A DNA stretch of 64,000 nt, taken from IMG/VR virus record IMGVR_UViG_3300028393_000019, positions 201,681 to 265,680 of that record. One strand, written 5' to 3'. The notes under the pieces are model-generated. The model saw only the letters and a list, made by a program, of their open reading frames with translations, had not been told where the DNA came from and searched no databases. Positions 1-64,000 of the stretch are shown in pieces. How positions within the stretch are numbered: the stretch's first letter is position 1; the number at the start of each line of letters is the position of its first letter. A program made the translations under genes and the position numbers.

Positions 1-231
1 TCTGGATACCTTAATTTAGTTTCTAGTTTATTGGGATATAAAACAGGATGCTGTATTAGCTTTAAACATTCTGAATTAAAAGAAGCATTAAACTTAGAAG
101 GTGAACCATTACTTATTATGGGTGTAGGATTTAAAGATCCCGAAGTAAATCGTCGCTTACATCAAACTGACCACGATATAGTGTTCCCAACAAACCCAAG
201 GCAAGAGGTTCCGGTTGTTGAGTACAAATAA
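1..231 (+). CDS. Nitroreductase-family protein, C-terminal part (5' truncated by window)
   Basis: Frame is open from base 1: SGYLNLVSSLLGYKTGCCISF...PLLIMGVGF, which resembles the nitroreductase C-terminal pattern. Confidence 0.55.
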   Translation, partial: SGYLNLVSSLLGYKTGCCISFKHSELKEALNLEGEPLLIMGVGFKDPEVNRRLHQTDHDIVFPTNPRQEVPVVEYK

Positions 232-799
232 GTCTTATCACTCTCTAAATTTAAAAAACTGGGATAAGATAAAACAAAGATACTCGTCATACATTGCAGA
301 CGACATAACCGGTCAAGAGCTCATTATTTTTCAACAAGGTAATGAGGAACTTGACTGGTTAGAAGACAACATACTAGAAGATATCTGTAACTACACAGGT
401 AAAGAACATAAAATAAAATTTGCCGCGCTTGGCGGCCTATGTGCTAACAATACTCTCAAAGAGCATATAGATGGTTTTTACCCTCCTCGACTAGGTTCGT
501 CAAAATGGTCATTAAACATACCAATTAAAAATTACGACAATTTTGAAATGCTCTGGTATGATGGTGACTATGAACATCAAGAAAGAACAGACCCCCCTGA
601 TTTAACTTCACCGTTAAAAGCAGATGAAATGCAGGTTATTAGGCCAAAATGGATTGGTGCCAAAAATCTTAAAGATTCCAGACTCATTAAAGGACCAACG
701 ATTGTCCAAATAAATATCCCACACGTAGTACACAACTATAGCGATAGCACAAGGGTAGTACTTGCTGTAAGGTTTACACCCGACGTAGAAATAAAATGA
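215..799 (+). CDS. Hypothetical protein, possibly cupin/dioxygenase-like
   Basis: 194-aa ORF with TTG start (uncertain); C-terminal QINIPHVVHNYSDSTRVVLAVRF looks like a double-stranded beta-helix end. Confidence 0.45.
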   Translation: MLSTNKSYHSLNLKNWDKIKQRYSSYIADDITGQELIIFQQGNEELDWLEDNILEDICNYTGKEHKIKFAALGGLCANNTLKEHIDGFYPPRLGSSKWSLNIPIKNYDNFEMLWYDGDYEHQERTDPPDLTSPLKADEMQVIRPKWIGAKNLKDSRLIKGPTIVQINIPHVVHNYSDSTRVVLAVRFTPDVEIK

Positions 800-1560
800 A
801 AACACTTTGGATATTTGGAGATTCTTTTAGCACTAGTAGAGACCCTGACGAACATGTTGCTTGGTCTAATCTTCTTTCCAACAAATTAAACGCACAAGTT
901 AAAATCATAGCCGAAGGTGGTAGCTCTATTGGATGGTTAATGTATCAATCATTTTTAATGAAAGATCAATTTAAAAAAGATGATTATGTTATCTTTCAAA
1001 CGTCGACGCTAGTTAGAGCGTTCCTTAATAAAAATAAACCAGGAATGACAGAGTTTTGGAAAGATTGTCCTTATTGGAACTCCTTGAGCAAAAGAGAAAA
1101 AGACGGGTATGCCTTTCATGTGACAAATATTCACGATGAAGAAATATTGCAACAACAAATACAGCTCTGGATATGGGGGATGGCACACTACACCTCTCAT
1201 TTAATTACTAAGCCTGTATTATCTAGAGGATGGGATATTGGCCCGTTAGAAGTGCCGGAAGACTGGACATTAAGCCAAGGATTCTTATTAGATGCTAGCC
1301 TTGACGAATTTGATAAATCAAGAGATGAAAGCATAGACTGGATGTTGCGTGTAGGAGGTGATCCAAGGAACAATCACCTTAGCGAGGTCAATCATTACAT
1401 ACTTGCAGAAATGTATTATGATGCGCTGGTAAACAACTCTGTTCCAGATTTTAAAAAATTAAAAACAAAACTGTACAAGACATATTCTGAATTAGGAAAT
1501 GAAAATCAAATACGTAATGATATAGAAGATGAAAGTTTTGGTAAACGTTGGATAGCATGA
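796..1560 (+). CDS. SGNH/GDSL-like hydrolase-fold protein
   Basis: N-terminal LWIFGDSFS block I and C-terminal NHLSEVNH block V-like motif. Confidence 0.55.
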   Translation: MKTLWIFGDSFSTSRDPDEHVAWSNLLSNKLNAQVKIIAEGGSSIGWLMYQSFLMKDQFKKDDYVIFQTSTLVRAFLNKNKPGMTEFWKDCPYWNSLSKREKDGYAFHVTNIHDEEILQQQIQLWIWGMAHYTSHLITKPVLSRGWDIGPLEVPEDWTLSQGFLLDASLDEFDKSRDESIDWMLRVGGDPRNNHLSEVNHYILAEMYYDALVNNSVPDFKKLKTKLYKTYSELGNENQIRNDIEDESFGKRWIA

Positions 1561-2264
1561 TAAAATACATTGGAAATTTTAAAGACTGGATCAAACCCGA
1601 GTGGATTGAGGAAGTCATGTCCAAACCGGGGTTTGATATGCCTAAACACGGTCTTAGAAATGAAGCAAGATTTAATCCAATACTATTTGACTACCTAGGC
1701 GGAGATGTAACTCGAGTACACACTAAAGAAGAATACTTGCAATTTGTCAAAGAACTGTCAGAGATGGATGAAATTGATCCTGTTGTAAAACATGCTAGAA
1801 CACACGTTGCATATTTAGATCCAGACTTTCCAGTCGATGATGAATATAACATGTATAGAAATTCAGGATACGACATATGGGGTGTGTATTTTAGATTGCT
1901 AGAAAAATTTGATGTTAGTTTTGATATACTAAAAGATCCACCACCATTCTTAGATTATAAAGACAAACACATAACATGGTGGTTTAGTAAAATGAATCCT
2001 GGACAACGTATGCCAGTCCACGTTGATAGAGCTAAGCCGGAAATAGAGATACACAAGTACTGGATGCCGTGGACCGATTACCAGCCCGGGCATATTTTTA
2101 CCATAGGTGATAAAGTTATAACTGACTACAAACAAGGTGATGTATATGAATTTGACTATGCTGGCGAATGGCATGGAGCATGCAACATAGGTCATACACC
2201 GAGAGTTGTGTTACAAATAACTGACTACAAACCATCGAGAAATATAAATGAAACTTCTAGCTAA
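1557..2264 (+). CDS. 2OG-Fe(II)/Asp-Asn beta-hydroxylase-like dioxygenase, paralog 1
   Basis: PVHVD...HGACNIGHTPRVVLQIT (HxD...H triad); ATG at 1557 overlaps the upstream stop. Confidence 0.7.
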   Translation: MIKYIGNFKDWIKPEWIEEVMSKPGFDMPKHGLRNEARFNPILFDYLGGDVTRVHTKEEYLQFVKELSEMDEIDPVVKHARTHVAYLDPDFPVDDEYNMYRNSGYDIWGVYFRLLEKFDVSFDILKDPPPFLDYKDKHITWWFSKMNPGQRMPVHVDRAKPEIEIHKYWMPWTDYQPGHIFTIGDKVITDYKQGDVYEFDYAGEWHGACNIGHTPRVVLQITDYKPSRNINETSS

Positions 2265-2787
2265 TTATAAAGATTGGATTAAGCCTAAGTGGGTTGAGGA
2301 AGCCCTTGCATTAGATGGCTATAAAGTCCCACACGATTTTTTTAAAGATAATAAACTTACGCTTGAAGAACAAGCAGGATTGCGAGAAGCAATGGATCCT
2401 TCAGAACGTGAGATATATGATGTGTACGGTACTGATGGAGTGTTTTTTCATTTGCTTGAAAGCAGTTTGTTTAGCTTCGAAGTTGATCAACCACCATGGA
2501 TTGCGCCCAGTGAAACATTCTGTTGGGAAGTAATAAAAATGCACACTGGAGAATTTATTCCAGTACACAGAGATATACTAAAACATCAAGATCCTAACTC
2601 AAAAAGATTTTGGGTTCCAATGCTAGATTGGAAGGAAGGACATATTTTTATGTACGAAGACCTTTATGTACATAACTATAAAGCAGGTGATGTGTTTTTG
2701 TATGACGACCCTCGAGCATTACACAGCGCAATTAATATTGGAGCAGATATTAGGTTAATTATGCAAGTAACAACTTACAAGGAATGA
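2248..2787 (+). CDS. 2OG-Fe(II)/Asp-Asn beta-hydroxylase-like dioxygenase, paralog 2
   Basis: PVHRD...HSAINIGADIRLIMQVT. Confidence 0.7.
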   Translation: MKLLANYKDWIKPKWVEEALALDGYKVPHDFFKDNKLTLEEQAGLREAMDPSEREIYDVYGTDGVFFHLLESSLFSFEVDQPPWIAPSETFCWEVIKMHTGEFIPVHRDILKHQDPNSKRFWVPMLDWKEGHIFMYEDLYVHNYKAGDVFLYDDPRALHSAINIGADIRLIMQVTTYKE

Positions 2788-3308
2788 TCATGGAGTATGT
2801 GGGAAATTTAAAAGACTTGATAGATACAAGTTGGGTGGAACCTTTATTAAAAGAAGTGTTAGGTAAGACTGGAATCTTAAGACCTAAAGAGGGAGGTAAA
2901 CCTGACGGAGCAGAAGGCAATGCAGAATGGCAGAAAGCTATTGATGCTGGGTACAGTCCCGATGCTGTGTATTTCCAAATGTTTAATCAATCTAATCTAA
3001 CTACAGAAATACCCGAGTTTCATACTTGCGGAAGAGCAAGGCACTGGTGGATTACAAAAATGATGCCAGGGGATTTTATGCCCATGCACATTGACCCGCA
3101 TACTAAACAAGAAAAAAATGTAGATCGTTTTTGGATTCCATTACAAGATTGGGAACAAGGACATATTTTTATGTACGAGGACGATGTTGTGACTAACTAT
3201 AAAGCAGGTGACGTTTACAAGTATTCGTCTGCACAAGCATTACATGGTGCGGCAAACATAGGACTAGTTCCTAGATTAGTTTTGCAAGTAACCCTTTACG
3301 AGGAATAA
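2784..3308 (+). CDS. 2OG-Fe(II)/Asp-Asn beta-hydroxylase-like dioxygenase, paralog 3
   Basis: PMHID...HGAANIGLVPRLVLQVT. Confidence 0.7.
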   Translation: MIMEYVGNLKDLIDTSWVEPLLKEVLGKTGILRPKEGGKPDGAEGNAEWQKAIDAGYSPDAVYFQMFNQSNLTTEIPEFHTCGRARHWWITKMMPGDFMPMHIDPHTKQEKNVDRFWIPLQDWEQGHIFMYEDDVVTNYKAGDVYKYSSAQALHGAANIGLVPRLVLQVTLYEE

Positions 3309-3310
3309 AA

Positions 3311-3865
3311 ATGGAATTTATAGGAAACTACAAAGAATGGTTGAAGCCAGAGTGGGTTGAATATGTTCTAAATAATGATGGCTATGAAATGCCTAAATGG
3401 GAGTTTGAACAGAACGGAATACTTGAAGCCATCGAGCGAGGTGATCGCGCAGAGTTTTGTGAGTTTCAAAAGAAGTATGAAGAAGTAGGATTCAAACACA
3501 ATTCTCTACTTTACTATTTGTTTGAGGAAGATAATTTTCCGTTTGAAGTGCCCTTGCCCCCTTTTATAAATTTAAAAGAAGGGCAAGGATATTATTGGAA
3601 TTTATTTAAATACAAACCAGGAAACTTACTACCAGTGCATAGTGACCGAGTAACTAAGTTTGAAAAAAATTGTAAACGTTACTGGATGAGTTGGCTTGAC
3701 TGGCAGGACGGCCATATTTTAATTTACGAAAATCAAATGATTGCACCGTATAAGGCTGCTGATACTTACATCTTTACTAATCCATTCGGAACACACGGCG
3801 CCGCTAACATTGGCTTAACACCAAGAATATCATTTCAGATTACTATCTACGATGAGCAACATTAA
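3311..3865 (+). CDS. 2OG-Fe(II)/Asp-Asn beta-hydroxylase-like dioxygenase, paralog 4
   Basis: PVHSD...HGAANIGLTPRISFQIT. Confidence 0.7.
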   Translation: MEFIGNYKEWLKPEWVEYVLNNDGYEMPKWEFEQNGILEAIERGDRAEFCEFQKKYEEVGFKHNSLLYYLFEEDNFPFEVPLPPFINLKEGQGYYWNLFKYKPGNLLPVHSDRVTKFEKNCKRYWMSWLDWQDGHILIYENQMIAPYKAADTYIFTNPFGTHGAANIGLTPRISFQITIYDEQH

Positions 3866-4643
3866 AAGAATAGTAGCGTTTGGATGCAGTTACACTGCCG
3901 GAGAAGAGTTGTTATACCATCAACTTGGAGACCTCGACGAATATAGAAAAAGTACATCACACAATCCCCGATTATTTTTTCAAAAACTATCAAAGGATCC
4001 TGTTGCACAAGAAACTTTGAAAACCATACGATCTGATCAATTGAAATTAGCATGGCCGGCAAAACTTGCCGCATTATTGAATATTGACTATGTCAACTTT
4101 GCAGAAGCTGGCAACAGTATGGATAAAATACTATGGCAAGTAGAACAGAAGAAATTAGAAAAATTCTTCCAACTCGGAGATGTAATATTTGTAGGTGCCA
4201 CTAATCCTGATAGGAATATATTCTTTAAGGACACTGGTCCTATGTCGTTTCAATTACCATCATTACATTGGGCGTCTGAAGAATCGCTAATAGGTGTTGA
4301 TAGTGTCGGCAACATCGATGTTGTTATAAGCAAAAATGCAGATAAAGAGTTACTCAACTGGTTTACTGATGATCGAATTGTTTGGGATTATCTTAAATCG
4401 TTAAGGTCGTTAGCATCTCTGGGTGCTGCCATTGTAAATGCTATGTCGTGCGATATAAATTTAAATGTGCAATCATATAATGTTGAACTATTTAAAAACA
4501 TAAAAGATAGCATACAATATCTTCAAAGTAATGATATGGATTCGTTCGCAGGAAAAGATGATTACTTGGCATGGGGTCACCCTAATGAGCAAGTGCATCA
4601 ACGATTTGCGGAAAGCATATATGAAATACTGCGGAAATTATAA
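3852..4643 (+). CDS. SGNH/GDSL-like hydrolase-fold protein
   Basis: IVAFGCSYTAG at the N-terminus; WGHPNEQVHQRFA at the C-terminus. Confidence 0.55.
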   Translation: MSNIKRIVAFGCSYTAGEELLYHQLGDLDEYRKSTSHNPRLFFQKLSKDPVAQETLKTIRSDQLKLAWPAKLAALLNIDYVNFAEAGNSMDKILWQVEQKKLEKFFQLGDVIFVGATNPDRNIFFKDTGPMSFQLPSLHWASEESLIGVDSVGNIDVVISKNADKELLNWFTDDRIVWDYLKSLRSLASLGAAIVNAMSCDINLNVQSYNVELFKNIKDSIQYLQSNDMDSFAGKDDYLAWGHPNEQVHQRFAESIYEILRKL

Positions 4644-5175
4644 ACACTTAATCAATCCAGAATGGATAGAGTTATTGTTATCAACAAAAGGTATCCCTAT
4701 CAGCCCTTGGAAAGATCATAAAGTAGACGAGGTTAAAGAAGAAATTGATTTTGATCAATTGTTGACATCTACACAAGATGAACGAGATTTGTTTGTGACT
4801 GGACCGTATGGGGAAAGTCTCATCATGGCTGAGATGTTCACTGAAGAGAATATACCGTTTGTACTAGATTTCAAAGAAGTTCAACATCTATTTGCAGGTG
4901 ACTGGTGGATCATAAAACAACTGCCAGGGCAGTATATGCCGATACATAGAGATACTGCATTATTCTACCAAGAAAATAATAGAATATGGATGCCGCTTAT
5001 AGACTATCAACAAGGTCACATTTTTATTCATGAAGGTAATTTTATAAAAGATTACAAGGCCGGTGACATGTTTAAATATTTCAAAGATAACGATTTGCAT
5101 GGTAGTATAAATTTAAGCTCGACCCCCAGAATTGTTTTGCAAATAAGCCAGAAACCTATACCATATGATCGTTAA
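4621..5175 (+). CDS. 2OG-Fe(II)/Asp-Asn beta-hydroxylase-like dioxygenase, paralog 5
   Basis: Start moved to ATG 4621 (MKYCGNYKHLINPEWIE matches the paralog N-termini); PIHRD...HGSINLSSTPRIVLQIS. Confidence 0.7.
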   Translation: MKYCGNYKHLINPEWIELLLSTKGIPISPWKDHKVDEVKEEIDFDQLLTSTQDERDLFVTGPYGESLIMAEMFTEENIPFVLDFKEVQHLFAGDWWIIKQLPGQYMPIHRDTALFYQENNRIWMPLIDYQQGHIFIHEGNFIKDYKAGDMFKYFKDNDLHGSINLSSTPRIVLQISQKPIPYDR

Positions 5176-5674
5176 TAATTTAAAAGTTGCTATAACAGGG
5201 CATACCGGAGAGGTAGGTTCTGCGTTATCTAAAGTGTTTACCGATGCTGGACATAGTATAGTCGGCATATCAAGATCTACTGGGTTTGATTTAAACAACA
5301 ATGAAAACTACAAAGATATTATTTCCACAATTGATCAATGCGATGTGTTTATCAATTGTTGTCAAATAGGTCAAGATGCACTACTACGGAATGTTTGGAA
5401 TTTATGGCAGGGCTGTGAATACAAACGGATTATCAACATCAGTGCAATCAGCGCATCTGACCCTGCTGAGAATAAAGAGTATTATCAAAATAAAAGAAAC
5501 TTAGAATCAACGTTCTGGGAATTACTTAAAATAAATCAGTTCCCACCTATGACTATCGTTAGAGCAGGCCTAAGAGAACATGACCCTAGTTACGATAACT
5601 GGGCAAAGTTCTTAATGAAATTGCTAAATGAACCTGAATATCATTTTTTAGAAGTGAGTTATTTTAAATTATGA
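5165..5674 (+). CDS. Short-chain dehydrogenase/reductase (Rossmann fold), short form
   Basis: VAITGHTGEVGSAL glycine motif, DVFINC, IINISA, YxxxK (YYQNK). Confidence 0.65.
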   Translation: MIVNNLKVAITGHTGEVGSALSKVFTDAGHSIVGISRSTGFDLNNNENYKDIISTIDQCDVFINCCQIGQDALLRNVWNLWQGCEYKRIINISAISASDPAENKEYYQNKRNLESTFWELLKINQFPPMTIVRAGLREHDPSYDNWAKFLMKLLNEPEYHFLEVSYFKL

Positions 5675-6456
5675 TTACTAATTTAAAACTTATACTCGAA
5701 AATAAATGTGCAACATTTGAAAGTTGGACCAATACGTTTGACAATTTTATAAACCATCAACCGAGAGATTCCGATAGTGTACTAGAAAAATATAAAAATT
5801 CTCCTGATTTCTGTACTTGGGAAATAGACGAAGACATTACAACTATTAGCTATCGTTATGTACATAGATTATGCAGTAATGGGGACATGCATTGTTTACA
5901 ATCATACACTGAAGAAAAATATCAATCGTTAATAAATTACAAAACATTAGGTCTAGAACTTCCTATTTTAGAAATAATGTCTGTTGAGAATGATTTGTTG
6001 TATACAAAATTTACCAGCCCCACTGGGGACTTAGGATATCCACCACCCTATGTGTTATTGAACATAATGTATAACAGCAGTAATGTTATAGAGGAATTCC
6101 GTAACTATATTACTGTTATAATTGATAATTATATAGAATTAACTAAGAAATGTATACAACACAATATACCATTTTTTAGCCCGGCTCGGACTATGACTAG
6201 CCATTACTTTGATAATATGTTTTATTTTAAAGATACTGTATTCTTTTCTAGCAACAAAGAGCTAACGGTTGAAGATATAGCAGATATCATTAGTAGTAAC
6301 ATTGACGGGTTTAGAAGAGCAAAAGGAATAATATCAGCATATCAAGGCAGAGCTGATTCACATCCGGATACTGTTGATTTGATTTATAAAGAAATAGAAA
6401 ATCTAAAAAGTTATGCGAGGACGCAATGTCTAAATTTAAAGAATGTAACTCTGTAA
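5671..6456 (+). CDS. Hypothetical protein
   Basis: 261-aa ORF coupled to its neighbours; no motif recognised. Confidence 0.6.
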   Translation: MITNLKLILENKCATFESWTNTFDNFINHQPRDSDSVLEKYKNSPDFCTWEIDEDITTISYRYVHRLCSNGDMHCLQSYTEEKYQSLINYKTLGLELPILEIMSVENDLLYTKFTSPTGDLGYPPPYVLLNIMYNSSNVIEEFRNYITVIIDNYIELTKKCIQHNIPFFSPARTMTSHYFDNMFYFKDTVFFSSNKELTVEDIADIISSNIDGFRRAKGIISAYQGRADSHPDTVDLIYKEIENLKSYARTQCLNLKNVTL

Positions 6457-6626
6457 TAGCACACTACAAACACAATAAAAAATACATAGAGCTTGTTACT
6501 AGCCTATATGTATTTTCTGAAGCACAATCTACAGGGTCACCTACCCATTACGATGCAACTACTTGGCAATGGGGTGACAAAACTATTTTAATTCAAGAAG
6601 TAGGAATTCATCCTGAGATTGAATAA
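6426..6626 (+). CDS. Small hypothetical protein
   Basis: 66-aa ORF filling the gap between genes. Confidence 0.35.
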   Translation: MSKFKECNSVIAHYKHNKKYIELVTSLYVFSEAQSTGSPTHYDATTWQWGDKTILIQEVGIHPEIE

Positions 6627-7579
6627 GAAGGTATAGCTCTAGTTTGTCCGTTAATTGTAACTTTGATATATTTGACATCGTCAAAATTTACATTTTCTTT
6701 GCCTACTTCTTCTAACTCTAATTCTAGAGTCGATGAAATCTTAGCACCATAGTAAGCATACAGTTTTCCGCTATTGGAAATCTTAACTCTTACCTCTGGC
6801 ATAGCACCCGGGGTAGTACGTGTCACCCAATTCATTGCAGTTGGTAGGAATTCCTCAGTCGGATTACCGTCAACTGTAGCTGTCTGAGCCATGCCCCATT
6901 CCCATGGATCGTCACCGGCTTTACCTAACCAATCAAACGCATATATAAAATCGCCATCTTGCAATGGTAACGGATTTTCTGGGGTTCCTCTAAATCTGTT
7001 AAACGCCGTCCAACCTGCTTTATAAGGATTATTATCATAGCTGTCAAATCTCAATGCTGGCTGTTTAAAATTACCTTGCTGAGTGATTAATATACCTGTT
7101 GATTTTGTATCAATTGTAAGAGGCACTGGGTAATCAAATCTACATCCGCCCGACATCCACCAATCTTGCGATTTGTCTCGATCTTCAACAGCATTGTTAT
7201 TGTTTACAATCTTTATACCTTTGGCAGATAAAACTCCTCTAGAGTCGATAGATACATACTCTTCTGTAAAGATTCCCTTAGTTGCTCCCAATATCAAACT
7301 AGCGTCTACGACGTCTTGACCATCAACAACATCTTGTGTTACAATAGCACTTACAAATGCCGCATTAACATATGACGAATCGTTACCGCCTTTAGAGTAT
7401 GCAGTAAATTTGAGCACACCGAGCTGATCCCCATTTTGGCAATTCTCAGGGGCATCAAGTGTTCCCCTTGAACTACCAATTTTAAGGCTAGGTTGGTTCT
7501 TTTTGAAGCCGCCGGTTATTCCACGAATGAATAGTGGAGTATCGAAGCCGTCTGTTTCAAGTATTTTCTCGTTGTTCAT
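6608..7579 (-). CDS. Virion/tail-fibre-like protein with internal duplication
   Basis: Start reassigned to ATG 7579 (MNNEKILETD), 19 nt after a TATAAATA box; two copies of an RGT...P....(N/D)GD-x-(L/I)-x-x-x-x-(F/W) unit typical of fibre-type proteins. Confidence 0.5.
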   Translation of the reverse strand: MNNEKILETDGFDTPLFIRGITGGFKKNQPSLKIGSSRGTLDAPENCQNGDQLGVLKFTAYSKGGNDSSYVNAAFVSAIVTQDVVDGQDVVDASLILGATKGIFTEEYVSIDSRGVLSAKGIKIVNNNNAVEDRDKSQDWWMSGGCRFDYPVPLTIDTKSTGILITQQGNFKQPALRFDSYDNNPYKAGWTAFNRFRGTPENPLPLQDGDFIYAFDWLGKAGDDPWEWGMAQTATVDGNPTEEFLPTAMNWVTRTTPGAMPEVRVKISNSGKLYAYYGAKISSTLELELEEVGKENVNFDDVKYIKVTINGQTRAIPSYSISG

Positions 7580-7598
7580 AGTATAAGTAATGTAAGCA

Positions 7599-7606
7599 TA
7601 TTTATA
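7599..7606 (-). promoter_or_regulatory. T4-type late promoter TATAAATA
   Basis: TATTTATA on the + strand, upstream of the minus-strand gene starting at 7579. Confidence 0.6.
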
Positions 7607-7619
7607 GTGGAAATTAATA

Positions 7620-9188
7620 ATGAAAATTTTAATCATCGGTGGTGGAACAGCAGGATGGATGACTGCCGGATATTTGGCCAAATATCGGGGCGGTGAAAAT
7701 ATTACACTTGTAGAGTCAGCAACTATACCTAAAATTGGTGTTGGGGAAAGTGTAACTCCGCACGTTTGTAACTTTTTTAAAGAAATCGGAATTGACGAAT
7801 TTGACTGGATGAAAGTTACAGGTGCTGTACACAAATATGCCAATAAATTTGTCAATTGGCAGGGCACCGGTGATGAACAATATTTCAGTTTCAACTACAC
7901 AGTACCTACCGAAAACTTTTATAAAGATATACCAGTGAACAAAACGCAAGAAGATTTCACTAGAGTTGTTGATGCCCCTAGGAGCATTGACACAGTTAGC
8001 GAACTTTGCCAATCTAAAATTTTTAATAGATTTGACAAATATTTTAATCCACAGTTTCACTACATGGAACAAAATGTAATGCCCTATAAAGATGGTCAAG
8101 ATTTGTTGAACCAGCCATTTAGCCATGCGCACCATATCAATGCAGAATTAGCAGGCCCTTACATTAAAGATAAAATAGCAATACCTGCAGGTGTAAAACA
8201 CGTTGTCAACGATGTTGTTAAAGTAAATATTGAAGGTAATCGCATAACATCAGTTTTGTTAGGTGATGGTACAGAATTAACCGCAGACTTGTACATAGAC
8301 TGTTCTGGTTTTGCACGAGTACTTTCAAATGCGCTTGGGTGGAAATTAGTAGAAAAAAATACACCAATTGACCGTGCATGGGTCTGTCAAACAGAGTATG
8401 TCGATCCAGAGACTGAGATGGTTAACTATACTCAAAGCATTGCTGAACCCTATGGCTGGCGATTTAAAATAGGTGTGTATCATCGTATGGGTAATGGCTA
8501 TTGCTTTAGCAGTAAGCACACCACTGAAGAAGAAGCACTAGATCACTTTATAAAACAAATTGGTCCGCAACGTAGACCACCTCGATTGATTAAATGGACT
8601 CCAACTAGATTAGAAAAATTCGGAGATGGTAACTGTGCGGCTATCGGACTAAGTTGCGGATTCACTGAGCCGTTAGAAGCCAATGCACTCTACACTATTA
8701 TTACAAGCATACGTAGGCTGAATAATGTACTAGATGAAAGTACGTTAGATTTCAGTACCTACAATGAAAAAATGGCGTATACTATTGACGACATATCAGA
8801 TTTTATTCTAGTACACTATACATTGAGCAATAGATCAGATACTAAATTTTGGACTGACATGCAAGAATTAGGTAAAAAATTAAAACATCGAGAACTAGTT
8901 GTTAAAAAGATATACGAAGAAAAAAACACAATGAAATCAGCTGTTGAAGGCTACACAATGTTTCCGGACTATATGTGGGCACAATTAGCAGTATCATGGG
9001 GAATACCCTTTGACACGAAGTCAACAAGTGCTATAGAAAAAGAATTGTCTAAACAATATTTTGAATACAGCGAACACAAGCACCGGCTAGTATCTTCAAT
9101 ATGCAAAAATAATTATCAATGGCATAAAGAAAATATCTTTAATAACATGCCAAACACTGAATGGGAGAAACAATGGATTTCGAAATAA
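7620..9188 (+). CDS. Flavin-dependent tryptophan-halogenase family protein (PrnA-like)
   Basis: GGGTAGW, IGVGES, AVHKYANKFVNW (catalytic Lys position), DLYIDCSGF, RMGNGY, GFTEPLE; 522 aa. Confidence 0.85.
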   Translation: MKILIIGGGTAGWMTAGYLAKYRGGENITLVESATIPKIGVGESVTPHVCNFFKEIGIDEFDWMKVTGAVHKYANKFVNWQGTGDEQYFSFNYTVPTENFYKDIPVNKTQEDFTRVVDAPRSIDTVSELCQSKIFNRFDKYFNPQFHYMEQNVMPYKDGQDLLNQPFSHAHHINAELAGPYIKDKIAIPAGVKHVVNDVVKVNIEGNRITSVLLGDGTELTADLYIDCSGFARVLSNALGWKLVEKNTPIDRAWVCQTEYVDPETEMVNYTQSIAEPYGWRFKIGVYHRMGNGYCFSSKHTTEEEALDHFIKQIGPQRRPPRLIKWTPTRLEKFGDGNCAAIGLSCGFTEPLEANALYTIITSIRRLNNVLDESTLDFSTYNEKMAYTIDDISDFILVHYTLSNRSDTKFWTDMQELGKKLKHRELVVKKIYEEKNTMKSAVEGYTMFPDYMWAQLAVSWGIPFDTKSTSAIEKELSKQYFEYSEHKHRLVSSICKNNYQWHKENIFNNMPNTEWEKQWISK

Positions 9189-9781
9189 TCAAAGTCCGTA
9201 ACAACTTATGTAAAATTAAGTTAACGACACCGTATAGTTACGCACAGTTGTTAGCCGAATTTGAAAAAGAAGAATGGGTTAACCATGCTGACTATGAAGA
9301 ACGTGCTGGTGATCCACACCTGTGCAGGTCGGCACTTCCTTATCCTAAAAGTATTATCTTACAGGAAATTGTAAACTACTTGTCGTCAGACGAAGTTAAA
9401 AGAAAGATCATAGACACTATGTATGAGCTATTTCCAGGAATACAAAATATGTGGGATGGTTGGTCGAACAATAAAATGTTTAATTCAACGCTTTGGGGAG
9501 GACAATTTCTCAAAGACGAACCTGGTTTTATAATTGAACCGCATATTGATACTAGACTACAAATATTAACATCACTAGTCTATTTTATAGAAGACAACGA
9601 TCCTAAACAAGCAACTGTGTTTTACACAGACAAGAATCGTTCCGATCCGTGGACAGCTGAAACAGGTGTTGGGGTGGGGACTTTGCATATTAACGATTAT
9701 GATGTATGGCACGAAGGTTCTAACAGATCGGATAAAGATCGATACCTCATGAGCTTAGGACTAATTGTAAATGTTAAATGA
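9173..9781 (+). CDS. 2OG-Fe(II) oxygenase (different family from the tandem paralogs)
   Basis: IEPHID...WHEG.N...RYLMS; ATG at 9173. Confidence 0.65.
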   Translation: MDFEIIKVRNNLCKIKLTTPYSYAQLLAEFEKEEWVNHADYEERAGDPHLCRSALPYPKSIILQEIVNYLSSDEVKRKIIDTMYELFPGIQNMWDGWSNNKMFNSTLWGGQFLKDEPGFIIEPHIDTRLQILTSLVYFIEDNDPKQATVFYTDKNRSDPWTAETGVGVGTLHINDYDVWHEGSNRSDKDRYLMSLGLIVNVK

Positions 9782-10187
9782 ATGGATATCTAGAATTTCA
9801 ACACCTAAGGAAGAACTAGGTGGAATGAGTGTGTGTCCTTATGCTAAAAGTGCAGAGTATGAATTAATCGAAACTGACGGTAGTGATATAAATCCCCCAC
9901 CCTGGGACTTTGAACTTATTGTATATAAACTACCCGATAGTTATTCTATAGAAGAGCTCAACGATATAGCAGTAGAATACAATAACTTATTTCCGGAGAT
10001 GGTGTTTTTGCCCGATCATAAAGATAAAGCAACATTTATAAACGGCATTCCTACTAACAACGGTGTATATAATCTTATGCTATGTCAATGGCGTGATAAT
10101 TTATCAAAGGCTCGAGAAAAATTATCTAATACTGCCTATTATACCTACTGGGCAGAAGACTATTTGAAAGAAATATTAAACACATGA
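9771..10187 (+). CDS. Conserved phage hypothetical protein
   Basis: 138 aa, LGGMSVCPYAK motif; coupled to both neighbours. Confidence 0.55.
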   Translation: MLNEWISRISTPKEELGGMSVCPYAKSAEYELIETDGSDINPPPWDFELIVYKLPDSYSIEELNDIAVEYNNLFPEMVFLPDHKDKATFINGIPTNNGVYNLMLCQWRDNLSKAREKLSNTAYYTYWAEDYLKEILNT

Positions 10188-11188
10188 TCTGGACTGAATG
10201 GGATCCTTTAGAGTCAATTATTGTCGGTGACTGTTTTACCGATAGCGACCATCCTGGATTAAAAACGATCTTAAAAGAAACTAAAGAAGATCTAAATACT
10301 CTAGCAAATTACTTAACTAGTTTAGGTATAAAAGTCTATCGACCTAACGTTGCGCATAACTCTGCAATGGCTCCTATTGTTCCAAGAGATCAATACCTAG
10401 TGTATGGCGAAACAATATATCAAACATACACATCAATGCCTGATAGATTCAATGATAGTTTAAACTACTTAGGCATATTTAGAGAGCTATTTCAACAAGG
10501 TCATAACTGGATCAGTCAACCGCCGCCTGTGCTTGCACCTTTAAACTCTACAGACAAGTGGTGGAATGATGGTAAGCACATCTATCACGATCTAAACAAA
10601 GATAAAATACTGTGGCATACTGCCACCATGTTTAAATGTGGAGATGCATTAATAACTAACAAACAAGGTCCAGGAACGCTACTTGGACTAGAATGGATGA
10701 AGCGTAACTTGCCCGGTACACGTATTATTGAAAACAATAAGTGGGGCCACATTGATCACGGGTTTTTTATGATTGACGATGATACTGTTATTTGTATCAA
10801 CCAGTCTTGGGTTCCCGAAGTGTTACAATCTAAAACACTTATTGAAATTGAAGAATATATTGAAGTTTTAGATTATAGTAAAATTGTAGAATCTTTTTCT
10901 ACTACCAGTGGTACACTAAGTCAAGAGTGGATAGACAAATGGCTCAACGAGTGGAAGGGGTATGTGCAAGATGTTGCGTTTGACAGTAATGTGCTGGTAA
11001 TAGATTCTAAGAATATCTTGTTCTCTAGTGAACAACCTAAGCTGTTTAATTTTTTAAAACAAAAAGGTATTACATGCCACGTAGTAAACATGCGTCATAG
11101 CATGTTTTGGGAAGGCGGAATACATTGCCTAACACTAGATGTTAGTCGACGTGGAGAGAAGCGGCGAGTCGTTCCTGTAACTTTGTAA
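10184..11188 (+). CDS. Amidinotransferase (glycine/inosamine-phosphate amidinotransferase family)
   Basis: TEWDPLESIIVG, PRD, GHIDH, GGIHCLTLD (Asp-His-Cys triad). Confidence 0.85.
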   Translation: MIWTEWDPLESIIVGDCFTDSDHPGLKTILKETKEDLNTLANYLTSLGIKVYRPNVAHNSAMAPIVPRDQYLVYGETIYQTYTSMPDRFNDSLNYLGIFRELFQQGHNWISQPPPVLAPLNSTDKWWNDGKHIYHDLNKDKILWHTATMFKCGDALITNKQGPGTLLGLEWMKRNLPGTRIIENNKWGHIDHGFFMIDDDTVICINQSWVPEVLQSKTLIEIEEYIEVLDYSKIVESFSTTSGTLSQEWIDKWLNEWKGYVQDVAFDSNVLVIDSKNILFSSEQPKLFNFLKQKGITCHVVNMRHSMFWEGGIHCLTLDVSRRGEKRRVVPVTL

Positions 11189-12296
11189 AATATTCTGTAT
11201 CAGCAATCAAAGGCAGTACTAACATAAGGTTATCCTGCCCATTATTCCATACTCCTATATGCAAACCGTTGTCATAGAATGTTTGTTCAGGAGTTGACTT
11301 AATATCTATATCAAACATTAATCCGTAGTTTCTAAAAGTTAACCCCATACTAGTAAAAAGTCTGGTCGCAGTATCGACAGTTGCAGTGTATTGATTTAAT
11401 AAATCTTCTGTTTCTAATATTTCTAAATATTTTAAAGTTGAATAAATTCCACTTAATGAAAATGTATAGGTGAACCCGTGTCCCAAAAACTCATGCTTTA
11501 CTACTTCGTTAACACGATCGCTTACTAGCGTAGCACTTAAAGGAAAGTATCCCCCAGTCAATGCCTTGCCCATGGTAAAAATATCAGGATCCAACTCAGT
11601 ATCGAATCCAACAAACTTACCTGTCTTGCCACCACACATGGCAATATCATCTAAAATAAAAATCACATCGTGATCTCTGCATGTTTGTCTAAGTTCTCGC
11701 CAAAAATCTTTAGTATACTGTTTAAGACCCTTATTCCACGAGCATGTTTCCATAACTAGGCAACAGGCTGTTTTAGTTTTAACAGCGTCTATTAATTCTT
11801 CTTGATTCAAAGCAATACAATTTTCAACAGGATGTTTGGTCATATACTCTAATTGGCCGATGCCGGATGTTAGGTAAGTACTTCCGTGGTAAGAATTTTT
11901 AACACCGAGTATAGTGTGCCTAGGGTTACCTTTAGCTTCGTGATATATTTTGGCTAATTTAATTGCACCCTCGACTGCGTCACTTCCACTTAGGGCAAAT
12001 ATACTTCTATAACCACCAGTGATATCATATAGTTTATTTGTTAGATCTATAACTGCCTGATTAGTGGTCATGTATTCGCCGCCAGCGAATGGATTGTCTA
12101 ACATTTTATCAGCAACATAGTGTATAATGTCTTTACGATCAAATCCTAGTAAAAAACAGCCGCAGGATCCTAGACTTAAATCTATTAAATCTTTGCCGTT
12201 TTCTACAAATCCAAATCTTGTATAATTATCAATCTTTCTTGCGTTAGAATGATCGTAGTTGTAGTTAAAAGGGAACAAGAGCTTTAAATTTTTCAT
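11142..12296 (-). CDS. PLP-dependent class III aminotransferase
   Basis: LSGSDAVEGAIKLA, SYHGST, FILDDIAMCGGKTG, PDIFTMGKALTGGYFPLSA (PLP lysine). Confidence 0.85.
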   Translation of the reverse strand: MKNLKLLFPFNYNYDHSNARKIDNYTRFGFVENGKDLIDLSLGSCGCFLLGFDRKDIIHYVADKMLDNPFAGGEYMTTNQAVIDLTNKLYDITGGYRSIFALSGSDAVEGAIKLAKIYHEAKGNPRHTILGVKNSYHGSTYLTSGIGQLEYMTKHPVENCIALNQEELIDAVKTKTACCLVMETCSWNKGLKQYTKDFWRELRQTCRDHDVIFILDDIAMCGGKTGKFVGFDTELDPDIFTMGKALTGGYFPLSATLVSDRVNEVVKHEFLGHGFTYTFSLSGIYSTLKYLEILETEDLLNQYTATVDTATRLFTSMGLTFRNYGLMFDIDIKSTPEQTFYDNGLHIGVWNNGQDNLMLVLPLIADTEYFTKLQERLAASLHVD

Positions 12297-12300
12297 ACAG

Positions 12301-12318
12301 TATTTAACAAGGTAAATA
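12301..12318. promoter_or_regulatory. Back-to-back late promoter cores (TAAATA on each strand)
   Basis: TATTTA 12301-12306 and TAAATA 12313-12318 in the 29-nt gap between divergent genes. Confidence 0.55.
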
Positions 12319-12325
12319 TGGTGTC

Positions 12326-14242
12326 ATGAAAAATGTCTATCTTATACAAACTGAAATTACTTCCGGACCCTCTAATGAGCACTACCTACCATTCAGTGTA
12401 GGATGTATTTGGGCCTATGCAAACCAATTTGATTATGTGAAAAATAACTATAAATTGCAAGATGTTATTTGGCGGAGAGATAGACAAAAAAATGTAATTG
12501 AAAAGATCATCGACCCTAGTATCATTGGATTTAGTTGCTACGTATGGAATCATAAATGGAATCTAACCTTAGCTAAGAAATTAAAAGAACGTTTTCCAAA
12601 CTGTCTAATAGTGTTTGGTGGTCCTAGTGTTAATGAAGAATGGCTCAAATACGATTTTATCGATGTTGCAATGTTTGGCGAGGGAGAAGTTGCATGGGCT
12701 AATCTTTTAAAGATGAATCTTAATAACGAGACTATTCCGAGATATTGGAATAACCCGAGACAAACAGATATTGAAAATTATCCTAGCCCTTACACTACAG
12801 GGTTCTTTGATAAAATTATTGCAGACAATCCAGATATTAGTTGGTTTATGATGCTAGAAACTAACAGAGGATGTCCTTATCACTGTACGTTTTGCGGCTG
12901 GGGAGCCGACTATCTTAACAAACTAAAAAACTTTAACCTACATAGGGTTGAGGAAGAAATCAAATGGGCTATAACACATAACATACATTGGATGTTTGTG
13001 ATCGATGCTAACTCAGGTATAATGAAAGAACGTGATGTCGAAGTAGCGTGGATGATCCGCAGAGCTATAGAAGCACCCAACAGCAAAATTAGACGTGTAA
13101 CCTTTAACCATGCTAAAAATTTAAATGAGCATTGTTTTGAAATGGAAAAGATTATTCAAGCATGGACTTACGGTTTAGAAATGGCTATACAAAGCATGCA
13201 CCAGCCCACACTAGATGCTGTGAAAAGAATTAACATGGGTATGAACAATTTAGAACGTGCTTATGCCTTATGCCGTAAACACGGTATTAGATACTACACA
13301 GAGATGGTTTTAGGTTTACCTTTAGAAACCAAGGACACTTATATTAATGGCCTAATGAGATTAATGGAATTAGGACAACACGACAGCGTTAAAACTTATC
13401 CTGCTACTGTTATTCCTAATAGTGAAATGGACAGTGAAGAGTATAGAAACAAATACGGAATTAAGTTGATATATCCTAAAGATATGTATCGTAGTCCCGA
13501 AGAACGCATATGGGACGACGAAGATAGTAGTCATGAAAATATTGCCATGGTGTCGAGCACAAATACTGCTACCAGCCAAGATATTGCAGATTCATTAGCG
13601 TACAGTTGGATGATGAGTCAATTTCATTATTTAGGAATAACACAACTTACTTCACGGTACTTGTATGAAATGCATAATGTTCCATACCGTCAATATTATG
13701 ATGCATTATACAACGCAATTAAGAACGACATTATAGGCGGTCCTATACTAAATGATGTAGAAGAAATATTTGTAAATTATTTCACTTACGGTGAAATGCC
13801 TGTAGGTGAAAAATGGAAGAACGTAGTTGCATTGACTATGCCCGAAAGTTACGGTATGGACGATATATTTGAAAACAAGAATCATTTTATAGACCTCGGA
13901 GTTACCGTTGGAAACTTATTTCATACTATAGATCCAAGTGTCATAGAATTACAGTATGCTTTTATGTTGGATGAAAGCAAATCATATCCATTCATTCTAG
14001 AATCAGATATAGATATTGATAGATGGGAACGTTTATCATGCTCATATTCGGTTAATAGGCGTTACATGGTTAGTCACATGCATGACCAAATGTATCAAAA
14101 ATATTTGCTTAAAACTGATATTGCAAATATTAATAATCCTTATGTTGAAACCGACATAGAAGATTCATATAAAGGCAATAAGATCTCAGTCATTCCTATT
14201 TTACCTATACCTACAACTACCGCTAGTGGGAGAGTTATGTAA
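12326..14242 (+). CDS. Cobalamin-binding radical SAM enzyme
   Basis: N-terminal B12-binding domain (YLPFSVG, IIGFSCYVWN, VFGGP, GEGE) followed by ETNRGCPYHCTFC. Confidence 0.85.
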   Translation: MKNVYLIQTEITSGPSNEHYLPFSVGCIWAYANQFDYVKNNYKLQDVIWRRDRQKNVIEKIIDPSIIGFSCYVWNHKWNLTLAKKLKERFPNCLIVFGGPSVNEEWLKYDFIDVAMFGEGEVAWANLLKMNLNNETIPRYWNNPRQTDIENYPSPYTTGFFDKIIADNPDISWFMMLETNRGCPYHCTFCGWGADYLNKLKNFNLHRVEEEIKWAITHNIHWMFVIDANSGIMKERDVEVAWMIRRAIEAPNSKIRRVTFNHAKNLNEHCFEMEKIIQAWTYGLEMAIQSMHQPTLDAVKRINMGMNNLERAYALCRKHGIRYYTEMVLGLPLETKDTYINGLMRLMELGQHDSVKTYPATVIPNSEMDSEEYRNKYGIKLIYPKDMYRSPEERIWDDEDSSHENIAMVSSTNTATSQDIADSLAYSWMMSQFHYLGITQLTSRYLYEMHNVPYRQYYDALYNAIKNDIIGGPILNDVEEIFVNYFTYGEMPVGEKWKNVVALTMPESYGMDDIFENKNHFIDLGVTVGNLFHTIDPSVIELQYAFMLDESKSYPFILESDIDIDRWERLSCSYSVNRRYMVSHMHDQMYQKYLLKTDIANINNPYVETDIEDSYKGNKISVIPILPIPTTTASGRVM

Positions 14243-15402
14243 TGTTAATGGGCTTTAATCAAACTAACATAGACCGATTACTAGCAAGTATAAATGGTAC
14301 AGTTTTAGATCCAACAGTAAGCCTATGCCATCATTGCCATAGACATATACCAGCATGGCGCTACCATAAAGATAATCAGGTGTTTATAGCCAAGTCATGT
14401 CCCATACATGGTATTAGCCATCATATGATCGAATCTGACTATGAGTTTTATGCTAATCTATATTACACCCAGGATAATCCAGATTTTAATTTTAATGGCG
14501 GAGTACTTATCGAAGGTAGTGACCGCTGTAATTTAGAATGCCCACATTGTTACCATTTACCAGAAAACGATGCCCGCGACCCTTCTATAGAAGAATTGCT
14601 CGATCAAATACGAGATATGCCGGTAGGCGAGGATGGAGTACATAGAATCATCCTCGCCGGTGCTGAAAGTACCTTACGCAAAGACTTTCCAGAATTGATA
14701 ACAGCTATCCGTGAGTTAGATCCCGAAATGGATGTTAGTGTAATGACTAATGGCATACGTTTCAATGACAGCGATTTTATTCATAAATGTGTTGAAGCTG
14801 GACTTGCAGGTGTTAACATTGGGCTTAATCATCCAAGTTACATCGATCACGAAACTGTAAGACGTAAACAAGTTAGTGCTATTGAAAACATGCACCGTGA
14901 AGATATCAAGATAGGTTACATTAGTTATACTATGGTAGACTTCAGTGAGCTTGATTACATACTAACTGAGATTACTAGTAATCCTTGGACTCCTAAAAAT
15001 TTCCGCATACGTAATGGTGCAGAAATAGGACGTAATGCCAGCACCGAACAACCGTTTGTTAGCAACTTATACAAACGTGCGGAGCAATGGTGCAAGGATC
15101 ATAGTAAACAGTTTGAACGAATCATAGAAGCAGACAATAATATCTATCATGTTATGGTTAAGATTGAAGATAAAATTGTGCGATTAATCAGCTGGTGCGA
15201 TGAAACCAATATTGATATGGAAGAATTGCGTAGCGGACCTTGGTGTAACTTTGTACCCGACGGTATTACAAACTTCTTACATCAGATTATACGCAGAGAT
15301 GTGTTTAAAAATAAAGGACTAGCCTTACCGGATAGCCCTCCTAGTCGATATAAATTTAATCGCACACCCGATAAGTCAAAACTTAATTTGCTAAATCTAT
15401 AA
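14242..15402 (+). CDS. Radical SAM enzyme with N-terminal rubredoxin-like module (Tes/GDGT-MAS/MJ0619-like)
   Basis: SLCHHC..HIPA...KSCPIHG, then DRCNLECPHCY, AGAESTLRKDFPELI, TNGI, EAGL. Confidence 0.75.
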   Translation: MLMGFNQTNIDRLLASINGTVLDPTVSLCHHCHRHIPAWRYHKDNQVFIAKSCPIHGISHHMIESDYEFYANLYYTQDNPDFNFNGGVLIEGSDRCNLECPHCYHLPENDARDPSIEELLDQIRDMPVGEDGVHRIILAGAESTLRKDFPELITAIRELDPEMDVSVMTNGIRFNDSDFIHKCVEAGLAGVNIGLNHPSYIDHETVRRKQVSAIENMHREDIKIGYISYTMVDFSELDYILTEITSNPWTPKNFRIRNGAEIGRNASTEQPFVSNLYKRAEQWCKDHSKQFERIIEADNNIYHVMVKIEDKIVRLISWCDETNIDMEELRSGPWCNFVPDGITNFLHQIIRRDVFKNKGLALPDSPPSRYKFNRTPDKSKLNLLNL

Positions 15403-15739
15403 AGCCATTTGACCTATCAAGGAATTTAGTTTTAATATTTAAAATATTAAACTTATTCAAAACTTTAACAACATCTGGTACATTAAATTTTTTACAACTA
15501 TAAACATCTAGTTGTATTAGACCAGTATCCCAAGTGTGCATGACAATATGACTAGTAGTTATAGCCATGAGTGCTGTGTATCCTTCGTTATCTAAAACTT
15601 CTGATCTATAGACATATGGCCCTCCTAGTATTTCCATGTCAATAGTTGATACAATATCTAGTAGAATGTTTTTAACATCTAATTCAGACAATTGTGTTTC
15701 AGCAGTACCTTGTATTAATAGGTGCAAATGATCTAACAC
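15383..15739 (-). CDS. speD: Pyruvoyl-dependent S-adenosylmethionine decarboxylase-family proenzyme
   Basis: HLHLLI...GYTALMAITTSHIVMHTWD...QLDVYSCKKF; GTG start. Confidence 0.75.
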   Translation of the reverse strand: MLDHLHLLIQGTAETQLSELDVKNILLDIVSTIDMEILGGPYVYRSEVLDNEGYTALMAITTSHIVMHTWDTGLIQLDVYSCKKFNVPDVVKVLNKFNILNIKTKFLDRSNGFIDLAN

Positions 15740-16333
15740 TTAAGGCTTCCTTCCTATGATCATGTAACGTGTGTACAGGGGTAATTTCATTTCGCCGCCC
15801 CAAAGAAAATGTAATCCACAAGTTTCCTTAAATTCATCAAATGATTTATGCCACCGCACATGCTCGGGGATATTATAATCATTACTTTGGATAATAATCA
15901 AACTACCGTTAGGCATTCTATCCAACCATTTATCGTATTGTGCTTGTGTTAAGTGTTCACAGCTAGTATTAATAATAATATCTGCAACAGAAATTACATC
16001 GCACATATCTGCCGTATACGCTTTGAACCGACCTTCAATTTCTTCACCCTTGTTCATTAGCGTAGCAATAGGTTCGCAGGTTGGATCAATGTCAATACTG
16101 CGAATAGTAGTAATGGGAATGTTGCTCTGAAATAACATGCTGGCAAGTGTACCAACCCAGCCGCCGAAGATGTCTATGCTAGATGCAAAATGCACATGCT
16201 CATCTAGACAATCAATCAACCATTCTTTGCTTTTTAATTGCCCCGACCAAAAGGCATCCATAGTACGCATAGGGTCCGGGCTTTGACGGATGGCCTGCAT
16301 CCAATGGTGTAAATGGTTTGTATCTATCTGCAT
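15740..16333 (-). CDS. Class I SAM-dependent methyltransferase-like protein
   Basis: IDIFGGWVG, SIDIDP, ADMC, IINTSCEH. Confidence 0.65.
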   Translation of the reverse strand: MQIDTNHLHHWMQAIRQSPDPMRTMDAFWSGQLKSKEWLIDCLDEHVHFASSIDIFGGWVGTLASMLFQSNIPITTIRSIDIDPTCEPIATLMNKGEEIEGRFKAYTADMCDVISVADIIINTSCEHLTQAQYDKWLDRMPNGSLIIIQSNDYNIPEHVRWHKSFDEFKETCGLHFLWGGEMKLPLYTRYMIIGRKP

Positions 16334-17280
16334 TTTGGTATCTTGCTGTCCGCACTACTAACACATCTAGTAGTCACGCATTTTTGTGGCACAGAAAACA
16401 AAGTAAATTTTTCTATCGTGCCCAGTGCGGCTTCGTGGCAACTGTAAGCACGTTTGACTTCCGTACCTTTTATTATAACACTCTGATAACCTGCATTACA
16501 AGTCCAATTGGCAAATTGATTAAACCCCAGTGCATTAAACCGTTCTGCTTGATCTATAAAATAATTTTTATCACCATCCATTAAACGGATTTGATAACCT
16601 TCCTGCTGTTCAAAATCGTTTTGCATTATATCAACCATCTCAGCTGTGTAGCCTTCCACTATGGCGGTGGCACTGTCATTGCTTTGTGGTTTAAGTGTTA
16701 CATTAATTCCACGAGCTCGAAATCGTTCACAGCGTTCTAGTGTTTCAAAGAACAGTTCTGGCACCATAACTTGATTAACAGTTACATGAACCCGCTCGTT
16801 CATTAACTGTAAACACTTGTCACCGAACTCGTGCTCCTTGGCGAACTCTGCATGAAAGCTGGCTGTAATACTGCGGCGCTGTAGACAATCAGTGATGCTA
16901 CACCAGTTTTTCCACCAGCTGGGTCCCGGACTCAAATTGGTAGTCATATGTATACTTTGGTAGGGACTTTCTAATTCATCTATATGTTTGATCAATTCGG
17001 GCAACTGTTTGTACGCAGTAGGTTCACCTCCTGAGAAGCTCCAGTGAAATTGGGTGAATCCGTTCAAACGAGCTTGACGTTTTATCTCGTCGACTGTAGT
17101 CTTATAGACTTCTAAACTTTGGTAATCCAAATTGTCGCTTCGGGCATAGGGCCAACAATAGCTACATTTGTAATTACAAAATCTACCTAGGATCCAACTT
17201 ATGTTAAATAATGGGCGATCCAACATTGTTTGTTGCCCAAAATGCGTTATGTCTTTGAAAGGAATGATTGCGAAGTTCAT
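16324..17280 (-). CDS. Radical SAM protein
   Basis: LGRFCNYKCSYCWP (CxxxCxxC), FSGGEPT; Cys-rich C-terminus. Confidence 0.85.
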   Translation of the reverse strand: MNFAIIPFKDITHFGQQTMLDRPLFNISWILGRFCNYKCSYCWPYARSDNLDYQSLEVYKTTVDEIKRQARLNGFTQFHWSFSGGEPTAYKQLPELIKHIDELESPYQSIHMTTNLSPGPSWWKNWCSITDCLQRRSITASFHAEFAKEHEFGDKCLQLMNERVHVTVNQVMVPELFFETLERCERFRARGINVTLKPQSNDSATAIVEGYTAEMVDIMQNDFEQQEGYQIRLMDGDKNYFIDQAERFNALGFNQFANWTCNAGYQSVIIKGTEVKRAYSCHEAALGTIEKFTLFSVPQKCVTTRCVSSADSKIPKCR

Positions 17281-17310
17281 TGACAGTATTTACAAATGAT
17301 AGTATAATAT
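17280..17310 (+). promoter_or_regulatory. Sigma70-type promoter for the tRNA-like RNA
   Basis: TTGACA 17280-17285; TATATAAT 17303-17310 (17-nt spacer to TATATA). Confidence 0.7.
17287..17292 (-). promoter_or_regulatory. Late promoter core TAAATA
   Basis: 6 nt upstream of ATG 17280 on the minus strand; nested in the spacer of the opposite-strand sigma70 promoter. Confidence 0.45.
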
Positions 17311-17314
17311 ACAT

Positions 17315-17410
17315 GTAGACGTGAGTGGAACTTGGTATACCTCCAGCTTGCTGGGACTGGGCCTGGCCCTTAGGGTGGCTTTGTAGGTTCGAATCCTACC
17401 GTCTACACCA
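17315..17410 (+). tRNA. tRNA-like RNA (type II/Leu-like body, non-canonical anticodon arm; isotype unassignable)
   Basis: 7-bp acceptor GTAGACG/CGTCTAC + A73 + encoded CCA; T-arm GTAGG TTCGAAT CCTAC; D-loop GG; long variable arm; anticodon arm folds as TCCAG-CTTG-CTGGG. Confidence 0.75.
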
Positions 17411-17442
17411 TTTTACAACTTAGGCAAAGAAAGAGGCAAGTG

Positions 17443-17775
17443 ATGAAGAAAGTACTTTTTATGTTGTTGTTAGCGGCATCTAGTGCTCAGGCAGAATATC
17501 GTGATGAGCCATTCAAAGAGTTCGATGCCACACGCAACCAAGTTAACCAGGCAACGATCATTTGGCGTCAAGAAGCCAATGTGACAGCGGCATGTGATTT
17601 TGAAAGCAAGCGCCGTGGTAACAGCGGATTTGGTTTCAACGTTTTGGGTTGTGAATTTCATTATGATGTGAACAAGACAAGAGTCTGTACTATAATTACA
17701 CCACTAAACACCACTTTGACCAATCTAGGACACGAAGTGCGACACTGCTTCCAGGGAAGCTGGCACGGCTTTTAA
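17443..17775 (+). CDS. Secreted protein with HExxH motif
   Basis: Signal peptide MKKVLFMLLLAASSAQA; LGHEVRHCF. Confidence 0.6.
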   Translation: MKKVLFMLLLAASSAQAEYRDEPFKEFDATRNQVNQATIIWRQEANVTAACDFESKRRGNSGFGFNVLGCEFHYDVNKTRVCTIITPLNTTLTNLGHEVRHCFQGSWHGF

Positions 17776-17776
17776 T

Positions 17777-18334
17777 ATGAATAAACCAGTAGCAAGTAGC
17801 CCTGATCGACATACCTTTCAAAAGGAACGTAGCATCAAACGGGCAGAAGAAGCGGGCGAAGAGCCTAATCAAGCATACATCGAAATGTGGGAACAGGTTA
17901 AAATTGATGATGCCAACAAGATCCACGATCCAGTTTGGCAACGAAACAATATGGAATACGATTTGCGCTCTAGTAAAGAACTATGCGATAAAGTCAAAGC
18001 CAGTGACAACTATGCTCAAAACTTATACGCCGCAATGTGCAACATGACTTGGCAAAGCAGAGAGTTTTGGCAAGAGCTAAAAGGTGAAACTTGGAGTTGC
18101 AGTTGGCGTCACAGTGGTGGTATAATTGCTGATATGCGTGAACAAGGTGACTACATTGATTGGTACTGTAGCGGCATTGGTAATGCAGAATTGGGCAACG
18201 GATTAGACGGTACTGTGCCAGACACCACTGATGGTCGAGACTATGTACCAGAAGGTGTAGTGACTGAAGAAATTGAACTGGATCTAAATCGATTGGGTTG
18301 GCGTCCAGTTCCTTGGAGTGATGATGAAGATTGA
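17777..18334 (+). CDS. Conserved phage hypothetical protein
   Basis: 185-aa ORF, operon-coupled. Confidence 0.6.
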   Translation: MNKPVASSPDRHTFQKERSIKRAEEAGEEPNQAYIEMWEQVKIDDANKIHDPVWQRNNMEYDLRSSKELCDKVKASDNYAQNLYAAMCNMTWQSREFWQELKGETWSCSWRHSGGIIADMREQGDYIDWYCSGIGNAELGNGLDGTVPDTTDGRDYVPEGVVTEEIELDLNRLGWRPVPWSDDED

Positions 18335-18348
18335 GATTAAATAGAATT

Positions 18349-18519
18349 ATGACACATTGGACTATAACAGTTGAAGAAGCAGATGACGGTAGCGGAGATC
18401 TAGTTCTCCCACTGCCGCAGGAGATGTTGGATTTGCAAGGATGGAAAGAAGGAGACACATTGGAATGGAACGATCTAGGTGACGGCTCGTGGACCATTTC
18501 AAAGGCAACAAATGGCTAA
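18349..18519 (+). CDS. AbrB/MazE/SpoVT-like small DNA-binding protein
   Basis: GDLVLPLPQEML...GWKEGDTLEW pattern; ATG at 18349. Confidence 0.6.
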   Translation: MTHWTITVEEADDGSGDLVLPLPQEMLDLQGWKEGDTLEWNDLGDGSWTISKATNG

Positions 18520-18730
18520 AGACGATATTATAGAATTGACAGGTTCAGTAGAAGAAGTATTGCCAGGCAACATGTTTAGAGTTAAAGTTGAGAACATGCC
18601 CAACCCGTTGCTGTGTTACATGGGTGGCAAATTGAAGCAAAACAAAATTAGGATCATTCTGGGTGACAACGTTCGTTTAGAAGTTAGTCCATATGATCTT
18701 ACCAAGGGCAGAGTAACGTATAGGTTGTAA
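18512..18730 (+). CDS. infA: Translation initiation factor IF-1
   Basis: MAKDDIIELTGSVEEVLPGNMFRVKVEN...KIRIILGDNVRLEVSPYDLTKGRVTYR. Confidence 0.9.
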   Translation: MAKDDIIELTGSVEEVLPGNMFRVKVENMPNPLLCYMGGKLKQNKIRIILGDNVRLEVSPYDLTKGRVTYRL

Positions 18731-18732
18731 AT

Positions 18733-19395
18733 ATGAACATCATTCTCGAACGTGTGTATAATGTATGTAAAAAAGTTCGAGAAGATAGTCCCGAACAGAC
18801 CAATTTTAGAAACCTTATAGGTCGCACCCGCAACACATTCAAATTGCACAATTTTGATATTGCAATCAAAAGTAAAAAAGATAAAACTCTAGATCCAGAC
18901 AAATGGTATGTTGTGGCTTACTATGACAGTGAGAACGACTTCAATATGGACACTGCTATTGAAGTTGTGGTACAACACAATCTGCAAGGTACTGAACTAT
19001 TTGGCCCACATCAAGTAACCAGTTTCCTCACTGAAATATTTGATGCCACAGTGCATGAGTTCCGACATCAGTATCAAAGTATGCGCAGAGATCATAATCA
19101 GTACGGTGAGCATTTTGATACACCATATGAACTGTACCTTGCCGACGATGATGAGTTAGATGCGTATGCGTTTAGCATAGCCATTGAACTGCTACGTACT
19201 ATGGATGCTGAACGTGCCAAACGGCGTTTATCCAAAATCAGTGTGTTAAGTAAAATGCGTACAGGCGCCCAATATTCTAGCCCGCAGTTGAGAGCCTACA
19301 TCGGACATTTTGGGCTCAGCACTCTAACTAAAAAGTTAGCCAAAAAGGTCTATTTGCACCTACAAACTATTGACAAGCGATTTGTTTTCATGTAA
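18733..19395 (+). CDS. HExxH-containing protein (paralog of 27911-28636)
   Basis: VHEFRHQYQ...DDDELDAYAFSIA.EL. Confidence 0.6.
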   Translation: MNIILERVYNVCKKVREDSPEQTNFRNLIGRTRNTFKLHNFDIAIKSKKDKTLDPDKWYVVAYYDSENDFNMDTAIEVVVQHNLQGTELFGPHQVTSFLTEIFDATVHEFRHQYQSMRRDHNQYGEHFDTPYELYLADDDELDAYAFSIAIELLRTMDAERAKRRLSKISVLSKMRTGAQYSSPQLRAYIGHFGLSTLTKKLAKKVYLHLQTIDKRFVFM

Positions 19396-19398
19396 AAT
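19370..19398 (+). promoter_or_regulatory. Sigma70-type promoter
   Basis: TTGACA-N17-TAAAAT. Confidence 0.65.
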
Positions 19399-19424
19399 AA
19401 CTGTACAATGAAAGGGCGACCACT

Positions 19425-19676
19425 ATGAGTAAAGCGAAACATATTCCCAAACTATTTATTGACGGTGAAACTGCTGATCGTATTACAAGTTTAACGTTGA
19501 GAGACTACCGTGCGTATCTCAAGAAAGAATTAAAGCAGTGGAAGAAGAATCCCAAAAGTGATTCAAACCCAGACGGTTATTGGTTACATCCACACGATGT
19601 GGGACTCAATGTGCAAACCATTGCCGCATTGGATTTGATTATCAGTCATTATGCAGAAGTACCGGAGATCAACTGA
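19425..19676 (+). CDS. Hypothetical protein
   Basis: 83-aa ORF downstream of a promoter. Confidence 0.55.
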   Translation: MSKAKHIPKLFIDGETADRITSLTLRDYRAYLKKELKQWKKNPKSDSNPDGYWLHPHDVGLNVQTIAALDLIISHYAEVPEIN

Positions 19677-19897
19677 TGTACAAAACAATTTACACCGAAG
19701 TAGAAGTTGATGTTGACTTGAGTGAGTTTGATACAGATGATTTGATTGAAGAATTAGAGTCACGTGGGTCTGGTGTTATGGACTATGGTGACGGCAAGGA
19801 AGTGCTACAGTCCATATACGAAAAACGCAGGTTAGGGCAGGACTATCAACTAGAATTAGAAACATTGATCTATTTGGGATTAGGACGTATCATATGA
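19676..19897 (+). CDS. Conserved phage hypothetical protein
   Basis: ATG 19676 overlaps the upstream TGA; EVDVDLSEFDTDDLIEELESRG. Confidence 0.6.
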   Translation: MYKTIYTEVEVDVDLSEFDTDDLIEELESRGSGVMDYGDGKEVLQSIYEKRRLGQDYQLELETLIYLGLGRII

Positions 19898-20109
19898 ATC
19901 AATGGATCCTGATCATTGCAATGTACAGCCCCGGCGGAGACTTTATAGACAAAAACACTATTGAGTTTAGATCTAAAAAAGATTGTGAAGCAGTAAAAGT
20001 ACAGTTGGTGCAATTGGATAGTCCAATGCGTGTAAAGCATAAAGGGCTGTGTGTGACACGAGATCATTGGGAAGGCAAAAAGAAAATGCCCGGTGTTGAT
20101 TACGATTAA
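19894..20109 (+). CDS. Hypothetical protein
   Basis: 71 aa, ATGA overlap. Confidence 0.5.
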   Translation: MNQWILIIAMYSPGGDFIDKNTIEFRSKKDCEAVKVQLVQLDSPMRVKHKGLCVTRDHWEGKKKMPGVDYD

Positions 20110-20117
20110 GGAACGAT

Positions 20118-20723
20118 ATGAAACAAGAAAACGACGAGTACCTGTGCAAGGTTTACCCAAAGATGATGGTGAACCGCAACCGGGATATGAAAGAAACTTG
20201 CATGTGTTGGGGGTTTGAATGTGGTGATGGCTGGTTCCAAATCCTAAATCAACTTATGGGTAATATTCAGCATCACATTGATTGGAAGATTAGACAGCGT
20301 GAAGTCGCTATCAAATTTAATCAGATGGCTGAACAACTCAAAGCTGGTGACTCTACACTGTTCGATGAAGATATGAAAGACATGCTAAATCGAGATTACG
20401 TAGAAAAACGCAAGCAAGAACTTATTGAAGATCCCCTGCGTGAAATTCCTGCAGAGATTCCGCAAGTAACATTGGATCAGGTTAAAGAGAAGTTTGGTAC
20501 GCTACGCTTCTACTACACAGGTGGTGATGAATATATCTCTGGGCTGGTTAGCATGGCAGAATCTATGTCAGGTGTAACATGTGAAGAGTGTGGCAAGCCT
20601 GGCACACAGACTTCAGGTGGATGGATCAAGACAGTGTGCAAAGAGCACGGTGGTGTAGATTATGACACTCCGGAAGATGAACTGACAGAAGACCAATTAA
20701 TTAAACAAGGATTTGAACAATGA
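20118..20723 (+). CDS. Conserved phage hypothetical protein
   Basis: GFECGDGW...QVKEKFGTLRFY...CEECG motif common in phages. Confidence 0.65.
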   Translation: MKQENDEYLCKVYPKMMVNRNRDMKETCMCWGFECGDGWFQILNQLMGNIQHHIDWKIRQREVAIKFNQMAEQLKAGDSTLFDEDMKDMLNRDYVEKRKQELIEDPLREIPAEIPQVTLDQVKEKFGTLRFYYTGGDEYISGLVSMAESMSGVTCEECGKPGTQTSGGWIKTVCKEHGGVDYDTPEDELTEDQLIKQGFEQ

Positions 20724-21352
20724 TTACACTTAAAGAATGGATGGAACTAGTCGACTATAAGATTACCGAAGGTAGTGATTATGGTTGGGGTTGCTATGGC
20801 CCAAACAGCTTTACACTAGATTCATGGAATGGCGTTCATGGCAAAGGTGGATACAGTTTCAGTATTGTATTCTCAACCAAAAGCCAAAAGATTTATGAAG
20901 TCACTATGTGCGACTATACCAACGACCGTGCGTACAGAATGATCAATCCCAAGTTCCAAGAAAAACATCGCAAAGAAGCAGAGACTCGCGGTGTCAATCT
21001 GAACGAAGCATGGGATAGTGTTGACTACGTTGATTTGGATGTGTTAGACGACTTTGTCCAAAAAGCCCTAGCCATTCGGGCAGGGGAATCTTATGATACC
21101 CGTGTGCAAGTACAGGTTGACTTTTCGGATGAAGATCTGTTACAATATATGAAACTGGCACATGAACGTGACGTTACTTTCAATCAATTGATTGAAGAAG
21201 CACTGCGCAATGCTATTGAAGAAGTTGAGGCAGGACAGCTTACCAAAGAAGATGCCAAAAATTGGTTAGCAAGAAACGACTTGCCAAAATTTCCAACCGA
21301 CTATAAAATAGTAGACTACAAGATAGTAGACGACGATTCAACAGAGGACTAA
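20720..21352 (+). CDS. Hypothetical protein, possible C-terminal ribbon-helix-helix-like segment
   Basis: LAHERDVTFNQLIEEALR. Confidence 0.55.
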   Translation: MITLKEWMELVDYKITEGSDYGWGCYGPNSFTLDSWNGVHGKGGYSFSIVFSTKSQKIYEVTMCDYTNDRAYRMINPKFQEKHRKEAETRGVNLNEAWDSVDYVDLDVLDDFVQKALAIRAGESYDTRVQVQVDFSDEDLLQYMKLAHERDVTFNQLIEEALRNAIEEVEAGQLTKEDAKNWLARNDLPKFPTDYKIVDYKIVDDDSTED

Positions 21353-22213
21353 ATGAAAATTAAATTGGTGTCAGATCTCCATTTAGAGTTTGACGACATT
21401 AACATTCAAAATGATCAAGACTATGATGTGTTGATCCTAGGTGGCGATATTATGATCGCCCAGGATCTTCACGATCATCCAGAGTCAACTAATACTAGTG
21501 ATCAAGCGGCAATTGCCAACGGTACTGGCTTGGGCAAGCGTCAGCAACGAGCACAGCGATTCCGTGATTTTTTCAAGCGTTGTAGTTTTCAATTTCCTCA
21601 TGTGATCTACATCATGGGCAATCACGAATTTTACAATGGCAAGTTCTACGCCAGCGTTGATCATATGCGTGAAGAATGTGCCAAGCATCCCAACGTGTAT
21701 ATGTTGGAACAAGATACAAAGATCATCGATGATGTTGTGTTTGTAGGCGGAACACTTTGGACCAACATGAACCGGCGTGATCCGCTGACCATGCATGCCA
21801 TTGAAGGTATGATGAACGACTTCCGTATCATCCGCAACGACTTTAGAAGTTATGCTACTATGAGTGCGTTGGATGTGGCTATCCGCCACGACAAAACTTT
21901 GGCTTACATCAAGCACATTATCCAAGAACACAAGGACAAGAAGTGCGTTGTGGTGGGACATCATAGTCCCAGTTTCCAAAGTGTACACCCAATGTATGCT
22001 CACGAAACTTTGATGAACGGTGGATATCACAGCGACTTGAGTGAGTTCATTTTAGATCACCCACAGATTAAATTGTGGACACATGGTCACACGCATCATC
22101 CGTTTGATTATCAAATCGGTGAAACAAGAGTTGTATGTAACCCACGTGGTTACGAAAGTCCAGGCTACAGTGAAGACACTGGCTGGAACCCTAACATTTT
22201 ATTGGAGATTTAA
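21353..22213 (+). CDS. Calcineurin-like metallophosphoesterase
   Basis: SDLHLE, GGDI, GNHE, GHH, HGHTH. Confidence 0.85.
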   Translation: MKIKLVSDLHLEFDDINIQNDQDYDVLILGGDIMIAQDLHDHPESTNTSDQAAIANGTGLGKRQQRAQRFRDFFKRCSFQFPHVIYIMGNHEFYNGKFYASVDHMREECAKHPNVYMLEQDTKIIDDVVFVGGTLWTNMNRRDPLTMHAIEGMMNDFRIIRNDFRSYATMSALDVAIRHDKTLAYIKHIIQEHKDKKCVVVGHHSPSFQSVHPMYAHETLMNGGYHSDLSEFILDHPQIKLWTHGHTHHPFDYQIGETRVVCNPRGYESPGYSEDTGWNPNILLEI

Positions 22214-22387
22214 ATGACTGAAGAACTTAAAAACACAGTAACCGTTGCAGAAATGCTACGAACCACTGGCAAAAACACAGCCGAGTTTATGGAACAAGTG
22301 GCTTCCCATATTGAGAAATTAGAGGAAGGCATTGTACAGTTGCAGGCTCGAGTGTCTGGATTAGAGAACGCATCCAAATCAGAATGA
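22214..22387 (+). CDS. Small coiled-coil protein (not in ORF track)
   Basis: 57 aa MTEELKNTV...IEKLEEGIVQLQARVSGLEN; abuts the upstream stop and overlaps the next ATG. Confidence 0.55.
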   Translation: MTEELKNTVTVAEMLRTTGKNTAEFMEQVASHIEKLEEGIVQLQARVSGLENASKSE

Positions 22388-22794
22388 AGTTCTTTGAACC
22401 TCTTCGTGACGATCTGATGGTGCAACAACAGATCAACAATGCCTGGGAACATATGGTGGGTGTCATCATGCTTAACCAAACTGGTCGCAAACCAGTCAAG
22501 ATGACCTTACCAGAATTCCTTTATTGGTTTCCTACCCCGCAGGCCTTGCTCAACGCTGACGAGGACTTTGTCAAAACGATTTTGGCTCCTTTGGGCATGC
22601 TGAATGTGCGTTATCAAAGATTGATTGGAATGAGTCGAGATTACTTGACTTGGGACGGAGAAGATGCTACAATGTTGTATGGCATTGGCAAGTACGGCAG
22701 TGACAGTTATGAAATATTTTTTAAACGCAACTATGCGGTCGAGCCCAAAGACAAAGAGCTTGTCCGTTATCTACGGGAGGAAGTAAATGTTTGA
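22384..22794 (+). CDS. HhH-GPD DNA glycosylase (MBD4-like)
   Basis: IMLNQT, LYGIGKYGSDSYEIF (HhH hairpin plus catalytic Asp). Confidence 0.75.
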   Translation: MKFFEPLRDDLMVQQQINNAWEHMVGVIMLNQTGRKPVKMTLPEFLYWFPTPQALLNADEDFVKTILAPLGMLNVRYQRLIGMSRDYLTWDGEDATMLYGIGKYGSDSYEIFFKRNYAVEPKDKELVRYLREEVNV

Positions 22795-23188
22795 CTGTTT
22801 AATTGTAGGAGATAGTATTGGAGTTGGCGTTGCCAACATTCGCAAAGAATGTGTAGCCTATGTTAAAGGTGGAATCAATTCTAAGCAGTGGTTGGATAAG
22901 AATATCCAAAATACTCCGCTGATTGCTAGCCATGTGATCATATCGCTTGGCTCAAATGATCATCAGTATATTAAAACTGAACAAGAGTTACGCACTATTA
23001 GACAGCTGACCAAAGCTGATCGAGTTTACTGGGTTATGCCCAGTAACAAGTTTCCAGTACAGCGTGATGCTATTTGGCGAATCGCAAATGAATATCACGA
23101 TACCGTACTTAAAACTGAACGTATGCAAGCAGACAACGTTCATCCAAGTTGGGCAGGTTATAAAGAAATTGCAGAGGCATCAAAATGA
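22787..23188 (+). CDS. SGNH/GDSL hydrolase
   Basis: VGDSIG, ISLGSND, DNVHPSWAGY. Confidence 0.7.
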   Translation: MFDCLIVGDSIGVGVANIRKECVAYVKGGINSKQWLDKNIQNTPLIASHVIISLGSNDHQYIKTEQELRTIRQLTKADRVYWVMPSNKFPVQRDAIWRIANEYHDTVLKTERMQADNVHPSWAGYKEIAEASK

Positions 23189-23625
23189 AAATCGGACTAA
23201 GTTATAGTCGTTGTGTTCGAGATATTGTAGACGGCAAGGTAGACATCGACGATGTGCTAGTCTTAATTACTCGTACGGATTTTGATCCGCACGATGACGA
23301 ACAATGGTCGGGCATTTGGATTGGATACGGTGGCGGTACTGACAATGCTTACAGTAGCGGCTTCTTTAGCCAATCCAATCCAGAATGGGCAGGTTACCAC
23401 GACGAGGATCAATTCCGTAGTGTCAGCATTGAACTTTGGGAGTCTGGCAAGATGCATCAGCCCCGTAAGTTTGGCGCACACCCAAAACGCCGTCCAGAAA
23501 TTTGGCTAGAAGCTGTGTTGCCCAGCAGTGAATTGGCAAACAATCCTGCCGCAAAGACCGCTTGGGATAAATTCCAAACAGTGGCAGGCCTCACTAATGT
23601 AGAACTTAATGACAAATACCAATGA
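23185..23625 (+). CDS. Conserved phage hypothetical protein
   Basis: 146-aa ORF, operon-coupled. Confidence 0.55.
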   Translation: MKIGLSYSRCVRDIVDGKVDIDDVLVLITRTDFDPHDDEQWSGIWIGYGGGTDNAYSSGFFSQSNPEWAGYHDEDQFRSVSIELWESGKMHQPRKFGAHPKRRPEIWLEAVLPSSELANNPAAKTAWDKFQTVAGLTNVELNDKYQ

Positions 23626-24026
23626 AACTTTTACCTGCACTTTTGGTTATCTTGCTGGCGGGTTGCAATAACTCGCCCATTCCTGTGGCTACAGCAGAGC
23701 CCATTCAAGAAGCACGGGTAGACAAGCCGCAAGGTTGCGTTATAGATACCAGCACTCGTTTGGTTACTCAACACCGAGTTGGCAACATCACAAACTTAAC
23801 CAAAGAAGAAGTAGCCAACGGTTGGGAAAACTCATGCACTGTGCATTTTGATATAGAAGTCAATGGTGTTGTGCATCATTTGGACGAAACCGAAAAGGGA
23901 CTTGAACAAATGGCCAGTATCTGCTACTATGCCAAACAAAAGGCAAGAGAGAATCTATTGCTGGGATTGGGTGGTGAATTCAAGAGTGAAGCCAAAATCG
24001 ATTGTGTTATTAAAGATCGAGGTTGA
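23622..24026 (+). CDS. Lipoprotein
   Basis: Lipobox LAGC after a hydrophobic leader. Confidence 0.65.
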   Translation: MKLLPALLVILLAGCNNSPIPVATAEPIQEARVDKPQGCVIDTSTRLVTQHRVGNITNLTKEEVANGWENSCTVHFDIEVNGVVHHLDETEKGLEQMASICYYAKQKARENLLLGLGGEFKSEAKIDCVIKDRG

Positions 24027-24051
24027 CATTCCAGTCTAACTGCTGTATAAT
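24023..24051 (+). promoter_or_regulatory. Consensus sigma70 promoter
   Basis: TTGACA-N17-TATAAT. Confidence 0.85.
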
Positions 24052-24089
24052 AGTAACATGTTCAACAAACACACACAGAAAGGTTTAAT

Positions 24090-24218
24090 ATGTTGAAGTA
24101 CATTGTGGTTTTTATCGCAGGCGGTATTTTCTTTACAGTTGGGTTTGGCGGTGTTGCTCGCATGCTGGACAAAGGCGTAGACACAGTTAAAACACAATCA
24201 GTGGAGTTGGCAAAATGA
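24090..24218 (+). CDS. Small membrane protein (not in ORF track)
   Basis: 42 aa MLKYIVVFIAGGIFFTVGFGGVARMLDKGVDTVK...; GAAAGG RBS. Confidence 0.6.
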   Translation: MLKYIVVFIAGGIFFTVGFGGVARMLDKGVDTVKTQSVELAK

Positions 24219-24364
24219 ACCAATACAGAATCAAAAATATCATGTGGACAGTTATCATTATGACATTCTTGATGCTGTTCCTACTCAGTGGTTGTAGCAC
24301 AGTTTCAGGTATTGGCAAAGACATTTCGTCAACTGCCGAATGGACTAAGGAAAAAATGAAATGA
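24215..24364 (+). CDS. Entericidin EcnA/B-like small lipoprotein (not in ORF track)
   Basis: 49 aa, LSGC lipobox then STVSGIGKDISS, matching the entericidin C-x-T-V-x-G-x-G-x-D-I pattern. Confidence 0.6.
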   Translation: MNQYRIKNIMWTVIIMTFLMLFLLSGCSTVSGIGKDISSTAEWTKEKMK

Positions 24365-24912
24365 AAAAGACTCTATTACTATTACCCATTGTTGCTGTCT
24401 TAGCCGCTTGTGGTACAACTGATGTGTATCAAAAACGTGCTGATCAAGAACGTGAACGCCAAGAACGATATGTTGAACGTGCTATCGACAAGGCTCCGGA
24501 TTGGATGACCAAAGTTCCATTGAGTAACAGTGCAGTGTTTGAAGCTGGCTCTGCGGTAAGTGGAGACTTTAGCATGGCAGACATCAAAGCCAAAGCAGAT
24601 GCCTATGGCAAGATCTGTATGCTGGCAGGTGGTACTGCAACGCAACAAACCAAGATCTATCGTACAGACTCGGCCGTTGCCAGCACTGAAATGAGCGAAA
24701 TGGCTCTGCGTACAAACTGCAAGGAAGTTGACCTTACTGGTGTAGAAGTACGTGACATCAAGCGCATCGCAGAAGGTGGACGCTTTCGTGTGTTCGTTCT
24801 AGTTGCTTTGCCCACAGGTGATGCCAATCTTTTGAAGAAGGCCAAACTGGCACAGGCTCAACAAGATTTTGCTACTAAACGTGCTCCGGAAGCATTTAAA
24901 GAACTTAACTAA
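24361..24912 (+). CDS. Lipoprotein (LPP20-like)
   Basis: Lipobox LAAC; APDWM...GSAVS.D..MA..KA. Confidence 0.6.
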   Translation: MKKTLLLLPIVAVLAACGTTDVYQKRADQERERQERYVERAIDKAPDWMTKVPLSNSAVFEAGSAVSGDFSMADIKAKADAYGKICMLAGGTATQQTKIYRTDSAVASTEMSEMALRTNCKEVDLTGVEVRDIKRIAEGGRFRVFVLVALPTGDANLLKKAKLAQAQQDFATKRAPEAFKELN

Positions 24913-24923
24913 AAGGAAAAAAT

Positions 24924-25622
24924 ATGTTTGGAACAAATTATTCAGCTGACGGAATCGTTAGTTATCGTTCGGCAGGCGAAGTCAATCAAGCTATGGGCCG
25001 TGTGTACGGTTACATGGGGCTTGCCACACTGGTAAGTATGCTGGTCAGTTTCTTCGTAGGAACTGATCCAGAACTTGTGAAGTTTTTCTTTACAGGTGCA
25101 ATGCATTGGGTAGTAATTTTTGCCCCACTAGTTGCTGTATTTGGAATTAGCATTGCACTCAACGCTAATCCTCCAAAAGAAACTGCTGTACTATTGTTGG
25201 CAGGCTTTGCGGCCATTATGGGATTGAGCTTTGCTGTAATCTTTGCTGTCTATACTATGGCTAGTATCTTTAGTGCGTTCATGGGTGCCAGTGTGTTGTT
25301 TGGAACTATGAGCTTCTATGGATACTTTACCAAGAAAGATTTGGACAGTCTAGGTAAGTTTATGTTTGTGGGATTGATTGCTATTATCATTGCCAGCATT
25401 ATCAATATCTTTATCGGTAGCTCAGTAATGCAGATGGTTATCTCAGCCCTGGCTATCGTAATCTTCATGGGTCTAACTGCTTACGACACACAGCAGATTC
25501 GTGAAATGGTCAGTACCGATTCTAGCCCTGCCGCAGAAGTGATAGGTGCGTTAACTCTGTACTTGGATTTTATCAATATCTTCCTCAGTTTGCTACAGTT
25601 GTTCGGAGACAAGAAAGACTAA
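24924..25622 (+). CDS. Bax inhibitor-1/YccA family membrane protein
   Basis: About 7 TM segments; LTAYDTQQI, ALTLYLDFINIFLSLL. Confidence 0.9.
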   Translation: MFGTNYSADGIVSYRSAGEVNQAMGRVYGYMGLATLVSMLVSFFVGTDPELVKFFFTGAMHWVVIFAPLVAVFGISIALNANPPKETAVLLLAGFAAIMGLSFAVIFAVYTMASIFSAFMGASVLFGTMSFYGYFTKKDLDSLGKFMFVGLIAIIIASIINIFIGSSVMQMVISALAIVIFMGLTAYDTQQIREMVSTDSSPAAEVIGALTLYLDFINIFLSLLQLFGDKKD

Positions 25623-25623
25623 T

Positions 25624-26076
25624 ATGAAGTTGTTTGAACGCTCAGGCGGGTATTGGTTGTTTTGGTGGAGTGCTGTTTACTTCATCATTGGCATGCTAGA
25701 TCTCTTTGTGCTCAAAACAGATTTGTTTCCATTGACACAGTTAGCATGGTTATGTATAATTGCATTACCGTTGGTTTGTAATCCGCTGGCTCGCTGGCTC
25801 AATATGAAAGAAAATACCATGTTTGATTTGTTTAAGAAAAATAAAATGCCAAAAAATGTAGTACCGTTTCCTGCTCCTCGAGCCGTAGCACCAGTTGAAC
25901 CGCCTGCTCCTAAAGAAAAGGATCCAACTACATACTACGAAATTGGGCATACCTCTGACAACCGTGTATCTCTAAAAATGGGTTATACCACACTTACTAT
26001 GAACTATCAAGGTGTTCAAAATCTTATAGATCAGCTGGAGTTATATCAAAGCCAATTACACCAGGAAACAGAATGA
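25624..26076 (+). CDS. Membrane-anchored hypothetical protein
   Basis: Two N-terminal hydrophobic segments, Pro-rich linker. Confidence 0.55.
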   Translation: MKLFERSGGYWLFWWSAVYFIIGMLDLFVLKTDLFPLTQLAWLCIIALPLVCNPLARWLNMKENTMFDLFKKNKMPKNVVPFPAPRAVAPVEPPAPKEKDPTTYYEIGHTSDNRVSLKMGYTTLTMNYQGVQNLIDQLELYQSQLHQETE

Positions 26077-26360
26077 AATTTAGAAAAAAACCCGTAGTGA
26101 TCGAAGCAGTTCGATTTATCTATGATGAACAGGGAATGATTGCTGTCAAATCTTTTTGTGGCACAGCATTGGGTAATGTGAGCAAGGATCGTCATCCTAG
26201 CGCACTAGCAGAAGCAGAAATTGGAACATTGGAAGATGGTGTTCATTTGACTGTGAAACACATTGCCACAGAAGGGGATTGGATTATCAAAGGTGTGCAG
26301 GGCGAGTTCTATGCTTGCAAGCCAGACATCTTTGAACAAACATACGAGCCAGCAGAATGA
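26073..26360 (+). CDS. Conserved phage protein (PGDYG-like)
   Basis: MKFRKKPVVIEA...GDWIIKGVQGEFYACKPDIFEQTY. Confidence 0.75.
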   Translation: MKFRKKPVVIEAVRFIYDEQGMIAVKSFCGTALGNVSKDRHPSALAEAEIGTLEDGVHLTVKHIATEGDWIIKGVQGEFYACKPDIFEQTYEPAE

Positions 26361-26734
26361 CCAATCCATTTAGAGATCAAGAAAAGTTTATGAAAGCCTG
26401 TGATCAAGTCGCAGGTGGTGAGTTTAATCGAGATCAGTTTGCAATGTATCTCAGACTCATTGAAGAAGAATACAAAGAGCTTTGGGAAGCTGTCAACAAC
26501 AATAATCAGTTAGAAACGTTAGATGCACTTATAGATATTCTAGTAGTCACTATCGGTGCCATTCATAGTACAGGTAGCGATGCCGAGGGTGCATGGAAAG
26601 AAGTTATGCGCACTAACTTTGCCAAGATCGATCACGAAACAGGCAAGGTGCGCAAGCGTGAAGACGGCAAGGTTCTAAAGCCAATTGGCTGGACTCCGCC
26701 AGAATTAAAACAATTTATTAAGGAACAATTATGA
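26357..26734 (+). CDS. MazG-like/all-alpha NTP pyrophosphohydrolase
   Basis: LIEEEYKEL, ETLDALIDIL, EVMRTNFAK, DGKVLKP. Confidence 0.75.
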   Translation: MTNPFRDQEKFMKACDQVAGGEFNRDQFAMYLRLIEEEYKELWEAVNNNNQLETLDALIDILVVTIGAIHSTGSDAEGAWKEVMRTNFAKIDHETGKVRKREDGKVLKPIGWTPPELKQFIKEQL

Positions 26735-27258
26735 CACAACTAGTACCAAATGTAACATTTGCATTTCGCCAAGGCGATCTAGCACCCGAGGGCGGTGGTT
26801 GCCCAATCGGTGGAGAATTTGTATTCAAGACTACAGCAGAGCTGTTTGACAACAAGCGAGTAGTGGTATTCAGCTTGCCGGGAGCATTTACCCCAACTTG
26901 TTCAACATACCAACTACCCGGCTTTGAAGAGCAGTATGAAGACTTTAGAGCACAAGGTATTGATGATATCTATTGTGTCAGTGTTAATGATGCGTTCGTT
27001 ATGAACGAGTGGGCTCGTAGTTTGAACATTCAAAATGTACATCCTATTCCAGACGGAGCAGGAGTGTTTACAGAAGGTATGGGCATGTTGATAGATATGA
27101 GTGCAATTGGTTTTGGAAAACGCAGTCGCCGTTATGCGGCCATCATCGATAATGGGCAAGTACAGCACATGTTCATCGAACCCGAAGCTAGCGACACTGA
27201 TCCAGATCCCTACGGCGTATCAAGCCCAGAAAACGTAATGAAGCATCTTAAAGGATAA
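26731..27258 (+). CDS. Peroxiredoxin (Prx5-like)
   Basis: [28 protein letters not shown]. Confidence 0.9.
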
Positions 27259-27260
27259 AA

Positions 27261-27851
27261 ATGCCAAACCTAGTACCAATGGTGATCGAGCAAGAAGCTC
27301 GTGGAGAACGTAGTTATGATATTTACAGTCGCTTGCTCAAGGACCGTATTGTTATGCTGGACACAGATGTTAATGAACATTCGGCAAGTTTGCTGGTAGC
27401 ACAGCTACTATTTTTGGAGAGTCAAGGAAATGAAGACATTACTTTTTTCATCAATAGTCCTGGGGGTGTGGTTACTGCCGGCATGGCTATCTATGACACA
27501 ATGCAATTTATTAAACCAGACGTCTGTACCGTCGTTATGGGTCAGGCTTGCAGTATGGGTTCCTTGCTCGCTACTGCTGGGGCTCCTGGCAAACGCAAAA
27601 TGCTTCCAAACGCTCGCCACATGATTCACCAGCCAAGCGGTGGTGCAGGTGGACAAGCTACAGACATGGAAATCCAAGTAAACGAAATCATTAAAATGAA
27701 AAAGAACTTGACCCAAATTTATGTAGACCATAACAGCAAGGGCAAGACGTTTGAGCAGTTCCACTCTGCTATGGAACGTGATAACTTTATGAGTGCGCAA
27801 GAAGCACTAGATTTTGGATTAATTGACGAGATCATAACAAAACGCCCATAA
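27261..27851 (+). CDS. clpP: ATP-dependent Clp protease proteolytic subunit
   Basis: [25 protein letters not shown] (Ser), HQP (His), ERD (Asp). Confidence 0.95.
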
Positions 27852-27882
27852 AGTGCGTATATAATTGGTTGCTGTAGTAAAC

Positions 27883-27890
27883 TATAAATA
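27883..27890 (+). promoter_or_regulatory. T4-type late promoter TATAAATA
   Basis: Exact box 20 nt upstream of ATG 27911, with GGAG in between. Confidence 0.6.
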
Positions 27891-27910
27891 GCTATGTCTA
27901 GGAGTTTACT

Positions 27911-28636
27911 ATGGCCCAACTACCATTCGATTGGTCGGAATTAACCCGCAGTAATCTGTACTCTATGTTCTATTCGCTCAACAGCGAAATAGTGGGCAAA
28001 GAGCTATCTCCCAGTCAAATCCAAAAACGCATTATTCGCCACATTAAGGCGCACCTGCCTGTTAAACTCAAAAAGTGTTTGTATGCTCCTACTACACCTG
28101 GATTTGTATTCATGGGCGGAGTTTACTACAGCGATTTGGATCACAAAGGCAAGCCTGCGATTGAAGTCAATTTCAACTACAATCCAAACGATCGAAAGTT
28201 ACGATTAACCAATCATCGTTTTAAACGTATGGCTATCCGATTTGCTGATGTAGTACTGCATGAAATTGTACATCAGCGCCAATTCCGTGCCCGTAACTTT
28301 AAAAACATTCCCGGATACGAAAGCACTGCCTATTATGCTACTGATCGTAAAAAGCAAGAGTACTATGGTGACAGAGACGAAATGGGCGCACATGCGTTCA
28401 ATTGTGCCTGTGAATTGATTGATCGATTTGGATACGATCCTACAACAATTGGACGATACCTAGATTCAAATCAATGCCGTAGACATAAAAATTCAACTTG
28501 GAATGATTATTTGAAGTCATTTGATTGGAATCACAATCATCCAATTATACGCAGAATGCGTAATTTGATCTTGCGCCAATTGGAAAATGCCTATTACGGC
28601 AAGCCATTTAAGACCACAAACCACTTGACATACTAG
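27911..28636 (+). CDS. HExxH-containing protein (paralog of 18733-19395)
   Basis: LHEIVHQRQ...DRDEMGAHAFNCA.EL. Confidence 0.6.
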   Translation: MAQLPFDWSELTRSNLYSMFYSLNSEIVGKELSPSQIQKRIIRHIKAHLPVKLKKCLYAPTTPGFVFMGGVYYSDLDHKGKPAIEVNFNYNPNDRKLRLTNHRFKRMAIRFADVVLHEIVHQRQFRARNFKNIPGYESTAYYATDRKKQEYYGDRDEMGAHAFNCACELIDRFGYDPTTIGRYLDSNQCRRHKNSTWNDYLKSFDWNHNHPIIRRMRNLILRQLENAYYGKPFKTTNHLTY

Positions 28637-28653
28637 CAGTTAGGCTGTATAAT
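28625..28653 (+). promoter_or_regulatory. Consensus sigma70 promoter for the ligase
   Basis: TTGACA-N17-TATAAT; GGAG RBS downstream. Confidence 0.85.
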
Positions 28654-28686
28654 ATAAACTTATACAGCAACTTATAGGAGTCAAAC

Positions 28687-30012
28687 ATGAGCGTTTGTGC
28701 CAGTCACATTTGGGCCCTAGAAACCCATCCAAGCCGTTTAAACAAAGAAGCCATAATCCTAGCCATAGCTGAAGAAGGCAATAAAGAATTCTTTGAAGGT
28801 TGTCGTCTTGCGCTAGATCCAATGATCACTTTTGGACTCAAACAGATACCTGAGAAAACAGATGCGGATGGTGCTGGCTTACCTTGGGACAGTTTTACTC
28901 TCGCTCTTACTGGTTTTGTTACACGTCAAGTTACTGGTAATACAGCACGTGATATGATTGCCGCCATGATGAAGTCAGCAACCAAAGCAGAATGGAATGG
29001 TTGGTATCGTAGGATTTTAATCAAAGACTTGCGCTGTGGTGTAAGCGAAAAAACAATTAACAAAGTAGTGGAGAAGAAGTATGCTGACTATGCTATTCCT
29101 GTATTCGGTTGTCAGCTTGCTCATGATAGTGCTAATCATGAGTCGAAGGTATCGGGCAAAAAACTTATTGAAGTTAAACTCGACGGAGTTAGAGTTATTA
29201 CTATTGTACGTAGTGACGGTCGGGTGGATATGTTCAGTCGCAATGGTAAAGAACTTGCTAACTTTCCTCACATAGCACAACAGATTTCAAACGTGATTCA
29301 ACTCAAAGGCGCCAGCAAGAGTATGGACATTGTACTGGATGGAGAAATTATGTCCAGCAGTTTCCAAGACTTGATGAAGCAAGTACATCGCAAGGACAAT
29401 GTAGAAGCGGGTGATGCTGTGCTTAACCTGTTTGATGTGGTGCCATTGGAAGATTTTGAAAAAGGCATTTACAACAAGGATCAAACTACTCGAAGTAGCA
29501 TGGTCAAATTTTGGGTTGAACAAAATCAAGACATGATGCCCAATGTGACTTATGTGGCCAATGAGCTTGTTGATTTGGACACTGAAGCAGGACAAGTTCG
29601 CTACAAAGAGATCAATGCAAAAGCGATTGCAGGCGGATACGAAGGCATCATGCTTAAGGATCCTGCCGCTGGATATGAGTGTAAACGCAGTGTTGCATGG
29701 TTGAAGCTCAAGCCATTCATTGAAGTTAGTCTTACTGTGGTTGCCACAGAAGAAGGTACAGGTCGTAACGTAGGTAAATTAGGTGCATTAGTTTGCGAAG
29801 GAGAAGATGATGGAAAAAGTATTAAAGTTAACGTGGGCAGTGGTTTCAGCGACAGCGACCGCGATAGTTATTGGAGTGGCCGCGATCATGTTGTCGGAAC
29901 TGTTGTTGAAGTAAGGGCAGACGCTGTAACGCAAAATCAAGACGGTACTTATTCGTTGAGATTTCCTAGATTCTTAAAATTTAGAGGATTCGAAGCGGGT
30001 GAAAAGATTTAA
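28687..30012 (+). CDS. lig: ATP-dependent DNA ligase
   Basis: EVKLDGVR (KxDG), LDGEI, YEGIMLK, KRS..WLKLKP, SLRFPRF. Confidence 0.92.
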   Translation: MSVCASHIWALETHPSRLNKEAIILAIAEEGNKEFFEGCRLALDPMITFGLKQIPEKTDADGAGLPWDSFTLALTGFVTRQVTGNTARDMIAAMMKSATKAEWNGWYRRILIKDLRCGVSEKTINKVVEKKYADYAIPVFGCQLAHDSANHESKVSGKKLIEVKLDGVRVITIVRSDGRVDMFSRNGKELANFPHIAQQISNVIQLKGASKSMDIVLDGEIMSSSFQDLMKQVHRKDNVEAGDAVLNLFDVVPLEDFEKGIYNKDQTTRSSMVKFWVEQNQDMMPNVTYVANELVDLDTEAGQVRYKEINAKAIAGGYEGIMLKDPAAGYECKRSVAWLKLKPFIEVSLTVVATEEGTGRNVGKLGALVCEGEDDGKSIKVNVGSGFSDSDRDSYWSGRDHVVGTVVEVRADAVTQNQDGTYSLRFPRFLKFRGFEAGEKI

Positions 30013-30256
30013 GAACACTGTACTGTTTGTTATATTAACGATACTCATTATGGCCTTGTGGCCATTCCGCAACCTGCTAAGTATTGAGGAAGATGTTCAT
30101 ACACGCAGATTCTGTGCTTATGGACAGGTGTATGTAGAGTTTGAACATGCAGGTAAGACCTGGGGTACTACTTTTTTAGGTGTAAGTGGTAAACCTGTAG
30201 CATGTAATGAAAATGACACACTATCAACACCAGCATTACACAAGGAAATTATATGA
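29999..30256 (+). CDS. Membrane-anchored hypothetical protein
   Basis: 85 aa, N-terminal TM segment, GTG start. Confidence 0.5.
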   Translation: MKRFKNTVLFVILTILIMALWPFRNLLSIEEDVHTRRFCAYGQVYVEFEHAGKTWGTTFLGVSGKPVACNENDTLSTPALHKEII

Positions 30257-31089
30257 GATCACACTATTGGACATGTTCGAAATTTGCAGACTGGTTACGT
30301 GGCACACCAAAACCAGGAGCCCAAACCAGTGAAGGCTGGGATGAGTGGACTGAAAAAGCCAAGTCAGCACATCCTGTTCGTTGGTGGATTGCCGAAGAAG
30401 GATTAGATCACCTTCAAAAATTTGTTTATTATATTCCGGATCGACTAAATGACATACGCTATTATATTAACAATCGCTGGGTTAGTTACAGCCATGCTCT
30501 TACCGCACATCCTCGAGACATACAACCGGGTAACTGGAGTGATGTTGGCAATCGCTTTCTTCCTTGTATGTTCAATGAGCTTGTGGACTTTGTTGAAATA
30601 GAACAAGCATGGCATCACTGCATGTGGAGTGATGAAGCCAAAACCAAATTTGATGTGCCTTGGTGGCGCAGTGGCTGGCTACGTTTGCGTACATGGCGCA
30701 ATGCCGAAGCAGGTATGGAATATCTCAAATGGGCTAGCGAGCTTGTCGTTGGTGAAGACATGGGTGCTACTCCTGGGGACAAAGGATTCGGCGAGCCCAC
30801 CTATCAAGCCAAATCCGCTAAAGAAATCATCGAGCTTTACACTTGGTGGACTGTTACATATCGCAATCGTCCTGACCCATACGAAGCAAGTGGCTGGACT
30901 GCGGCATGCGAAGCCAGTCGTTTGGCCAACGGTGGCCGACTGAGTTTCAGCGGTGAGAAAGATCCTACACTTAAAAAAGCCAGCGACAAGGCTCACAAGC
31001 TACTTCAAAAGATTGAAAAGGCTTATGAAGCAGAAGACGAAGCTATGATGATTCGCCTTATCAAAATCCGTCAGAGTCTATGGACATAA
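30253..31089 (+). CDS. Conserved phage hypothetical protein (Trp-rich)
   Basis: 278-aa ORF, operon-coupled. Confidence 0.65.
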   Translation: MRSHYWTCSKFADWLRGTPKPGAQTSEGWDEWTEKAKSAHPVRWWIAEEGLDHLQKFVYYIPDRLNDIRYYINNRWVSYSHALTAHPRDIQPGNWSDVGNRFLPCMFNELVDFVEIEQAWHHCMWSDEAKTKFDVPWWRSGWLRLRTWRNAEAGMEYLKWASELVVGEDMGATPGDKGFGEPTYQAKSAKEIIELYTWWTVTYRNRPDPYEASGWTAACEASRLANGGRLSFSGEKDPTLKKASDKAHKLLQKIEKAYEAEDEAMMIRLIKIRQSLWT

Positions 31090-32441
31090 ACAAGTTTAGA
31101 GATGAACTTAATAGTGTCAGTCCATCATTTTGTGCCGCTAAGTGGAAGCAGGTAACGCTTCATCTCCAAACTGGGCATAACCATAGTTGCCATCATCCGG
31201 CACCTCACAAGATACCGTTAGAAGAACTGTCAGCCAATCCATCAGCGTTACACAATACCAAGTTTAAAAAACTACAACGTAAGATGATGCTGAGTGGCGA
31301 ACGTCCGGCAGAGTGTGACTACTGCTGGCGTGTTGAAGACAACAGTAACTCACTAAGTGATAGAATTTTTAAAAGTGCCGACAAGTGGGCGGCACCTCAT
31401 ATTCAAGACATAGCCAGTAAACCCTGGGACCATGATGTTGTACCCAGCTACGTAGAAGTTAGCTTTGGTAATGTGTGTAATTTTAAATGCAGTTATTGTG
31501 CGCCCAATGTCAGCTCACGTTGGATGGAAGAAATTGAAAAGTTTGGACCATATCCCACATCGGGCAAGTTCAACAACCTGGAGTGGCTGAAACAAACAGA
31601 TCAGATGCCCATACCACACAAGGACGACAATCCCTATGTTGATGCATTTTGGGAATGGTGGCCTACTGCTTATCGTGAGCTAGAGCATTTTCGTATCACT
31701 GGCGGTGAACCTTTACTGAACAAAAATACATTTAAGATTCTAGATTACATAATTGCTAATCCCAATCCAAACTTGGACTTTAGTATTAATGCCAACATGT
31801 GTCCACCGAGTGACATACTAGATAAGTTTATTGAAAAGATTAAACTGTTGGAAGGCAAAGTAAAAAGATTCAAAATCTTTACTAGTGCAGAGGCATATGG
31901 CGCTCAGGCAGAGTATATACGCAATGGTATGGACTATGCTCAATGGATCGATAATATTGAACGTGTGCTAAAAGAAGTACCAAGTGTAGGGTTTACAATC
32001 ATGAGCACCTACAATGCCCTAAGCGTTCCCAGCTATACCAAATTCTTGCAAGATGTATTGAGACTCAAAACACAATATTACAAACCAGAATATAAGCAAA
32101 CTGCTGTACTATTAGACATACCGTATCTGCGGTGGCCTCCACATCAGTCAATCTTTATTCTAACAAAGGACTTTGCCACAACAATCAAAGAGCATGTGGA
32201 CTTTGTGCAGTCTTATGCAGAAGGCACTGCAACAGAAACATACCAAGGATTTGATCGTCTTGAAGTCGAACGTATGAAACGAATATACGAAATATTTCAA
32301 TCACACGATGAACCAGATACTGTAAAGAATCAAAAAGACTTTGTAGCGTTTGTTGACGAGCATGATCGCAGACGTGGCACAAACTTCTCGGCTACATTTC
32401 CCGAGATGGTAAAATTTTACAATTACTGTCAACAGCTATGA
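31080..32441 (+). CDS. Radical SAM protein with N-terminal Twitch/SPASM-like Cys cluster
   Basis: FCAAKW...SCHH...ECDYCWRVE; GNVCNFKCSYC; ITGGEPLL. Confidence 0.85.
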   Translation: MDINKFRDELNSVSPSFCAAKWKQVTLHLQTGHNHSCHHPAPHKIPLEELSANPSALHNTKFKKLQRKMMLSGERPAECDYCWRVEDNSNSLSDRIFKSADKWAAPHIQDIASKPWDHDVVPSYVEVSFGNVCNFKCSYCAPNVSSRWMEEIEKFGPYPTSGKFNNLEWLKQTDQMPIPHKDDNPYVDAFWEWWPTAYRELEHFRITGGEPLLNKNTFKILDYIIANPNPNLDFSINANMCPPSDILDKFIEKIKLLEGKVKRFKIFTSAEAYGAQAEYIRNGMDYAQWIDNIERVLKEVPSVGFTIMSTYNALSVPSYTKFLQDVLRLKTQYYKPEYKQTAVLLDIPYLRWPPHQSIFILTKDFATTIKEHVDFVQSYAEGTATETYQGFDRLEVERMKRIYEIFQSHDEPDTVKNQKDFVAFVDEHDRRRGTNFSATFPEMVKFYNYCQQL

Positions 32442-33847
32442 AATATCAATTGCATTTTTTCTACGACTACGTATTTCCTAACTACATCTTGCCAAATGCA
32501 TTGATGCCAGAATACGCTATCTTAAATTACTTTAACAGTCAATATTCAAACAAAGACAGAGAAAATTGTTTTACAGATCCAGGTGCCAGTGATGTAACAC
32601 GATCTGTCTTTAATAAAAAATTCGGTGATTGGCCAAACAGTATTAGACACAACGGCTCGCATCTTGATAGGGGAGTATACTCTAATAAGGTACAAATAAT
32701 TGAAAACTCTTTGTACCTTGGCAAGCATCAGGTCAATCGATATATCTACCCTATAAAACTAGGGCCGCATCTGCATGAATTTGTAGGAGTTAATTTAAGG
32801 CCAGGCAACAAACTAAATGGCGAATACTTTTGGAAACACATGAGTGAAGAAGCCTTACAAGATGCACAATCAAGAAGAGCTATCATATTCATAGATTATG
32901 GACAAGAGAACTTTATAGAAAAAGAAACTTATATAAATTTACATGAAGTTCTTAGATACAGCGGAATACCTAAGGAACAAGTTATCCTAGCGTTTAACAC
33001 GTTCAATGGTCGAGAAGTATACGAATCATGGTTTAGACCCGACGAACGTAGACTAGAAGTACACAACTGGTGCTATGTAATGAGCGAAGCATCTATGTTT
33101 TACTTTGAGAACCCTAGCTTCCGTCTGAGCGTTGAGCAATTTAGAAACAGCAGATATTTTAAAAGACCAAATCATTTCTTATTTAAAATTAGAAACTCTC
33201 GAAATCATAGACTGGCTCTGCTGTATAAGATGGCCACAGATGGATTATTAAGTCAGGGAGATTGGTCTTGCTTGACTAAACTACAAGTTAATGATCGTAT
33301 GCTAGATTATTATAGGAATCTTTATCAGTTTGACATAAACACTGACACAGTAAAAGAGCTATGCAATTCAACGCCGCATGTCCTACAAAGTGAAAGAGAC
33401 AATCGTCATGAGCTAGTAAGCGCATGGACTGACAAAGATGCCAAGCCACATGCTGACAGTTATTTCTATATCTGCACAGAAACTTTTGTACACGGAGAGC
33501 ACAAGTCACTTACTGAAAAAGTGTTTAAGCCAATTGCAAATTTCCAACCGTTTTTATTTGTAGCATATCCAGGCGCATTAGCTTTGTTAAGAAGTTTGGG
33601 ATTCAAAACCTTTAGTCCGTTTATAGACGAAAGCTACGATATTGAATCTGACGAAGGTCGTCGTGTACATATGATCTATAAAGAAATTGCCAGACTATGT
33701 GCTATGACTCAAGACCAACTGCATGATTGGTATTGGCAGATGGAGTCTATATTAGAACACAATCATAATCTGTTGTTGACACTACACAAGAACGATCCTA
33801 GCAGTATTGAATTAATAAAATATCTGCACCAACGAACCAACGAATAA
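32438..33847 (+). CDS. Putative glycosyltransferase-like protein (paralog of 35012-36370)
   Basis: C-terminal ICTET...LTEKVFKP...QPFL...LRSLGFKTF...DESYD block. Confidence 0.5.
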   Translation: MKYQLHFFYDYVFPNYILPNALMPEYAILNYFNSQYSNKDRENCFTDPGASDVTRSVFNKKFGDWPNSIRHNGSHLDRGVYSNKVQIIENSLYLGKHQVNRYIYPIKLGPHLHEFVGVNLRPGNKLNGEYFWKHMSEEALQDAQSRRAIIFIDYGQENFIEKETYINLHEVLRYSGIPKEQVILAFNTFNGREVYESWFRPDERRLEVHNWCYVMSEASMFYFENPSFRLSVEQFRNSRYFKRPNHFLFKIRNSRNHRLALLYKMATDGLLSQGDWSCLTKLQVNDRMLDYYRNLYQFDINTDTVKELCNSTPHVLQSERDNRHELVSAWTDKDAKPHADSYFYICTETFVHGEHKSLTEKVFKPIANFQPFLFVAYPGALALLRSLGFKTFSPFIDESYDIESDEGRRVHMIYKEIARLCAMTQDQLHDWYWQMESILEHNHNLLLTLHKNDPSSIELIKYLHQRTNE

Positions 33848-33850
33848 ATA
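33845..33850 (+). promoter_or_regulatory. Late promoter core TAAATA
   Basis: 5 nt upstream of ATG 33856. Confidence 0.5.
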
Positions 33851-33855
33851 TTTCC

Positions 33856-34401
33856 ATGAATTACAAAGACAGTAACTGGCAAACAGTAGACACAGCATAT
33901 CTAAATACCTTTGGTAAAGAAGTCCCTGTGTACTCGCCTGCTGTTTATAGAGAGTACAGGGGAGAGATATTTACTACCTATCATTCTACTGCGCACCCTG
34001 TTAACCAAATATTACCAAACGATGTGCAAGTTCATACTAGATTTTCAAAATCATATCAAGGTGTACTGCGTGGACTACACTATGATGACAAAACTTGGAA
34101 GCTGGTTCAAGCTCTAGTCGGCGATATCTATCTAGTAGTGCTTGATGTAAGACAAGACAGCGATACATTTGGCAAATGGGAATCTTACATCATAAGTGAA
34201 AAGACCAGAGACCAAGTACTGGTACCCCCGGGATTTGCTAACGGGCACTATGCACTGACAGATTGCATTTTTCACTACAGCCTATTTTATCAAGGCGACT
34301 ATGTTAATGAAAATAATCAGGGTGTAATAAAATGGAATGACCCGGCTTACAATATAGAATGGCCTACTAAAGATCCTATAATACAAGGGCGTGACAAATG
34401 A
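33856..34401 (+). CDS. rmlC: dTDP-4-dehydrorhamnose 3,5-epimerase family
   Basis: RGEIF, GVLRGLHY, KLVQ, VLDVR, VPPGFANGH, IKWNDP. Confidence 0.85.
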   Translation: MNYKDSNWQTVDTAYLNTFGKEVPVYSPAVYREYRGEIFTTYHSTAHPVNQILPNDVQVHTRFSKSYQGVLRGLHYDDKTWKLVQALVGDIYLVVLDVRQDSDTFGKWESYIISEKTRDQVLVPPGFANGHYALTDCIFHYSLFYQGDYVNENNQGVIKWNDPAYNIEWPTKDPIIQGRDK

Positions 34402-35027
34402 TAACTAATTTAGACCAGTATCCCGTCGTGCGAGATATCGATCATACACCAGATAGTTTGATCAAGTTTGAAGATTCGATCATAGCTCTATGGGAAGGTG
34501 CTCGAGTTCGAGGACCTATACACTTGTCAAACGGCAATGAACACAGTTTGATCGAAATATTTAAACGTGTTAATACAACTGATTGGGTGTTCAGTACCTG
34601 GCGCAGTCATTATCATGCACTGCTTAAAGGCCTAGATCCTCAATGGATAACTGCAGAAATTCTCAAAGGAAAGTCAATTAGTATTTGCAATGTTGATGAA
34701 AAATTTTACAGCAGTGCCATAGTTGGCGGAACACTGCCCGTTGCACTGGGTGTTGCTCAGCAAATCAAACGTGCAGGTTCTACAGATAAAGTATGGTGCT
34801 TTATTGGTGACATGAGTTTTGAAAGCGGTATATTCTACGAGATACACAAGTATGCTAGAAACTTTGATTTACCATTATACTTTGTAGTGGAAGACAATGC
34901 AGTATCAACATATACTCCAACAGATACCACATGGAATGGTAAACGTAGCGTACCCCATGATGTAGTACACTACCATTACAAATCTAAGTATCCGCATTAC
35001 GGCACAGGCAAATGGATAGTATTCTAA
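34398..35027 (+). CDS. TPP-dependent dehydrogenase E1 alpha-like subunit (short)
   Basis: HLSNGNE, STWRSHYHAL, SAIVGGTLPVALGVA, GDMS...VEDN TPP motif variant. Confidence 0.8.
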   Translation: MITNLDQYPVVRDIDHTPDSLIKFEDSIIALWEGARVRGPIHLSNGNEHSLIEIFKRVNTTDWVFSTWRSHYHALLKGLDPQWITAEILKGKSISICNVDEKFYSSAIVGGTLPVALGVAQQIKRAGSTDKVWCFIGDMSFESGIFYEIHKYARNFDLPLYFVVEDNAVSTYTPTDTTWNGKRSVPHDVVHYHYKSKYPHYGTGKWIVF

Positions 35028-36370
35028 AAATAGTTTATGACAATTGGTATCAATCTGTACCGCTGTCCAACGGACTTCATCCCATACTGGCCAATCATAT
35101 CAAAAGTTCTATACCAAGTATCGATTCTGTAGAAAGTACAGCTACTAGTCTAATGAATAGTGACATGTTCCCATTCAGGTGGCATAACAACTTTTTTAAA
35201 TATTTTAAAAATCATGCTATGGTTGATCCGGATCAAATTGTGGACGATGCTGATATCTACATCTACCCGATTGAAATACGCACTTCACTAAATTCACTAT
35301 TTCAAGATCACTCATTTAACATAGGAGGAAATAGTTGTACTTACAATATCAGCGATACCATCTCCCCCAAAGTGTTAAACCATCTGCGATCTGGCAAAGT
35401 AAAACTGGTTATAAATTACATTCATGATCCTGTCTCCAACGAAGAAGACCTACTGAAGTTTGATTCATTATTGCAATCAATAGGTATTAACGGCAAGAAT
35501 GTAATAGTAGTTGCGGGAAACGAATTCGCTGTGTCTGGTTGTAGTATAAGAGTAGTTGGTGGACCTTTGTTATTTCCTAGAGAAGATGCTGAAAGAATAA
35601 CATCAAGGCCTCGACCAGGTCGACTTGGCTACATGAACGATTTTGTCAAACAGCATGAGTTGAATCCTGATAAAATACGCCCTCACAAATTCATGTGCTT
35701 CAATAGACAATTAAGTAATCGCGCACACAGAATATCACTGGCATACCTAGCATTGAAATACAATCTGCTAGATCATAATGTGTTCAGTTTCCTTGAACAG
35801 ATAACTGAGCGACAGGTGCTGGACAGTTCCAGGGCGTGGAGTACCTATTACAAAGATGTAGACCTGTCAGAAATGGCTAGACAAATTGTAAAGATACTGC
35901 CTTGGGAAGTTGACACGCATCTTTTGAGTCAGTCTGAAAAAACTAACTTTTCAACACACAACAACAAAAAAGAACTTTATCTCAACACTTATATTCATAT
36001 TGTATCTGAAACAAGATTTCACGATGGTGATAGTCCCTTTATGTCGGAAAAGACATATAGGCCTATAGCAAACTTTCAACCGTTTTTATATGTAGGTAAT
36101 TATAATTCTTTGAAAGACCTGCATGAATTAGGGTTTAGAACATTTCATCCTTATATTAACGAGGAATACGATCTTGAACAAGATCCCGAATTGCGCATGG
36201 CGCTGATAGAACACGAATTAAAAAAATTAAATGATTTAACACTTGAACAAATTCACGAATTGTATTTTAGTGTAAAAGATATATTGATCCATAATCGAAA
36301 CCATCTGACTACATTTATCAATGCACAACCTTACCAAAATTTAATAAGAGACCTTCAACATGGAATTTAA
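35012..36370 (+). CDS. Putative glycosyltransferase-like protein (paralog of 32438-33847)
   Basis: IVSET...MSEKTYRP...QPFL...LHELGFRTF...NEEYD block. Confidence 0.5.
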   Translation: MDSILKIVYDNWYQSVPLSNGLHPILANHIKSSIPSIDSVESTATSLMNSDMFPFRWHNNFFKYFKNHAMVDPDQIVDDADIYIYPIEIRTSLNSLFQDHSFNIGGNSCTYNISDTISPKVLNHLRSGKVKLVINYIHDPVSNEEDLLKFDSLLQSIGINGKNVIVVAGNEFAVSGCSIRVVGGPLLFPREDAERITSRPRPGRLGYMNDFVKQHELNPDKIRPHKFMCFNRQLSNRAHRISLAYLALKYNLLDHNVFSFLEQITERQVLDSSRAWSTYYKDVDLSEMARQIVKILPWEVDTHLLSQSEKTNFSTHNNKKELYLNTYIHIVSETRFHDGDSPFMSEKTYRPIANFQPFLYVGNYNSLKDLHELGFRTFHPYINEEYDLEQDPELRMALIEHELKKLNDLTLEQIHELYFSVKDILIHNRNHLTTFINAQPYQNLIRDLQHGI

Positions 36371-37343
36371 AAATAAAAATATAGTCGTTACAGGTGCCAA
36401 CGGACTAGTGGGATTACCTGCGGTTCGCAAGTGCTTAGAAGAAGGTGCTCATGCAGTTTATGCAGTGGACATTAATATAGGAGAAGGATTGATTTCCTTA
36501 AGAGAACAATACTCTAATCTAATACTGGTAATGAAAGACCTAACATATTTGGACAACTGCGAGTCACTGTTTGAAGAACAACCGATTGATATTGTACTGC
36601 ATATTGCAGGAATAAAAGGATCGCCAGCACGTAGTAGCAAACAACCTGCAGACTACTTGTTTCCTATGTTGATGTTCAATACCAACATGATCAAGGCCGC
36701 ATTTGATGCCAAGGTCGGTTGGTTTGTTTATCTTTCAAGTGTAGGTGTTTACCAACCTACAGAGATCATGCGTGAAGAAGATGTATGGGTCACTGTGCCC
36801 AGTAAGAATGATTGGTATCCGGGGTGGACCAAACGTATGGGTGAAGCTACATTAGAAAGCCTACAAGTACAGTATGGATGGGACAACTGGACTGTGATAC
36901 GTCCCAGCAACATCTACGGACTCAATGACAACTTTGCACAAGACGCTACTGTGATCAGTAGCAACGTCTGGAAGTTGTACAACGTTGAGGGCAAAGATAT
37001 AGTGTGTTGGGGTAACGGCAGTGCAAGGCGTGACTTTGTGTTCGGCGATGATGTTGCACAGGCTAGTGTTGATGTGGTCAAGAAAGAAGTAAAAGATATT
37101 ATCAACTTTGGTTGTGCAGAAGCCATCACTATCAAAGAAACCATTGAGACTATAGTTGACTGCTATAAAGAAATATCAGGTGAAACTAAGAACATTGTCT
37201 GGGACGAAACAAAAATGAATGGAGATCCTGTTCGTTGTCTAAGTCCAGATCGTCAAAAGAAATACGGTATACTTCCGCAAACAACCTTGCGTGATGGTAT
37301 CAAGCAGACCATCCTAGCATACAAACAAAGGTTAGGCCAATGA
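36360..37343 (+). CDS. NDP-sugar epimerase/reductase (GDP-fucose synthase-like extended SDR)
   Basis: VTGANGLVG, LSSVGVY, PGWTK, RPSNIYG, WGNGSARRDF. Confidence 0.8.
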   Translation: MEFKNKNIVVTGANGLVGLPAVRKCLEEGAHAVYAVDINIGEGLISLREQYSNLILVMKDLTYLDNCESLFEEQPIDIVLHIAGIKGSPARSSKQPADYLFPMLMFNTNMIKAAFDAKVGWFVYLSSVGVYQPTEIMREEDVWVTVPSKNDWYPGWTKRMGEATLESLQVQYGWDNWTVIRPSNIYGLNDNFAQDATVISSNVWKLYNVEGKDIVCWGNGSARRDFVFGDDVAQASVDVVKKEVKDIINFGCAEAITIKETIETIVDCYKEISGETKNIVWDETKMNGDPVRCLSPDRQKKYGILPQTTLRDGIKQTILAYKQRLGQ

Positions 37344-38332
37344 AAACTACAGATAAGATTTTGGTAACAGGGGCAAGCGGATTCATTGGCTCCAATGTGC
37401 TTCGAGTGCTGTATCAACAAGGGTTCACTAATCTACGTGCTAGCACACTACAGAGAGGCTTACGGAATGACTTTAACGGATCGGAAACTATCGAACTAGT
37501 TAAGGGTGATCTGCGTGATGCAGACTTTGCTAAATTTGTGTCGCAAGACATTGATGTGGTAATACACTGCGCGGCTAACACTAGTAATGCACTGGATACT
37601 AAGTTCAATCCGTTATTACATGTTACTCCCAATGTTGAGATGAATAACAACATAATGGAACAAAGCTGGAAGAACAAGGTGCGTAAATTTATCTTTATCA
37701 GCACAGCAAACGTCAATGGCGACCTTGGTTCAGTGTATGCTGTAGAAGACGCCAACTTTATGAACTTGCCGCTAGTACCTGTGTACAAAGCAGTGGGTGC
37801 TATGAAACGCTTTGGCGAGATGATGTGCGACTTCTTTAGTAATCAAATACATGATCCAATGCAGTGCGTCATTATTCGTCCAAGCAACGCATTTGGGCCC
37901 AATGACAAGTATGACTTTGAGAAATGCCATGTTACACCTGCAAACATTCGCAAAGTGGCGGACAGGCTGAATCCAATTCCTGTTTGGGGTGATGGTACAG
38001 AAATACGTGATGTGCTACACGCAGACGACATGGCCGGAGGCATTGTGTATGTTGCAGAGCATGTGGACACCTATGATATCTACAATGTGTGCTACGGTCA
38101 AGGCTACAGCGTTAACCAATTACTTGAGTGGATGAAAGAAGCCGACGGCAATACTAACCCAATTGAGTACGTTAACAATCGAGCACCTATGATTCCAGTT
38201 CGTCTAGTATCTAGTGAAAAGATTAATGCGCTAGGCTGGAAACCAAAGCGTGAGATTAAACAAGCACTAAAGGATACTATCGAATGGTATCGTGCGCACA
38301 AAGAACAATTTGATCCAAATAGCAAGCCATGA
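37340..38332 (+). CDS. NDP-sugar epimerase/reductase (GDP-fucose synthase-like)
   Basis: VTGASGFIG, RPSNAFGPND, HVTPA.IRK, WGDGTEIRD. Confidence 0.8.
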   Translation: MKTTDKILVTGASGFIGSNVLRVLYQQGFTNLRASTLQRGLRNDFNGSETIELVKGDLRDADFAKFVSQDIDVVIHCAANTSNALDTKFNPLLHVTPNVEMNNNIMEQSWKNKVRKFIFISTANVNGDLGSVYAVEDANFMNLPLVPVYKAVGAMKRFGEMMCDFFSNQIHDPMQCVIIRPSNAFGPNDKYDFEKCHVTPANIRKVADRLNPIPVWGDGTEIRDVLHADDMAGGIVYVAEHVDTYDIYNVCYGQGYSVNQLLEWMKEADGNTNPIEYVNNRAPMIPVRLVSSEKINALGWKPKREIKQALKDTIEWYRAHKEQFDPNSKP

Positions 38333-39267
38333 AGCGAGTACTAATCACAGGCGGTGCTGGCTACCTAGGCTCTACACTAGCTGAACATTTACTAACACAG
38401 GGCTACAGTGTAACTGTATTTGATAACTTGTTGTACAAACAGTTATCCTTGTTGCATCTATTTAACAGACAGGGCTTTAAATTTGTCTTAGGTGATGTTA
38501 GAGATACTAGACAACTACAGGCATTGGTTAAAGAACATGATATCATTATTCCCCTAGCCGCAATCGTGGGAATGCCTGCTTGCCGAGCCAATCCCGAACT
38601 GGCCAGAGATGTAAACTACAAGCATATAAGATACATAGTGGAAGTACTGGCCAGTGATCAAAAGCTGATCATTCCCAACACCAACAGCCAATACGGATCA
38701 AGTGACGAAATCATTACCGAAGATAGTCCATTCAAACCTTTGAGTTTATATGCCGAAACCAAATGCGATGCAGAAGATGCTGTGCTGTATCATGGCAACG
38801 GTGTTGCACTAAGACTGGCCACAGTGTTTGGTGTCAGTCCACGTATGCGTCAAGACTTGCTGGTAAATGACTTTGTTTATAAAGCAGTTACTGATGGATA
38901 CTTGGTATTGTTTGAAGCGCACTTTAAACGCAATTACATTCATGTACAGGACATTGCCCAAACGTTTCAGTTTATAATTGAAAACTACGACCAGTGTCGA
39001 GGGCAGGCTTATAATGTAGGATTGTCTACTGCTAACCTAAGCAAGCTGGAACTTGCAGAGTGCATTAAAAAGTATGTGCCTAAACTGGCAATCAAGCAGG
39101 ACGAGTTTGCCAAAGACTTTGATCAGCGCAATTACATAGTGAGCAATGCCAAATTGGAAGCATTAGGATGGAATCCCACTTTTAGTTTAGACTACGGCAT
39201 TGAACAACTAATTACAGCATATCAGATGACAATAGTCCACAACAACCGGAACTTTACAAACCTATGA
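38329..39267 (+). CDS. NAD-dependent epimerase/dehydratase
   Basis: ITGGAGYLG, YAETK, LRLATVFGVSPRMRQDLLVN. Confidence 0.85.
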   Translation: MKRVLITGGAGYLGSTLAEHLLTQGYSVTVFDNLLYKQLSLLHLFNRQGFKFVLGDVRDTRQLQALVKEHDIIIPLAAIVGMPACRANPELARDVNYKHIRYIVEVLASDQKLIIPNTNSQYGSSDEIITEDSPFKPLSLYAETKCDAEDAVLYHGNGVALRLATVFGVSPRMRQDLLVNDFVYKAVTDGYLVLFEAHFKRNYIHVQDIAQTFQFIIENYDQCRGQAYNVGLSTANLSKLELAECIKKYVPKLAIKQDEFAKDFDQRNYIVSNAKLEALGWNPTFSLDYGIEQLITAYQMTIVHNNRNFTNL

Positions 39268-39710
39268 CCGAACGCAGATACCTACAGACATTTAGCGAGC
39301 TGATCGATAGATTGAGCATCGTACAGCTTAAAGAAGTATTCATTACAGATTACAAAAAAGAGTACGGTGAAGAGATCGCCGATATCGTGCATGACATACA
39401 GTTGATTATGGACCAGCATCCGGATGCCAAAGTGGATGCAGAAACTATTCGAGCCATTGTGGTGTTGGCTCAAATGAACTTGCATATTTGGCACAACGAA
39501 TCAAACTACCGCAGAGGAATCAAAGACGGCAACAATTTGGAATTGACACACGGCTTGAACGGAATCCGCAACACTAGCAAAAATATCATTCAAGAAGTTG
39601 TGGGCGGACGCAAAGACTACAAAGTTGATTGTTTGGCTGCAGACTTCCAGGGTTGGGAAATCAGCTGGAACAAAGATGTTTCACAAGACAACAAGCCATC
39701 AGTGCCATGA
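39264..39710 (+). CDS. Hypothetical protein in sugar cluster
   Basis: 148 aa, TFSELIDRLSIVQLK; coupled on both sides. Confidence 0.6.
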   Translation: MTERRYLQTFSELIDRLSIVQLKEVFITDYKKEYGEEIADIVHDIQLIMDQHPDAKVDAETIRAIVVLAQMNLHIWHNESNYRRGIKDGNNLELTHGLNGIRNTSKNIIQEVVGGRKDYKVDCLAADFQGWEISWNKDVSQDNKPSVP

Positions 39711-40246
39711 CCAAACCACAAACATCAATTTACAAAGACGCTTTGACTGAAGCTATGACCTATTTGGGTGAGCAAATCGATACTGTATTCATTGGACAGC
39801 AGATTGTGTATCCGGGTAACCCGATGAGTACTACTTTAGTAAACGTAGCCAAAGACAAGATGATCGAAGTTCCAGTAATGGAAGAAACACAAATGGGCAT
39901 GAGTTTGGGCATGAGTATGATGGGCCAAACTGTGATCAGCTTTTATCCTCGCTGGAACTTTTTGATCTGCGCGGCTAATCAATTGATCAATCATGTGGAC
40001 AAGTACGAGGAAATGACTGGCAAACAAGCCAATATAATCATTCGAGTGGCCAAAGGTGCAGACGAGCCGTTGGATCCGGGTCCACAGCACAAAGCCAATT
40101 TCATTGCAGAGTTTACCAGCATGTGTCCAAATACTCGATTTTACGATCTAAAATCTGCAGATAGCATTTTGGACACTTATAAAAATGCTTACAAAACGGG
40201 CGGAATCCACATTGTGGCAGAATACCCACAGTTATATATTGCTTGA
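39707..40246 (+). CDS. TPP-dependent E1 beta/transketolase pyrimidine-binding subunit (short)
   Basis: ATG at 39707; EVPVMEETQMGMSLG, PRWNF, NQLINH, PGPQH. Confidence 0.8.
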   Translation: MTKPQTSIYKDALTEAMTYLGEQIDTVFIGQQIVYPGNPMSTTLVNVAKDKMIEVPVMEETQMGMSLGMSMMGQTVISFYPRWNFLICAANQLINHVDKYEEMTGKQANIIIRVAKGADEPLDPGPQHKANFIAEFTSMCPNTRFYDLKSADSILDTYKNAYKTGGIHIVAEYPQLYIA

Positions 40247-40271
40247 CATAGCATCAATTTGGTGCTATAAT
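40243..40271 (+). promoter_or_regulatory. Consensus sigma70 promoter
   Basis: TTGACA-N17-TATAAT, then AGGAG RBS. Confidence 0.85.
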
Positions 40272-40303
40272 ATAAGTATTGTTTAACTAGTTAGGAGCAT
40301 GAA

Positions 40304-41503
40304 TTGGCTAAAGTCGCTACAAAACCCCGTGTTACAAAAAAGCAGGTAATTGCACATCGTACACGAGCTGTAAAAGATCACAGCCCAGTTTGGGAAGGTT
40401 GTGAGTCTTGGGACGCAGATACATTCCACCGCTTCTTTAAGAAGGCAATGGACTACTACCGCTTAGAAAGCGATATCAAAACTTACAAGCCCGCTGTGAT
40501 TCGTTGGATGGAATCAGTTGGCTGTACTAAAGCAGACATTACAGCGTTTAAGAAAGTCAAAGATTCGCGTATTGGTACCACAATGGGTGCTGTGGCTTGC
40601 TGTTTGAATCGCGGAATGACAGCTAATCGTGCAGACTTCAATCAAGGTCGTGACACTGCCGCTTGGTTGCGATCAGAGATTGTCAAAGTTATTGCGGCAG
40701 GCAAGCATGACGTTGATCCAGAAGAAACAAAATTGCTGGAAGCAAGCAAACCTGTAGTGATTCAACCCACTATCCAAGAGCGTGTGCGTGAAACTGCCAT
40801 GAAGATGACAGAAGAAATTGAAGACGCAATTGAAGGCTTCCAAACTGACCCAGACACATTTGATCCAAAAGCATTCAAGATGCTGAACTTGCTCAAAGGC
40901 AAAGAAGTCAAAGCCGCACATGCTAGAATCATCAAAACGTTTTATGCTCGAGATTTAGCAGAACTTGAAGAACTTGCAAGCGGTAGCAAAGATGAGCAGT
41001 TGATCGAAGGCTACAGTCATCGTACTAAGAAGCAGATTCGTAATTTGATTGCGTTTTATCAAGAGATCATGAGTGCGTGTGACATGCTAGCGCAAGAAGC
41101 TAAAGTTAATCGTGCGCCACGTGCTAAGAAAGCACAACCTAAAGAAAAGGTTGTGGCCAAGTTGAAGTATAAGAAGAGTGACGAGCCCATGAAGCTAGTG
41201 TCTATCAATCCTGTAGACATCATTGGTGCTAAGGAACTTTGGATCTACAATACCAAGACTCGTAAGTTAGGCAAGTACGTGGCTAACGAGTACATGGAAC
41301 TTGGAGTCAAGGGTACTACTATTACAGGCTTCAACGAAAATACTAGCGTTTGCAAAACACTACGCAAGCCCGAAGACAAGCTAAAAGAGTTCAAAGCCGC
41401 TGGTAAGGTACAACTACGCAAGTTCTTAGAAGACATTAATGCTACAGACACTAAGATGAATGGACGCATTAACGAAGAAACTATCCTAGTTAAAGTAGCT
41501 TAA
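40304..41503 (+). CDS. Conserved large-phage hypothetical protein (Lys-rich)
   Basis: 399 aa, TTG start 6 nt after AGGAG. Confidence 0.7.
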   Translation: MAKVATKPRVTKKQVIAHRTRAVKDHSPVWEGCESWDADTFHRFFKKAMDYYRLESDIKTYKPAVIRWMESVGCTKADITAFKKVKDSRIGTTMGAVACCLNRGMTANRADFNQGRDTAAWLRSEIVKVIAAGKHDVDPEETKLLEASKPVVIQPTIQERVRETAMKMTEEIEDAIEGFQTDPDTFDPKAFKMLNLLKGKEVKAAHARIIKTFYARDLAELEELASGSKDEQLIEGYSHRTKKQIRNLIAFYQEIMSACDMLAQEAKVNRAPRAKKAQPKEKVVAKLKYKKSDEPMKLVSINPVDIIGAKELWIYNTKTRKLGKYVANEYMELGVKGTTITGFNENTSVCKTLRKPEDKLKEFKAAGKVQLRKFLEDINATDTKMNGRINEETILVKVA

Positions 41504-43743
41504 TTGATGTTAACGGTTGTCCCCGATGTAGCAGTTGGGGCAATCCTAACAGCATTAAATGTTGGAATACCGTTAGCATCAGTATTGTTTAGCCCCTGTG
41601 CATCTGCGGCGCTAGATTGTACTTGTATATAAATTGTATAAGGATAAGTTTGTCCAGTAGGCATGTTTACTATCCATTCTGGCGCACATAATAAATTGAA
41701 AAAACTTTGTCCACTAGTCTGCGCAATACGTTCAACTAACATTCTTTCTTGAGCCACACCACTGTTCAAAAGTTCCCCAGTTCCTGATGTACCGCTACTG
41801 AATAGTCCGCATTTAATGAATTCTGCGGCACCGCTTGCCCTAATACGTAAATTAGCCCACACACGCCATATACCCGAGCTTGGTATTACTATACTACCTA
41901 AACTGACCCAAGTTGTTGAAGTAAATGCCACAGCGGACAAGTTAGCGGTTACATAGGACAAGTTAGGTGTATAGTTGTTGATAGTAGTAGCACCACCGCC
42001 TGTACTTGAACCAATAGTAATGTTTGTAGTTGATCCGCTTACACCTCCAGTACCAATGTTTATGGCTTTGGTGGTCGCTGAAAGTGTTGCACCTGTGGCA
42101 AAATTATATGTACTTGCACCAGTTGATGCTGTAAACATGTTTACAGTTTGAGCACCTGTTGCTGTATTTGCCAAACTGTATGTTGTTGCCGCGCCAAATT
42201 CAGCAACAGTTGTTGCCGCATTTGCTAAGTTAAGAGTAGTTGCGGCTCCTAATAATGCTACAGTGCCATTCGGAGTAGCAAATGCGCTAGTCAATCCTGT
42301 AGTACCATCTATACTTGTTAGTCCAGCTAAGGTAGTTGATGATCCACCTAACGAAACCGCAGTGCTACCAAATGTCACTGAGCTATTGGCCAACATGGTG
42401 TTTGATACTGTGCCTGTATCACCAGTGCCAATTAGTGTGCCTGTTGTGATTGGTAAGGATAAAGTTGGAGTACCTGCTGTAGCTGTTGCTTGTACTGTTA
42501 CCGTACCGCTGGTACTGCCGGGAAACGCTACTGAACTGATACCGGTCAAAGCCAGATTGGCCGTAGCTCTATTGATAGCCACACTGGTTGTACCTATGAA
42601 CATTGTTTGATTATTCAAAGGCACAGTACCAGTTGTGCTTGGTAATGTAATTGTTGTTGAATCAGTACCGGCTAGCGTAATAGTGTTACTAACTGAAAAT
42701 GTTTTACCATCTGCCACTGCCAGTGTTGAACCGGTAGCTGGTGCAGTAATTGCCATCTTGTTGACACTGGTAGCAGTAGCTACTCCTAGTGTGGGAGTGG
42801 TCAATGATGGACTTGTTGCCAGTACCACATTACCTGTACCAGTTGAACTGGTCAATGTAGGCGCTTGAGCAACAGAACCAGTACCAGTTGATGTTAAGAA
42901 CTGCGGTGTTGTTGATGTGTTGCCAGTAACAAACAATGTGGTATTTGCGGCTGACTGATATGGAATATAGCCGACTGCTCCGCCAGTTATGCCCGCGGCA
43001 TAGCCATCAATACTGGTAATACCAGTCAATGCCAAACTTGCACTGGCACGATTGATAGCCACACTGGTTGAACCTATGAAAAATGTTTGGTTGTTTAACG
43101 GCACTGTACCAGTTGTGCCGGGCAATGTTATTGTTGTTGAATCAGTGCCAGCTAAGGTAATTGTGTTTTGCACTGCAAATGTTTTAAGATTGGTCAGTGT
43201 AAATGTACCTGTACTAGATGTAATTGTTAGTCCGTTCAAACTGGTAGCAGTTGCAACACCTAATGTAGGAGTTACTAGCGAAGGACTTGTTCCAAATACT
43301 ACGTTACCTGTTCCGGTAACACCGGTTGATGTTATTCCATCTAGAGAAAATGTACCGGCTGCACCTAGCACCAAGTTGTTTACATTAAGTGTACCAGTTC
43401 CCGGATTATAACTCAACGGAGTAGTTGTGCTTTCATAGTAGAGTGTACTACTAGTATAGGTGCCTGTAGCAGGATTAAATGTTCCAGGTGCTGTGGTGAA
43501 CACAGGGTAATAAGTACCAGCTGAGTTCTGTGCTGTAATCGTTGTTAGTGCGCCTGTACCGTTACCAGTGTTTGTAATGGTGATTTTACGGTTTGCAGTA
43601 TCTGAAGTAAGCGTAATACCGAACCCGCCCACTATGGTAAGTGTACCGCCCACGCCGGGTGCTGTTAATGTTCCGTCAACTTCCCCTGCGTTTGTGCCGC
43701 TGGTTGCGACATAACGGAAAGCATCTGCAATGGCTACTGACAT
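41500..43743 (-). CDS. Thr/Gly-rich tail-fibre-like virion protein
   Basis: 747 aa, beta-rich low-complexity repeats, internal duplication; late promoter upstream. Confidence 0.7.
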   Translation of the reverse strand: MSVAIADAFRYVATSGTNAGEVDGTLTAPGVGGTLTIVGGFGITLTSDTANRKITITNTGNGTGALTTITAQNSAGTYYPVFTTAPGTFNPATGTYTSSTLYYESTTTPLSYNPGTGTLNVNNLVLGAAGTFSLDGITSTGVTGTGNVVFGTSPSLVTPTLGVATATSLNGLTITSSTGTFTLTNLKTFAVQNTITLAGTDSTTITLPGTTGTVPLNNQTFFIGSTSVAINRASASLALTGITSIDGYAAGITGGAVGYIPYQSAANTTLFVTGNTSTTPQFLTSTGTGSVAQAPTLTSSTGTGNVVLATSPSLTTPTLGVATATSVNKMAITAPATGSTLAVADGKTFSVSNTITLAGTDSTTITLPSTTGTVPLNNQTMFIGTTSVAINRATANLALTGISSVAFPGSTSGTVTVQATATAGTPTLSLPITTGTLIGTGDTGTVSNTMLANSSVTFGSTAVSLGGSSTTLAGLTSIDGTTGLTSAFATPNGTVALLGAATTLNLANAATTVAEFGAATTYSLANTATGAQTVNMFTASTGASTYNFATGATLSATTKAINIGTGGVSGSTTNITIGSSTGGGATTINNYTPNLSYVTANLSAVAFTSTTWVSLGSIVIPSSGIWRVWANLRIRASGAAEFIKCGLFSSGTSGTGELLNSGVAQERMLVERIAQTSGQSFFNLLCAPEWIVNMPTGQTYPYTIYIQVQSSAADAQGLNNTDANGIPTFNAVRIAPTATSGTTVNIN
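42540..43330 (-). repeat. Intragenic duplication, 480-nt period
   Basis: ATTGATAGCCACACTGGTTG at 42571 and 43051; protein unit TGTGNVV..TSPSL.TPTLGVATATS...NTITLAGTDSTTITLP.TTGTVPLNNQT.FIG.TSVAINRA occurs twice. Confidence 0.85.
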
Positions 43744-43763
43744 AAAAAGTCCTCTTTATATGA

Positions 43764-43794
43764 TATTTAGTGTAATTTGGGCTTAAGATAAATA
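43764..43794. promoter_or_regulatory. Back-to-back late promoter cores
   Basis: TATTTA 43764-43769 and TAAATA 43789-43794 between divergent structural-type genes. Confidence 0.6.
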
Positions 43795-43812
43795 CTTGAA
43801 AGAGAACCCTAT

Positions 43813-45264
43813 ATGGCCCAACTATTAAATGTAACAGAAGACGGCACCGTCATAATGGACAAAGTAGCCCTGAAATACACATCAGGGAGCATAATCCATT
43901 CTGGAAGTCTTGAAGTAATCAACTCTGTACAGATCGACAACAATCTAGTTGTTGCTGGAACCATCACGGCCGACACGTTCAATGTTAAGAATTTAATCAC
44001 AGAAAACGGCAGTCTAGCATCTGTAGGCAATTGGATTTACAACTCAGAAGCTGAACTAAACGGCAAAGGTTTTACCTGGAGCTGGGGTACTGGACAAACA
44101 CAACTGGTGTATCGTTCGGGTAGCAGAATTTGGGCCAACGCTAGTTTTGACATCACAGCAGAATCCAGTTACCGTATTGACAACATTGCTGTGCTTACCA
44201 GTAACAGTTTGGGTGCCACTATTACCAACAGTAGCCTGACCAGTATAGGCACTCTAAATTCACTTGCAGTGTCCGGCAGTAGCACATTTGCAGACTTTGT
44301 TTACATTGACAGCGACAGTAATAGAATTGGTATAGGCACACCCGAGCCCAACAGTTCGCTCAGTATTTTAGACAACAACGTGGAACTCACTATAGGCAGT
44401 CCGCAGATCAGTCTAGGTGCCATTGGTACACACAGCAGTCACGATCTTGCTATTGTTACAGACAATATTCCACGTATCACAGTCAAGAATATGGGCGAAG
44501 TGCAGATAGGCAACGCTCAAAGCAACGGTGCTGTGCTACGTGTTTACGGTACTATCTATGCTGATCGTATCGAATCAGCTGGCAGCACAGGCATACCAAA
44601 AAGCGTAGAATTCGTATCCACGCAAGAATCCAGTATGTTTGGTACAGGTCTAGTATGGACCAGTGGTGCTTTATCACATCAGTTGGTCATGATGGATCAT
44701 CCTCGCAGACTTTGGACTACAGAAAACTTTGATCTTGACAAAGATCGCTCGTATCATATCAACGGTGAAGTGGCCCTTAGCGCCGGCACCCTGGGATCAT
44801 CTATCACTATCAGCAATTTGACCAAATTAGGCATACTGAGTGATCTGCACGTGAGCGGTCCTGCAGTGGTAAAATCAATCACAGCTGGATCTCTAACAGT
44901 GGATAACACAGTGTATGGATCCGGTGGCTTCTCATATGAAGGACAACCAGTGATCACAGCCTATGGCAATCAAACTATCATAGGCAATAGAGATGTACAA
45001 ACTGCTCCGGTCAAGATATTTGGACCGTTGAGCGTGAATGTAAACAATCCAGAACCGGGTGTACAGTTCAGCGTCAACGGTGATGTCAGTATCGGCGGCA
45101 AAAAGTTTACCAATGGTATAGGTGTTCCAAGTAGTGGTACATTTACACAGGGCGACATTTGCTGGAACATAGGACCGCAGCCAGGCGGATATGCGGGTTG
45201 GATTTGTACAGCCAGTGGAACCCCAGGAGCATGGGCGCCGTTTGGATTGATTGCTAGCCAATAG
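43813..45264 (+). CDS. Virion/tail-fibre-like protein with internal repeat
   Basis: 483 aa; two copies of G..W..G....QLV......W....FD.....SY.I....L....LG..IT.S.LT..G.L..L.VSG; C-terminal GDICWN..P.PGGYAGWIC...GTPG.W. Confidence 0.65.
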   Translation: MAQLLNVTEDGTVIMDKVALKYTSGSIIHSGSLEVINSVQIDNNLVVAGTITADTFNVKNLITENGSLASVGNWIYNSEAELNGKGFTWSWGTGQTQLVYRSGSRIWANASFDITAESSYRIDNIAVLTSNSLGATITNSSLTSIGTLNSLAVSGSSTFADFVYIDSDSNRIGIGTPEPNSSLSILDNNVELTIGSPQISLGAIGTHSSHDLAIVTDNIPRITVKNMGEVQIGNAQSNGAVLRVYGTIYADRIESAGSTGIPKSVEFVSTQESSMFGTGLVWTSGALSHQLVMMDHPRRLWTTENFDLDKDRSYHINGEVALSAGTLGSSITISNLTKLGILSDLHVSGPAVVKSITAGSLTVDNTVYGSGGFSYEGQPVITAYGNQTIIGNRDVQTAPVKIFGPLSVNVNNPEPGVQFSVNGDVSIGGKKFTNGIGVPSSGTFTQGDICWNIGPQPGGYAGWICTASGTPGAWAPFGLIASQ

Positions 45265-45266
45265 AG

Positions 45267-45294
45267 TTGACCTTTACAGTTAAATCTGTATAAT
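45267..45294 (+). promoter_or_regulatory. Sigma70-type promoter for the queD operon
   Basis: TTGACC-N16-TATAAT; predicted +1 near 45301. Confidence 0.6.
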
Positions 45295-45300
45295 TACTAT

Positions 45301-45373
45301 ATGCGGACTTAGGCATTCATCCCGCAATATAAACTCTGCATGCCATTGCTTAATCAAGGAGATTACAATGGCA
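45301..45373 (+). ncRNA. Candidate cis-regulatory RNA (riboswitch-like pseudoknot/sequestration switch) in the queD leader
   Basis: P1 TGCGG/CCGCA, loop GGCAT pairs with ATGCC (pseudoknot), mutually exclusive with a 13-bp hairpin TGCCATTG+TAATC/GATTA+CAATGGCA covering the start codon. Confidence 0.6.
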
Positions 45374-45853
45374 AAATTTTACTCAACAAAAACTTACGGA
45401 AACGACCGCGGCTTATCATGCTGTTTTAGACAATGGCGTGCCACACACAGCCACTGCTCGACACTACATGGTTACTCAATCGGCATCAAGCTAATCTTTG
45501 AATGCGATACACTAGATGACAAAAACTGGTGTATGGACTTTGGTGGGCTTAAAGAATTTAAAGCGTGGGCAGACTATATGTTTGATCACACGTTAGTAAT
45601 CGCAGAAGATGATCCTCACTTAGAAACATTCCAAAAACTAAATGCAATTAAGGGCGGTTTTGAAGACAGCGGAATATGTGATCTACGCATTGTGCCCGGA
45701 GTAGGCTGTGAAATGTTTGCTAAAATAGCCTACGATAAAATGGCTGAACTTTTGGCAAGTGGTGATATGCGTTATCCAATTAATCCAACAGTAAGAATCA
45801 AATCGGTCGAGGTGTTCGAACATGGCGCAAATTCGGCTACCTACGAAGGTTGA
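45368..45853 (+). CDS. queD: 6-pyruvoyl-tetrahydropterin/6-carboxytetrahydropterin synthase family
   Basis: HSHCSTLHGY, DFGGLK, DHT, GCEMFA, VEVFEHGANSATY. Confidence 0.8.
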   Translation: MAKFYSTKTYGNDRGLSCCFRQWRATHSHCSTLHGYSIGIKLIFECDTLDDKNWCMDFGGLKEFKAWADYMFDHTLVIAEDDPHLETFQKLNAIKGGFEDSGICDLRIVPGVGCEMFAKIAYDKMAELLASGDMRYPINPTVRIKSVEVFEHGANSATYEG

Positions 45854-46067
45854 TTTTTATATTGAGTGGCTCGCTACTGTATCATTTTTATGTTCAGTGG
45901 CGTTGACCTCTCTTAACTACTATCCAACTTATCTATATATCAGTCTATTAACCAATGTACTTTGGTTAATAGTAGGTATTATCTGGCGCAAATGGTCGCT
46001 CATAACAGTTGAATTTGTCGTCTGTTTCATGTATACTATAGGTATTATAAACTACTGGCTACACTAA
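45822..46067 (+). CDS. Small 3-TM membrane protein
   Basis: 81 aa with three hydrophobic helices; start uncertain. Confidence 0.55.
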   Translation: MAQIRLPTKVDFYIEWLATVSFLCSVALTSLNYYPTYLYISLLTNVLWLIVGIIWRKWSLITVEFVVCFMYTIGIINYWLH

Positions 46068-47092
46068 TGAAACGTCTCGGCTTTGCCTGCAAGTGGATCG
46101 ATCGTCCAGATCAAGTGGACGGTATCAGTCCAAAAGACGATGCAAAAAAATACAACACTGGTTCGACTACAGTTTCTTGGTTAAATAGACAATCGAGAGA
46201 TCAAGCGGAACAAAAGTTATGGGACCTAATGGTAGGCAATATCGAGGCAACTCGAAAGTTGGTAGAACGTGTCAGCACACTTGACCCTCATCTTAGGATG
46301 GTTAGGATTAGCAGTGACATTCTCCCTGTTTATACTCACGCTGACTTTGCTGATTATTGGCGTAAACCTGACGTGGTTTCATACGCCGAAACCGCGTTTA
46401 AAAGAGTGGGCGATCTTGCTCGCAATAGCAATGTTCGGTTGTCTATGCATCCTGGGCAGTTTACTGTCCTGGCAAGCGATAACCCAGGCATTGTCGAACG
46501 CTCAATCGCAGAGTTCGAATATCACACAGACATGGCCCGCTGGATGGGCTATGGAAAGTCGTTTCAAGACTTTAAAATCAATGTACACATATCAGGTAAA
46601 CAAGGTCCCGAAGGTATCAGACGAGCCTACGGAAAACTAACACCCGAAGCTCGAAACTGTATTACAATCGAAAACGAAGAAAACTCATGGGGGCTAGATG
46701 ATTGTCTCACTATTAGCGATATTATACCTATTGTTCTTGACGTTCATCATTTTTGGATTCGAGAAGGAAGTTACTTAGATCCTAGCGATATCCGAGTTAC
46801 ACGGGTTGTTGACAGCTGGCGCGGCCTTCGTCCTACTATGCATTACTCCATATCAAGAGAAGACTATCTTGTTGGACACGATCCAATGGTTCCACCAGAC
46901 CATAAACAGCTTCTTTTAGACGGTTACAAAAAGCAAAAGCTCAGAGCCCACTCTGACTTTTATTGGAATACAAAAGTTAGTGAATGGGCCTTGAGCTTTT
47001 TAGAAACACACGATATTATGTGCGAATCTAAGGGTAAGAACTTGGCTAGCTTTGCTCTATACGAGCAAGCTAAACTACTTAAACTGCTTTAG
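46067..47092 (+). CDS. uvsE: UV DNA damage endonuclease (UvsE/UVDE)
   Basis: RISSDILP, RLSMHPGQF.VL.S, INVHISG, ITIENEE, VLDVHH, TMHYS, RAHSD, IMCESKGK. Confidence 0.9.
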   Translation: MKRLGFACKWIDRPDQVDGISPKDDAKKYNTGSTTVSWLNRQSRDQAEQKLWDLMVGNIEATRKLVERVSTLDPHLRMVRISSDILPVYTHADFADYWRKPDVVSYAETAFKRVGDLARNSNVRLSMHPGQFTVLASDNPGIVERSIAEFEYHTDMARWMGYGKSFQDFKINVHISGKQGPEGIRRAYGKLTPEARNCITIENEENSWGLDDCLTISDIIPIVLDVHHFWIREGSYLDPSDIRVTRVVDSWRGLRPTMHYSISREDYLVGHDPMVPPDHKQLLLDGYKKQKLRAHSDFYWNTKVSEWALSFLETHDIMCESKGKNLASFALYEQAKLLKLL

Positions 47093-47294
47093 GCTTACGT
47101 GGAGCACGTGGCTTTTTAACAGCTGGTGCTTTCTTAGCCGCTGGCTTTTTCTTAGCTGGTGCCATAGATTCTACAACTGCTTGTGTAGCTTGTTCAGCAA
47201 CTGCTGTAGGTGCAGGAGTTTCCACTTTATAAGGAACTTCTGCTTCTACTGCTTTAGGCTTAATACCAAATAGTTTTTTAATGTGATGTAACAT
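47079..47294 (-). CDS. Small protein with histone H1-like Lys/Ala/Pro tail
   Basis: ATG 47294 after AGGAG; ends PAKKKPAAKKAPAVKKPRAPRKPKAV. Confidence 0.65.
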   Translation of the reverse strand: MLHHIKKLFGIKPKAVEAEVPYKVETPAPTAVAEQATQAVVESMAPAKKKPAAKKAPAVKKPRAPRKPKAV

Positions 47295-47314
47295 AGTTAA
47301 ATCTCCTAGTCCAA

Positions 47315-47329
47315 TATTTATAATAAATA
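47315..47329. promoter_or_regulatory. Back-to-back late promoter cores
   Basis: TATTTA 47315-47320 and TAAATA 47324-47329. Confidence 0.6.
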
Positions 47330-47334
47330 TCATT

Positions 47335-47895
47335 ATGTATAACTTTATTAGGTACGTTAGTTTAAATGAGGGCTACTCTCCCAAAACATTGGAGCAATCT
47401 CCCTTGCCATACGCCAAGGATGATTTAGAGCCAGTCAAAAGTGAAGATACTATAAACTATCATTATGGAACACTGTACAAAGGATATGTAGATCGCTACA
47501 ACAAAGGTGAAGGAGATCCCGACTTCAACGAAGCAGGTGCTTTTTTACATGACATTTATTTCAAACAGTTTCATAAACCCACAGGTAACAATCATCCCGA
47601 TCACATAGCTTTGAATTTTATCAACAAACACTTTAAGACTTTTGAAAATTTCCGAGACAAAGTGCAAAAGTCAGCTATGGGTATACAGGGGTCTGGTTGG
47701 GTATACCTGGCTCGTGATGGGTCAATCAAAACTATCAAGAATCATGAGATTCGAATGGATATCATACTGCTGATTGACTGGTGGGAACATGCTTGGGCTT
47801 TGGATTATCAAGCTGACAAAAAAGCCTACTTGCGAAACATCTACAAAATAATCAACTGGAATGTGATTGGCTCTAGAGTTGGTCGAGTGTCTTAA
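47335..47895 (+). CDS. sod: Fe/Mn superoxide dismutase
   Basis: LPYAKDDLEP, TINYHY, FLHDIYF, GSGWVYL, IDWWEHAW; all four metal ligands present. Confidence 0.85.
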   Translation: MYNFIRYVSLNEGYSPKTLEQSPLPYAKDDLEPVKSEDTINYHYGTLYKGYVDRYNKGEGDPDFNEAGAFLHDIYFKQFHKPTGNNHPDHIALNFINKHFKTFENFRDKVQKSAMGIQGSGWVYLARDGSIKTIKNHEIRMDIILLIDWWEHAWALDYQADKKAYLRNIYKIINWNVIGSRVGRVS

Positions 47896-48160
47896 GACTG
47901 CTGGCCGGCATTGACCATACTTTTCTAGCTTCCACGCCCTTGAGCTGGGCAAACTTTTTAGCGTCACAATCACCACACACATGGTATACATTGTTGCTTA
48001 GTCGCTTGGGATCCATTGATCCCCTATCTCGTGTAAACACTTCCTGACAACAGTCGCATCTGAACACAAGTACTTGCTTTTCTCGCACATAGGTGTGAGT
48101 AAATCCCCGATTACTGGTTCTTACATAGTGGTTTTGTCGCTGTTCTGTTCTGATATACAT
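47873..48160 (-). CDS. Zn-finger-like hypothetical protein
   Basis: ATG at 48160; FRCDCC...HVCGDC. Confidence 0.6.
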   Translation of the reverse strand: MYIRTEQRQNHYVRTSNRGFTHTYVREKQVLVFRCDCCQEVFTRDRGSMDPKRLSNNVYHVCGDCDAKKFAQLKGVEARKVWSMPASSLKTLDQL

Positions 48161-48165
48161 TAATG

Positions 48166-48201
48166 TATTTACATTAAGGTTATAAAATTCTATGCTAAAT
48201 A
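48166..48201. promoter_or_regulatory. Back-to-back late promoter cores
   Basis: TATTTA 48166-48171 and TAAATA 48196-48201. Confidence 0.55.
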
Positions 48202-48218
48202 TTACAACAAGGGACAAC

Positions 48219-48542
48219 ATGATCACTATTTCTGCTTCGGCCAAGACTAAAATTAAAGATTTGATCTACGAAGAGGGCAATCCTAACCTAGCACTGCGTA
48301 CATTTGTACAGGGCGGCGGGTGTAGCGGATTCAGCTATGGCTTCACATTCGATGAAATAGCAAATGAAGATGATTTTACAATTCCCTTAGACGAATTTCG
48401 AGTACTTGTAGATGCAATGAGTATGCAGTATCTTACAGGTGCAGAGATAGATTATAAAGAAGATTTACAGGGCAGTTCATTCAGCATAAAGAATCCCAAC
48501 GCACAAACAACATGCGGTTGCGGTTCTAGCTTTGGAGTTTAA
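48219..48542 (+). CDS. erpA: A-type Fe-S cluster carrier (ErpA/IscA/HesB)
   Basis: [40 protein letters not shown]. Confidence 0.92.
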
Positions 48543-48545
48543 TAA

Positions 48546-62051
<13,506 letters not shown>

Positions 62052-62053
62052 GG

Positions 62054-62059
62054 TAAATA
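62054..62059 (+). promoter_or_regulatory. Late promoter core TAAATA
   Basis: 17 nt upstream of ATG 62077, with GAGAG in between. Confidence 0.5.
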
Positions 62060-62076
62060 CTAAAAGAGAGTCTACT

Positions 62077-62826
62077 ATGACAGCACCATTACAAATTAAT
62101 ATCGGATCATACGCAAACGACGGCACAGGCGATGATTTGCGCAGTGCTTTTACCAAGGTAAATGCTAATTTTCTTGCTATCAGTCAAAGTGTAGGAATAA
62201 CCGGTGTTACTAATCTGGGCACTGGCACTGGTATTTTCAAAGACATACTTAACAATAATGCAGAGTTAAAAACACTAACCAGCACAGGAAATACTGTGGT
62301 CTTGACCGGTACAGCCACAACTGTAAACCTAGAAGCCAAGACTATATTATCTAGCGATACTACACCGTCGCTGAGTGCAAATTTGAATTTAAACAATTAC
62401 AAAATCACCGGTGGCGATGCACAAACCACAGTGTATGGATATGATCAACGTATAAGCGAAAATTTACTATCATTACTGTTAAACACAAACAATCTCACAG
62501 TAGACATGGGTACTATCGCCGCACCCACTGGATTTGAAACAAATGCCAAAGGATACTCTTGGGATTTCGGGGCAAATTTTATAACCAATAATAATCACAT
62601 AAACTTTGGAACTATTGCCGGTACTACACTAATTCAAGATGGACAAGACCATCAAGTGACACTGAGTGGGAATTTGGTTACTTCAGGCGGCTACAATTTG
62701 AATTTAAATCTCATAGGAAACAGTTCAGTAACATTGCCAGCCAGTGGCACCATATTATCAACTACCAGCCCAGCTGTTAGTTCACTAAGAGCACTGTCTG
62801 TGGCAATGGCTGCGGCCTTGGGTTAA
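62077..62826 (+). CDS. Structural protein, gp9/gp10-like N-terminus
   Basis: ATG at 62077; INIGSYANDGTGDDLRSAFTKVNANF; ends [10 protein letters not shown]. Confidence 0.75.
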   Translation: MTAPLQINIGSYANDGTGDDLRSAFTKVNANFLAISQSVGITGVTNLGTGTGIFKDILNNNAELKTLTSTGNTVVLTGTATTVNLEAKTILSSDTTPSLSANLNLNNYKITGGDAQTTVYGYDQRISENLLSLLLNTNNLTVDMGTIAAPTGFETNAKGYSWDFGANFITNNNHINFGTIAGTTLIQDGQDHQVTLSGNLVTSGGYNLNLNLIGNSSVTLPASGTILSTTSPAVSSLRALSVAMAAALG

Positions 62827-62837
62827 CTAAAAATATT

Positions 62838-64000
62838 ATGCCTTTAAATATCTGGACACAACCAACAGGTTATAGTTTTGGAACATTTCCTGAGCAAGTA
62901 TCGGTTAACTTACCATTACCGTTAATACCTGCGGCAGGATTTAACGGCGTGCCGCCGCCAAGCTACGACGGAACTGGGCACCATCCTACAGCACCGTTAC
63001 GCAATAGTGCAGGAGCACCATTTGCTCGAAATGCAGTAAACAGCTATACAGATGGCTTACATGCTATGCGTACTGATCTAGCCAATGCTCGCACAGTTAG
63101 TAATTTAGTAGTATGGGATCAAGTAAATGAAGGTGAAACTGTTGATCCAACTGGCTATAGTGGATTCATGTATGCATGGGGTCAATTCATAACTCATGAA
63201 CTAGCTAGTGAAAGAACTGGCGGTGCTAATATCGATGTTATAGTACCTGCTGGAGATACTAACCTAACACCAGGTAGTCATATTCCTGTATCTCGTGCGC
63301 AGGTTGCCGCAGGTACTGGGATCAATGGCATTGTTGCACTACCAATCAACGATGTAACTGGATGGATCGATGGTAGTGTAGTTTATGGTATTGCATACCC
63401 TCCCGGTGTTACACCAGTTAGTGGATTTACTAACCCAGTATTATTGCGAGAAGGCGGTTCAATCGCCACTACTGGCAAATTGTTAACATCTAGCAACGGA
63501 CAATATGGTCCCATTGTTAATGGATCATTTTTGTTTGGAGATCCCCGTGGAACTGAAAATCCGGATTTAACGTCTATACAAACATTATTCATTAGAGAAC
63601 ACAACTGGCATGTTGATCAGCTACGTGCGGCTAATCCATCTTGGACGGGTGAACAGTTATATCAACGTGCCCGCAATATTGTTATTGCAGAAGAACAAGT
63701 CATTACTTACAAAGAATGGTTACCAAAGATTATCGGTAATGATGCGATATCTGCTTACACTGGATTTAAACCTGAAGTCGATGCAAGTATAAAAATAGAA
63801 TTTGCTGCCGCGGCACTACGCTTTGGCCATAGCATAGTGTCTGGCGCACAAGATCGTGTAGATGAAGCGGGCAACATTACAGAATCTTTAACTTTAGGAC
63901 AAGCGTTTTTCTTAACACCTGCACAGTATGAACGCAACGGTGGCGCAAACGGATTCTTAAGAAAATTAGCCAGCGATATATCTAACAAATTAGATGTATA
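62838..64000 (+). CDS. Animal heme peroxidase (peroxidase-cyclooxygenase superfamily) domain protein, 3' truncated; not in ORF track
   Basis: 387 codons open to the window end: WGQFITHE (distal His), INDVTGWIDGSVVYG, GDPRGTENP (distal Arg/Glu), LFIREHN, ARNIVIAE.Q.ITYKEWLP, ALRFGHS (proximal His). Confidence 0.9.
   Translation, partial: MPLNIWTQPTGYSFGTFPEQVSVNLPLPLIPAAGFNGVPPPSYDGTGHHPTAPLRNSAGAPFARNAVNSYTDGLHAMRTDLANARTVSNLVVWDQVNEGETVDPTGYSGFMYAWGQFITHELASERTGGANIDVIVPAGDTNLTPGSHIPVSRAQVAAGTGINGIVALPINDVTGWIDGSVVYGIAYPPGVTPVSGFTNPVLLREGGSIATTGKLLTSSNGQYGPIVNGSFLFGDPRGTENPDLTSIQTLFIREHNWHVDQLRAANPSWTGEQLYQRARNIVIAEEQVITYKEWLPKIIGNDAISAYTGFKPEVDASIKIEFAAAALRFGHSIVSGAQDRVDEAGNITESLTLGQAFFLTPAQYERNGGANGFLRKLASDISNKLDV

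What the first reader, a model, noticed from the sequence alone, without database searches (positions are those of the whole stretch)
1..17280. 17-kb natural-product-like tailoring island in a phage
Seen: nitroreductase-like, six 2OG-Fe(II)-type oxygenases, two SGNH proteins, SDR, flavin halogenase, amidinotransferase, PLP aminotransferase, three radical SAM enzymes, AdoMetDC and a methyltransferase are packed with overlapping stops and starts, several behind late-type promoter cores. No scaffold-building enzyme (NRPS, PKS, obvious RiPP precursor) is visible. Inference: the substrate is a phage-made macromolecule (virion protein, glycan or DNA base) or a host metabolite. Late timing favours post-translational decoration of the virion.
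Basis: inference. Interest (0 to 1): 0.65.

Follow-up and report, generated by a model that had tools for sequence, protein, structure and literature searches.

The report
Phage oxygenase/radical-SAM/halogenase tailoring island
The first 17 kb of the window are the right-hand half of a 34-kb island in an uncultured jumbo phage, packed with hydroxylases, radical-SAM enzymes, a halogenase and an amidinotransferase; relatives keep the gene order, but what it chemically modifies is still unknown.

Summary
The observation largely holds. Window 1-17,280 carries 23 tightly packed genes, and each enzyme class was checked. There are five tandem paralogues of a Fe/2OG-oxygenase family found here only in viral sequence, plus two probable distant ones. 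There are also a flavin halogenase, a StrB1-like amidinotransferase, a class-III aminotransferase, three radical-SAM enzymes, an AdoMetDC-fold decarboxylase, a class-I methyltransferase, a short SDR and a nitroreductase tail. The two SGNH calls rest on motifs only.

It is a low-GC block of about 34 kb (window -16,300 to 17,280) in a 265-kb PA5oct-like jumbo myovirus contig. It holds 8 radical-SAM genes and at least 12 cupin-type oxygenases. A second island elsewhere in the genome has four more halogenases.

Gene order is conserved in many uncultured viral contigs. Part of the toolkit also occurs in Bdellovibrionota chromosomes. No scaffold-building enzyme or widely conserved precursor peptide was found. 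A fibre-related gene sits inside the island at the same place in at least five lineages. A T4-late-like motif heads one operon.

Best reading (about 0.35): late-expressed tailoring of a ready-made substrate, most likely fibre proteins. Small-molecule or glycan/lipid products remain serious rivals. Phage dioxygenase/halogenase arrays were described in 2010, so this is a new variant of a known kind.

The parts
1..231 (+). 3' end of a nitroreductase-family (FMN) gene that starts at window -467. An ATAAATAC late-like motif lies 13 nt before its start.
   Evidence: PF00881 2.3e-7 on the full ORF; motif; conserved upstream in 3 of 5 relatives
215..799 (+). Probable cupin/DSBH oxygenase (family 20), distant from the others
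   Evidence: No Pfam or PHROG hit. hhalign probability 63% to the AspH-like family and 36% to the main cupin family. HxD...H read by eye.
796..1560 (+). SGNH-like protein (N-terminal FGDSFS); motif-level call only
   Evidence: Sequence; no family hit; present in 6 related loci
1548..2264 (+). Fe/2OG-oxygenase-fold paralogue 1 (family seen only in viral sequence)
   Evidence: weak PF05118 hit
2248..2787 (+). Fe/2OG-oxygenase-fold paralogue 2
2784..3308 (+). Fe/2OG-oxygenase-fold paralogue 3 (the one modelled)
   Evidence: AF2 pLDDT 94.7. VIA-align top 50 all Fe/2OG oxygenases, Z 9-12.7 over residues 1-174. H102, D104 and H154 invariant in 60 sequences.
3311..3865 (+). Fe/2OG-oxygenase-fold paralogue 4
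   Evidence: 21 metagenomic homologues, none named. No tblastn hit in 50,697 GenBank phages.
3852..4643 (+). SGNH-like protein (FGCSYT...GNS...H), family 16
   Evidence: Invariant S13, G87, S89 and H243 in 14 sequences. PDB profile search not significant. hhalign 97.5% to the upstream 285-aa family 31.
4531..5175 (+). Fe/2OG-oxygenase-fold paralogue 5 (true start probably near 4621)
5165..5674 (+). Short SDR/epimerase-like Rossmann protein (TGxxGxxG, YxxxK). The family is in 45 related viral loci and 9 bacterial loci.
   Evidence: PF01370 26.8 bits against a cut-off of 20.9
5671..6456 (+). 261-aa protein of unknown fold (family 22)
   Evidence: No hits; conserved in 15 loci
6426..6626 (+). 66-aa conserved small ORF (STG...D.T.W.W...VGIHP). 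In relatives it lies directly before the halogenase.
   Evidence: only 3 sequence variants, conserved along the whole length; complex test gave no verdict
6608..7579 (-). 323-aa fibre-related protein, on the opposite strand, with TATAAATA at 7599-7606(-) 20 nt upstream
   Evidence: 39% identity over 114 aa to the C-terminal part of the 690-aa Mtd_N protein at the island's left edge. Same position in at least 5 lineages. Absent in L009-L011.
7620..9188 (+). Flavin-dependent halogenase (Trp_halogenase family), one of five in the genome
   Evidence: PrnA 2e-56, RebH, VirX1 9e-53
9161..9781 (+). Probable 2OG oxygenase (HxD...H...R by eye), family 34
   Evidence: hhalign only 21%; in 10 loci
9771..10187 (+). 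138-aa unknown protein (family 18), always between the halogenase/oxygenase and the amidinotransferase
10184..11188 (+). Amidinotransferase (GME superfamily, StrB1/HsvA/SxtG/AGAT type; His and Cys in GGIHCLT invariant)
11142..12296 (-). Class-III PLP aminotransferase
   Evidence: PF00202 2e-44; all NCBIfam hits below their cut-offs
12326..14242 (+). B12-binding radical-SAM enzyme, probably a C-methyltransferase (KedN5-like)
14242..15402 (+). Radical-SAM enzyme with an HMPTM-type N-terminal zinc ribbon (nearest models TrsS and Tes, below their cut-offs)
15383..15739 (-). AdoMetDC-fold pyruvoyl decarboxylase; substrate could be AdoMet, ornithine or arginine
   Evidence: PMC10407285
15740..16333 (-). 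Class-I SAM-dependent methyltransferase fold
16324..17280 (-). Radical-SAM enzyme (about 310 aa; three paralogues of this family in the island)
17280..17308 (+). Perfect sigma-70 consensus promoter (TTGACA-17-TATAAT). It marks the right border, where GC rises to 0.42.

Best explanation
Window 1-17,280 is the right-hand half of a low-GC island of about 34 kb and about 42 genes, in an uncultured PA5oct-like jumbo myovirus. The island is a conserved, largely virus-specific tailoring toolkit.

It contains:
- at least 12 Fe/2OG (cupin/AspH-like) oxygenases;
- 8 radical-SAM enzymes;
- a flavin halogenase, a methyltransferase and a sulfotransferase-like protein;
- SGNH-like proteins;
- a block of halogenase, amidinotransferase, aminotransferase and B12 radical-SAM enzyme.

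It contains no enzyme that builds a scaffold.

My best reading is that it is expressed with the late genes and decorates a substrate made elsewhere. The most likely substrates are the phage's own fibre proteins: the fibre-related protein encoded inside the island, the Mtd_N fibre at its edge, and possibly the giant fibre family. The chemistry would be hydroxylation, radical-SAM C-H chemistry, methylation, halogenation and possibly sulfation.

The amidinotransferase/aminotransferase/decarboxylase genes may form a separate small-molecule sub-module, for example one making a guanidino or polyamine-like compound.

What is shown: enzyme folds and motifs, conserved synteny, and the promoter-like motif. 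What is inferred: the substrate, the timing, and every chemical step.
For: - Enzyme identities.
- Extent of the island from GC content.
- Conserved order in diverged relatives: L009-L011, L024 and L043 keep the block, and L171/L172 keep the whole 17 kb. The cupin family is found in 119 stretches / 76 IMG/VR loci.
- No NRPS-type adenylation enzyme or GT2; the only GT1 is more than 18 kb away; no widely conserved small ORF.
- The fibre-related gene is embedded at the same place in at least 5 lineages. An Mtd_N fibre gene with an adjacent sulfotransferase-like gene sits at the left edge. The second halogenase/oxygenase island abuts giant fibre genes and Gly_rich_2 proteins.
- The ATAAATAC motif precedes the tail sheath, structural proteins, the fibre gene, the island-1 halogenase and the nitroreductase operon head, and it recurs at operon heads in relatives.
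- The structural neighbours of the cupin include many protein prolyl, lysyl and aspartyl hydroxylases. PF05118 hits on island ORFs: two upstream genes at 1.1e-9 and 1.7e-4, and a below-threshold hit on window 1548-2264.
- Precedent: beta-hydroxylase plus sulfotransferase operons were predicted to modify tail-collar fibre proteins and collagen-like proteins (PMC2938197).
Against: - No direct evidence for any substrate.
- Amidinotransferases of the StrB1/AGAT type, class-III aminotransferases, SDRs, Kdo/APH-like kinases and PP-loop ATPases are known for small-molecule, sugar or RNA substrates, not for protein side chains.
- The fibre-related gene is absent from some relatives that keep the enzymes (L009-L011).
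- The fibre assignment itself rests on partial paralogy to an Mtd_N protein.
- The late-promoter assignment is by analogy with T4. Only one operon head in the window region carries the motif, and none precedes the halogenase block.
- The same motif also precedes the ribonucleotide reductase gene, which is not a typical late gene.
- Bdellovibrionota chromosomes carry the radical-SAM part of the toolkit, and no fibre gene was noticed beside it.
Confidence: 0.35

Rival explanations
1. The island makes or tailors a free small molecule: an amino-acid-, polyamine- or aminocyclitol-derived metabolite that is aminated, guanidinylated, C-methylated, hydroxylated and halogenated. The scaffold would come from host primary metabolism, and the product would act as an antibiotic, a signal or a metabolic effector during infection.
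For: - StrB1-like amidinotransferase at 8.6e-88; HsvA and SxtG are the next-best matches.
- Class-III aminotransferase, AdoMetDC-fold decarboxylase, SDR and B12 radical-SAM methylase.
- Kinase-like family 3, by Atlas features at 0.96 to Kdo/APH/RIO clusters.
- The block halogenase - f18 - amidinotransferase - aminotransferase - B12 rSAM - rSAM is kept as a unit in diverged phages.
- All solved relatives of the halogenase act on free Trp or small aromatic compounds.
- Published predictions for cyanophage clusters read them this way (PMC7824862, PMC12801897).
Against: - Twelve or more oxygenases, eight radical-SAM enzymes and, genome-wide, five halogenases are far more tailoring steps than one small scaffold needs.
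- No transporter, resistance gene or scaffold enzyme was found.
- The late-like promoter motif and the embedded fibre gene are not explained.
Confidence: 0.3
2. The island remodels a glycan or lipid: nucleotide-sugar or polysaccharide units, LPS core / lipid A, or membrane lipids of the host or on the virion. The purpose could be to block superinfection or to glycosylate the particle.
For: - In Bdellovibrio sp. HCB2-146, N-twitch radical-SAM genes and the amidinotransferase homologue sit beside a UDP-glucose dehydrogenase, an NAD epimerase and a DegT aminotransferase. Another array sits beside AsnB.
- The upstream half of the island has a FA_desaturase-family and a sulfotransferase-like gene. 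The AspH family also includes the lipid A hydroxylase LpxO (my own knowledge).
- Kinase-like family 3 resembles Kdo/WaaP kinases.
- The cupin's structural neighbours include the sugar oxidases EvdMO1, AviO1 and HygX, and KanJ.
- Tes/TrsS-like and ladderane-type radical-SAM hits.
- The window also holds a separate cluster with three NDP-sugar epimerases and a TPP enzyme at 30-40 kb.
Against: - No glycosyltransferase in the island, and only one GT1 in 265 kb.
- Sugar-type genes lie near only 6 of 52 bacterial arrays, about what I would roughly expect by chance (no control was run).
- All the lipid and sugar family hits are below their curated cut-offs.
Confidence: 0.2
3. The island is not one pathway. 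It is a hypervariable storage region of independent auxiliary genes, like the oxygenase-rich islands of cyanophages, each acting on a different host target.
For: - Low GC and mosaic content: genes come and go between relatives. The halogenase is in 11 loci, AdoMetDC in 1, and the fibre gene in 12 of 80 loci (79 related loci plus this genome).
- There is a second, differently composed island in the same genome.
Against: - A core of families co-occurs in 40-69 of 80 loci (79 related loci plus this genome), with conserved order and translational coupling.
- A subset of the families also travels together in bacterial chromosomes.
Confidence: 0.1
4. The island hypermodifies phage DNA or RNA bases.
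For: - Phages often devote multi-gene clusters to DNA hypermodification (my own knowledge).
- A PP-loop protein with a QueC-like layout (SGGxDS plus a C-terminal CxxCxxC) and small radical-SAM enzymes with weak QueE hits.
- AlkB-type enzymes are among the cupin's structural neighbours.
Against: - No TGT/DpdA and no QueC family match in the contig.
- No base-hydroxymethylase or DNA glycosyl/aminoacyl transferase was seen in the island.
- The contig is only 72% complete, so absence is not proof.
Confidence: 0.05

Closest known systems
Tandem dioxygenase + tryptophan-halogenase gene arrays of cyanophages (Syn9 gp49-gp58 region; Iyer, Abhiman, de Souza & Aravind 2010, PMC2938197) and the S-SSM6a 10-gene halogenase/2OGFeDO/cupin cluster (Iyer et al. 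2021, PMC7824862)
   Same: Phage-borne. Many tandem Fe/2OG oxygenases of several families sit with Trp-halogenase-type enzymes, there is no scaffold enzyme, and the substrate is unknown. That work proposes the same two readings: peptide/protein or polysaccharide decoration, or a secondary metabolite.
   Different: The host phage is a PA5oct-like jumbo myovirus, not a T4-like cyanophage. The main cupin family has no tblastn match in 50,697 GenBank phages. The island adds 8 radical-SAM enzymes, an amidinotransferase, a class-III aminotransferase and a B12 radical-SAM enzyme. It lacks the carbamoyltransferases, HemK-like methylase and HAD phosphatases of the S-SSM6a cluster.
VirX1, the cyanophage Syn10 flavin-dependent halogenase (PDB 6QGM)
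   Same: Same Pfam family. The catalytic Lys and Glu are conserved, and it is virus-encoded.
   Different: No closer to VirX1 (9e-53) than to PrnA or RebH (2e-56). The WxWxIP motif is degenerate (WRFKIG) in the window copy. Substrate and halide preference are untested.
Beta-hydroxylase + sulfotransferase operons with tail-collar fibre or collagen-like proteins (predicted in PMC2938197)
   Same: AspH-family oxygenases and a sulfotransferase-like gene lie next to fibre-type proteins. That proposal has the fibre as the substrate.
   Different: It is only a bioinformatic proposal. Here the sulfotransferase hit is below the Pfam cut-off (18.8 against 22 bits), and the fibre proteins are of another type (Mtd_N).
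Aminoglycoside/aminocyclitol tailoring logic (StrB1 amidinotransferase, BtrN twitch radical-SAM dehydrogenase, GenK B12 radical-SAM methylase, GenB class-III aminotransferases, KanJ 2OG oxygenase; from my own knowledge)
   Same: The same enzyme classes co-occur. StrB1 is the best solved match of the amidinotransferase.
   Different: No cyclitol synthase and no glycosyltransferases. The N-twitch radical-SAM proteins are no closer to BtrN than to the peptide maturases SkfB and CteB.
NCBIfam NF033640 'twitch domain-containing radical SAM protein' arrays in Bdellovibrionota chromosomes
   Same: The two upstream island genes score 334 and 378 bits against a cut-off of 170. The bacterial arrays co-occur with homologues of island families f2, f5, f6, f9, f13, f15 and f17.
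   Different: The bacterial arrays lack the cupin family and the halogenase. I found no paper that addresses them.
Marine T4-like environmental viral genome TARA_ERS488813_N000010 with 12 radical-SAM genes (Nishimura et al. 2017, PMC5332604)
   Same: An uncultured large phage with an unexplained multiplicity of radical-SAM genes.
   Different: It was only counted in that paper. No sequence comparison was made here.

Membership tests
Fe(II)/2-oxoglutarate-dependent oxygenases (DSBH fold) | Double-stranded beta-helix fold | tested here: met
   AF2 model pLDDT 94.7. VIA-align top 50 are all Fe/2OG oxygenases, Z 9-12.7, aligned over residues 1-174. Foldseek gives cupins and 2OG oxygenases.
Fe(II)/2-oxoglutarate-dependent oxygenases (DSBH fold) | HxD/E...H iron-binding facial triad | tested here: met
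   H102, D104 and H154 invariant in 60 sequences that are 14-65% identical to the modelled paralogue
Fe(II)/2-oxoglutarate-dependent oxygenases (DSBH fold) | Basic residue that binds the C5 carboxylate of 2OG | tested here: inconclusive
   The Arg (PR motif) is invariant in the 5 window paralogues but not in the 60-sequence set
Fe(II)/2-oxoglutarate-dependent oxygenases (DSBH fold) | 2OG-dependent oxidation activity | not testable with these tools
   Needs an enzyme assay
Flavin-dependent (Trp-type) halogenases | GxGxxG FAD motif, catalytic Lys (PrnA K79) and Glu (E346) | tested here: met
   GGGTAGW, and invariant K72 and E350/E353 in all five genome copies; PF04820 3e-93
Flavin-dependent (Trp-type) halogenases | WxWxIP motif | tested here: not met
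   The window copy reads GWRFKIG. Two of the four other copies keep WxWxIP. It is still a family member by profile score; the meaning of the deviation is unknown.
Amidinotransferases (AGAT/StrB1, GME superfamily) | Full-length similarity and the Cys-His-Asp catalytic residues | tested here: met
   Profile against 1BWD at 8.6e-88 over positions 2-358. H314, C315, H189 and D191 are invariant.
Radical SAM superfamily | CxxxCxxC cluster motif and radical-SAM core | tested here: met
   CPYHCTFC, CNLECPHC and CNYKCSYC; PF04055 hits
AdoMet decarboxylase (class 1b SpeD) | Pyruvoyl-forming Ser plus His and Cys (T. maritima S63, H68, C83) | tested here: met
   TTSHIVMH...YSC is present; residues as listed in PMC10407285
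AdoMet decarboxylase (class 1b SpeD) | Specificity for AdoMet rather than Orn or Arg | not testable with these tools
   Phage SpeD homologues can be ornithine or arginine decarboxylases (PMC10407285). TIGR03330 scores 34.8 against a cut-off of 75.65.
SGNH/GDSL hydrolases | Ser (block I), Gly, Asn and His (block V) in an SGNH fold | tested here: inconclusive
   Motif-compatible invariants S13, G87, S89 and H243, but no significant Pfam, PHROG or PDB match. The fold was not predicted.
RiPP biosynthetic gene cluster | A precursor peptide gene next to the maturases | tested here: not met
   Across 80 loci (79 related plus this genome), the only recurrent small ORF is the 66-aa protein. It is in 11 loci, has 3 variants, and is conserved over its whole length with no leader/core pattern.
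NRPS/PKS-type natural-product cluster | A scaffold-building megasynthase or adenylating enzyme | tested here: not met
   No PF00501 match in the 265-kb contig; no such ORF in the island
7-deazaguanine DNA modification system | DpdA/TGT transglycosylase and QueC | tested here: not met
   No PF01702 or PF06508 match. The contig is 72% complete.

The most novel reading that the evidence does not exclude
Jumbo phages of this group and predatory Bdellovibrionota share a dedicated, so far undescribed enzymatic toolkit: arrays of N-twitch radical-SAM enzymes with SDR, PLP, PP-loop, methyltransferase and amidinotransferase partners. The phages have expanded it with a virus-specific Fe/2OG oxygenase family and halogenases. 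The toolkit would install a dense, combinatorial set of post-translational modifications (hydroxyl, methyl, halogen, guanidino, sulfate) on adhesion fibres, giving a chemical rather than a genetic way of diversifying or protecting receptor-binding proteins.
Probability: 0.12. Interest if true: 0.9.

Novelty: new variant of a known kind. Interest (0 to 1): 0.6.

Why it matters
Phage genomes with tandem dioxygenases and halogenases have been known since 2010, yet no substrate has been identified for any of them.

This island offers a well-delimited test case for that open question. It is conserved in at least 76 uncultured viral loci and is the richest of its kind seen here: 8 radical-SAM enzymes, at least 12 oxygenases, a halogenase and an amidinotransferase. 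It also has three concrete handles:
- a candidate substrate encoded inside it, the fibre-related protein;
- a late-like promoter motif;
- a cellular counterpart in Bdellovibrionota that can be cultured.

If the target is a virion fibre, it would be, to my knowledge, the first case of heavy enzymatic decoration of phage receptor-binding proteins. If the target is a small molecule, it would be a phage-encoded halogenated, guanidinylated metabolite pathway.

Either way, it supplies new enzyme families: a cupin family found only in viral sequence, N-terminal-twitch radical-SAM enzymes, and a halogenase with a deviant WxWxIP motif.

Tried and rejected
- megablast of the island and of 24 kb of the rest of the window against GenBank phages: no match.
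- PHROGs on ten island ORFs: only the SDR hit.
- Pattern scan of GTDB genomes for the cupin family: 25 pattern matches, none a relative.
- PDB profile searches: nothing significant for the 5-sequence cupin profile (AtsK at E 0.8), the methyltransferase-like family, the SGNH-like family, the PP-loop family, the PLP-like family or f18.
- Exact TATAAATA as the late promoter: 3 copies in the window against 5.9 expected. It was replaced by the empirically enriched ATAAATA(C).
- Sigma-70-like sites inside the island: no more than chance, 76 against 74.
- RiPP reading: no widely conserved small ORF.
- Aminopropyltransferase reading of the methyltransferase-fold protein next to AdoMetDC: no spermidine synthase among the top 50 structural matches. 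Not excluded.
- 7-deazaguanine reading: no TGT or QueC.
- Glycan context of the bacterial radical-SAM arrays: 6 of 52 loci, no enrichment.
- Complex prediction of the halogenase with the 66-aa protein: no verdict, score 0.00. This is not evidence either way.
- Literature searches on twitch-domain sugar enzymes and on Bdellovibrio radical-SAM arrays found nothing relevant.

Full report
**Where the window lies.** The window is the last 64 kb (positions 201,681-265,680, plus strand) of a 265,680-bp IMG/VR viral contig that CheckV rates 72% complete. The contig encodes a 1,172-aa tail sheath, a large terminase, ribonucleotide reductase and a DNA ligase. Its terminase is closest to the Pseudomonas jumbo phage PA5oct (52% identity), followed by Sinorhizobium phage Phosso and the CBB/Rak2-like phages. 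No GenBank phage matches at the DNA level. It is therefore an uncultured jumbo myovirus. The host is unknown.

**Checking the observation.**
- Window 1-17,280 holds 23 ORFs with almost no intergenic space and many overlapping stop/start pairs.
- Family scans confirm the flavin halogenase (PF04820, 3e-93), the class-III aminotransferase (2e-44), three radical-SAM enzymes, the AdoMet_dc fold and an N-terminal epimerase/SDR Rossmann domain.
- All three radical-SAM proteins keep CxxxCxxC.
- The first, truncated ORF is the tail of a nitroreductase-family gene that begins 467 nt before the window.
- The 334-aa ORF at 10184-11188 has no Pfam hit. A 13-sequence profile of its family matches the inosamine-phosphate amidinotransferase StrB1 at 8.6e-88, then HsvA, SxtG and glycine amidinotransferase, with the catalytic His/Cys invariant.
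- The 197-aa ORF next to the decarboxylase folds with pLDDT 94 into a class-I SAM methyltransferase. The top 50 structural matches are all methyltransferases, Z 14.8-16.8, and none is a spermidine synthase.

**The oxygenases.**
- Five ORFs (1548-2264, 2248-2787, 2784-3308, 3311-3865, 4531-5175) are paralogues, 35-40% identical to the first of them; a sixth copy lies upstream of the window.
- Pfam barely sees them. In a 60-sequence alignment of diverged members, the only invariant residues are H102, D104, H154 and N158.
- The AlphaFold model (pLDDT 94.7) aligns over its full length to Fe/2OG oxygenases only. These include PiuC, proline 3-hydroxylase, PHD/P4H, EvdMO1/AviO1, AlkB and AspH, at Z 9-12.7.
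- ORFs 215-799 and 9161-9781 show HxD...H by eye and weak profile-profile links to the AspH-like families.

**Weaker points.**
- The two 'SGNH' proteins have a GDS- or GCS-type N-terminal motif and compatible invariant residues, but no significant match anywhere. This call stays at motif level.
- The AdoMetDC-fold protein keeps the Ser/His/Cys needed for pyruvoyl formation. However, phage SpeD homologues are known to have become ornithine or arginine decarboxylases (PMC10407285).

- GC content is 0.35-0.39 from contig position about 185.4 kb to 219.0 kb, against 0.42-0.45 around it.
- The window therefore holds only the right-hand half of an island of about 34 kb and about 42 genes.
- The upstream half encodes five more radical-SAM enzymes. 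Two of them are full members of NCBIfam NF033640, 'twitch domain-containing radical SAM', at 334 and 378 bits against a cut-off of 170.
- It also encodes two AspH-family oxygenases and further cupins detected by hhalign.
- Other upstream genes are a fatty-acid-desaturase-family protein, a sulfotransferase-like protein and a kinase-like protein (Atlas features 0.96 to Kdo/APH/RIO clusters).
- By motif only, there is also a PP-loop ATPase and a PLP-like protein.
- The left edge is a 690-aa protein with an Mtd_N tail-fibre domain. The right edge is a perfect sigma-70 consensus promoter at 17280-17308.
- Eight of the contig's nine radical-SAM genes lie in this island.
- A second low-GC island (contig 29-48 kb) holds four more halogenases and at least eight further 2OG oxygenases. 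It lies directly after two giant fibre genes and three Gly_rich_2 proteins.

- On the minus strand, 6608-7579 encodes a 323-aa protein whose N-terminal part is 39% identical to the C-terminal region of the 690-aa Mtd_N protein.
- It is preceded by TATAAATA, 20 nt upstream.
- It sits at the same place and in the same orientation in at least five diverged lineages, but it is absent from others.

**Is it one unit?**
- Homologues of the cupin exist only as unnamed metagenomic proteins. There is none in 50,697 GenBank phages, and a pattern scan of 185,579 prokaryote species genomes found none.
- IMG/VR holds 119 matching stretches in 76 loci.
- I clustered all ORFs of 80 loci (79 related loci plus this genome). 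The cupins co-occur with N-twitch radical-SAM (69 loci), 310-aa radical-SAM (60), kinase-like (56), a 268-aa probable cupin (55), 360-aa radical-SAM (47), SDR (45) and others.
- The block cupins - halogenase - f18 - amidinotransferase - aminotransferase - B12 radical-SAM - HMPTM radical-SAM recurs in order in relatives whose proteins are only 55-65% identical.
- A closer relative, from two other samples, keeps the whole 17-kb order.
- The genes are therefore linked in relatives.

**Scaffold and precursor.**
- No AMP-binding enzyme and no GT2 are present in the contig. The single GT1 lies more than 18 kb outside the island.
- The only recurrent small ORF is the 66-aa protein at 6426-6626. It has three sequence variants, is conserved over its whole length, and shows no leader/core pattern.
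- A complex prediction of this protein with the halogenase gave no verdict.
- No TGT/DpdA or QueC is present.

**Timing.**
- Exact TATAAATA is not enriched in the window.
- An unbiased count of 8-mers in 97 upstream regions gave ATAAATAC as the one strongly enriched word (37-fold). Fifteen of its 17 genome copies lie 4-50 nt before a start codon.
- Those starts include the tail sheath, a virion structural protein, the Mtd_N fibre, the first halogenase of island 1, and the nitroreductase gene that opens the plus-strand operon running into the window.
- In the island, the 7-mer ATAAATA occurs upstream of genes at window -18425, -486, 710 and 7599(-).
- Relatives carry it before the nitroreductase orthologue (3 of 5 distinct upstream regions) and before the first cupin of several arrays.
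- By analogy with T4 this looks like the late promoter, but that is an inference. The motif also precedes the ribonucleotide reductase gene, which is not a typical late gene. No motif precedes the halogenase-amidinotransferase block.

**A cellular counterpart.**
- The N-twitch radical-SAM family is concentrated in Bdellovibrionota among cellular genomes. It also occurs in a 1.27-Mb Parcubacteria contig.
- There it forms tandem arrays of 2-9 copies, accompanied by homologues of island families f2, f5, f6 (SDR), f9 (PP-loop), f13 (PLP-like), f15 (amidinotransferase) and f17 (methyltransferase).
- In one Bdellovibrio isolate the array sits among nucleotide-sugar genes, but this is not general: 6 of 52 loci.
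- I found no paper on these arrays.

**Interpretation.**
- The island is a conserved tailoring toolkit without a scaffold-builder.
- For fibre proteins as the substrate: the late-like motif at operon heads, the embedded and flanking fibre genes, the AspH-type and prolyl-hydroxylase-like oxygenases, and the sheer number of paralogous modifiers. This fits the 2010 prediction that beta-hydroxylase/sulfotransferase operons modify tail-collar and collagen-like proteins (PMC2938197).
- Against it: the amidinotransferase, class-III aminotransferase, decarboxylase, SDR, kinase-like and PP-loop proteins belong to families that act on small molecules, sugars or RNA. The fibre gene is also dispensable in some relatives.
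- I therefore rate late decoration of a ready-made macromolecule, most likely fibres, at about 0.35. I allow for a separate small-molecule sub-module.
- I rate a free metabolite at 0.3, glycan/lipid remodelling at 0.2, an unlinked gene collection at 0.1, and nucleic-acid modification at 0.05.

**Novelty.**
- Tandem dioxygenase/halogenase arrays in cyanophages were described in 2010 and again in 2021.
- A cyanophage halogenase, VirX1, has a solved structure.
- A phage with amidinotransferase plus radical-SAM 'antibiotic' genes, and a T4-like genome with 12 radical-SAM genes, have also been noted.
- What seems new here is the combination and its scale: a PA5oct-like jumbo phage lineage, the cupin family found only in viral sequence, the conserved embedded fibre gene, and the shared toolkit with Bdellovibrionota.
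- I class it as a new variant of a known kind.

Noticed in passing
window 48546-61796 (+), and contig positions 21-28235, 81638-93881, 130890-132860: A family of 12 paralogous fibre-like proteins, including giants of 4,416, 3,701, 2,925 and 2,305 aa. They are Thr/Ser/Gly/Ala/Asn-rich. The N-terminus of the window copy looks to me like the N-terminal domain of the 690-aa Mtd_N protein (not tested).
   Followed up: partly
window 30253-40246: A second low-GC cluster: a radical-SAM gene (31080-32441, paralogous to the N-twitch genes of the island), two paralogous unknown proteins of about 460 aa, a TPP-dependent E1-like protein (34398-35027) and three tandem NDP-sugar epimerase/dehydratase paralogues (36360-39267). 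It looks like a modified or branched sugar pathway.
   Followed up: partly
contig 29-48 kb (L007), outside the window: A second tailoring island with four Trp-halogenase paralogues (26-29% identical to the window copy), 2OG-FeII_Oxy_5 x4, 2OG-FeII_Oxy_3 x2, DUF6445 x2 and three Gly_rich_2 proteins. It lies directly downstream of two giant fibre genes. An ATAAATAC motif lies 24 nt before the first halogenase.
   Followed up: partly
whole contig; in the window at 43788 (+), 7599 (-) and 710 (+): ATAAATAC(T) is the only strongly enriched upstream 8-mer. 15 of its 17 copies lie 4-50 nt before a start codon, including the tail sheath and structural genes. It is a candidate late promoter of this phage group, similar to T4 TATAAATA.
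   Followed up: partly
window 17280-17308 and 19370-19398 (+): Sigma-70 consensus promoters scoring 12/12 and 11/12 lie directly after the island, ahead of small plus-strand ORFs. They look like early, host-polymerase-driven genes.
   Followed up: no
L092-L170 (GTDB genomes), e.g. L100 and L094: Tandem arrays of up to 7-9 N-terminal-twitch radical-SAM paralogues (NF033640) occur in Bdellovibrionota chromosomes and in a 1.27-Mb Parcubacteria contig. I found no paper about them.
   Followed up: partly
L092, L093, L095, L118, L121, L125: Contigs binned into Crocinitomicaceae and Pseudobdellovibrionaceae MAGs carry island-type genes at 43-57% identity. L092 even carries the viral cupin. They may be mis-binned phage fragments or a hint about the host.
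   Followed up: no
window 41500-45264: Two divergently arranged virion structural proteins (phrog_6002). Next to them are a phrog_11903 protein (40304-41503) and an endonuclease (46067-47092).
   Followed up: no
contig 161.9-169.7 kb: Another slightly low-GC stretch, holding the contig's only GT1 glycosyltransferase (166606-167607) and two paralogous unknown proteins.
   Followed up: no

Follow-up and report, generated by a model that had tools for sequence, protein, structure and literature searches.

What controls the queD gene of a large, uncultured phage? In the 64,000-nucleotide stretch of IMG/VR record IMGVR_UViG_3300028393_000019 that we analysed (hereafter the window), a QueD-like gene is preceded by a 67-nt leader (45301-45367) that a first-pass annotation described as a two-state RNA switch: an H-type pseudoknot reminiscent of preQ1-I riboswitches, competing with a hairpin that buries the start codon. 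We asked whether this element is real, how far it extends beyond a single genome, and what it might sense. All features discussed below lie on the (+) strand.

A recurrent leader in front of phage queD genes

The 103-nt gap between the stop codon of a virion-protein-like ORF (43813-45264) and the ATG of the queD-like ORF (45368-45853) contains a near-consensus sigma-70-type promoter (45267-45294), with TTGACC at 45267-72, a 16-nt spacer and TATAAT at 45289-94. It matches 11 of 12 consensus positions and is the best site in 5 kb; the predicted transcription start, inferred from it, is at about 45301. The 161-aa product is recognized by Pfam PTPS (1e-15) but reaches only 35 bits with the QueD equivalog TIGR03367, below its cut-off of 89, and carries a C-x3-HGY motif in place of the canonical C-x3-HGH: it is best called a QueD-like 6-carboxytetrahydropterin/6-pyruvoyltetrahydropterin synthase. 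It is about 50% identical to the QueD of cultured phages such as Iggy and the Rhizobium phages. The window itself belongs to a large phage genome, with dense co-directional ORFs, virion protein and DNA ligase PHROG hits, many auxiliary genes and a 4416-aa ORF; the same QueD lies on a 265-kb IMG/VR contig.

The unconstrained minimum free energy (MFE) fold of the leader consists of the helix P1 and a 13-bp hairpin over the ribosome-binding site, at -19.6 kcal/mol (z = -2.2). With 5 of 200 shuffled sequences folding as well, this is only modest evidence on its own, and the comparative data are much stronger.

A search of IMG/VR with the QueD protein gave 344 relatives. Among the best 80 (79-100% identity), 77 show the same leader upstream, and in the three exceptions queD lies directly behind another ORF. 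A DNA pattern taken from the conserved core matched once in the window, and 118 of 120 pattern hits in IMG/VR are full copies with P1. A covariance model built on 140 distinct aptamers finds exactly one copy in the window (67 bits, the next hit scoring 8.9 bits) and exactly one in each of 100 loci covering 913 kb, with no second copy in front of another gene. A second retrieval, started from a QueD subfamily only 31% identical to the protein of the window, found the leader in about 38 of 79 loci, namely those at 60% identity or more to that query; these copies are more diverged. In total, the motif occurs in more than 200 IMG/VR phage contigs.

The association with queD is strict. Of 117 downstream ORFs called in the pattern-retrieved set, 115 are PTPS/QueD-like, and the apparent exceptions have one extra ORF between the motif and queD. 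Interestingly, the QueD-like proteins fall into at least six subfamilies that are 29-50% identical to each other, while the RNA core is nearly invariant. Most of these proteins carry C-x3-HGY and score below the QueD cut-off. They are about 50-69% identical to the QueD annotated in cultured phages of Pseudomonas, Rhizobium, Cellulophaga, Flavobacterium and Acidovorax, several of which, Iggy for example, probably carry 7-deazaguanine DNA modifications. A QueE-like radical-SAM gene follows queD in 36-40 loci, and FolE lies within a few kb in 44. Other neighbours are heterogeneous: UvdE, SOD, HesB, KdsA and epimerases. No QueC or DpdA was recognized in the stretches examined, including by a PP-loop scan for QueC near the motif. 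No other 7-deazaguanine gene was found among about 56 ORFs scanned in the window, and a QueE query did not return the contig of the window among its best 80.

In what was searched, the motif is confined to phages. BLAST of two leaders against GenBank phages gave only chance hits, and the queD loci of the three cultured phages inspected, ACP17, X1 and BCSR5, have no leader space and no covariance model hit. A pattern scan of GTDB genomes returned only two real copies, both on short contigs binned into MAGs and both followed by queD; the other hits are consistent with the roughly 140 expected by chance.

Architecture of the pseudoknot

P1 pairs UGCGG (45302-06) with CCGCA (45322-26). It is 99.4% paired in 140 distinct sequences, with compensatory changes in four of its five pairs (AU109/UA27, GC128/CG9/UA2, CG105/AU26/UA8 and GC137/CG3). 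The top pair, to which G45306 contributes, is G-C in 139 of 140 sequences and, in a separate count, in 80 of 80.

The second helix, P2, was annotated at first pass as GGCAU (45312-16) with AUGCC (45340-44). It is in fact longer: its 5' strand GGCAUUCA (45312-45319) faces the 3' strand UGCAUGCC (45337-45344), so that C45318-G45338 and A45319-U45337 pair beyond a U45317·C45339 mismatch, and L2 is correspondingly shorter than proposed. In a fixed register on the MAFFT and covariance model alignments, P2 reached only 75-76% pairing because of gap placement. The diverged copies revealed the correct register: wherever the A of the closing pair is G, the U is C, as observed in six loci representing at least four lineages. 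Anchored on that closing pair and counted outward from the P1 junction, 171 distinct sequences give A-U 165, G-C 6 and unpaired 0 at position 0; C-G in 171 at position 1; and the U·C mismatch in 168 at position 2. Positions 3-7 are 87, 89, 88, 79 and 75% paired, with 4-6 pair types each, and the helix ends at positions 8-9 (40% and 35%). Permuting the 3' strands lowers pairing at positions 3-7 from 83.5% to 51.5 +/- 1.9%, with a maximum of 57.9% in 1000 permutations. By contrast, a third helix proposed at first pass (45301-07/45335-41) exists in this sequence but shows no covariation, being 70.8% paired against 70.0% in shuffles.

L1 (45307-45311, ACUUA) varies in length (2-13 nt) and begins N-C-U in 168 of 171 sequences, its first position being variable (A/U/C) and its second the invariant C45308; up to 10 mostly pyrimidine nucleotides follow. 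L2 (45320-45321, UC) is 2 nt long in 164 of 171 (UC 148, AC 8, CC 8) and always ends in C, placing the invariant C45321 immediately 5' of the P1 3' strand. L3 (45327-45336, AUAUAAACUC) is A-rich and 10 nt long in 166 of 171, with a W-U-A-N-A-A-A-Y-U-C consensus that includes three invariant adenines (45329, 45331 and 45333) and ends in an invariant UC. Importantly, the invariant unpaired positions also hold in the 47 sequences retrieved through the protein alone, so the search pattern did not create them.

Expression platforms and the inferred direction of switching

In the window, positions 45341-44 of the P2 3' strand are shared with the sequestering hairpin (45341..45373), formed by UGCCAUUG (45341-48) with CAAUGGCA (45366-73) and by UAAUC (45351-55) with GAUUA (45361-65). 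The Shine-Dalgarno sequence (SD; AAGGAG, 45356-61) lies in its loop and stem, and the AUG (45368-70) is paired. The hairpin is worth -13.5 kcal/mol; giving UGCC to P2 costs 10.9 kcal/mol, whereas the P2 duplex returns about -6 kcal/mol. The ligand-free ground state should therefore be OFF, and a typical ligand binding energy could tip it ON.

At least four platform designs follow the aptamer with the same logic. Type A, that of the window (UGCCAUUG...CAAUGGCA), buries the AUG; type B (CCUAUG...CAUAGG) buries the SD; type C (GUCAUC...GAUGGC) buries the AUG; and there are several others. In 157 of 159 distinct leaders, at least 3 of the first 7 nt after UCUGC pair into the -14..+6 window around the start codon in the MFE fold of the platform. 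Holding the first 5 nt unpaired, as in P2, raises the mean energy from -8.9 to -3.9 kcal/mol. The same statistic is 53% when those nucleotides are shuffled and 85% when they are swapped among leaders; its baseline is therefore high, and the convergence of different designs is the stronger argument.

The aptamer starts at the predicted 5' end of the transcript under two different promoter types. In type-A leaders the TATAAT ends 7 nt before P1 in 29 of 38 cases, and TTGAC is present in 31 of 38; in type-B leaders a T4-late-like TAAATA lies 4-11 nt before P1 in 48 of 62.

Relation to preQ1 riboswitches and possible ligands

The type I preQ1-I riboswitch (e.g. Carnobacterium antarcticum; Rfam RF00522) is the closest known system. 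As described in PMC11625349 and PMC8752633, preQ1-I is an H-type pseudoknot with a strictly conserved specificity cytosine immediately before the P1 3' strand, preceded by U in type I and by A in types II/III. It has a conserved G-C pocket floor, U6 (plus U7 in type I) in L1, an A-rich L3 whose A30 (plus C31 in type I) precedes the P2 3' strand and, in type I, a C8·A12-U32 ceiling. The phage motif has the knot with a 5-bp P1, the UC, the G-C floor, an A-rich L3, a C directly before the P2 3' strand, an A-U pair at the P1-proximal end of P2 and the invariant C in L1, and it likewise precedes 7-deazaguanine biosynthesis genes. However, the equivalents of U6/U7, which contact the ligand, are replaced by N-C-U, and two extra nucleotides (Y-U) separate the last invariant adenine of L3 from the following C. 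L2 is only 2 nt because UCA is drawn into P2, and P2 has 8 positions with a conserved U·C mismatch. The SD is not part of P2 but lies, with the AUG, 12-30 nt downstream, and the inferred logic is ON rather than OFF. No relevant Rfam model matched in a permissive scan (E <= 10) of the region and of 12 diverse loci, nor at the gathering threshold in the whole window. The first-pass statement that the preQ1-I consensus is not matched is thus only half right: no covariance model matches, but several pocket hallmarks do. We do not file the motif as a member of RF00522.

Types II and III (B. subtilis, T. tengcongensis, E. coli) share the overall fold, the specificity C and the G-C floor, and 8 of 171 phage copies have their AC before the P1 3' strand; their ceiling, L1 and L3 differ, and they bury the SD in P2 or form a terminator. 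The preQ1-II and preQ1-III riboswitches (RF01054, RF02680) are also pseudoknots and may sense the same family of ligands, but they have the HLout topology with an embedded hairpin and a different pocket, whereas the covarying helices here define a plain H-type knot.

We propose that the leader is a translational ON riboswitch with a preQ1-I-like (type I-like) aptamer, a reading to which we give a probability of about 0.5 and which agrees with the first-pass interpretation. Without ligand, the P2 3' strand would pair with the AUG/SD region and block ribosome binding; a ligand bound between P1 and P2 would lock that strand into the pseudoknot, melt the base of the sequestering helix and allow translation of the QueD-like enzyme. 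Ligand binding, ligand identity and the direction of regulation in vivo are all inferred. The retained C, floor and ceiling point to a planar ligand with a guanine-like pairing face, most likely a 7-deazaguanine such as preQ1, preQ0 or CDG, read by the invariant C. Against this reading stand the missing U6/U7, the longer L3, the absence of an Rfam match, the high baseline of the platform statistic, the lack of the leader in cultured phages with related QueD genes, and the unusual logic of a biosynthetic gene activated by its end product.

It is possible, although less likely, that the fold and the ON logic are the same but that the ligand is the QueD substrate or a related pterin (7,8-dihydroneopterin triphosphate, CPH4), or guanine/GTP. 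QueD would then be made when its precursor accumulates, or when guanine is released by DNA base exchange. ON logic fits activation by a precursor better than feedback from an end product; the motif controls only queD, the enzyme that consumes the FolE product; and the replaced U6/U7, the longer L3 and P2 and the U·C mismatch point to a remodelled pocket. Pterins and guanine would be expected to present the same pairing face to a cytosine. On the other hand, five or six pocket hallmarks of preQ1-I are retained, no known pterin or guanine riboswitch uses this fold, and the proposal is entirely inferential.

A protein-binding translational operator, bound by QueD itself or another phage protein, is doubtful. 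Many of these phages look T4-like, judging from the TAAATA box and from the closest cultured QueD, found in the T4-like Acidovorax phage ACP17, and the T4 gene 32 leader, whose 5' pseudoknot is probably bound by gp32, offers a plausible precedent. That pseudoknot appears to have no preQ1-like pocket signature, and no sequence relationship was seen. However, autoregulation by QueD proteins only 29-50% identical would need a very conserved surface, and the invariant single-stranded nucleotides sit exactly at the positions that form the small-molecule pocket in preQ1-I.

A structured leader without a sensing role, protecting the 5' end, setting a fixed translation level or acting as a thermometer, would be in line with the modest z-score and with how common such hairpins are; it is improbable, since at least 13 invariant unpaired nucleotides and two covarying helices competing with a third, a competition preserved by at least four platform designs, are not needed for simple stability. 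OFF logic is the least likely: although all characterised preQ1 riboswitches are OFF switches and a 9-bp remnant of the hairpin could persist and stack on P2 in the window, P2 formation leaves only a 4-bp A/U-rich remnant and frees the SD in type-B leaders, and frees the AUG in type-C and other leaders.

More tentatively, this may be a phage-specific riboswitch class that reuses the preQ1-I fold with a remodelled pocket and senses a 7-deazaguanine-pathway metabolite other than preQ1, such as CDG, preQ0 or the pterin substrate H2NTP. It would then be the first riboswitch dedicated to a DNA-hypermodification (anti-restriction) pathway, and the first ON member or ligand-specificity variant of the preQ1 family.

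Phages replace guanine in their DNA with 7-deazaguanines to escape restriction, yet nothing is known about how they regulate that pathway, and we found no paper in the literature searched that links a riboswitch to phage queD or 7-deazaguanine genes. The element described here would be a metabolite-sensing RNA, widespread in uncultured, often jumbo, phages, that controls the QueD step. If confirmed, it would provide a compact, roughly 45-nt ON aptamer for structural and synthetic biology, and show that the smallest known riboswitch fold has a natural ON-type relative, possibly with a different ligand specificity. It would also show that phages monitor a small-molecule pool to time or dose their DNA-modification enzymes.

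Gene content around queD

The genes following queD in the window (45822-48542, + strand) encode DUF6552, whose gene overlaps the end of queD by 32 nt, the UV endonuclease UvdE, an Fe/Mn superoxide dismutase (SOD) and a HesB/IscA-type Fe-S protein. Together, they form a block with a flavour of damage and oxidative stress; the same UvdE/SOD/HesB clusters follow queD in many related loci. Directly downstream of the queD-UvdE-SOD-HesB block starts a single ORF of 4416 aa (48546-61796, + strand).

The window is also rich in auxiliary genes, located at 7620-9185, 11145-12296 (- strand), 14242-15399, 16327-17280 (- strand), 24924-25619, 26731-27848, 31080-32438 and 33856-40243. They include a tryptophan-halogenase-like protein, a class-III aminotransferase, three radical-SAM proteins, Bax1-I, a peroxiredoxin, ClpP, dTDP-sugar epimerases and dehydratases, and split E1/transketolase-like pieces. 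In addition, ARAGORN calls a tRNA-Pro(GGG) at 17315-17410 (+ strand); at 96 nt it is unusually long for a tRNA, and it may contain an insertion or intron, or be a false call.

The regulated PTPS proteins

In the window and across all loci, nearly all of the regulated PTPS proteins have HGY in place of the zinc-binding HGH of QueD, usually with an extra His two residues before the Cys (S-H-C). Their chemistry may differ from that of bacterial QueD. Interestingly, in one of the retrieved loci (L262, 6200-7240, - strand) a single leader controls two tandem PTPS genes: a canonical QueD (C-x3-HGH, TIGR03367 at 80 bits), followed by the phage C-x3-HGY type. This suggests that the two paralogues are not redundant.

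Outlier aptamers and copies in MAGs

Three of the retrieved loci carry outlier aptamers. That of L397 (1427-1478), on a 350-kb contig, has a much less A-rich L3 (ACGAAUCC) but keeps P1, P2 and UCUGC, while in L357 (1429-1473) and L352 L3 is shortened to 7 nt. These are potentially useful natural variants for defining the pocket.

The only motif copies found in the genome collection, L127 (CAIJZG010000002.1, a 5.5-kb contig of a 'Bacteroidetes' MAG) and L178, are on short contigs binned into MAGs, and each carries the phage queD. They are probably phage DNA that was binned along with the MAG, rather than bacterial copies.

Promoters of the leader

In type-B leaders, in which the sequestering helix buries the SD, the loop of the anti-SD hairpin reads UGCUAUAAU (TGCTATAAT), a perfect extended -10 box, as exemplified by loci L010 (2960-2995) and L036 (2355-2395). 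An internal promoter at this position would give a transcript without the aptamer, although it is uncertain whether the match reflects chance or a second, unregulated start.

Upstream of P1, in loci L201-L320 and in the window, two promoter types drive the same aptamer. Type-A leaders, the design found in the window, have sigma-70-like TTGAC/TATAAT, and type-B leaders have a T4-late-like TAAATA 4-11 nt before P1. The switch may therefore act at different infection stages in different phages.

What the first reader, a model, noticed from the sequence alone, without database searches (positions are those of the whole stretch)
62838..64000. Animal-type heme peroxidase domain in the virion structural operon
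Seen: an ORF missed by the track because it runs off the window. It has a complete peroxidase-cyclooxygenase catalytic set: distal His (63195-97), Arg (63546-48), heme-ester Glu in R-G-T-E, the Ca-binding T..IDGS.VYG segment and proximal His (63828-30). The myeloperoxidase ester-forming Asp before the distal His is Thr here, and the following Asp is Glu. The ORF follows three genes with gp9/gp10-like N-termini and has no signal peptide. It begins MPLNIWTQPTGYSFGTFPEQVSVNLPLPL, a beta-rich segment that is not peroxidase and resembles the start of baseplate/Ig-like virion proteins (recollection, unverified). Inference: a heme peroxidase built into or carried on the virion. Possible roles are ROS protection of particles in sunlit water, di-tyrosine cross-linking of fibres, halide oxidation, or oxidative attack on host surface polymers. 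I know of no characterised virion heme peroxidase.
Basis: partly seen in the sequence, partly recalled or inferred. Interest (0 to 1): 0.85.

Follow-up and report, generated by a model that had tools for sequence, protein, structure and literature searches.

The report
Heme peroxidase inserted in phage surface protein
An uncultivated jumbo phage from lake-type metagenomes has an intact, selectively maintained animal-type heme peroxidase spliced into the first Ig-like domain of a large protein encoded at the end of its tail-fibre gene cluster; no such enzyme is present in sequenced phage isolates or in the literature searched, and its presence on the particle is inferred, not shown.

Summary

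Full-length orthologues on 20 or more other viral contigs are about 1,340-1,640 aa. Their order is:
- a 30-aa N-terminal beta segment
- a complete peroxidase domain
- the rest of a cadherin/He_PIG-type Ig domain
- about five more beta-sandwich domains
- a conserved alpha/beta C-terminal domain

Most members of this large protein family (more than 1,780 hits) lack the peroxidase. In those, the N-terminal segment runs straight into the Ig domain.

The peroxidase is a monophyletic, phage-specific cassette. Its dN/dS is 0.06-0.18. The ester-forming Asp is always Thr. It occurs at two different insertion sites and has been exchanged between divergent host proteins.

A distant homologue in Agrobacterium phage Atu_ph07 carries a subtilase instead. 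That protein was detected, weakly, in purified virions.

Virion display is well supported by inference. A baseplate location and the function remain unproven. No isolate genome or paper with a phage heme peroxidase was found.

The parts
62838..64000 (+). 5' part (387 codons) of the gene for a modular protein of about 1,400 aa. Layout: Ig-strand segment, inserted heme peroxidase, Ig-like chain, C-terminal domain. The gene is cut by the contig end.
   Evidence: Full-length orthologues are 1,343-1,639 aa. L001:10001-14194 has An_peroxidase at 42-536 (E = 3e-114) plus He_PIG.
62838..62927 (+). aa 1-30 (MPLNIWTQPTGYSFGTFPEQVSVNLPLPLI): the first beta-strand segment of Ig-like (He_PIG/cadherin-like) domain 1, separated from the rest of that domain by the peroxidase insert.
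   Evidence: A profile of domain 1 from 59 peroxidase-less homologues matches window aa 1-34 (E = 8e-12), and matches L001 as 1-30 plus 561-635. In the AF2 model of peroxidase-less P0152, residues 12-18 and 23-26 are strands with pLDDT 85-90. N-termini are listed.
62961..63998 (+). aa 42-387: animal-type heme peroxidase domain (first ~70% of it).
   Evidence: Pfam PF03098, E = 4e-64, profile 3-370 of 530. Best solved relatives are CyanoPOX 8S6C (E = 8e-82) and Dictyostelium DdPoxA 6ERC (E = 6e-63), for orthologue L001.
63183..63200 (+). Distal motif Q-F-I-T-H-E: Gln116, Thr119 (replaces the ester-forming Asp), distal His120, Glu121 (replaces the Ca-ligand Asp).
   Evidence: Thr is invariant in all phage copies. 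77 of 80 cellular homologues have Asp.
63357..63389 (+). Distal Ca2+-binding loop T-G-W-I-D-G-S-V-V-Y-G.
   Evidence: It corresponds to the CyanoPOX ligands Thr140, Trp142, Asp144 and Ser146 (PMC11776367).
63546..63557 (+). Catalytic Arg237 and heme-ester Glu240 (R-G-T-E).
   Evidence: Invariant in the family.
63828..63830 (+). Proximal heme ligand His331 (R-F-G-H-S).
48546..61796 (+). Giant 4,416-aa fibre-like protein with a gp9/gp10-like N-terminus; first gene of the co-oriented cluster.
   Evidence: The syntenic giant gene is 5,222 aa in L111.
61796..62050 (+). 84-aa protein with a T4_gp9_10_N-like N-terminus.
   Evidence: Pfam PF07880, E = 1e-6; phrog_677, E = 2.5e-13.
62074..62826 (+). 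Fibre-like protein of about 250 aa. The probable start is the Met of MTAPLQINIG. It has a gp9/10-like N-terminus and shares the C-terminal motif AMAAALG with the 84-aa protein.
   Evidence: The same pair of genes (84 aa, 249 aa) precedes the peroxidase-less orthologue in L027.

Best explanation
**What it is.** The ORF is the start of a core gene of an uncultivated aquatic jumbo myophage lineage. The nearest isolates by clamp loader are PA5oct-like Arenbergviridae, Sinorhizobium phage Phosso and Agrobacterium phage Atu_ph07.

**Architecture (shown).** The gene encodes a long modular protein: about six cadherin/He_PIG-type beta-sandwich domains followed by a conserved alpha/beta C-terminal domain. 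I take the C-terminal domain to be the attachment module. In this phage and a minority of relatives, a complete heme peroxidase domain of about 520 aa, flanked by Pro-rich linkers, is inserted in a loop after the first ~30 residues of Ig domain 1.

**Location (inferred).** The enzyme would be carried on the particle at the far end of an Ig-like stalk.

**Chemistry (inferred).** The catalytic set is intact but the ester-forming Asp is Thr. I therefore predict a heme b that becomes linked by a single Glu ester, as in DdPoxA. Such an enzyme uses H2O2 to oxidise easy two-electron donors (iodide, thiocyanate) or one-electron substrates. It would not oxidise chloride.

**Role (least certain).** The most likely role is extracellular chemistry at the host surface during adsorption or penetration: oxidative modification or cross-linking of envelope or matrix polymers. 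This would parallel the subtilase, CBM5/12 and other modules found in homologues.

**Evolution (shown).** The cassette is mobile within this gene family. It occupies two insertion sites, has a patchy distribution, and shows recent exchange between divergent host proteins.
For: **Peroxidase domain is intact**
- Pfam and PDB sequence matches plus all catalytic motifs.
- Purifying selection: dN/dS 0.06-0.18 over the domain.
- The domain has no or almost no Cys, so no disulfides are needed for folding in the cytoplasm.

**It is an insertion in a conserved protein**
- More than 1,780 homologues of the non-peroxidase part. 14 of the best 120 carry PF03098; the rest run from the N-terminal segment directly into He_PIG.
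- Split profile match.
- Syntenic peroxidase-less orthologues L027 and L111.

**Second insertion site**
- In P0004 the peroxidase sits at 734-1246, between positions ~521 and ~543 of the peroxidase-less protein, in a syntenic locus.

**Cassette behaviour**
- Phage peroxidases form one clade, SH-aLRT 99.
- Presence needs at least 16 changes on the tree of the non-peroxidase part.
- L001 versus L002: peroxidase dS 0.19, but the rest of the same genes has dN 0.41 and dS about 2.

**Virion link**
- The gene is always last in a co-oriented cluster of fibre-like genes with gp9/10-type N-termini.
- The non-peroxidase part folds as a cadherin-like chain.
- Atu_ph07 gp329 (Peptidase_S8 + He_PIG + the same C-terminal module; hhalign probability 99.5%, E = 1e-22) lies in a structural gene cluster and was found in the virion proteome.

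**One-ester chemistry**
- DdPoxA has Ile at the Asp position and a single Glu ester. It oxidises iodide and thiocyanate at >1e8 M-1 s-1, bromide poorly and chloride not at all (PMC5787809).
Against: - No direct evidence that this protein is in particles.
- The Atu_ph07 homologue is distant, about 24-27% identical over the C-terminal half. It was seen with 3 peptides and 2% coverage in a PEG-purified preparation.
- The C-terminal domain matches no solved baseplate, tail or capsid protein. The only PDB resemblance is a weak 2H-phosphoesterase-like fold with no conserved His.
- Heme and Ca2+ loading in the host cytoplasm is assumed.
- The H2O2 source and the substrate are unknown.
- The gene sits beside oxidative-stress and repair genes (SOD, UvdE, IscA-like). 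That could point to an intracellular antioxidant role.
Confidence: 0.6

Rival explanations
1. The peroxidase is on the virion, but it serves the particle itself. It would either scavenge peroxide to protect the particle, or catalyse dityrosine or other oxidative cross-links that harden the very long fibres and their attachment after assembly or release.
For: - The neighbouring genes encode giant fibres of 4,416-5,222 aa.
- From general knowledge: peroxidasin, which combines Ig domains with the same peroxidase fold, cross-links collagen IV.
- The window also has a Fe/Mn SOD that would produce H2O2.
Against: - Most relatives have the same fibres but no peroxidase, so it is not needed for assembly or stability.
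- The patchy, exchangeable distribution resembles host-interaction modules. Homologues carry a protease or a carbohydrate-binding module instead.
- A peroxidase needs a reductant to remove H2O2.
Confidence: 0.2
2. The protein is not a virion component. It is an auxiliary enzyme made during infection, released at lysis or active inside the cell, that handles reactive oxygen. The Ig-like chain serves some other purpose.
For: - Adjacent auxiliary genes: SOD, UvdE, IscA-like, QueD.
- No PHROG or solved-structure match places the non-peroxidase part in a known virion component.
- Proteome evidence for the homologue is thin.
Against: - The gene is conserved as the last member of the fibre-gene cluster, on the same strand, only 11 nt after the preceding stop, with no terminator-like site between.
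- A long cadherin-like chain is typical of exposed surface proteins.
- The Atu_ph07 homologue lies in structural cluster CDS 284-329 and was detected in particles.
Confidence: 0.13
3. The domain has lost catalysis and serves as an adhesion or binding module, peroxinectin-like. The Asp-to-Thr change would be a mark of that shift.
For: - Thr replaces the ester Asp in every phage copy.
- The Ca-ligand Asp is Glu in about half of the copies.
Against: - Gln, His, Arg, the ester Glu, the proximal His and the Asn/Arg motif NIQRGRD are invariant over copies down to about 50% identity.
- dN/dS is 0.06-0.18.
- DdPoxA lacks the same Asp and is a very fast enzyme.
Confidence: 0.06
4. Assembly chimera joining phage DNA to host peroxidase DNA.
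For: The contig ends inside the gene, and several other contigs also break there.
Against: - The same in-frame junctions on both sides of the domain occur on about 20 full-length copies from many samples.
- GC is 0.42, the same as the flanks.
- The phage copies form their own clade, about 50% identical to the nearest cellular genes.
Confidence: 0.01

Closest known systems
Bacterial members of the peroxidase-cyclooxygenase superfamily (CyanoPOX, PDB 8S6C; LspPOX-type)
   Same: Best solved relative (E = 8e-82). Same distal Gln/His/Arg, ester Glu, proximal His, Asn/Arg and distal Ca site. Cys-free like the bacterial homologues.
   Different: The ester Asp (Asp80 in CyanoPOX) is Thr. There is no signal or export sequence. 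It is not a stand-alone enzyme but is inserted in a phage Ig-like protein. The nearest cellular sequences are only about 50% identical and lie outside the phage clade.
Dictyostelium DdPoxA (PDB 6ERC), the characterised one-ester peroxidase
   Same: Lacks the distal Asp (Ile there, Thr here) and keeps the Glu. This is the basis for predicting a single heme-protein ester and iodide/thiocyanate rather than chloride chemistry.
   Different: DdPoxA is a secreted, glycosylated eukaryotic enzyme. The substitution is independent. The activity of the phage domain is untested.
Agrobacterium phage Atu_ph07 gp329 (and the Sinorhizobium phage Phosso homologue)
   Same: Same He_PIG repeats and C-terminal module (hhalign probability 99.5%; Foldseek BFVD E = 3e-11). 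It carries an enzyme domain N-terminal to them, lies in the tail and structural region, and was detected in virions.
   Different: The enzyme is a subtilase (Peptidase_S8), not a peroxidase. Only about 24-27% identical. Different phage genus.
Peroxidasin and peroxinectin (animal extracellular-matrix peroxidases)
   Same: Same catalytic fold combined with Ig-type or adhesive parts in one extracellular protein (general knowledge; Pfam family).
   Different: No common ancestry of the architecture. Peroxidasin has both ester residues and makes HOBr. Here the peroxidase is inserted inside an Ig domain of a phage protein.
Virion-borne tail-fibre or tail-spike enzymes (depolymerases, peptidoglycan hydrolases)
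   Same: The concept: an exchangeable enzymatic module on an exposed virion protein that acts on the host surface. It shows the same patchy, recombining distribution.
   Different: The known examples are hydrolases or lyases needing no cofactor. This would be a heme- and H2O2-dependent oxidoreductase. No example was found in 50,697 phage records or in the literature searched.

Membership tests
Peroxidase-cyclooxygenase superfamily (Pfam An_peroxidase PF03098) | Profile match above the curated threshold over the whole domain | tested here: met
   Window fragment: 217.5 bits against a cutoff of 25, profile 3-370 of 530. Orthologue L001: 382.9 bits, profile 3-530.
Peroxidase-cyclooxygenase superfamily | Distal triad Gln-His-Arg | tested here: met
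   Gln116, His120 and Arg237 in the window. Invariant in all phage copies.
Peroxidase-cyclooxygenase superfamily | Proximal His with Asn/Arg partners | tested here: met
   His331 is in the window. The Asn/Arg motif NIQRGRD lies beyond the contig end but is present in every full-length orthologue.
Peroxidase-cyclooxygenase superfamily | Distal Ca2+ site (Asp after the distal His, plus the T-x-W/F-x-D-x-S loop) | tested here: met
   The loop T174-G-W-I-D-G-S is present. The residue after His is Glu here and Asp in about half the orthologues. Ligand list.
Two-ester heme peroxidases (LPO, EPO, peroxidasin, LspPOX type) | Both ester-forming residues, Asp before the distal His and Glu after the Arg | tested here: not met
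   Glu240 is present. The Asp position is Thr119 in all phage copies, whereas 77 of 80 cellular homologues have Asp.
Myeloperoxidase type | Met sulfonium link next to the ester Glu | tested here: not met
   The sequence is R-G-T-E-N-P, with no Met.
Any active heme peroxidase | Binds heme and turns over H2O2 | not testable with these tools
   Needs recombinant protein.
He_PIG/cadherin-like Ig-chain family with conserved C-terminal module (includes Atu_ph07 gp329) | N-terminal segment and He_PIG domain 1 of the family | tested here: met
   Window aa 1-34 match the domain-1 profile (E = 8e-12). Orthologues contain He_PIG.
He_PIG/cadherin-like Ig-chain family with conserved C-terminal module | Conserved C-terminal domain of about 285 aa | tested here: inconclusive
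   Present in all full-length orthologues, but this contig ends before it.
He_PIG/cadherin-like Ig-chain family with conserved C-terminal module | Component of the virion | not testable with these tools
   The only evidence is the published proteome of the distant homologue: 3 peptides, 2.08% coverage.
T4-type baseplate proteins (gp6, 7, 8, 9, 10, 11) | Sequence or fold similarity to a solved baseplate protein | tested here: not met
   No Pfam, PHROG or PDB sequence match for the non-peroxidase part. Foldseek gave cadherins for the chain and weak 2H-phosphoesterase hits for the C-terminal domain. The gp9/10-like N-terminus is in the neighbouring genes, not in this ORF.

The most novel reading that the evidence does not exclude
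Particles of a widespread group of uncultivated freshwater-type jumbo phages carry an active heme peroxidase at the tip of an Ig-like stalk. It would use ambient or host-derived H2O2 to make reactive oxidants (hypoiodous or hypothiocyanous acid, or radicals) at the host surface as part of infection. This would be a new, cofactor-dependent class of virion enzyme, spread as a mobile cassette among phage surface proteins.
Probability: 0.35. Interest if true: 0.85.

Novelty: new variant of a known kind. Interest (0 to 1): 0.72.

Why it matters
- **A different kind of virion enzyme.** Known virion-borne phage enzymes are hydrolases and lyases. A heme- and H2O2-dependent oxidoreductase on a phage particle would add redox chemistry to the ways phages deal with host envelopes or the environment.
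- **A link to water chemistry.** It would tie phage infection to peroxide and (pseudo)halide chemistry in sunlit waters.
- **A natural domain-insertion site.** Peroxidase, ubiquitin-like, CBM5/12 and subtilase modules all occur in homologues of this protein. That shows how jumbo phages diversify exposed proteins.
- **A possible reagent.** The domain is Cys-free and presumably folds in the cytoplasm, which could make it a convenient one-ester model peroxidase.
- **The claim is testable.** It needs recombinant protein and viral-fraction proteomics.

Tried and rejected
- **GenBank phage records.** megablast and tblastn of the ORF against 50,697 records found no match.
- **PHROGs.** No family for the ORF, the full-length orthologue, the peroxidase-less homologue or its C-terminal domain.
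- **PDB sequence search with the profile of the peroxidase-less protein.** Nothing meaningful.
- **Foldseek of the whole peroxidase-less model.** Dominated by generic cadherin and Ig chains, so the C-terminal domain had to be modelled separately. That model gave only a weak 2H-phosphoesterase-like resemblance (TM 0.4-0.55, no conserved His), which I do not treat as a functional assignment.
- **PA5oct minor tail protein gp182.** Tested as a possible homologue; hhalign probability 0.3%, rejected.
- **tblastn of the Atu_ph07 C-terminal module.** Found only Atu_ph07 and Phosso.
- **L016 versus L027.** I expected a very recent deletion, but they are only about 71-80% identical, so they do not date the event.
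- **Cys-free composition.** Shared with the bacterial homologues, so it is not a phage adaptation.
- **Promoter and terminator scan.** At chance level.
- **Literature.** Six of the nine literature searches were aimed at phage or virion heme peroxidases and returned nothing relevant. The two partial matches that I opened, ahpC as a viral auxiliary gene and the Psh defence preprint, are unrelated.
- **Not attempted.** The contig start could not be inspected to see whether the gene continues there. The host was not identified.

Full report
**1. The observation**

The frame starting at ATG 62838 is open for 387 codons to the end of the window. The window end is also the end of a 265,680-bp IMG/VR contig, so the gene is cut by assembly (L004).

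The fragment matches Pfam An_peroxidase at E = 4e-64, 217.5 bits, profile positions 3-370 of 530.
- Gln116, Thr119, His120 and Glu121 in G-Q-F-I-T-H-E
- the Ca loop T-G-W-I-D-G-S-V-V-Y-G
- Arg237 and Glu240 in R-G-T-E
- His331 in R-F-G-H-S

The three upstream genes all begin with gp9/gp10-like N-termini. They are 4,416 aa, 84 aa and about 250 aa. The region has the same GC (0.42) as its surroundings.

**2. The whole gene**

A scan of IMG/VR found 27 related loci. About twenty hold a full-length gene of 1,343-1,639 aa.

In L001, which is 95% identical over the window fragment, the protein is 1,397 aa. It has An_peroxidase at 42-536 (E = 3e-114, complete profile), then He_PIG Ig-like domains, then about 750 further residues without a family.

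**3. The protein that carries the peroxidase**

Searching the non-peroxidase part (L001 residues 545-1397) returned more than 1,780 homologues. Most are 850-950 aa with only He_PIG. 14 of the best 120 carry PF03098.

Their N-termini read M-x-L-N-V-W-T-Q-P-S-G-Y-S-F-G-T-F-x-E...L-P-V and run straight into G-V-T-Y-x-V-I-S-G-x-L-P-G-G-L. This is the same segment that opens the window ORF.

A profile of the first 100 positions of 59 peroxidase-less members matches window aa 1-34 (E = 8e-12). It matches L001 in two pieces, 1-30 and 561-635. The peroxidase is therefore an insertion of about 520 aa within Ig-like domain 1, with Pro-rich linkers on both sides.

L027 is a syntenic orthologue without the insert, preceded by the same 84-aa and 249-aa genes. 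L111 shows the same for a peroxidase-less member. Its gene order is:
- giant fibre gene
- small fibre-like genes
- this gene
- 202-aa gene
- DNA_pol3_alpha fragment
- Cpn10
- clamp loader
- PhoH on the opposite strand

P0004 lies in a locus with the same downstream genes (DNA_pol3_alpha fragment, Cpn10, clamp loader, PhoH). There the peroxidase sits at 734-1246, between positions ~521 and ~543 of the peroxidase-less protein.

Other members carry a ubiquitin-like domain, a CBM5/12, or unassigned inserts near the N-terminus.

**4. Fold**

An AlphaFold2 model of the peroxidase-less P0152 has mean pLDDT 73.6. It shows about six beta-sandwich domains over residues 1-580 and an alpha/beta C-terminal domain.

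Foldseek against PDB returns cadherin and protocadherin ectodomains for the chain.

The C-terminal domain modelled alone has pTM 0.72. Its only PDB resemblance is weak, to 2H phosphoesterases, and no His is conserved. Among viral models it matches uncultured-phage 'Ig' proteins, Atu_ph07 'extracellular serine proteinase' and a Klebsiella phage K64-1 protein. No T4 baseplate protein was matched, so 'baseplate' is not established.

**5. Link to virions**

Atu_ph07 gp329 is 1,251 aa. It has Peptidase_S8 at 177-459, three He_PIG domains and a C-terminal half that aligns to positions 384-845 of the peroxidase-less family profile (hhalign probability 99.5%, E = 1e-22).

It lies upstream of tail-fibre and sheath genes, inside structural cluster CDS 284-329. 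It is listed in the virion ESI-MS/MS table with 3 peptides and 2.08% coverage (PMC6102473). This is supportive but thin, and the homologue is distant.

By clamp loader, the nearest isolates are PA5oct-type phages (52.6%), Phosso (47%) and Atu_ph07 (45%).

**6. The peroxidase as a cassette**

All phage copies, including the second-site P0004, share G-Q-F-[IL]-T-H-[DE]. The Gln/His/Arg, Glu, His and N-I-Q-R-G-R-D motifs are invariant.

Cellular homologues are 40-53% identical. They come from Alphaproteobacteria, Mycobacterium, Synechococcus, Planctomycetota and other bins. 77 of 80 have Asp at the Thr position.

On a tree of the domain, the 28 phage copies form one side of a branch with SH-aLRT 99. 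On a tree of the C-terminal 780 residues of the carrier protein, presence of the peroxidase needs at least 16 changes among 135 rows.

dN/dS over the domain is 0.06-0.18. Between L001 and L002 the domain has dS 0.19, while the rest of the same genes has dN 0.41 and saturated dS. That indicates recent transfer of the cassette between divergent carrier proteins.

Several contigs, this one included, break inside or at the edge of the domain. This is expected if near-identical cassettes are shared by co-occurring phages.

**7. Predicted chemistry**

CyanoPOX is the best solved relative. It defines the equivalent residues: His81, Asp80/Glu202, Arg199, His294 and the Ca ligands (PMC11776367).

DdPoxA has Ile at the Asp position and a single Glu ester. 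It oxidises iodide and thiocyanate at >1e8 M-1 s-1, bromide at 15 M-1 s-1 and chloride not at all. Reduction potential in this superfamily scales with the number of heme links (PMC5787809).

By analogy, the phage enzyme should be a one-ester peroxidase of low halogenating power. This is inference.

**8. Function**

Three lines of evidence bear on function:
- The module is dispensable, exchangeable, under strong constraint where present, and sits at the far end of an Ig-like chain.
- Homologues carry a protease or a carbohydrate-binding module.
- The gene closes a fibre cluster.

I therefore favour a virion-displayed enzyme acting on the host surface or matrix (about 0.35). Next come particle self-protection or cross-linking (about 0.2) and a non-virion antioxidant role (about 0.13). 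A catalytically dead adhesion module is unlikely. A chimera is excluded.

**9. Novelty**

There is no match to the peroxidase in 50,697 GenBank phage records and none in PHROGs. No paper was found.

The enzyme family and the idea of enzyme-bearing virion proteins are both known. The combination, the within-Ig insertion and the phage-specific Thr clade are new.

Noticed in passing
window 47335-47895 (+); also 46067-47092, 48192-48542, 45368-45853: A Fe/Mn superoxide dismutase gene (Pfam Sod_Fe_C/N; no PHROG family) lies just upstream of the fibre cluster, with UvdE, an IscA-like Fe-S protein and QueD. SOD makes H2O2, the peroxidase's substrate. Co-occurrence with the peroxidase cassette was not tested.
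   Followed up: no
window 7620-9188 (+): A 522-aa protein matches the phage 'tryptophan halogenase' family phrog_2928 (E = 1e-97). This is a second halogen-related or oxidative enzyme in the same genome.
   Followed up: no
window 48546-61796 (+): A single 4,416-aa ORF with a gp9/gp10-like N-terminus and no Pfam domain. The syntenic gene is 5,222 aa or more in L111 and at least 2,988 aa in L028.
   Followed up: partly
window 61796-62050 and 62074-62826 (+): The two small fibre-like proteins share both the gp9/10-like N-terminus and an identical C-terminal motif, A-M-A-A-A-L-G. The giant protein does not end this way.
   Followed up: partly
L003, L004 (window), L008, L009, L026; P0151, P0165: Many independent contigs end inside the peroxidase, or their gene calls start at its C-terminal edge. 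L009 is the same phage from another sample and breaks 93 codons earlier. This is probably assembly breakage at a cassette shared by co-occurring phages.
   Followed up: partly
P0164, P0184, P0196, P0212, P0231, P0004: Other family members carry a ubiquitin-like domain, a CBM5/12, an E1_FCCH-like segment or unassigned inserts of 70-200 aa at or near the same N-terminal site.
   Followed up: partly
P0152:578-862 (model m49e2a7db3954): The conserved C-terminal domain has a weak 2H-phosphoesterase-like (Usb1/LigT) fold, but no His is conserved. Its invariant residues include L-P-L-W-M-R and C-x-C. The same domain is predicted in Klebsiella phage K64-1 protein A0A0A8JBP4.
   Followed up: partly
L066 and L070 (short contigs binned as Chloroflexota): These are the only two sequences from cellular genome bins with the phage-like G-Q-F-L-T-H-E motif. 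The long ORF has a signal-peptide-like start and shows the Ca-loop motif before the distal-His motif. This may be a permutation, a frame artefact or a misbinned contig. They were not included in the tree.
   Followed up: no
window 36360-39267, 14242-15402, 31080-32441: Three tandem nucleotide-sugar epimerase paralogues and two radical-SAM proteins. The window is rich in auxiliary metabolic genes.
   Followed up: no
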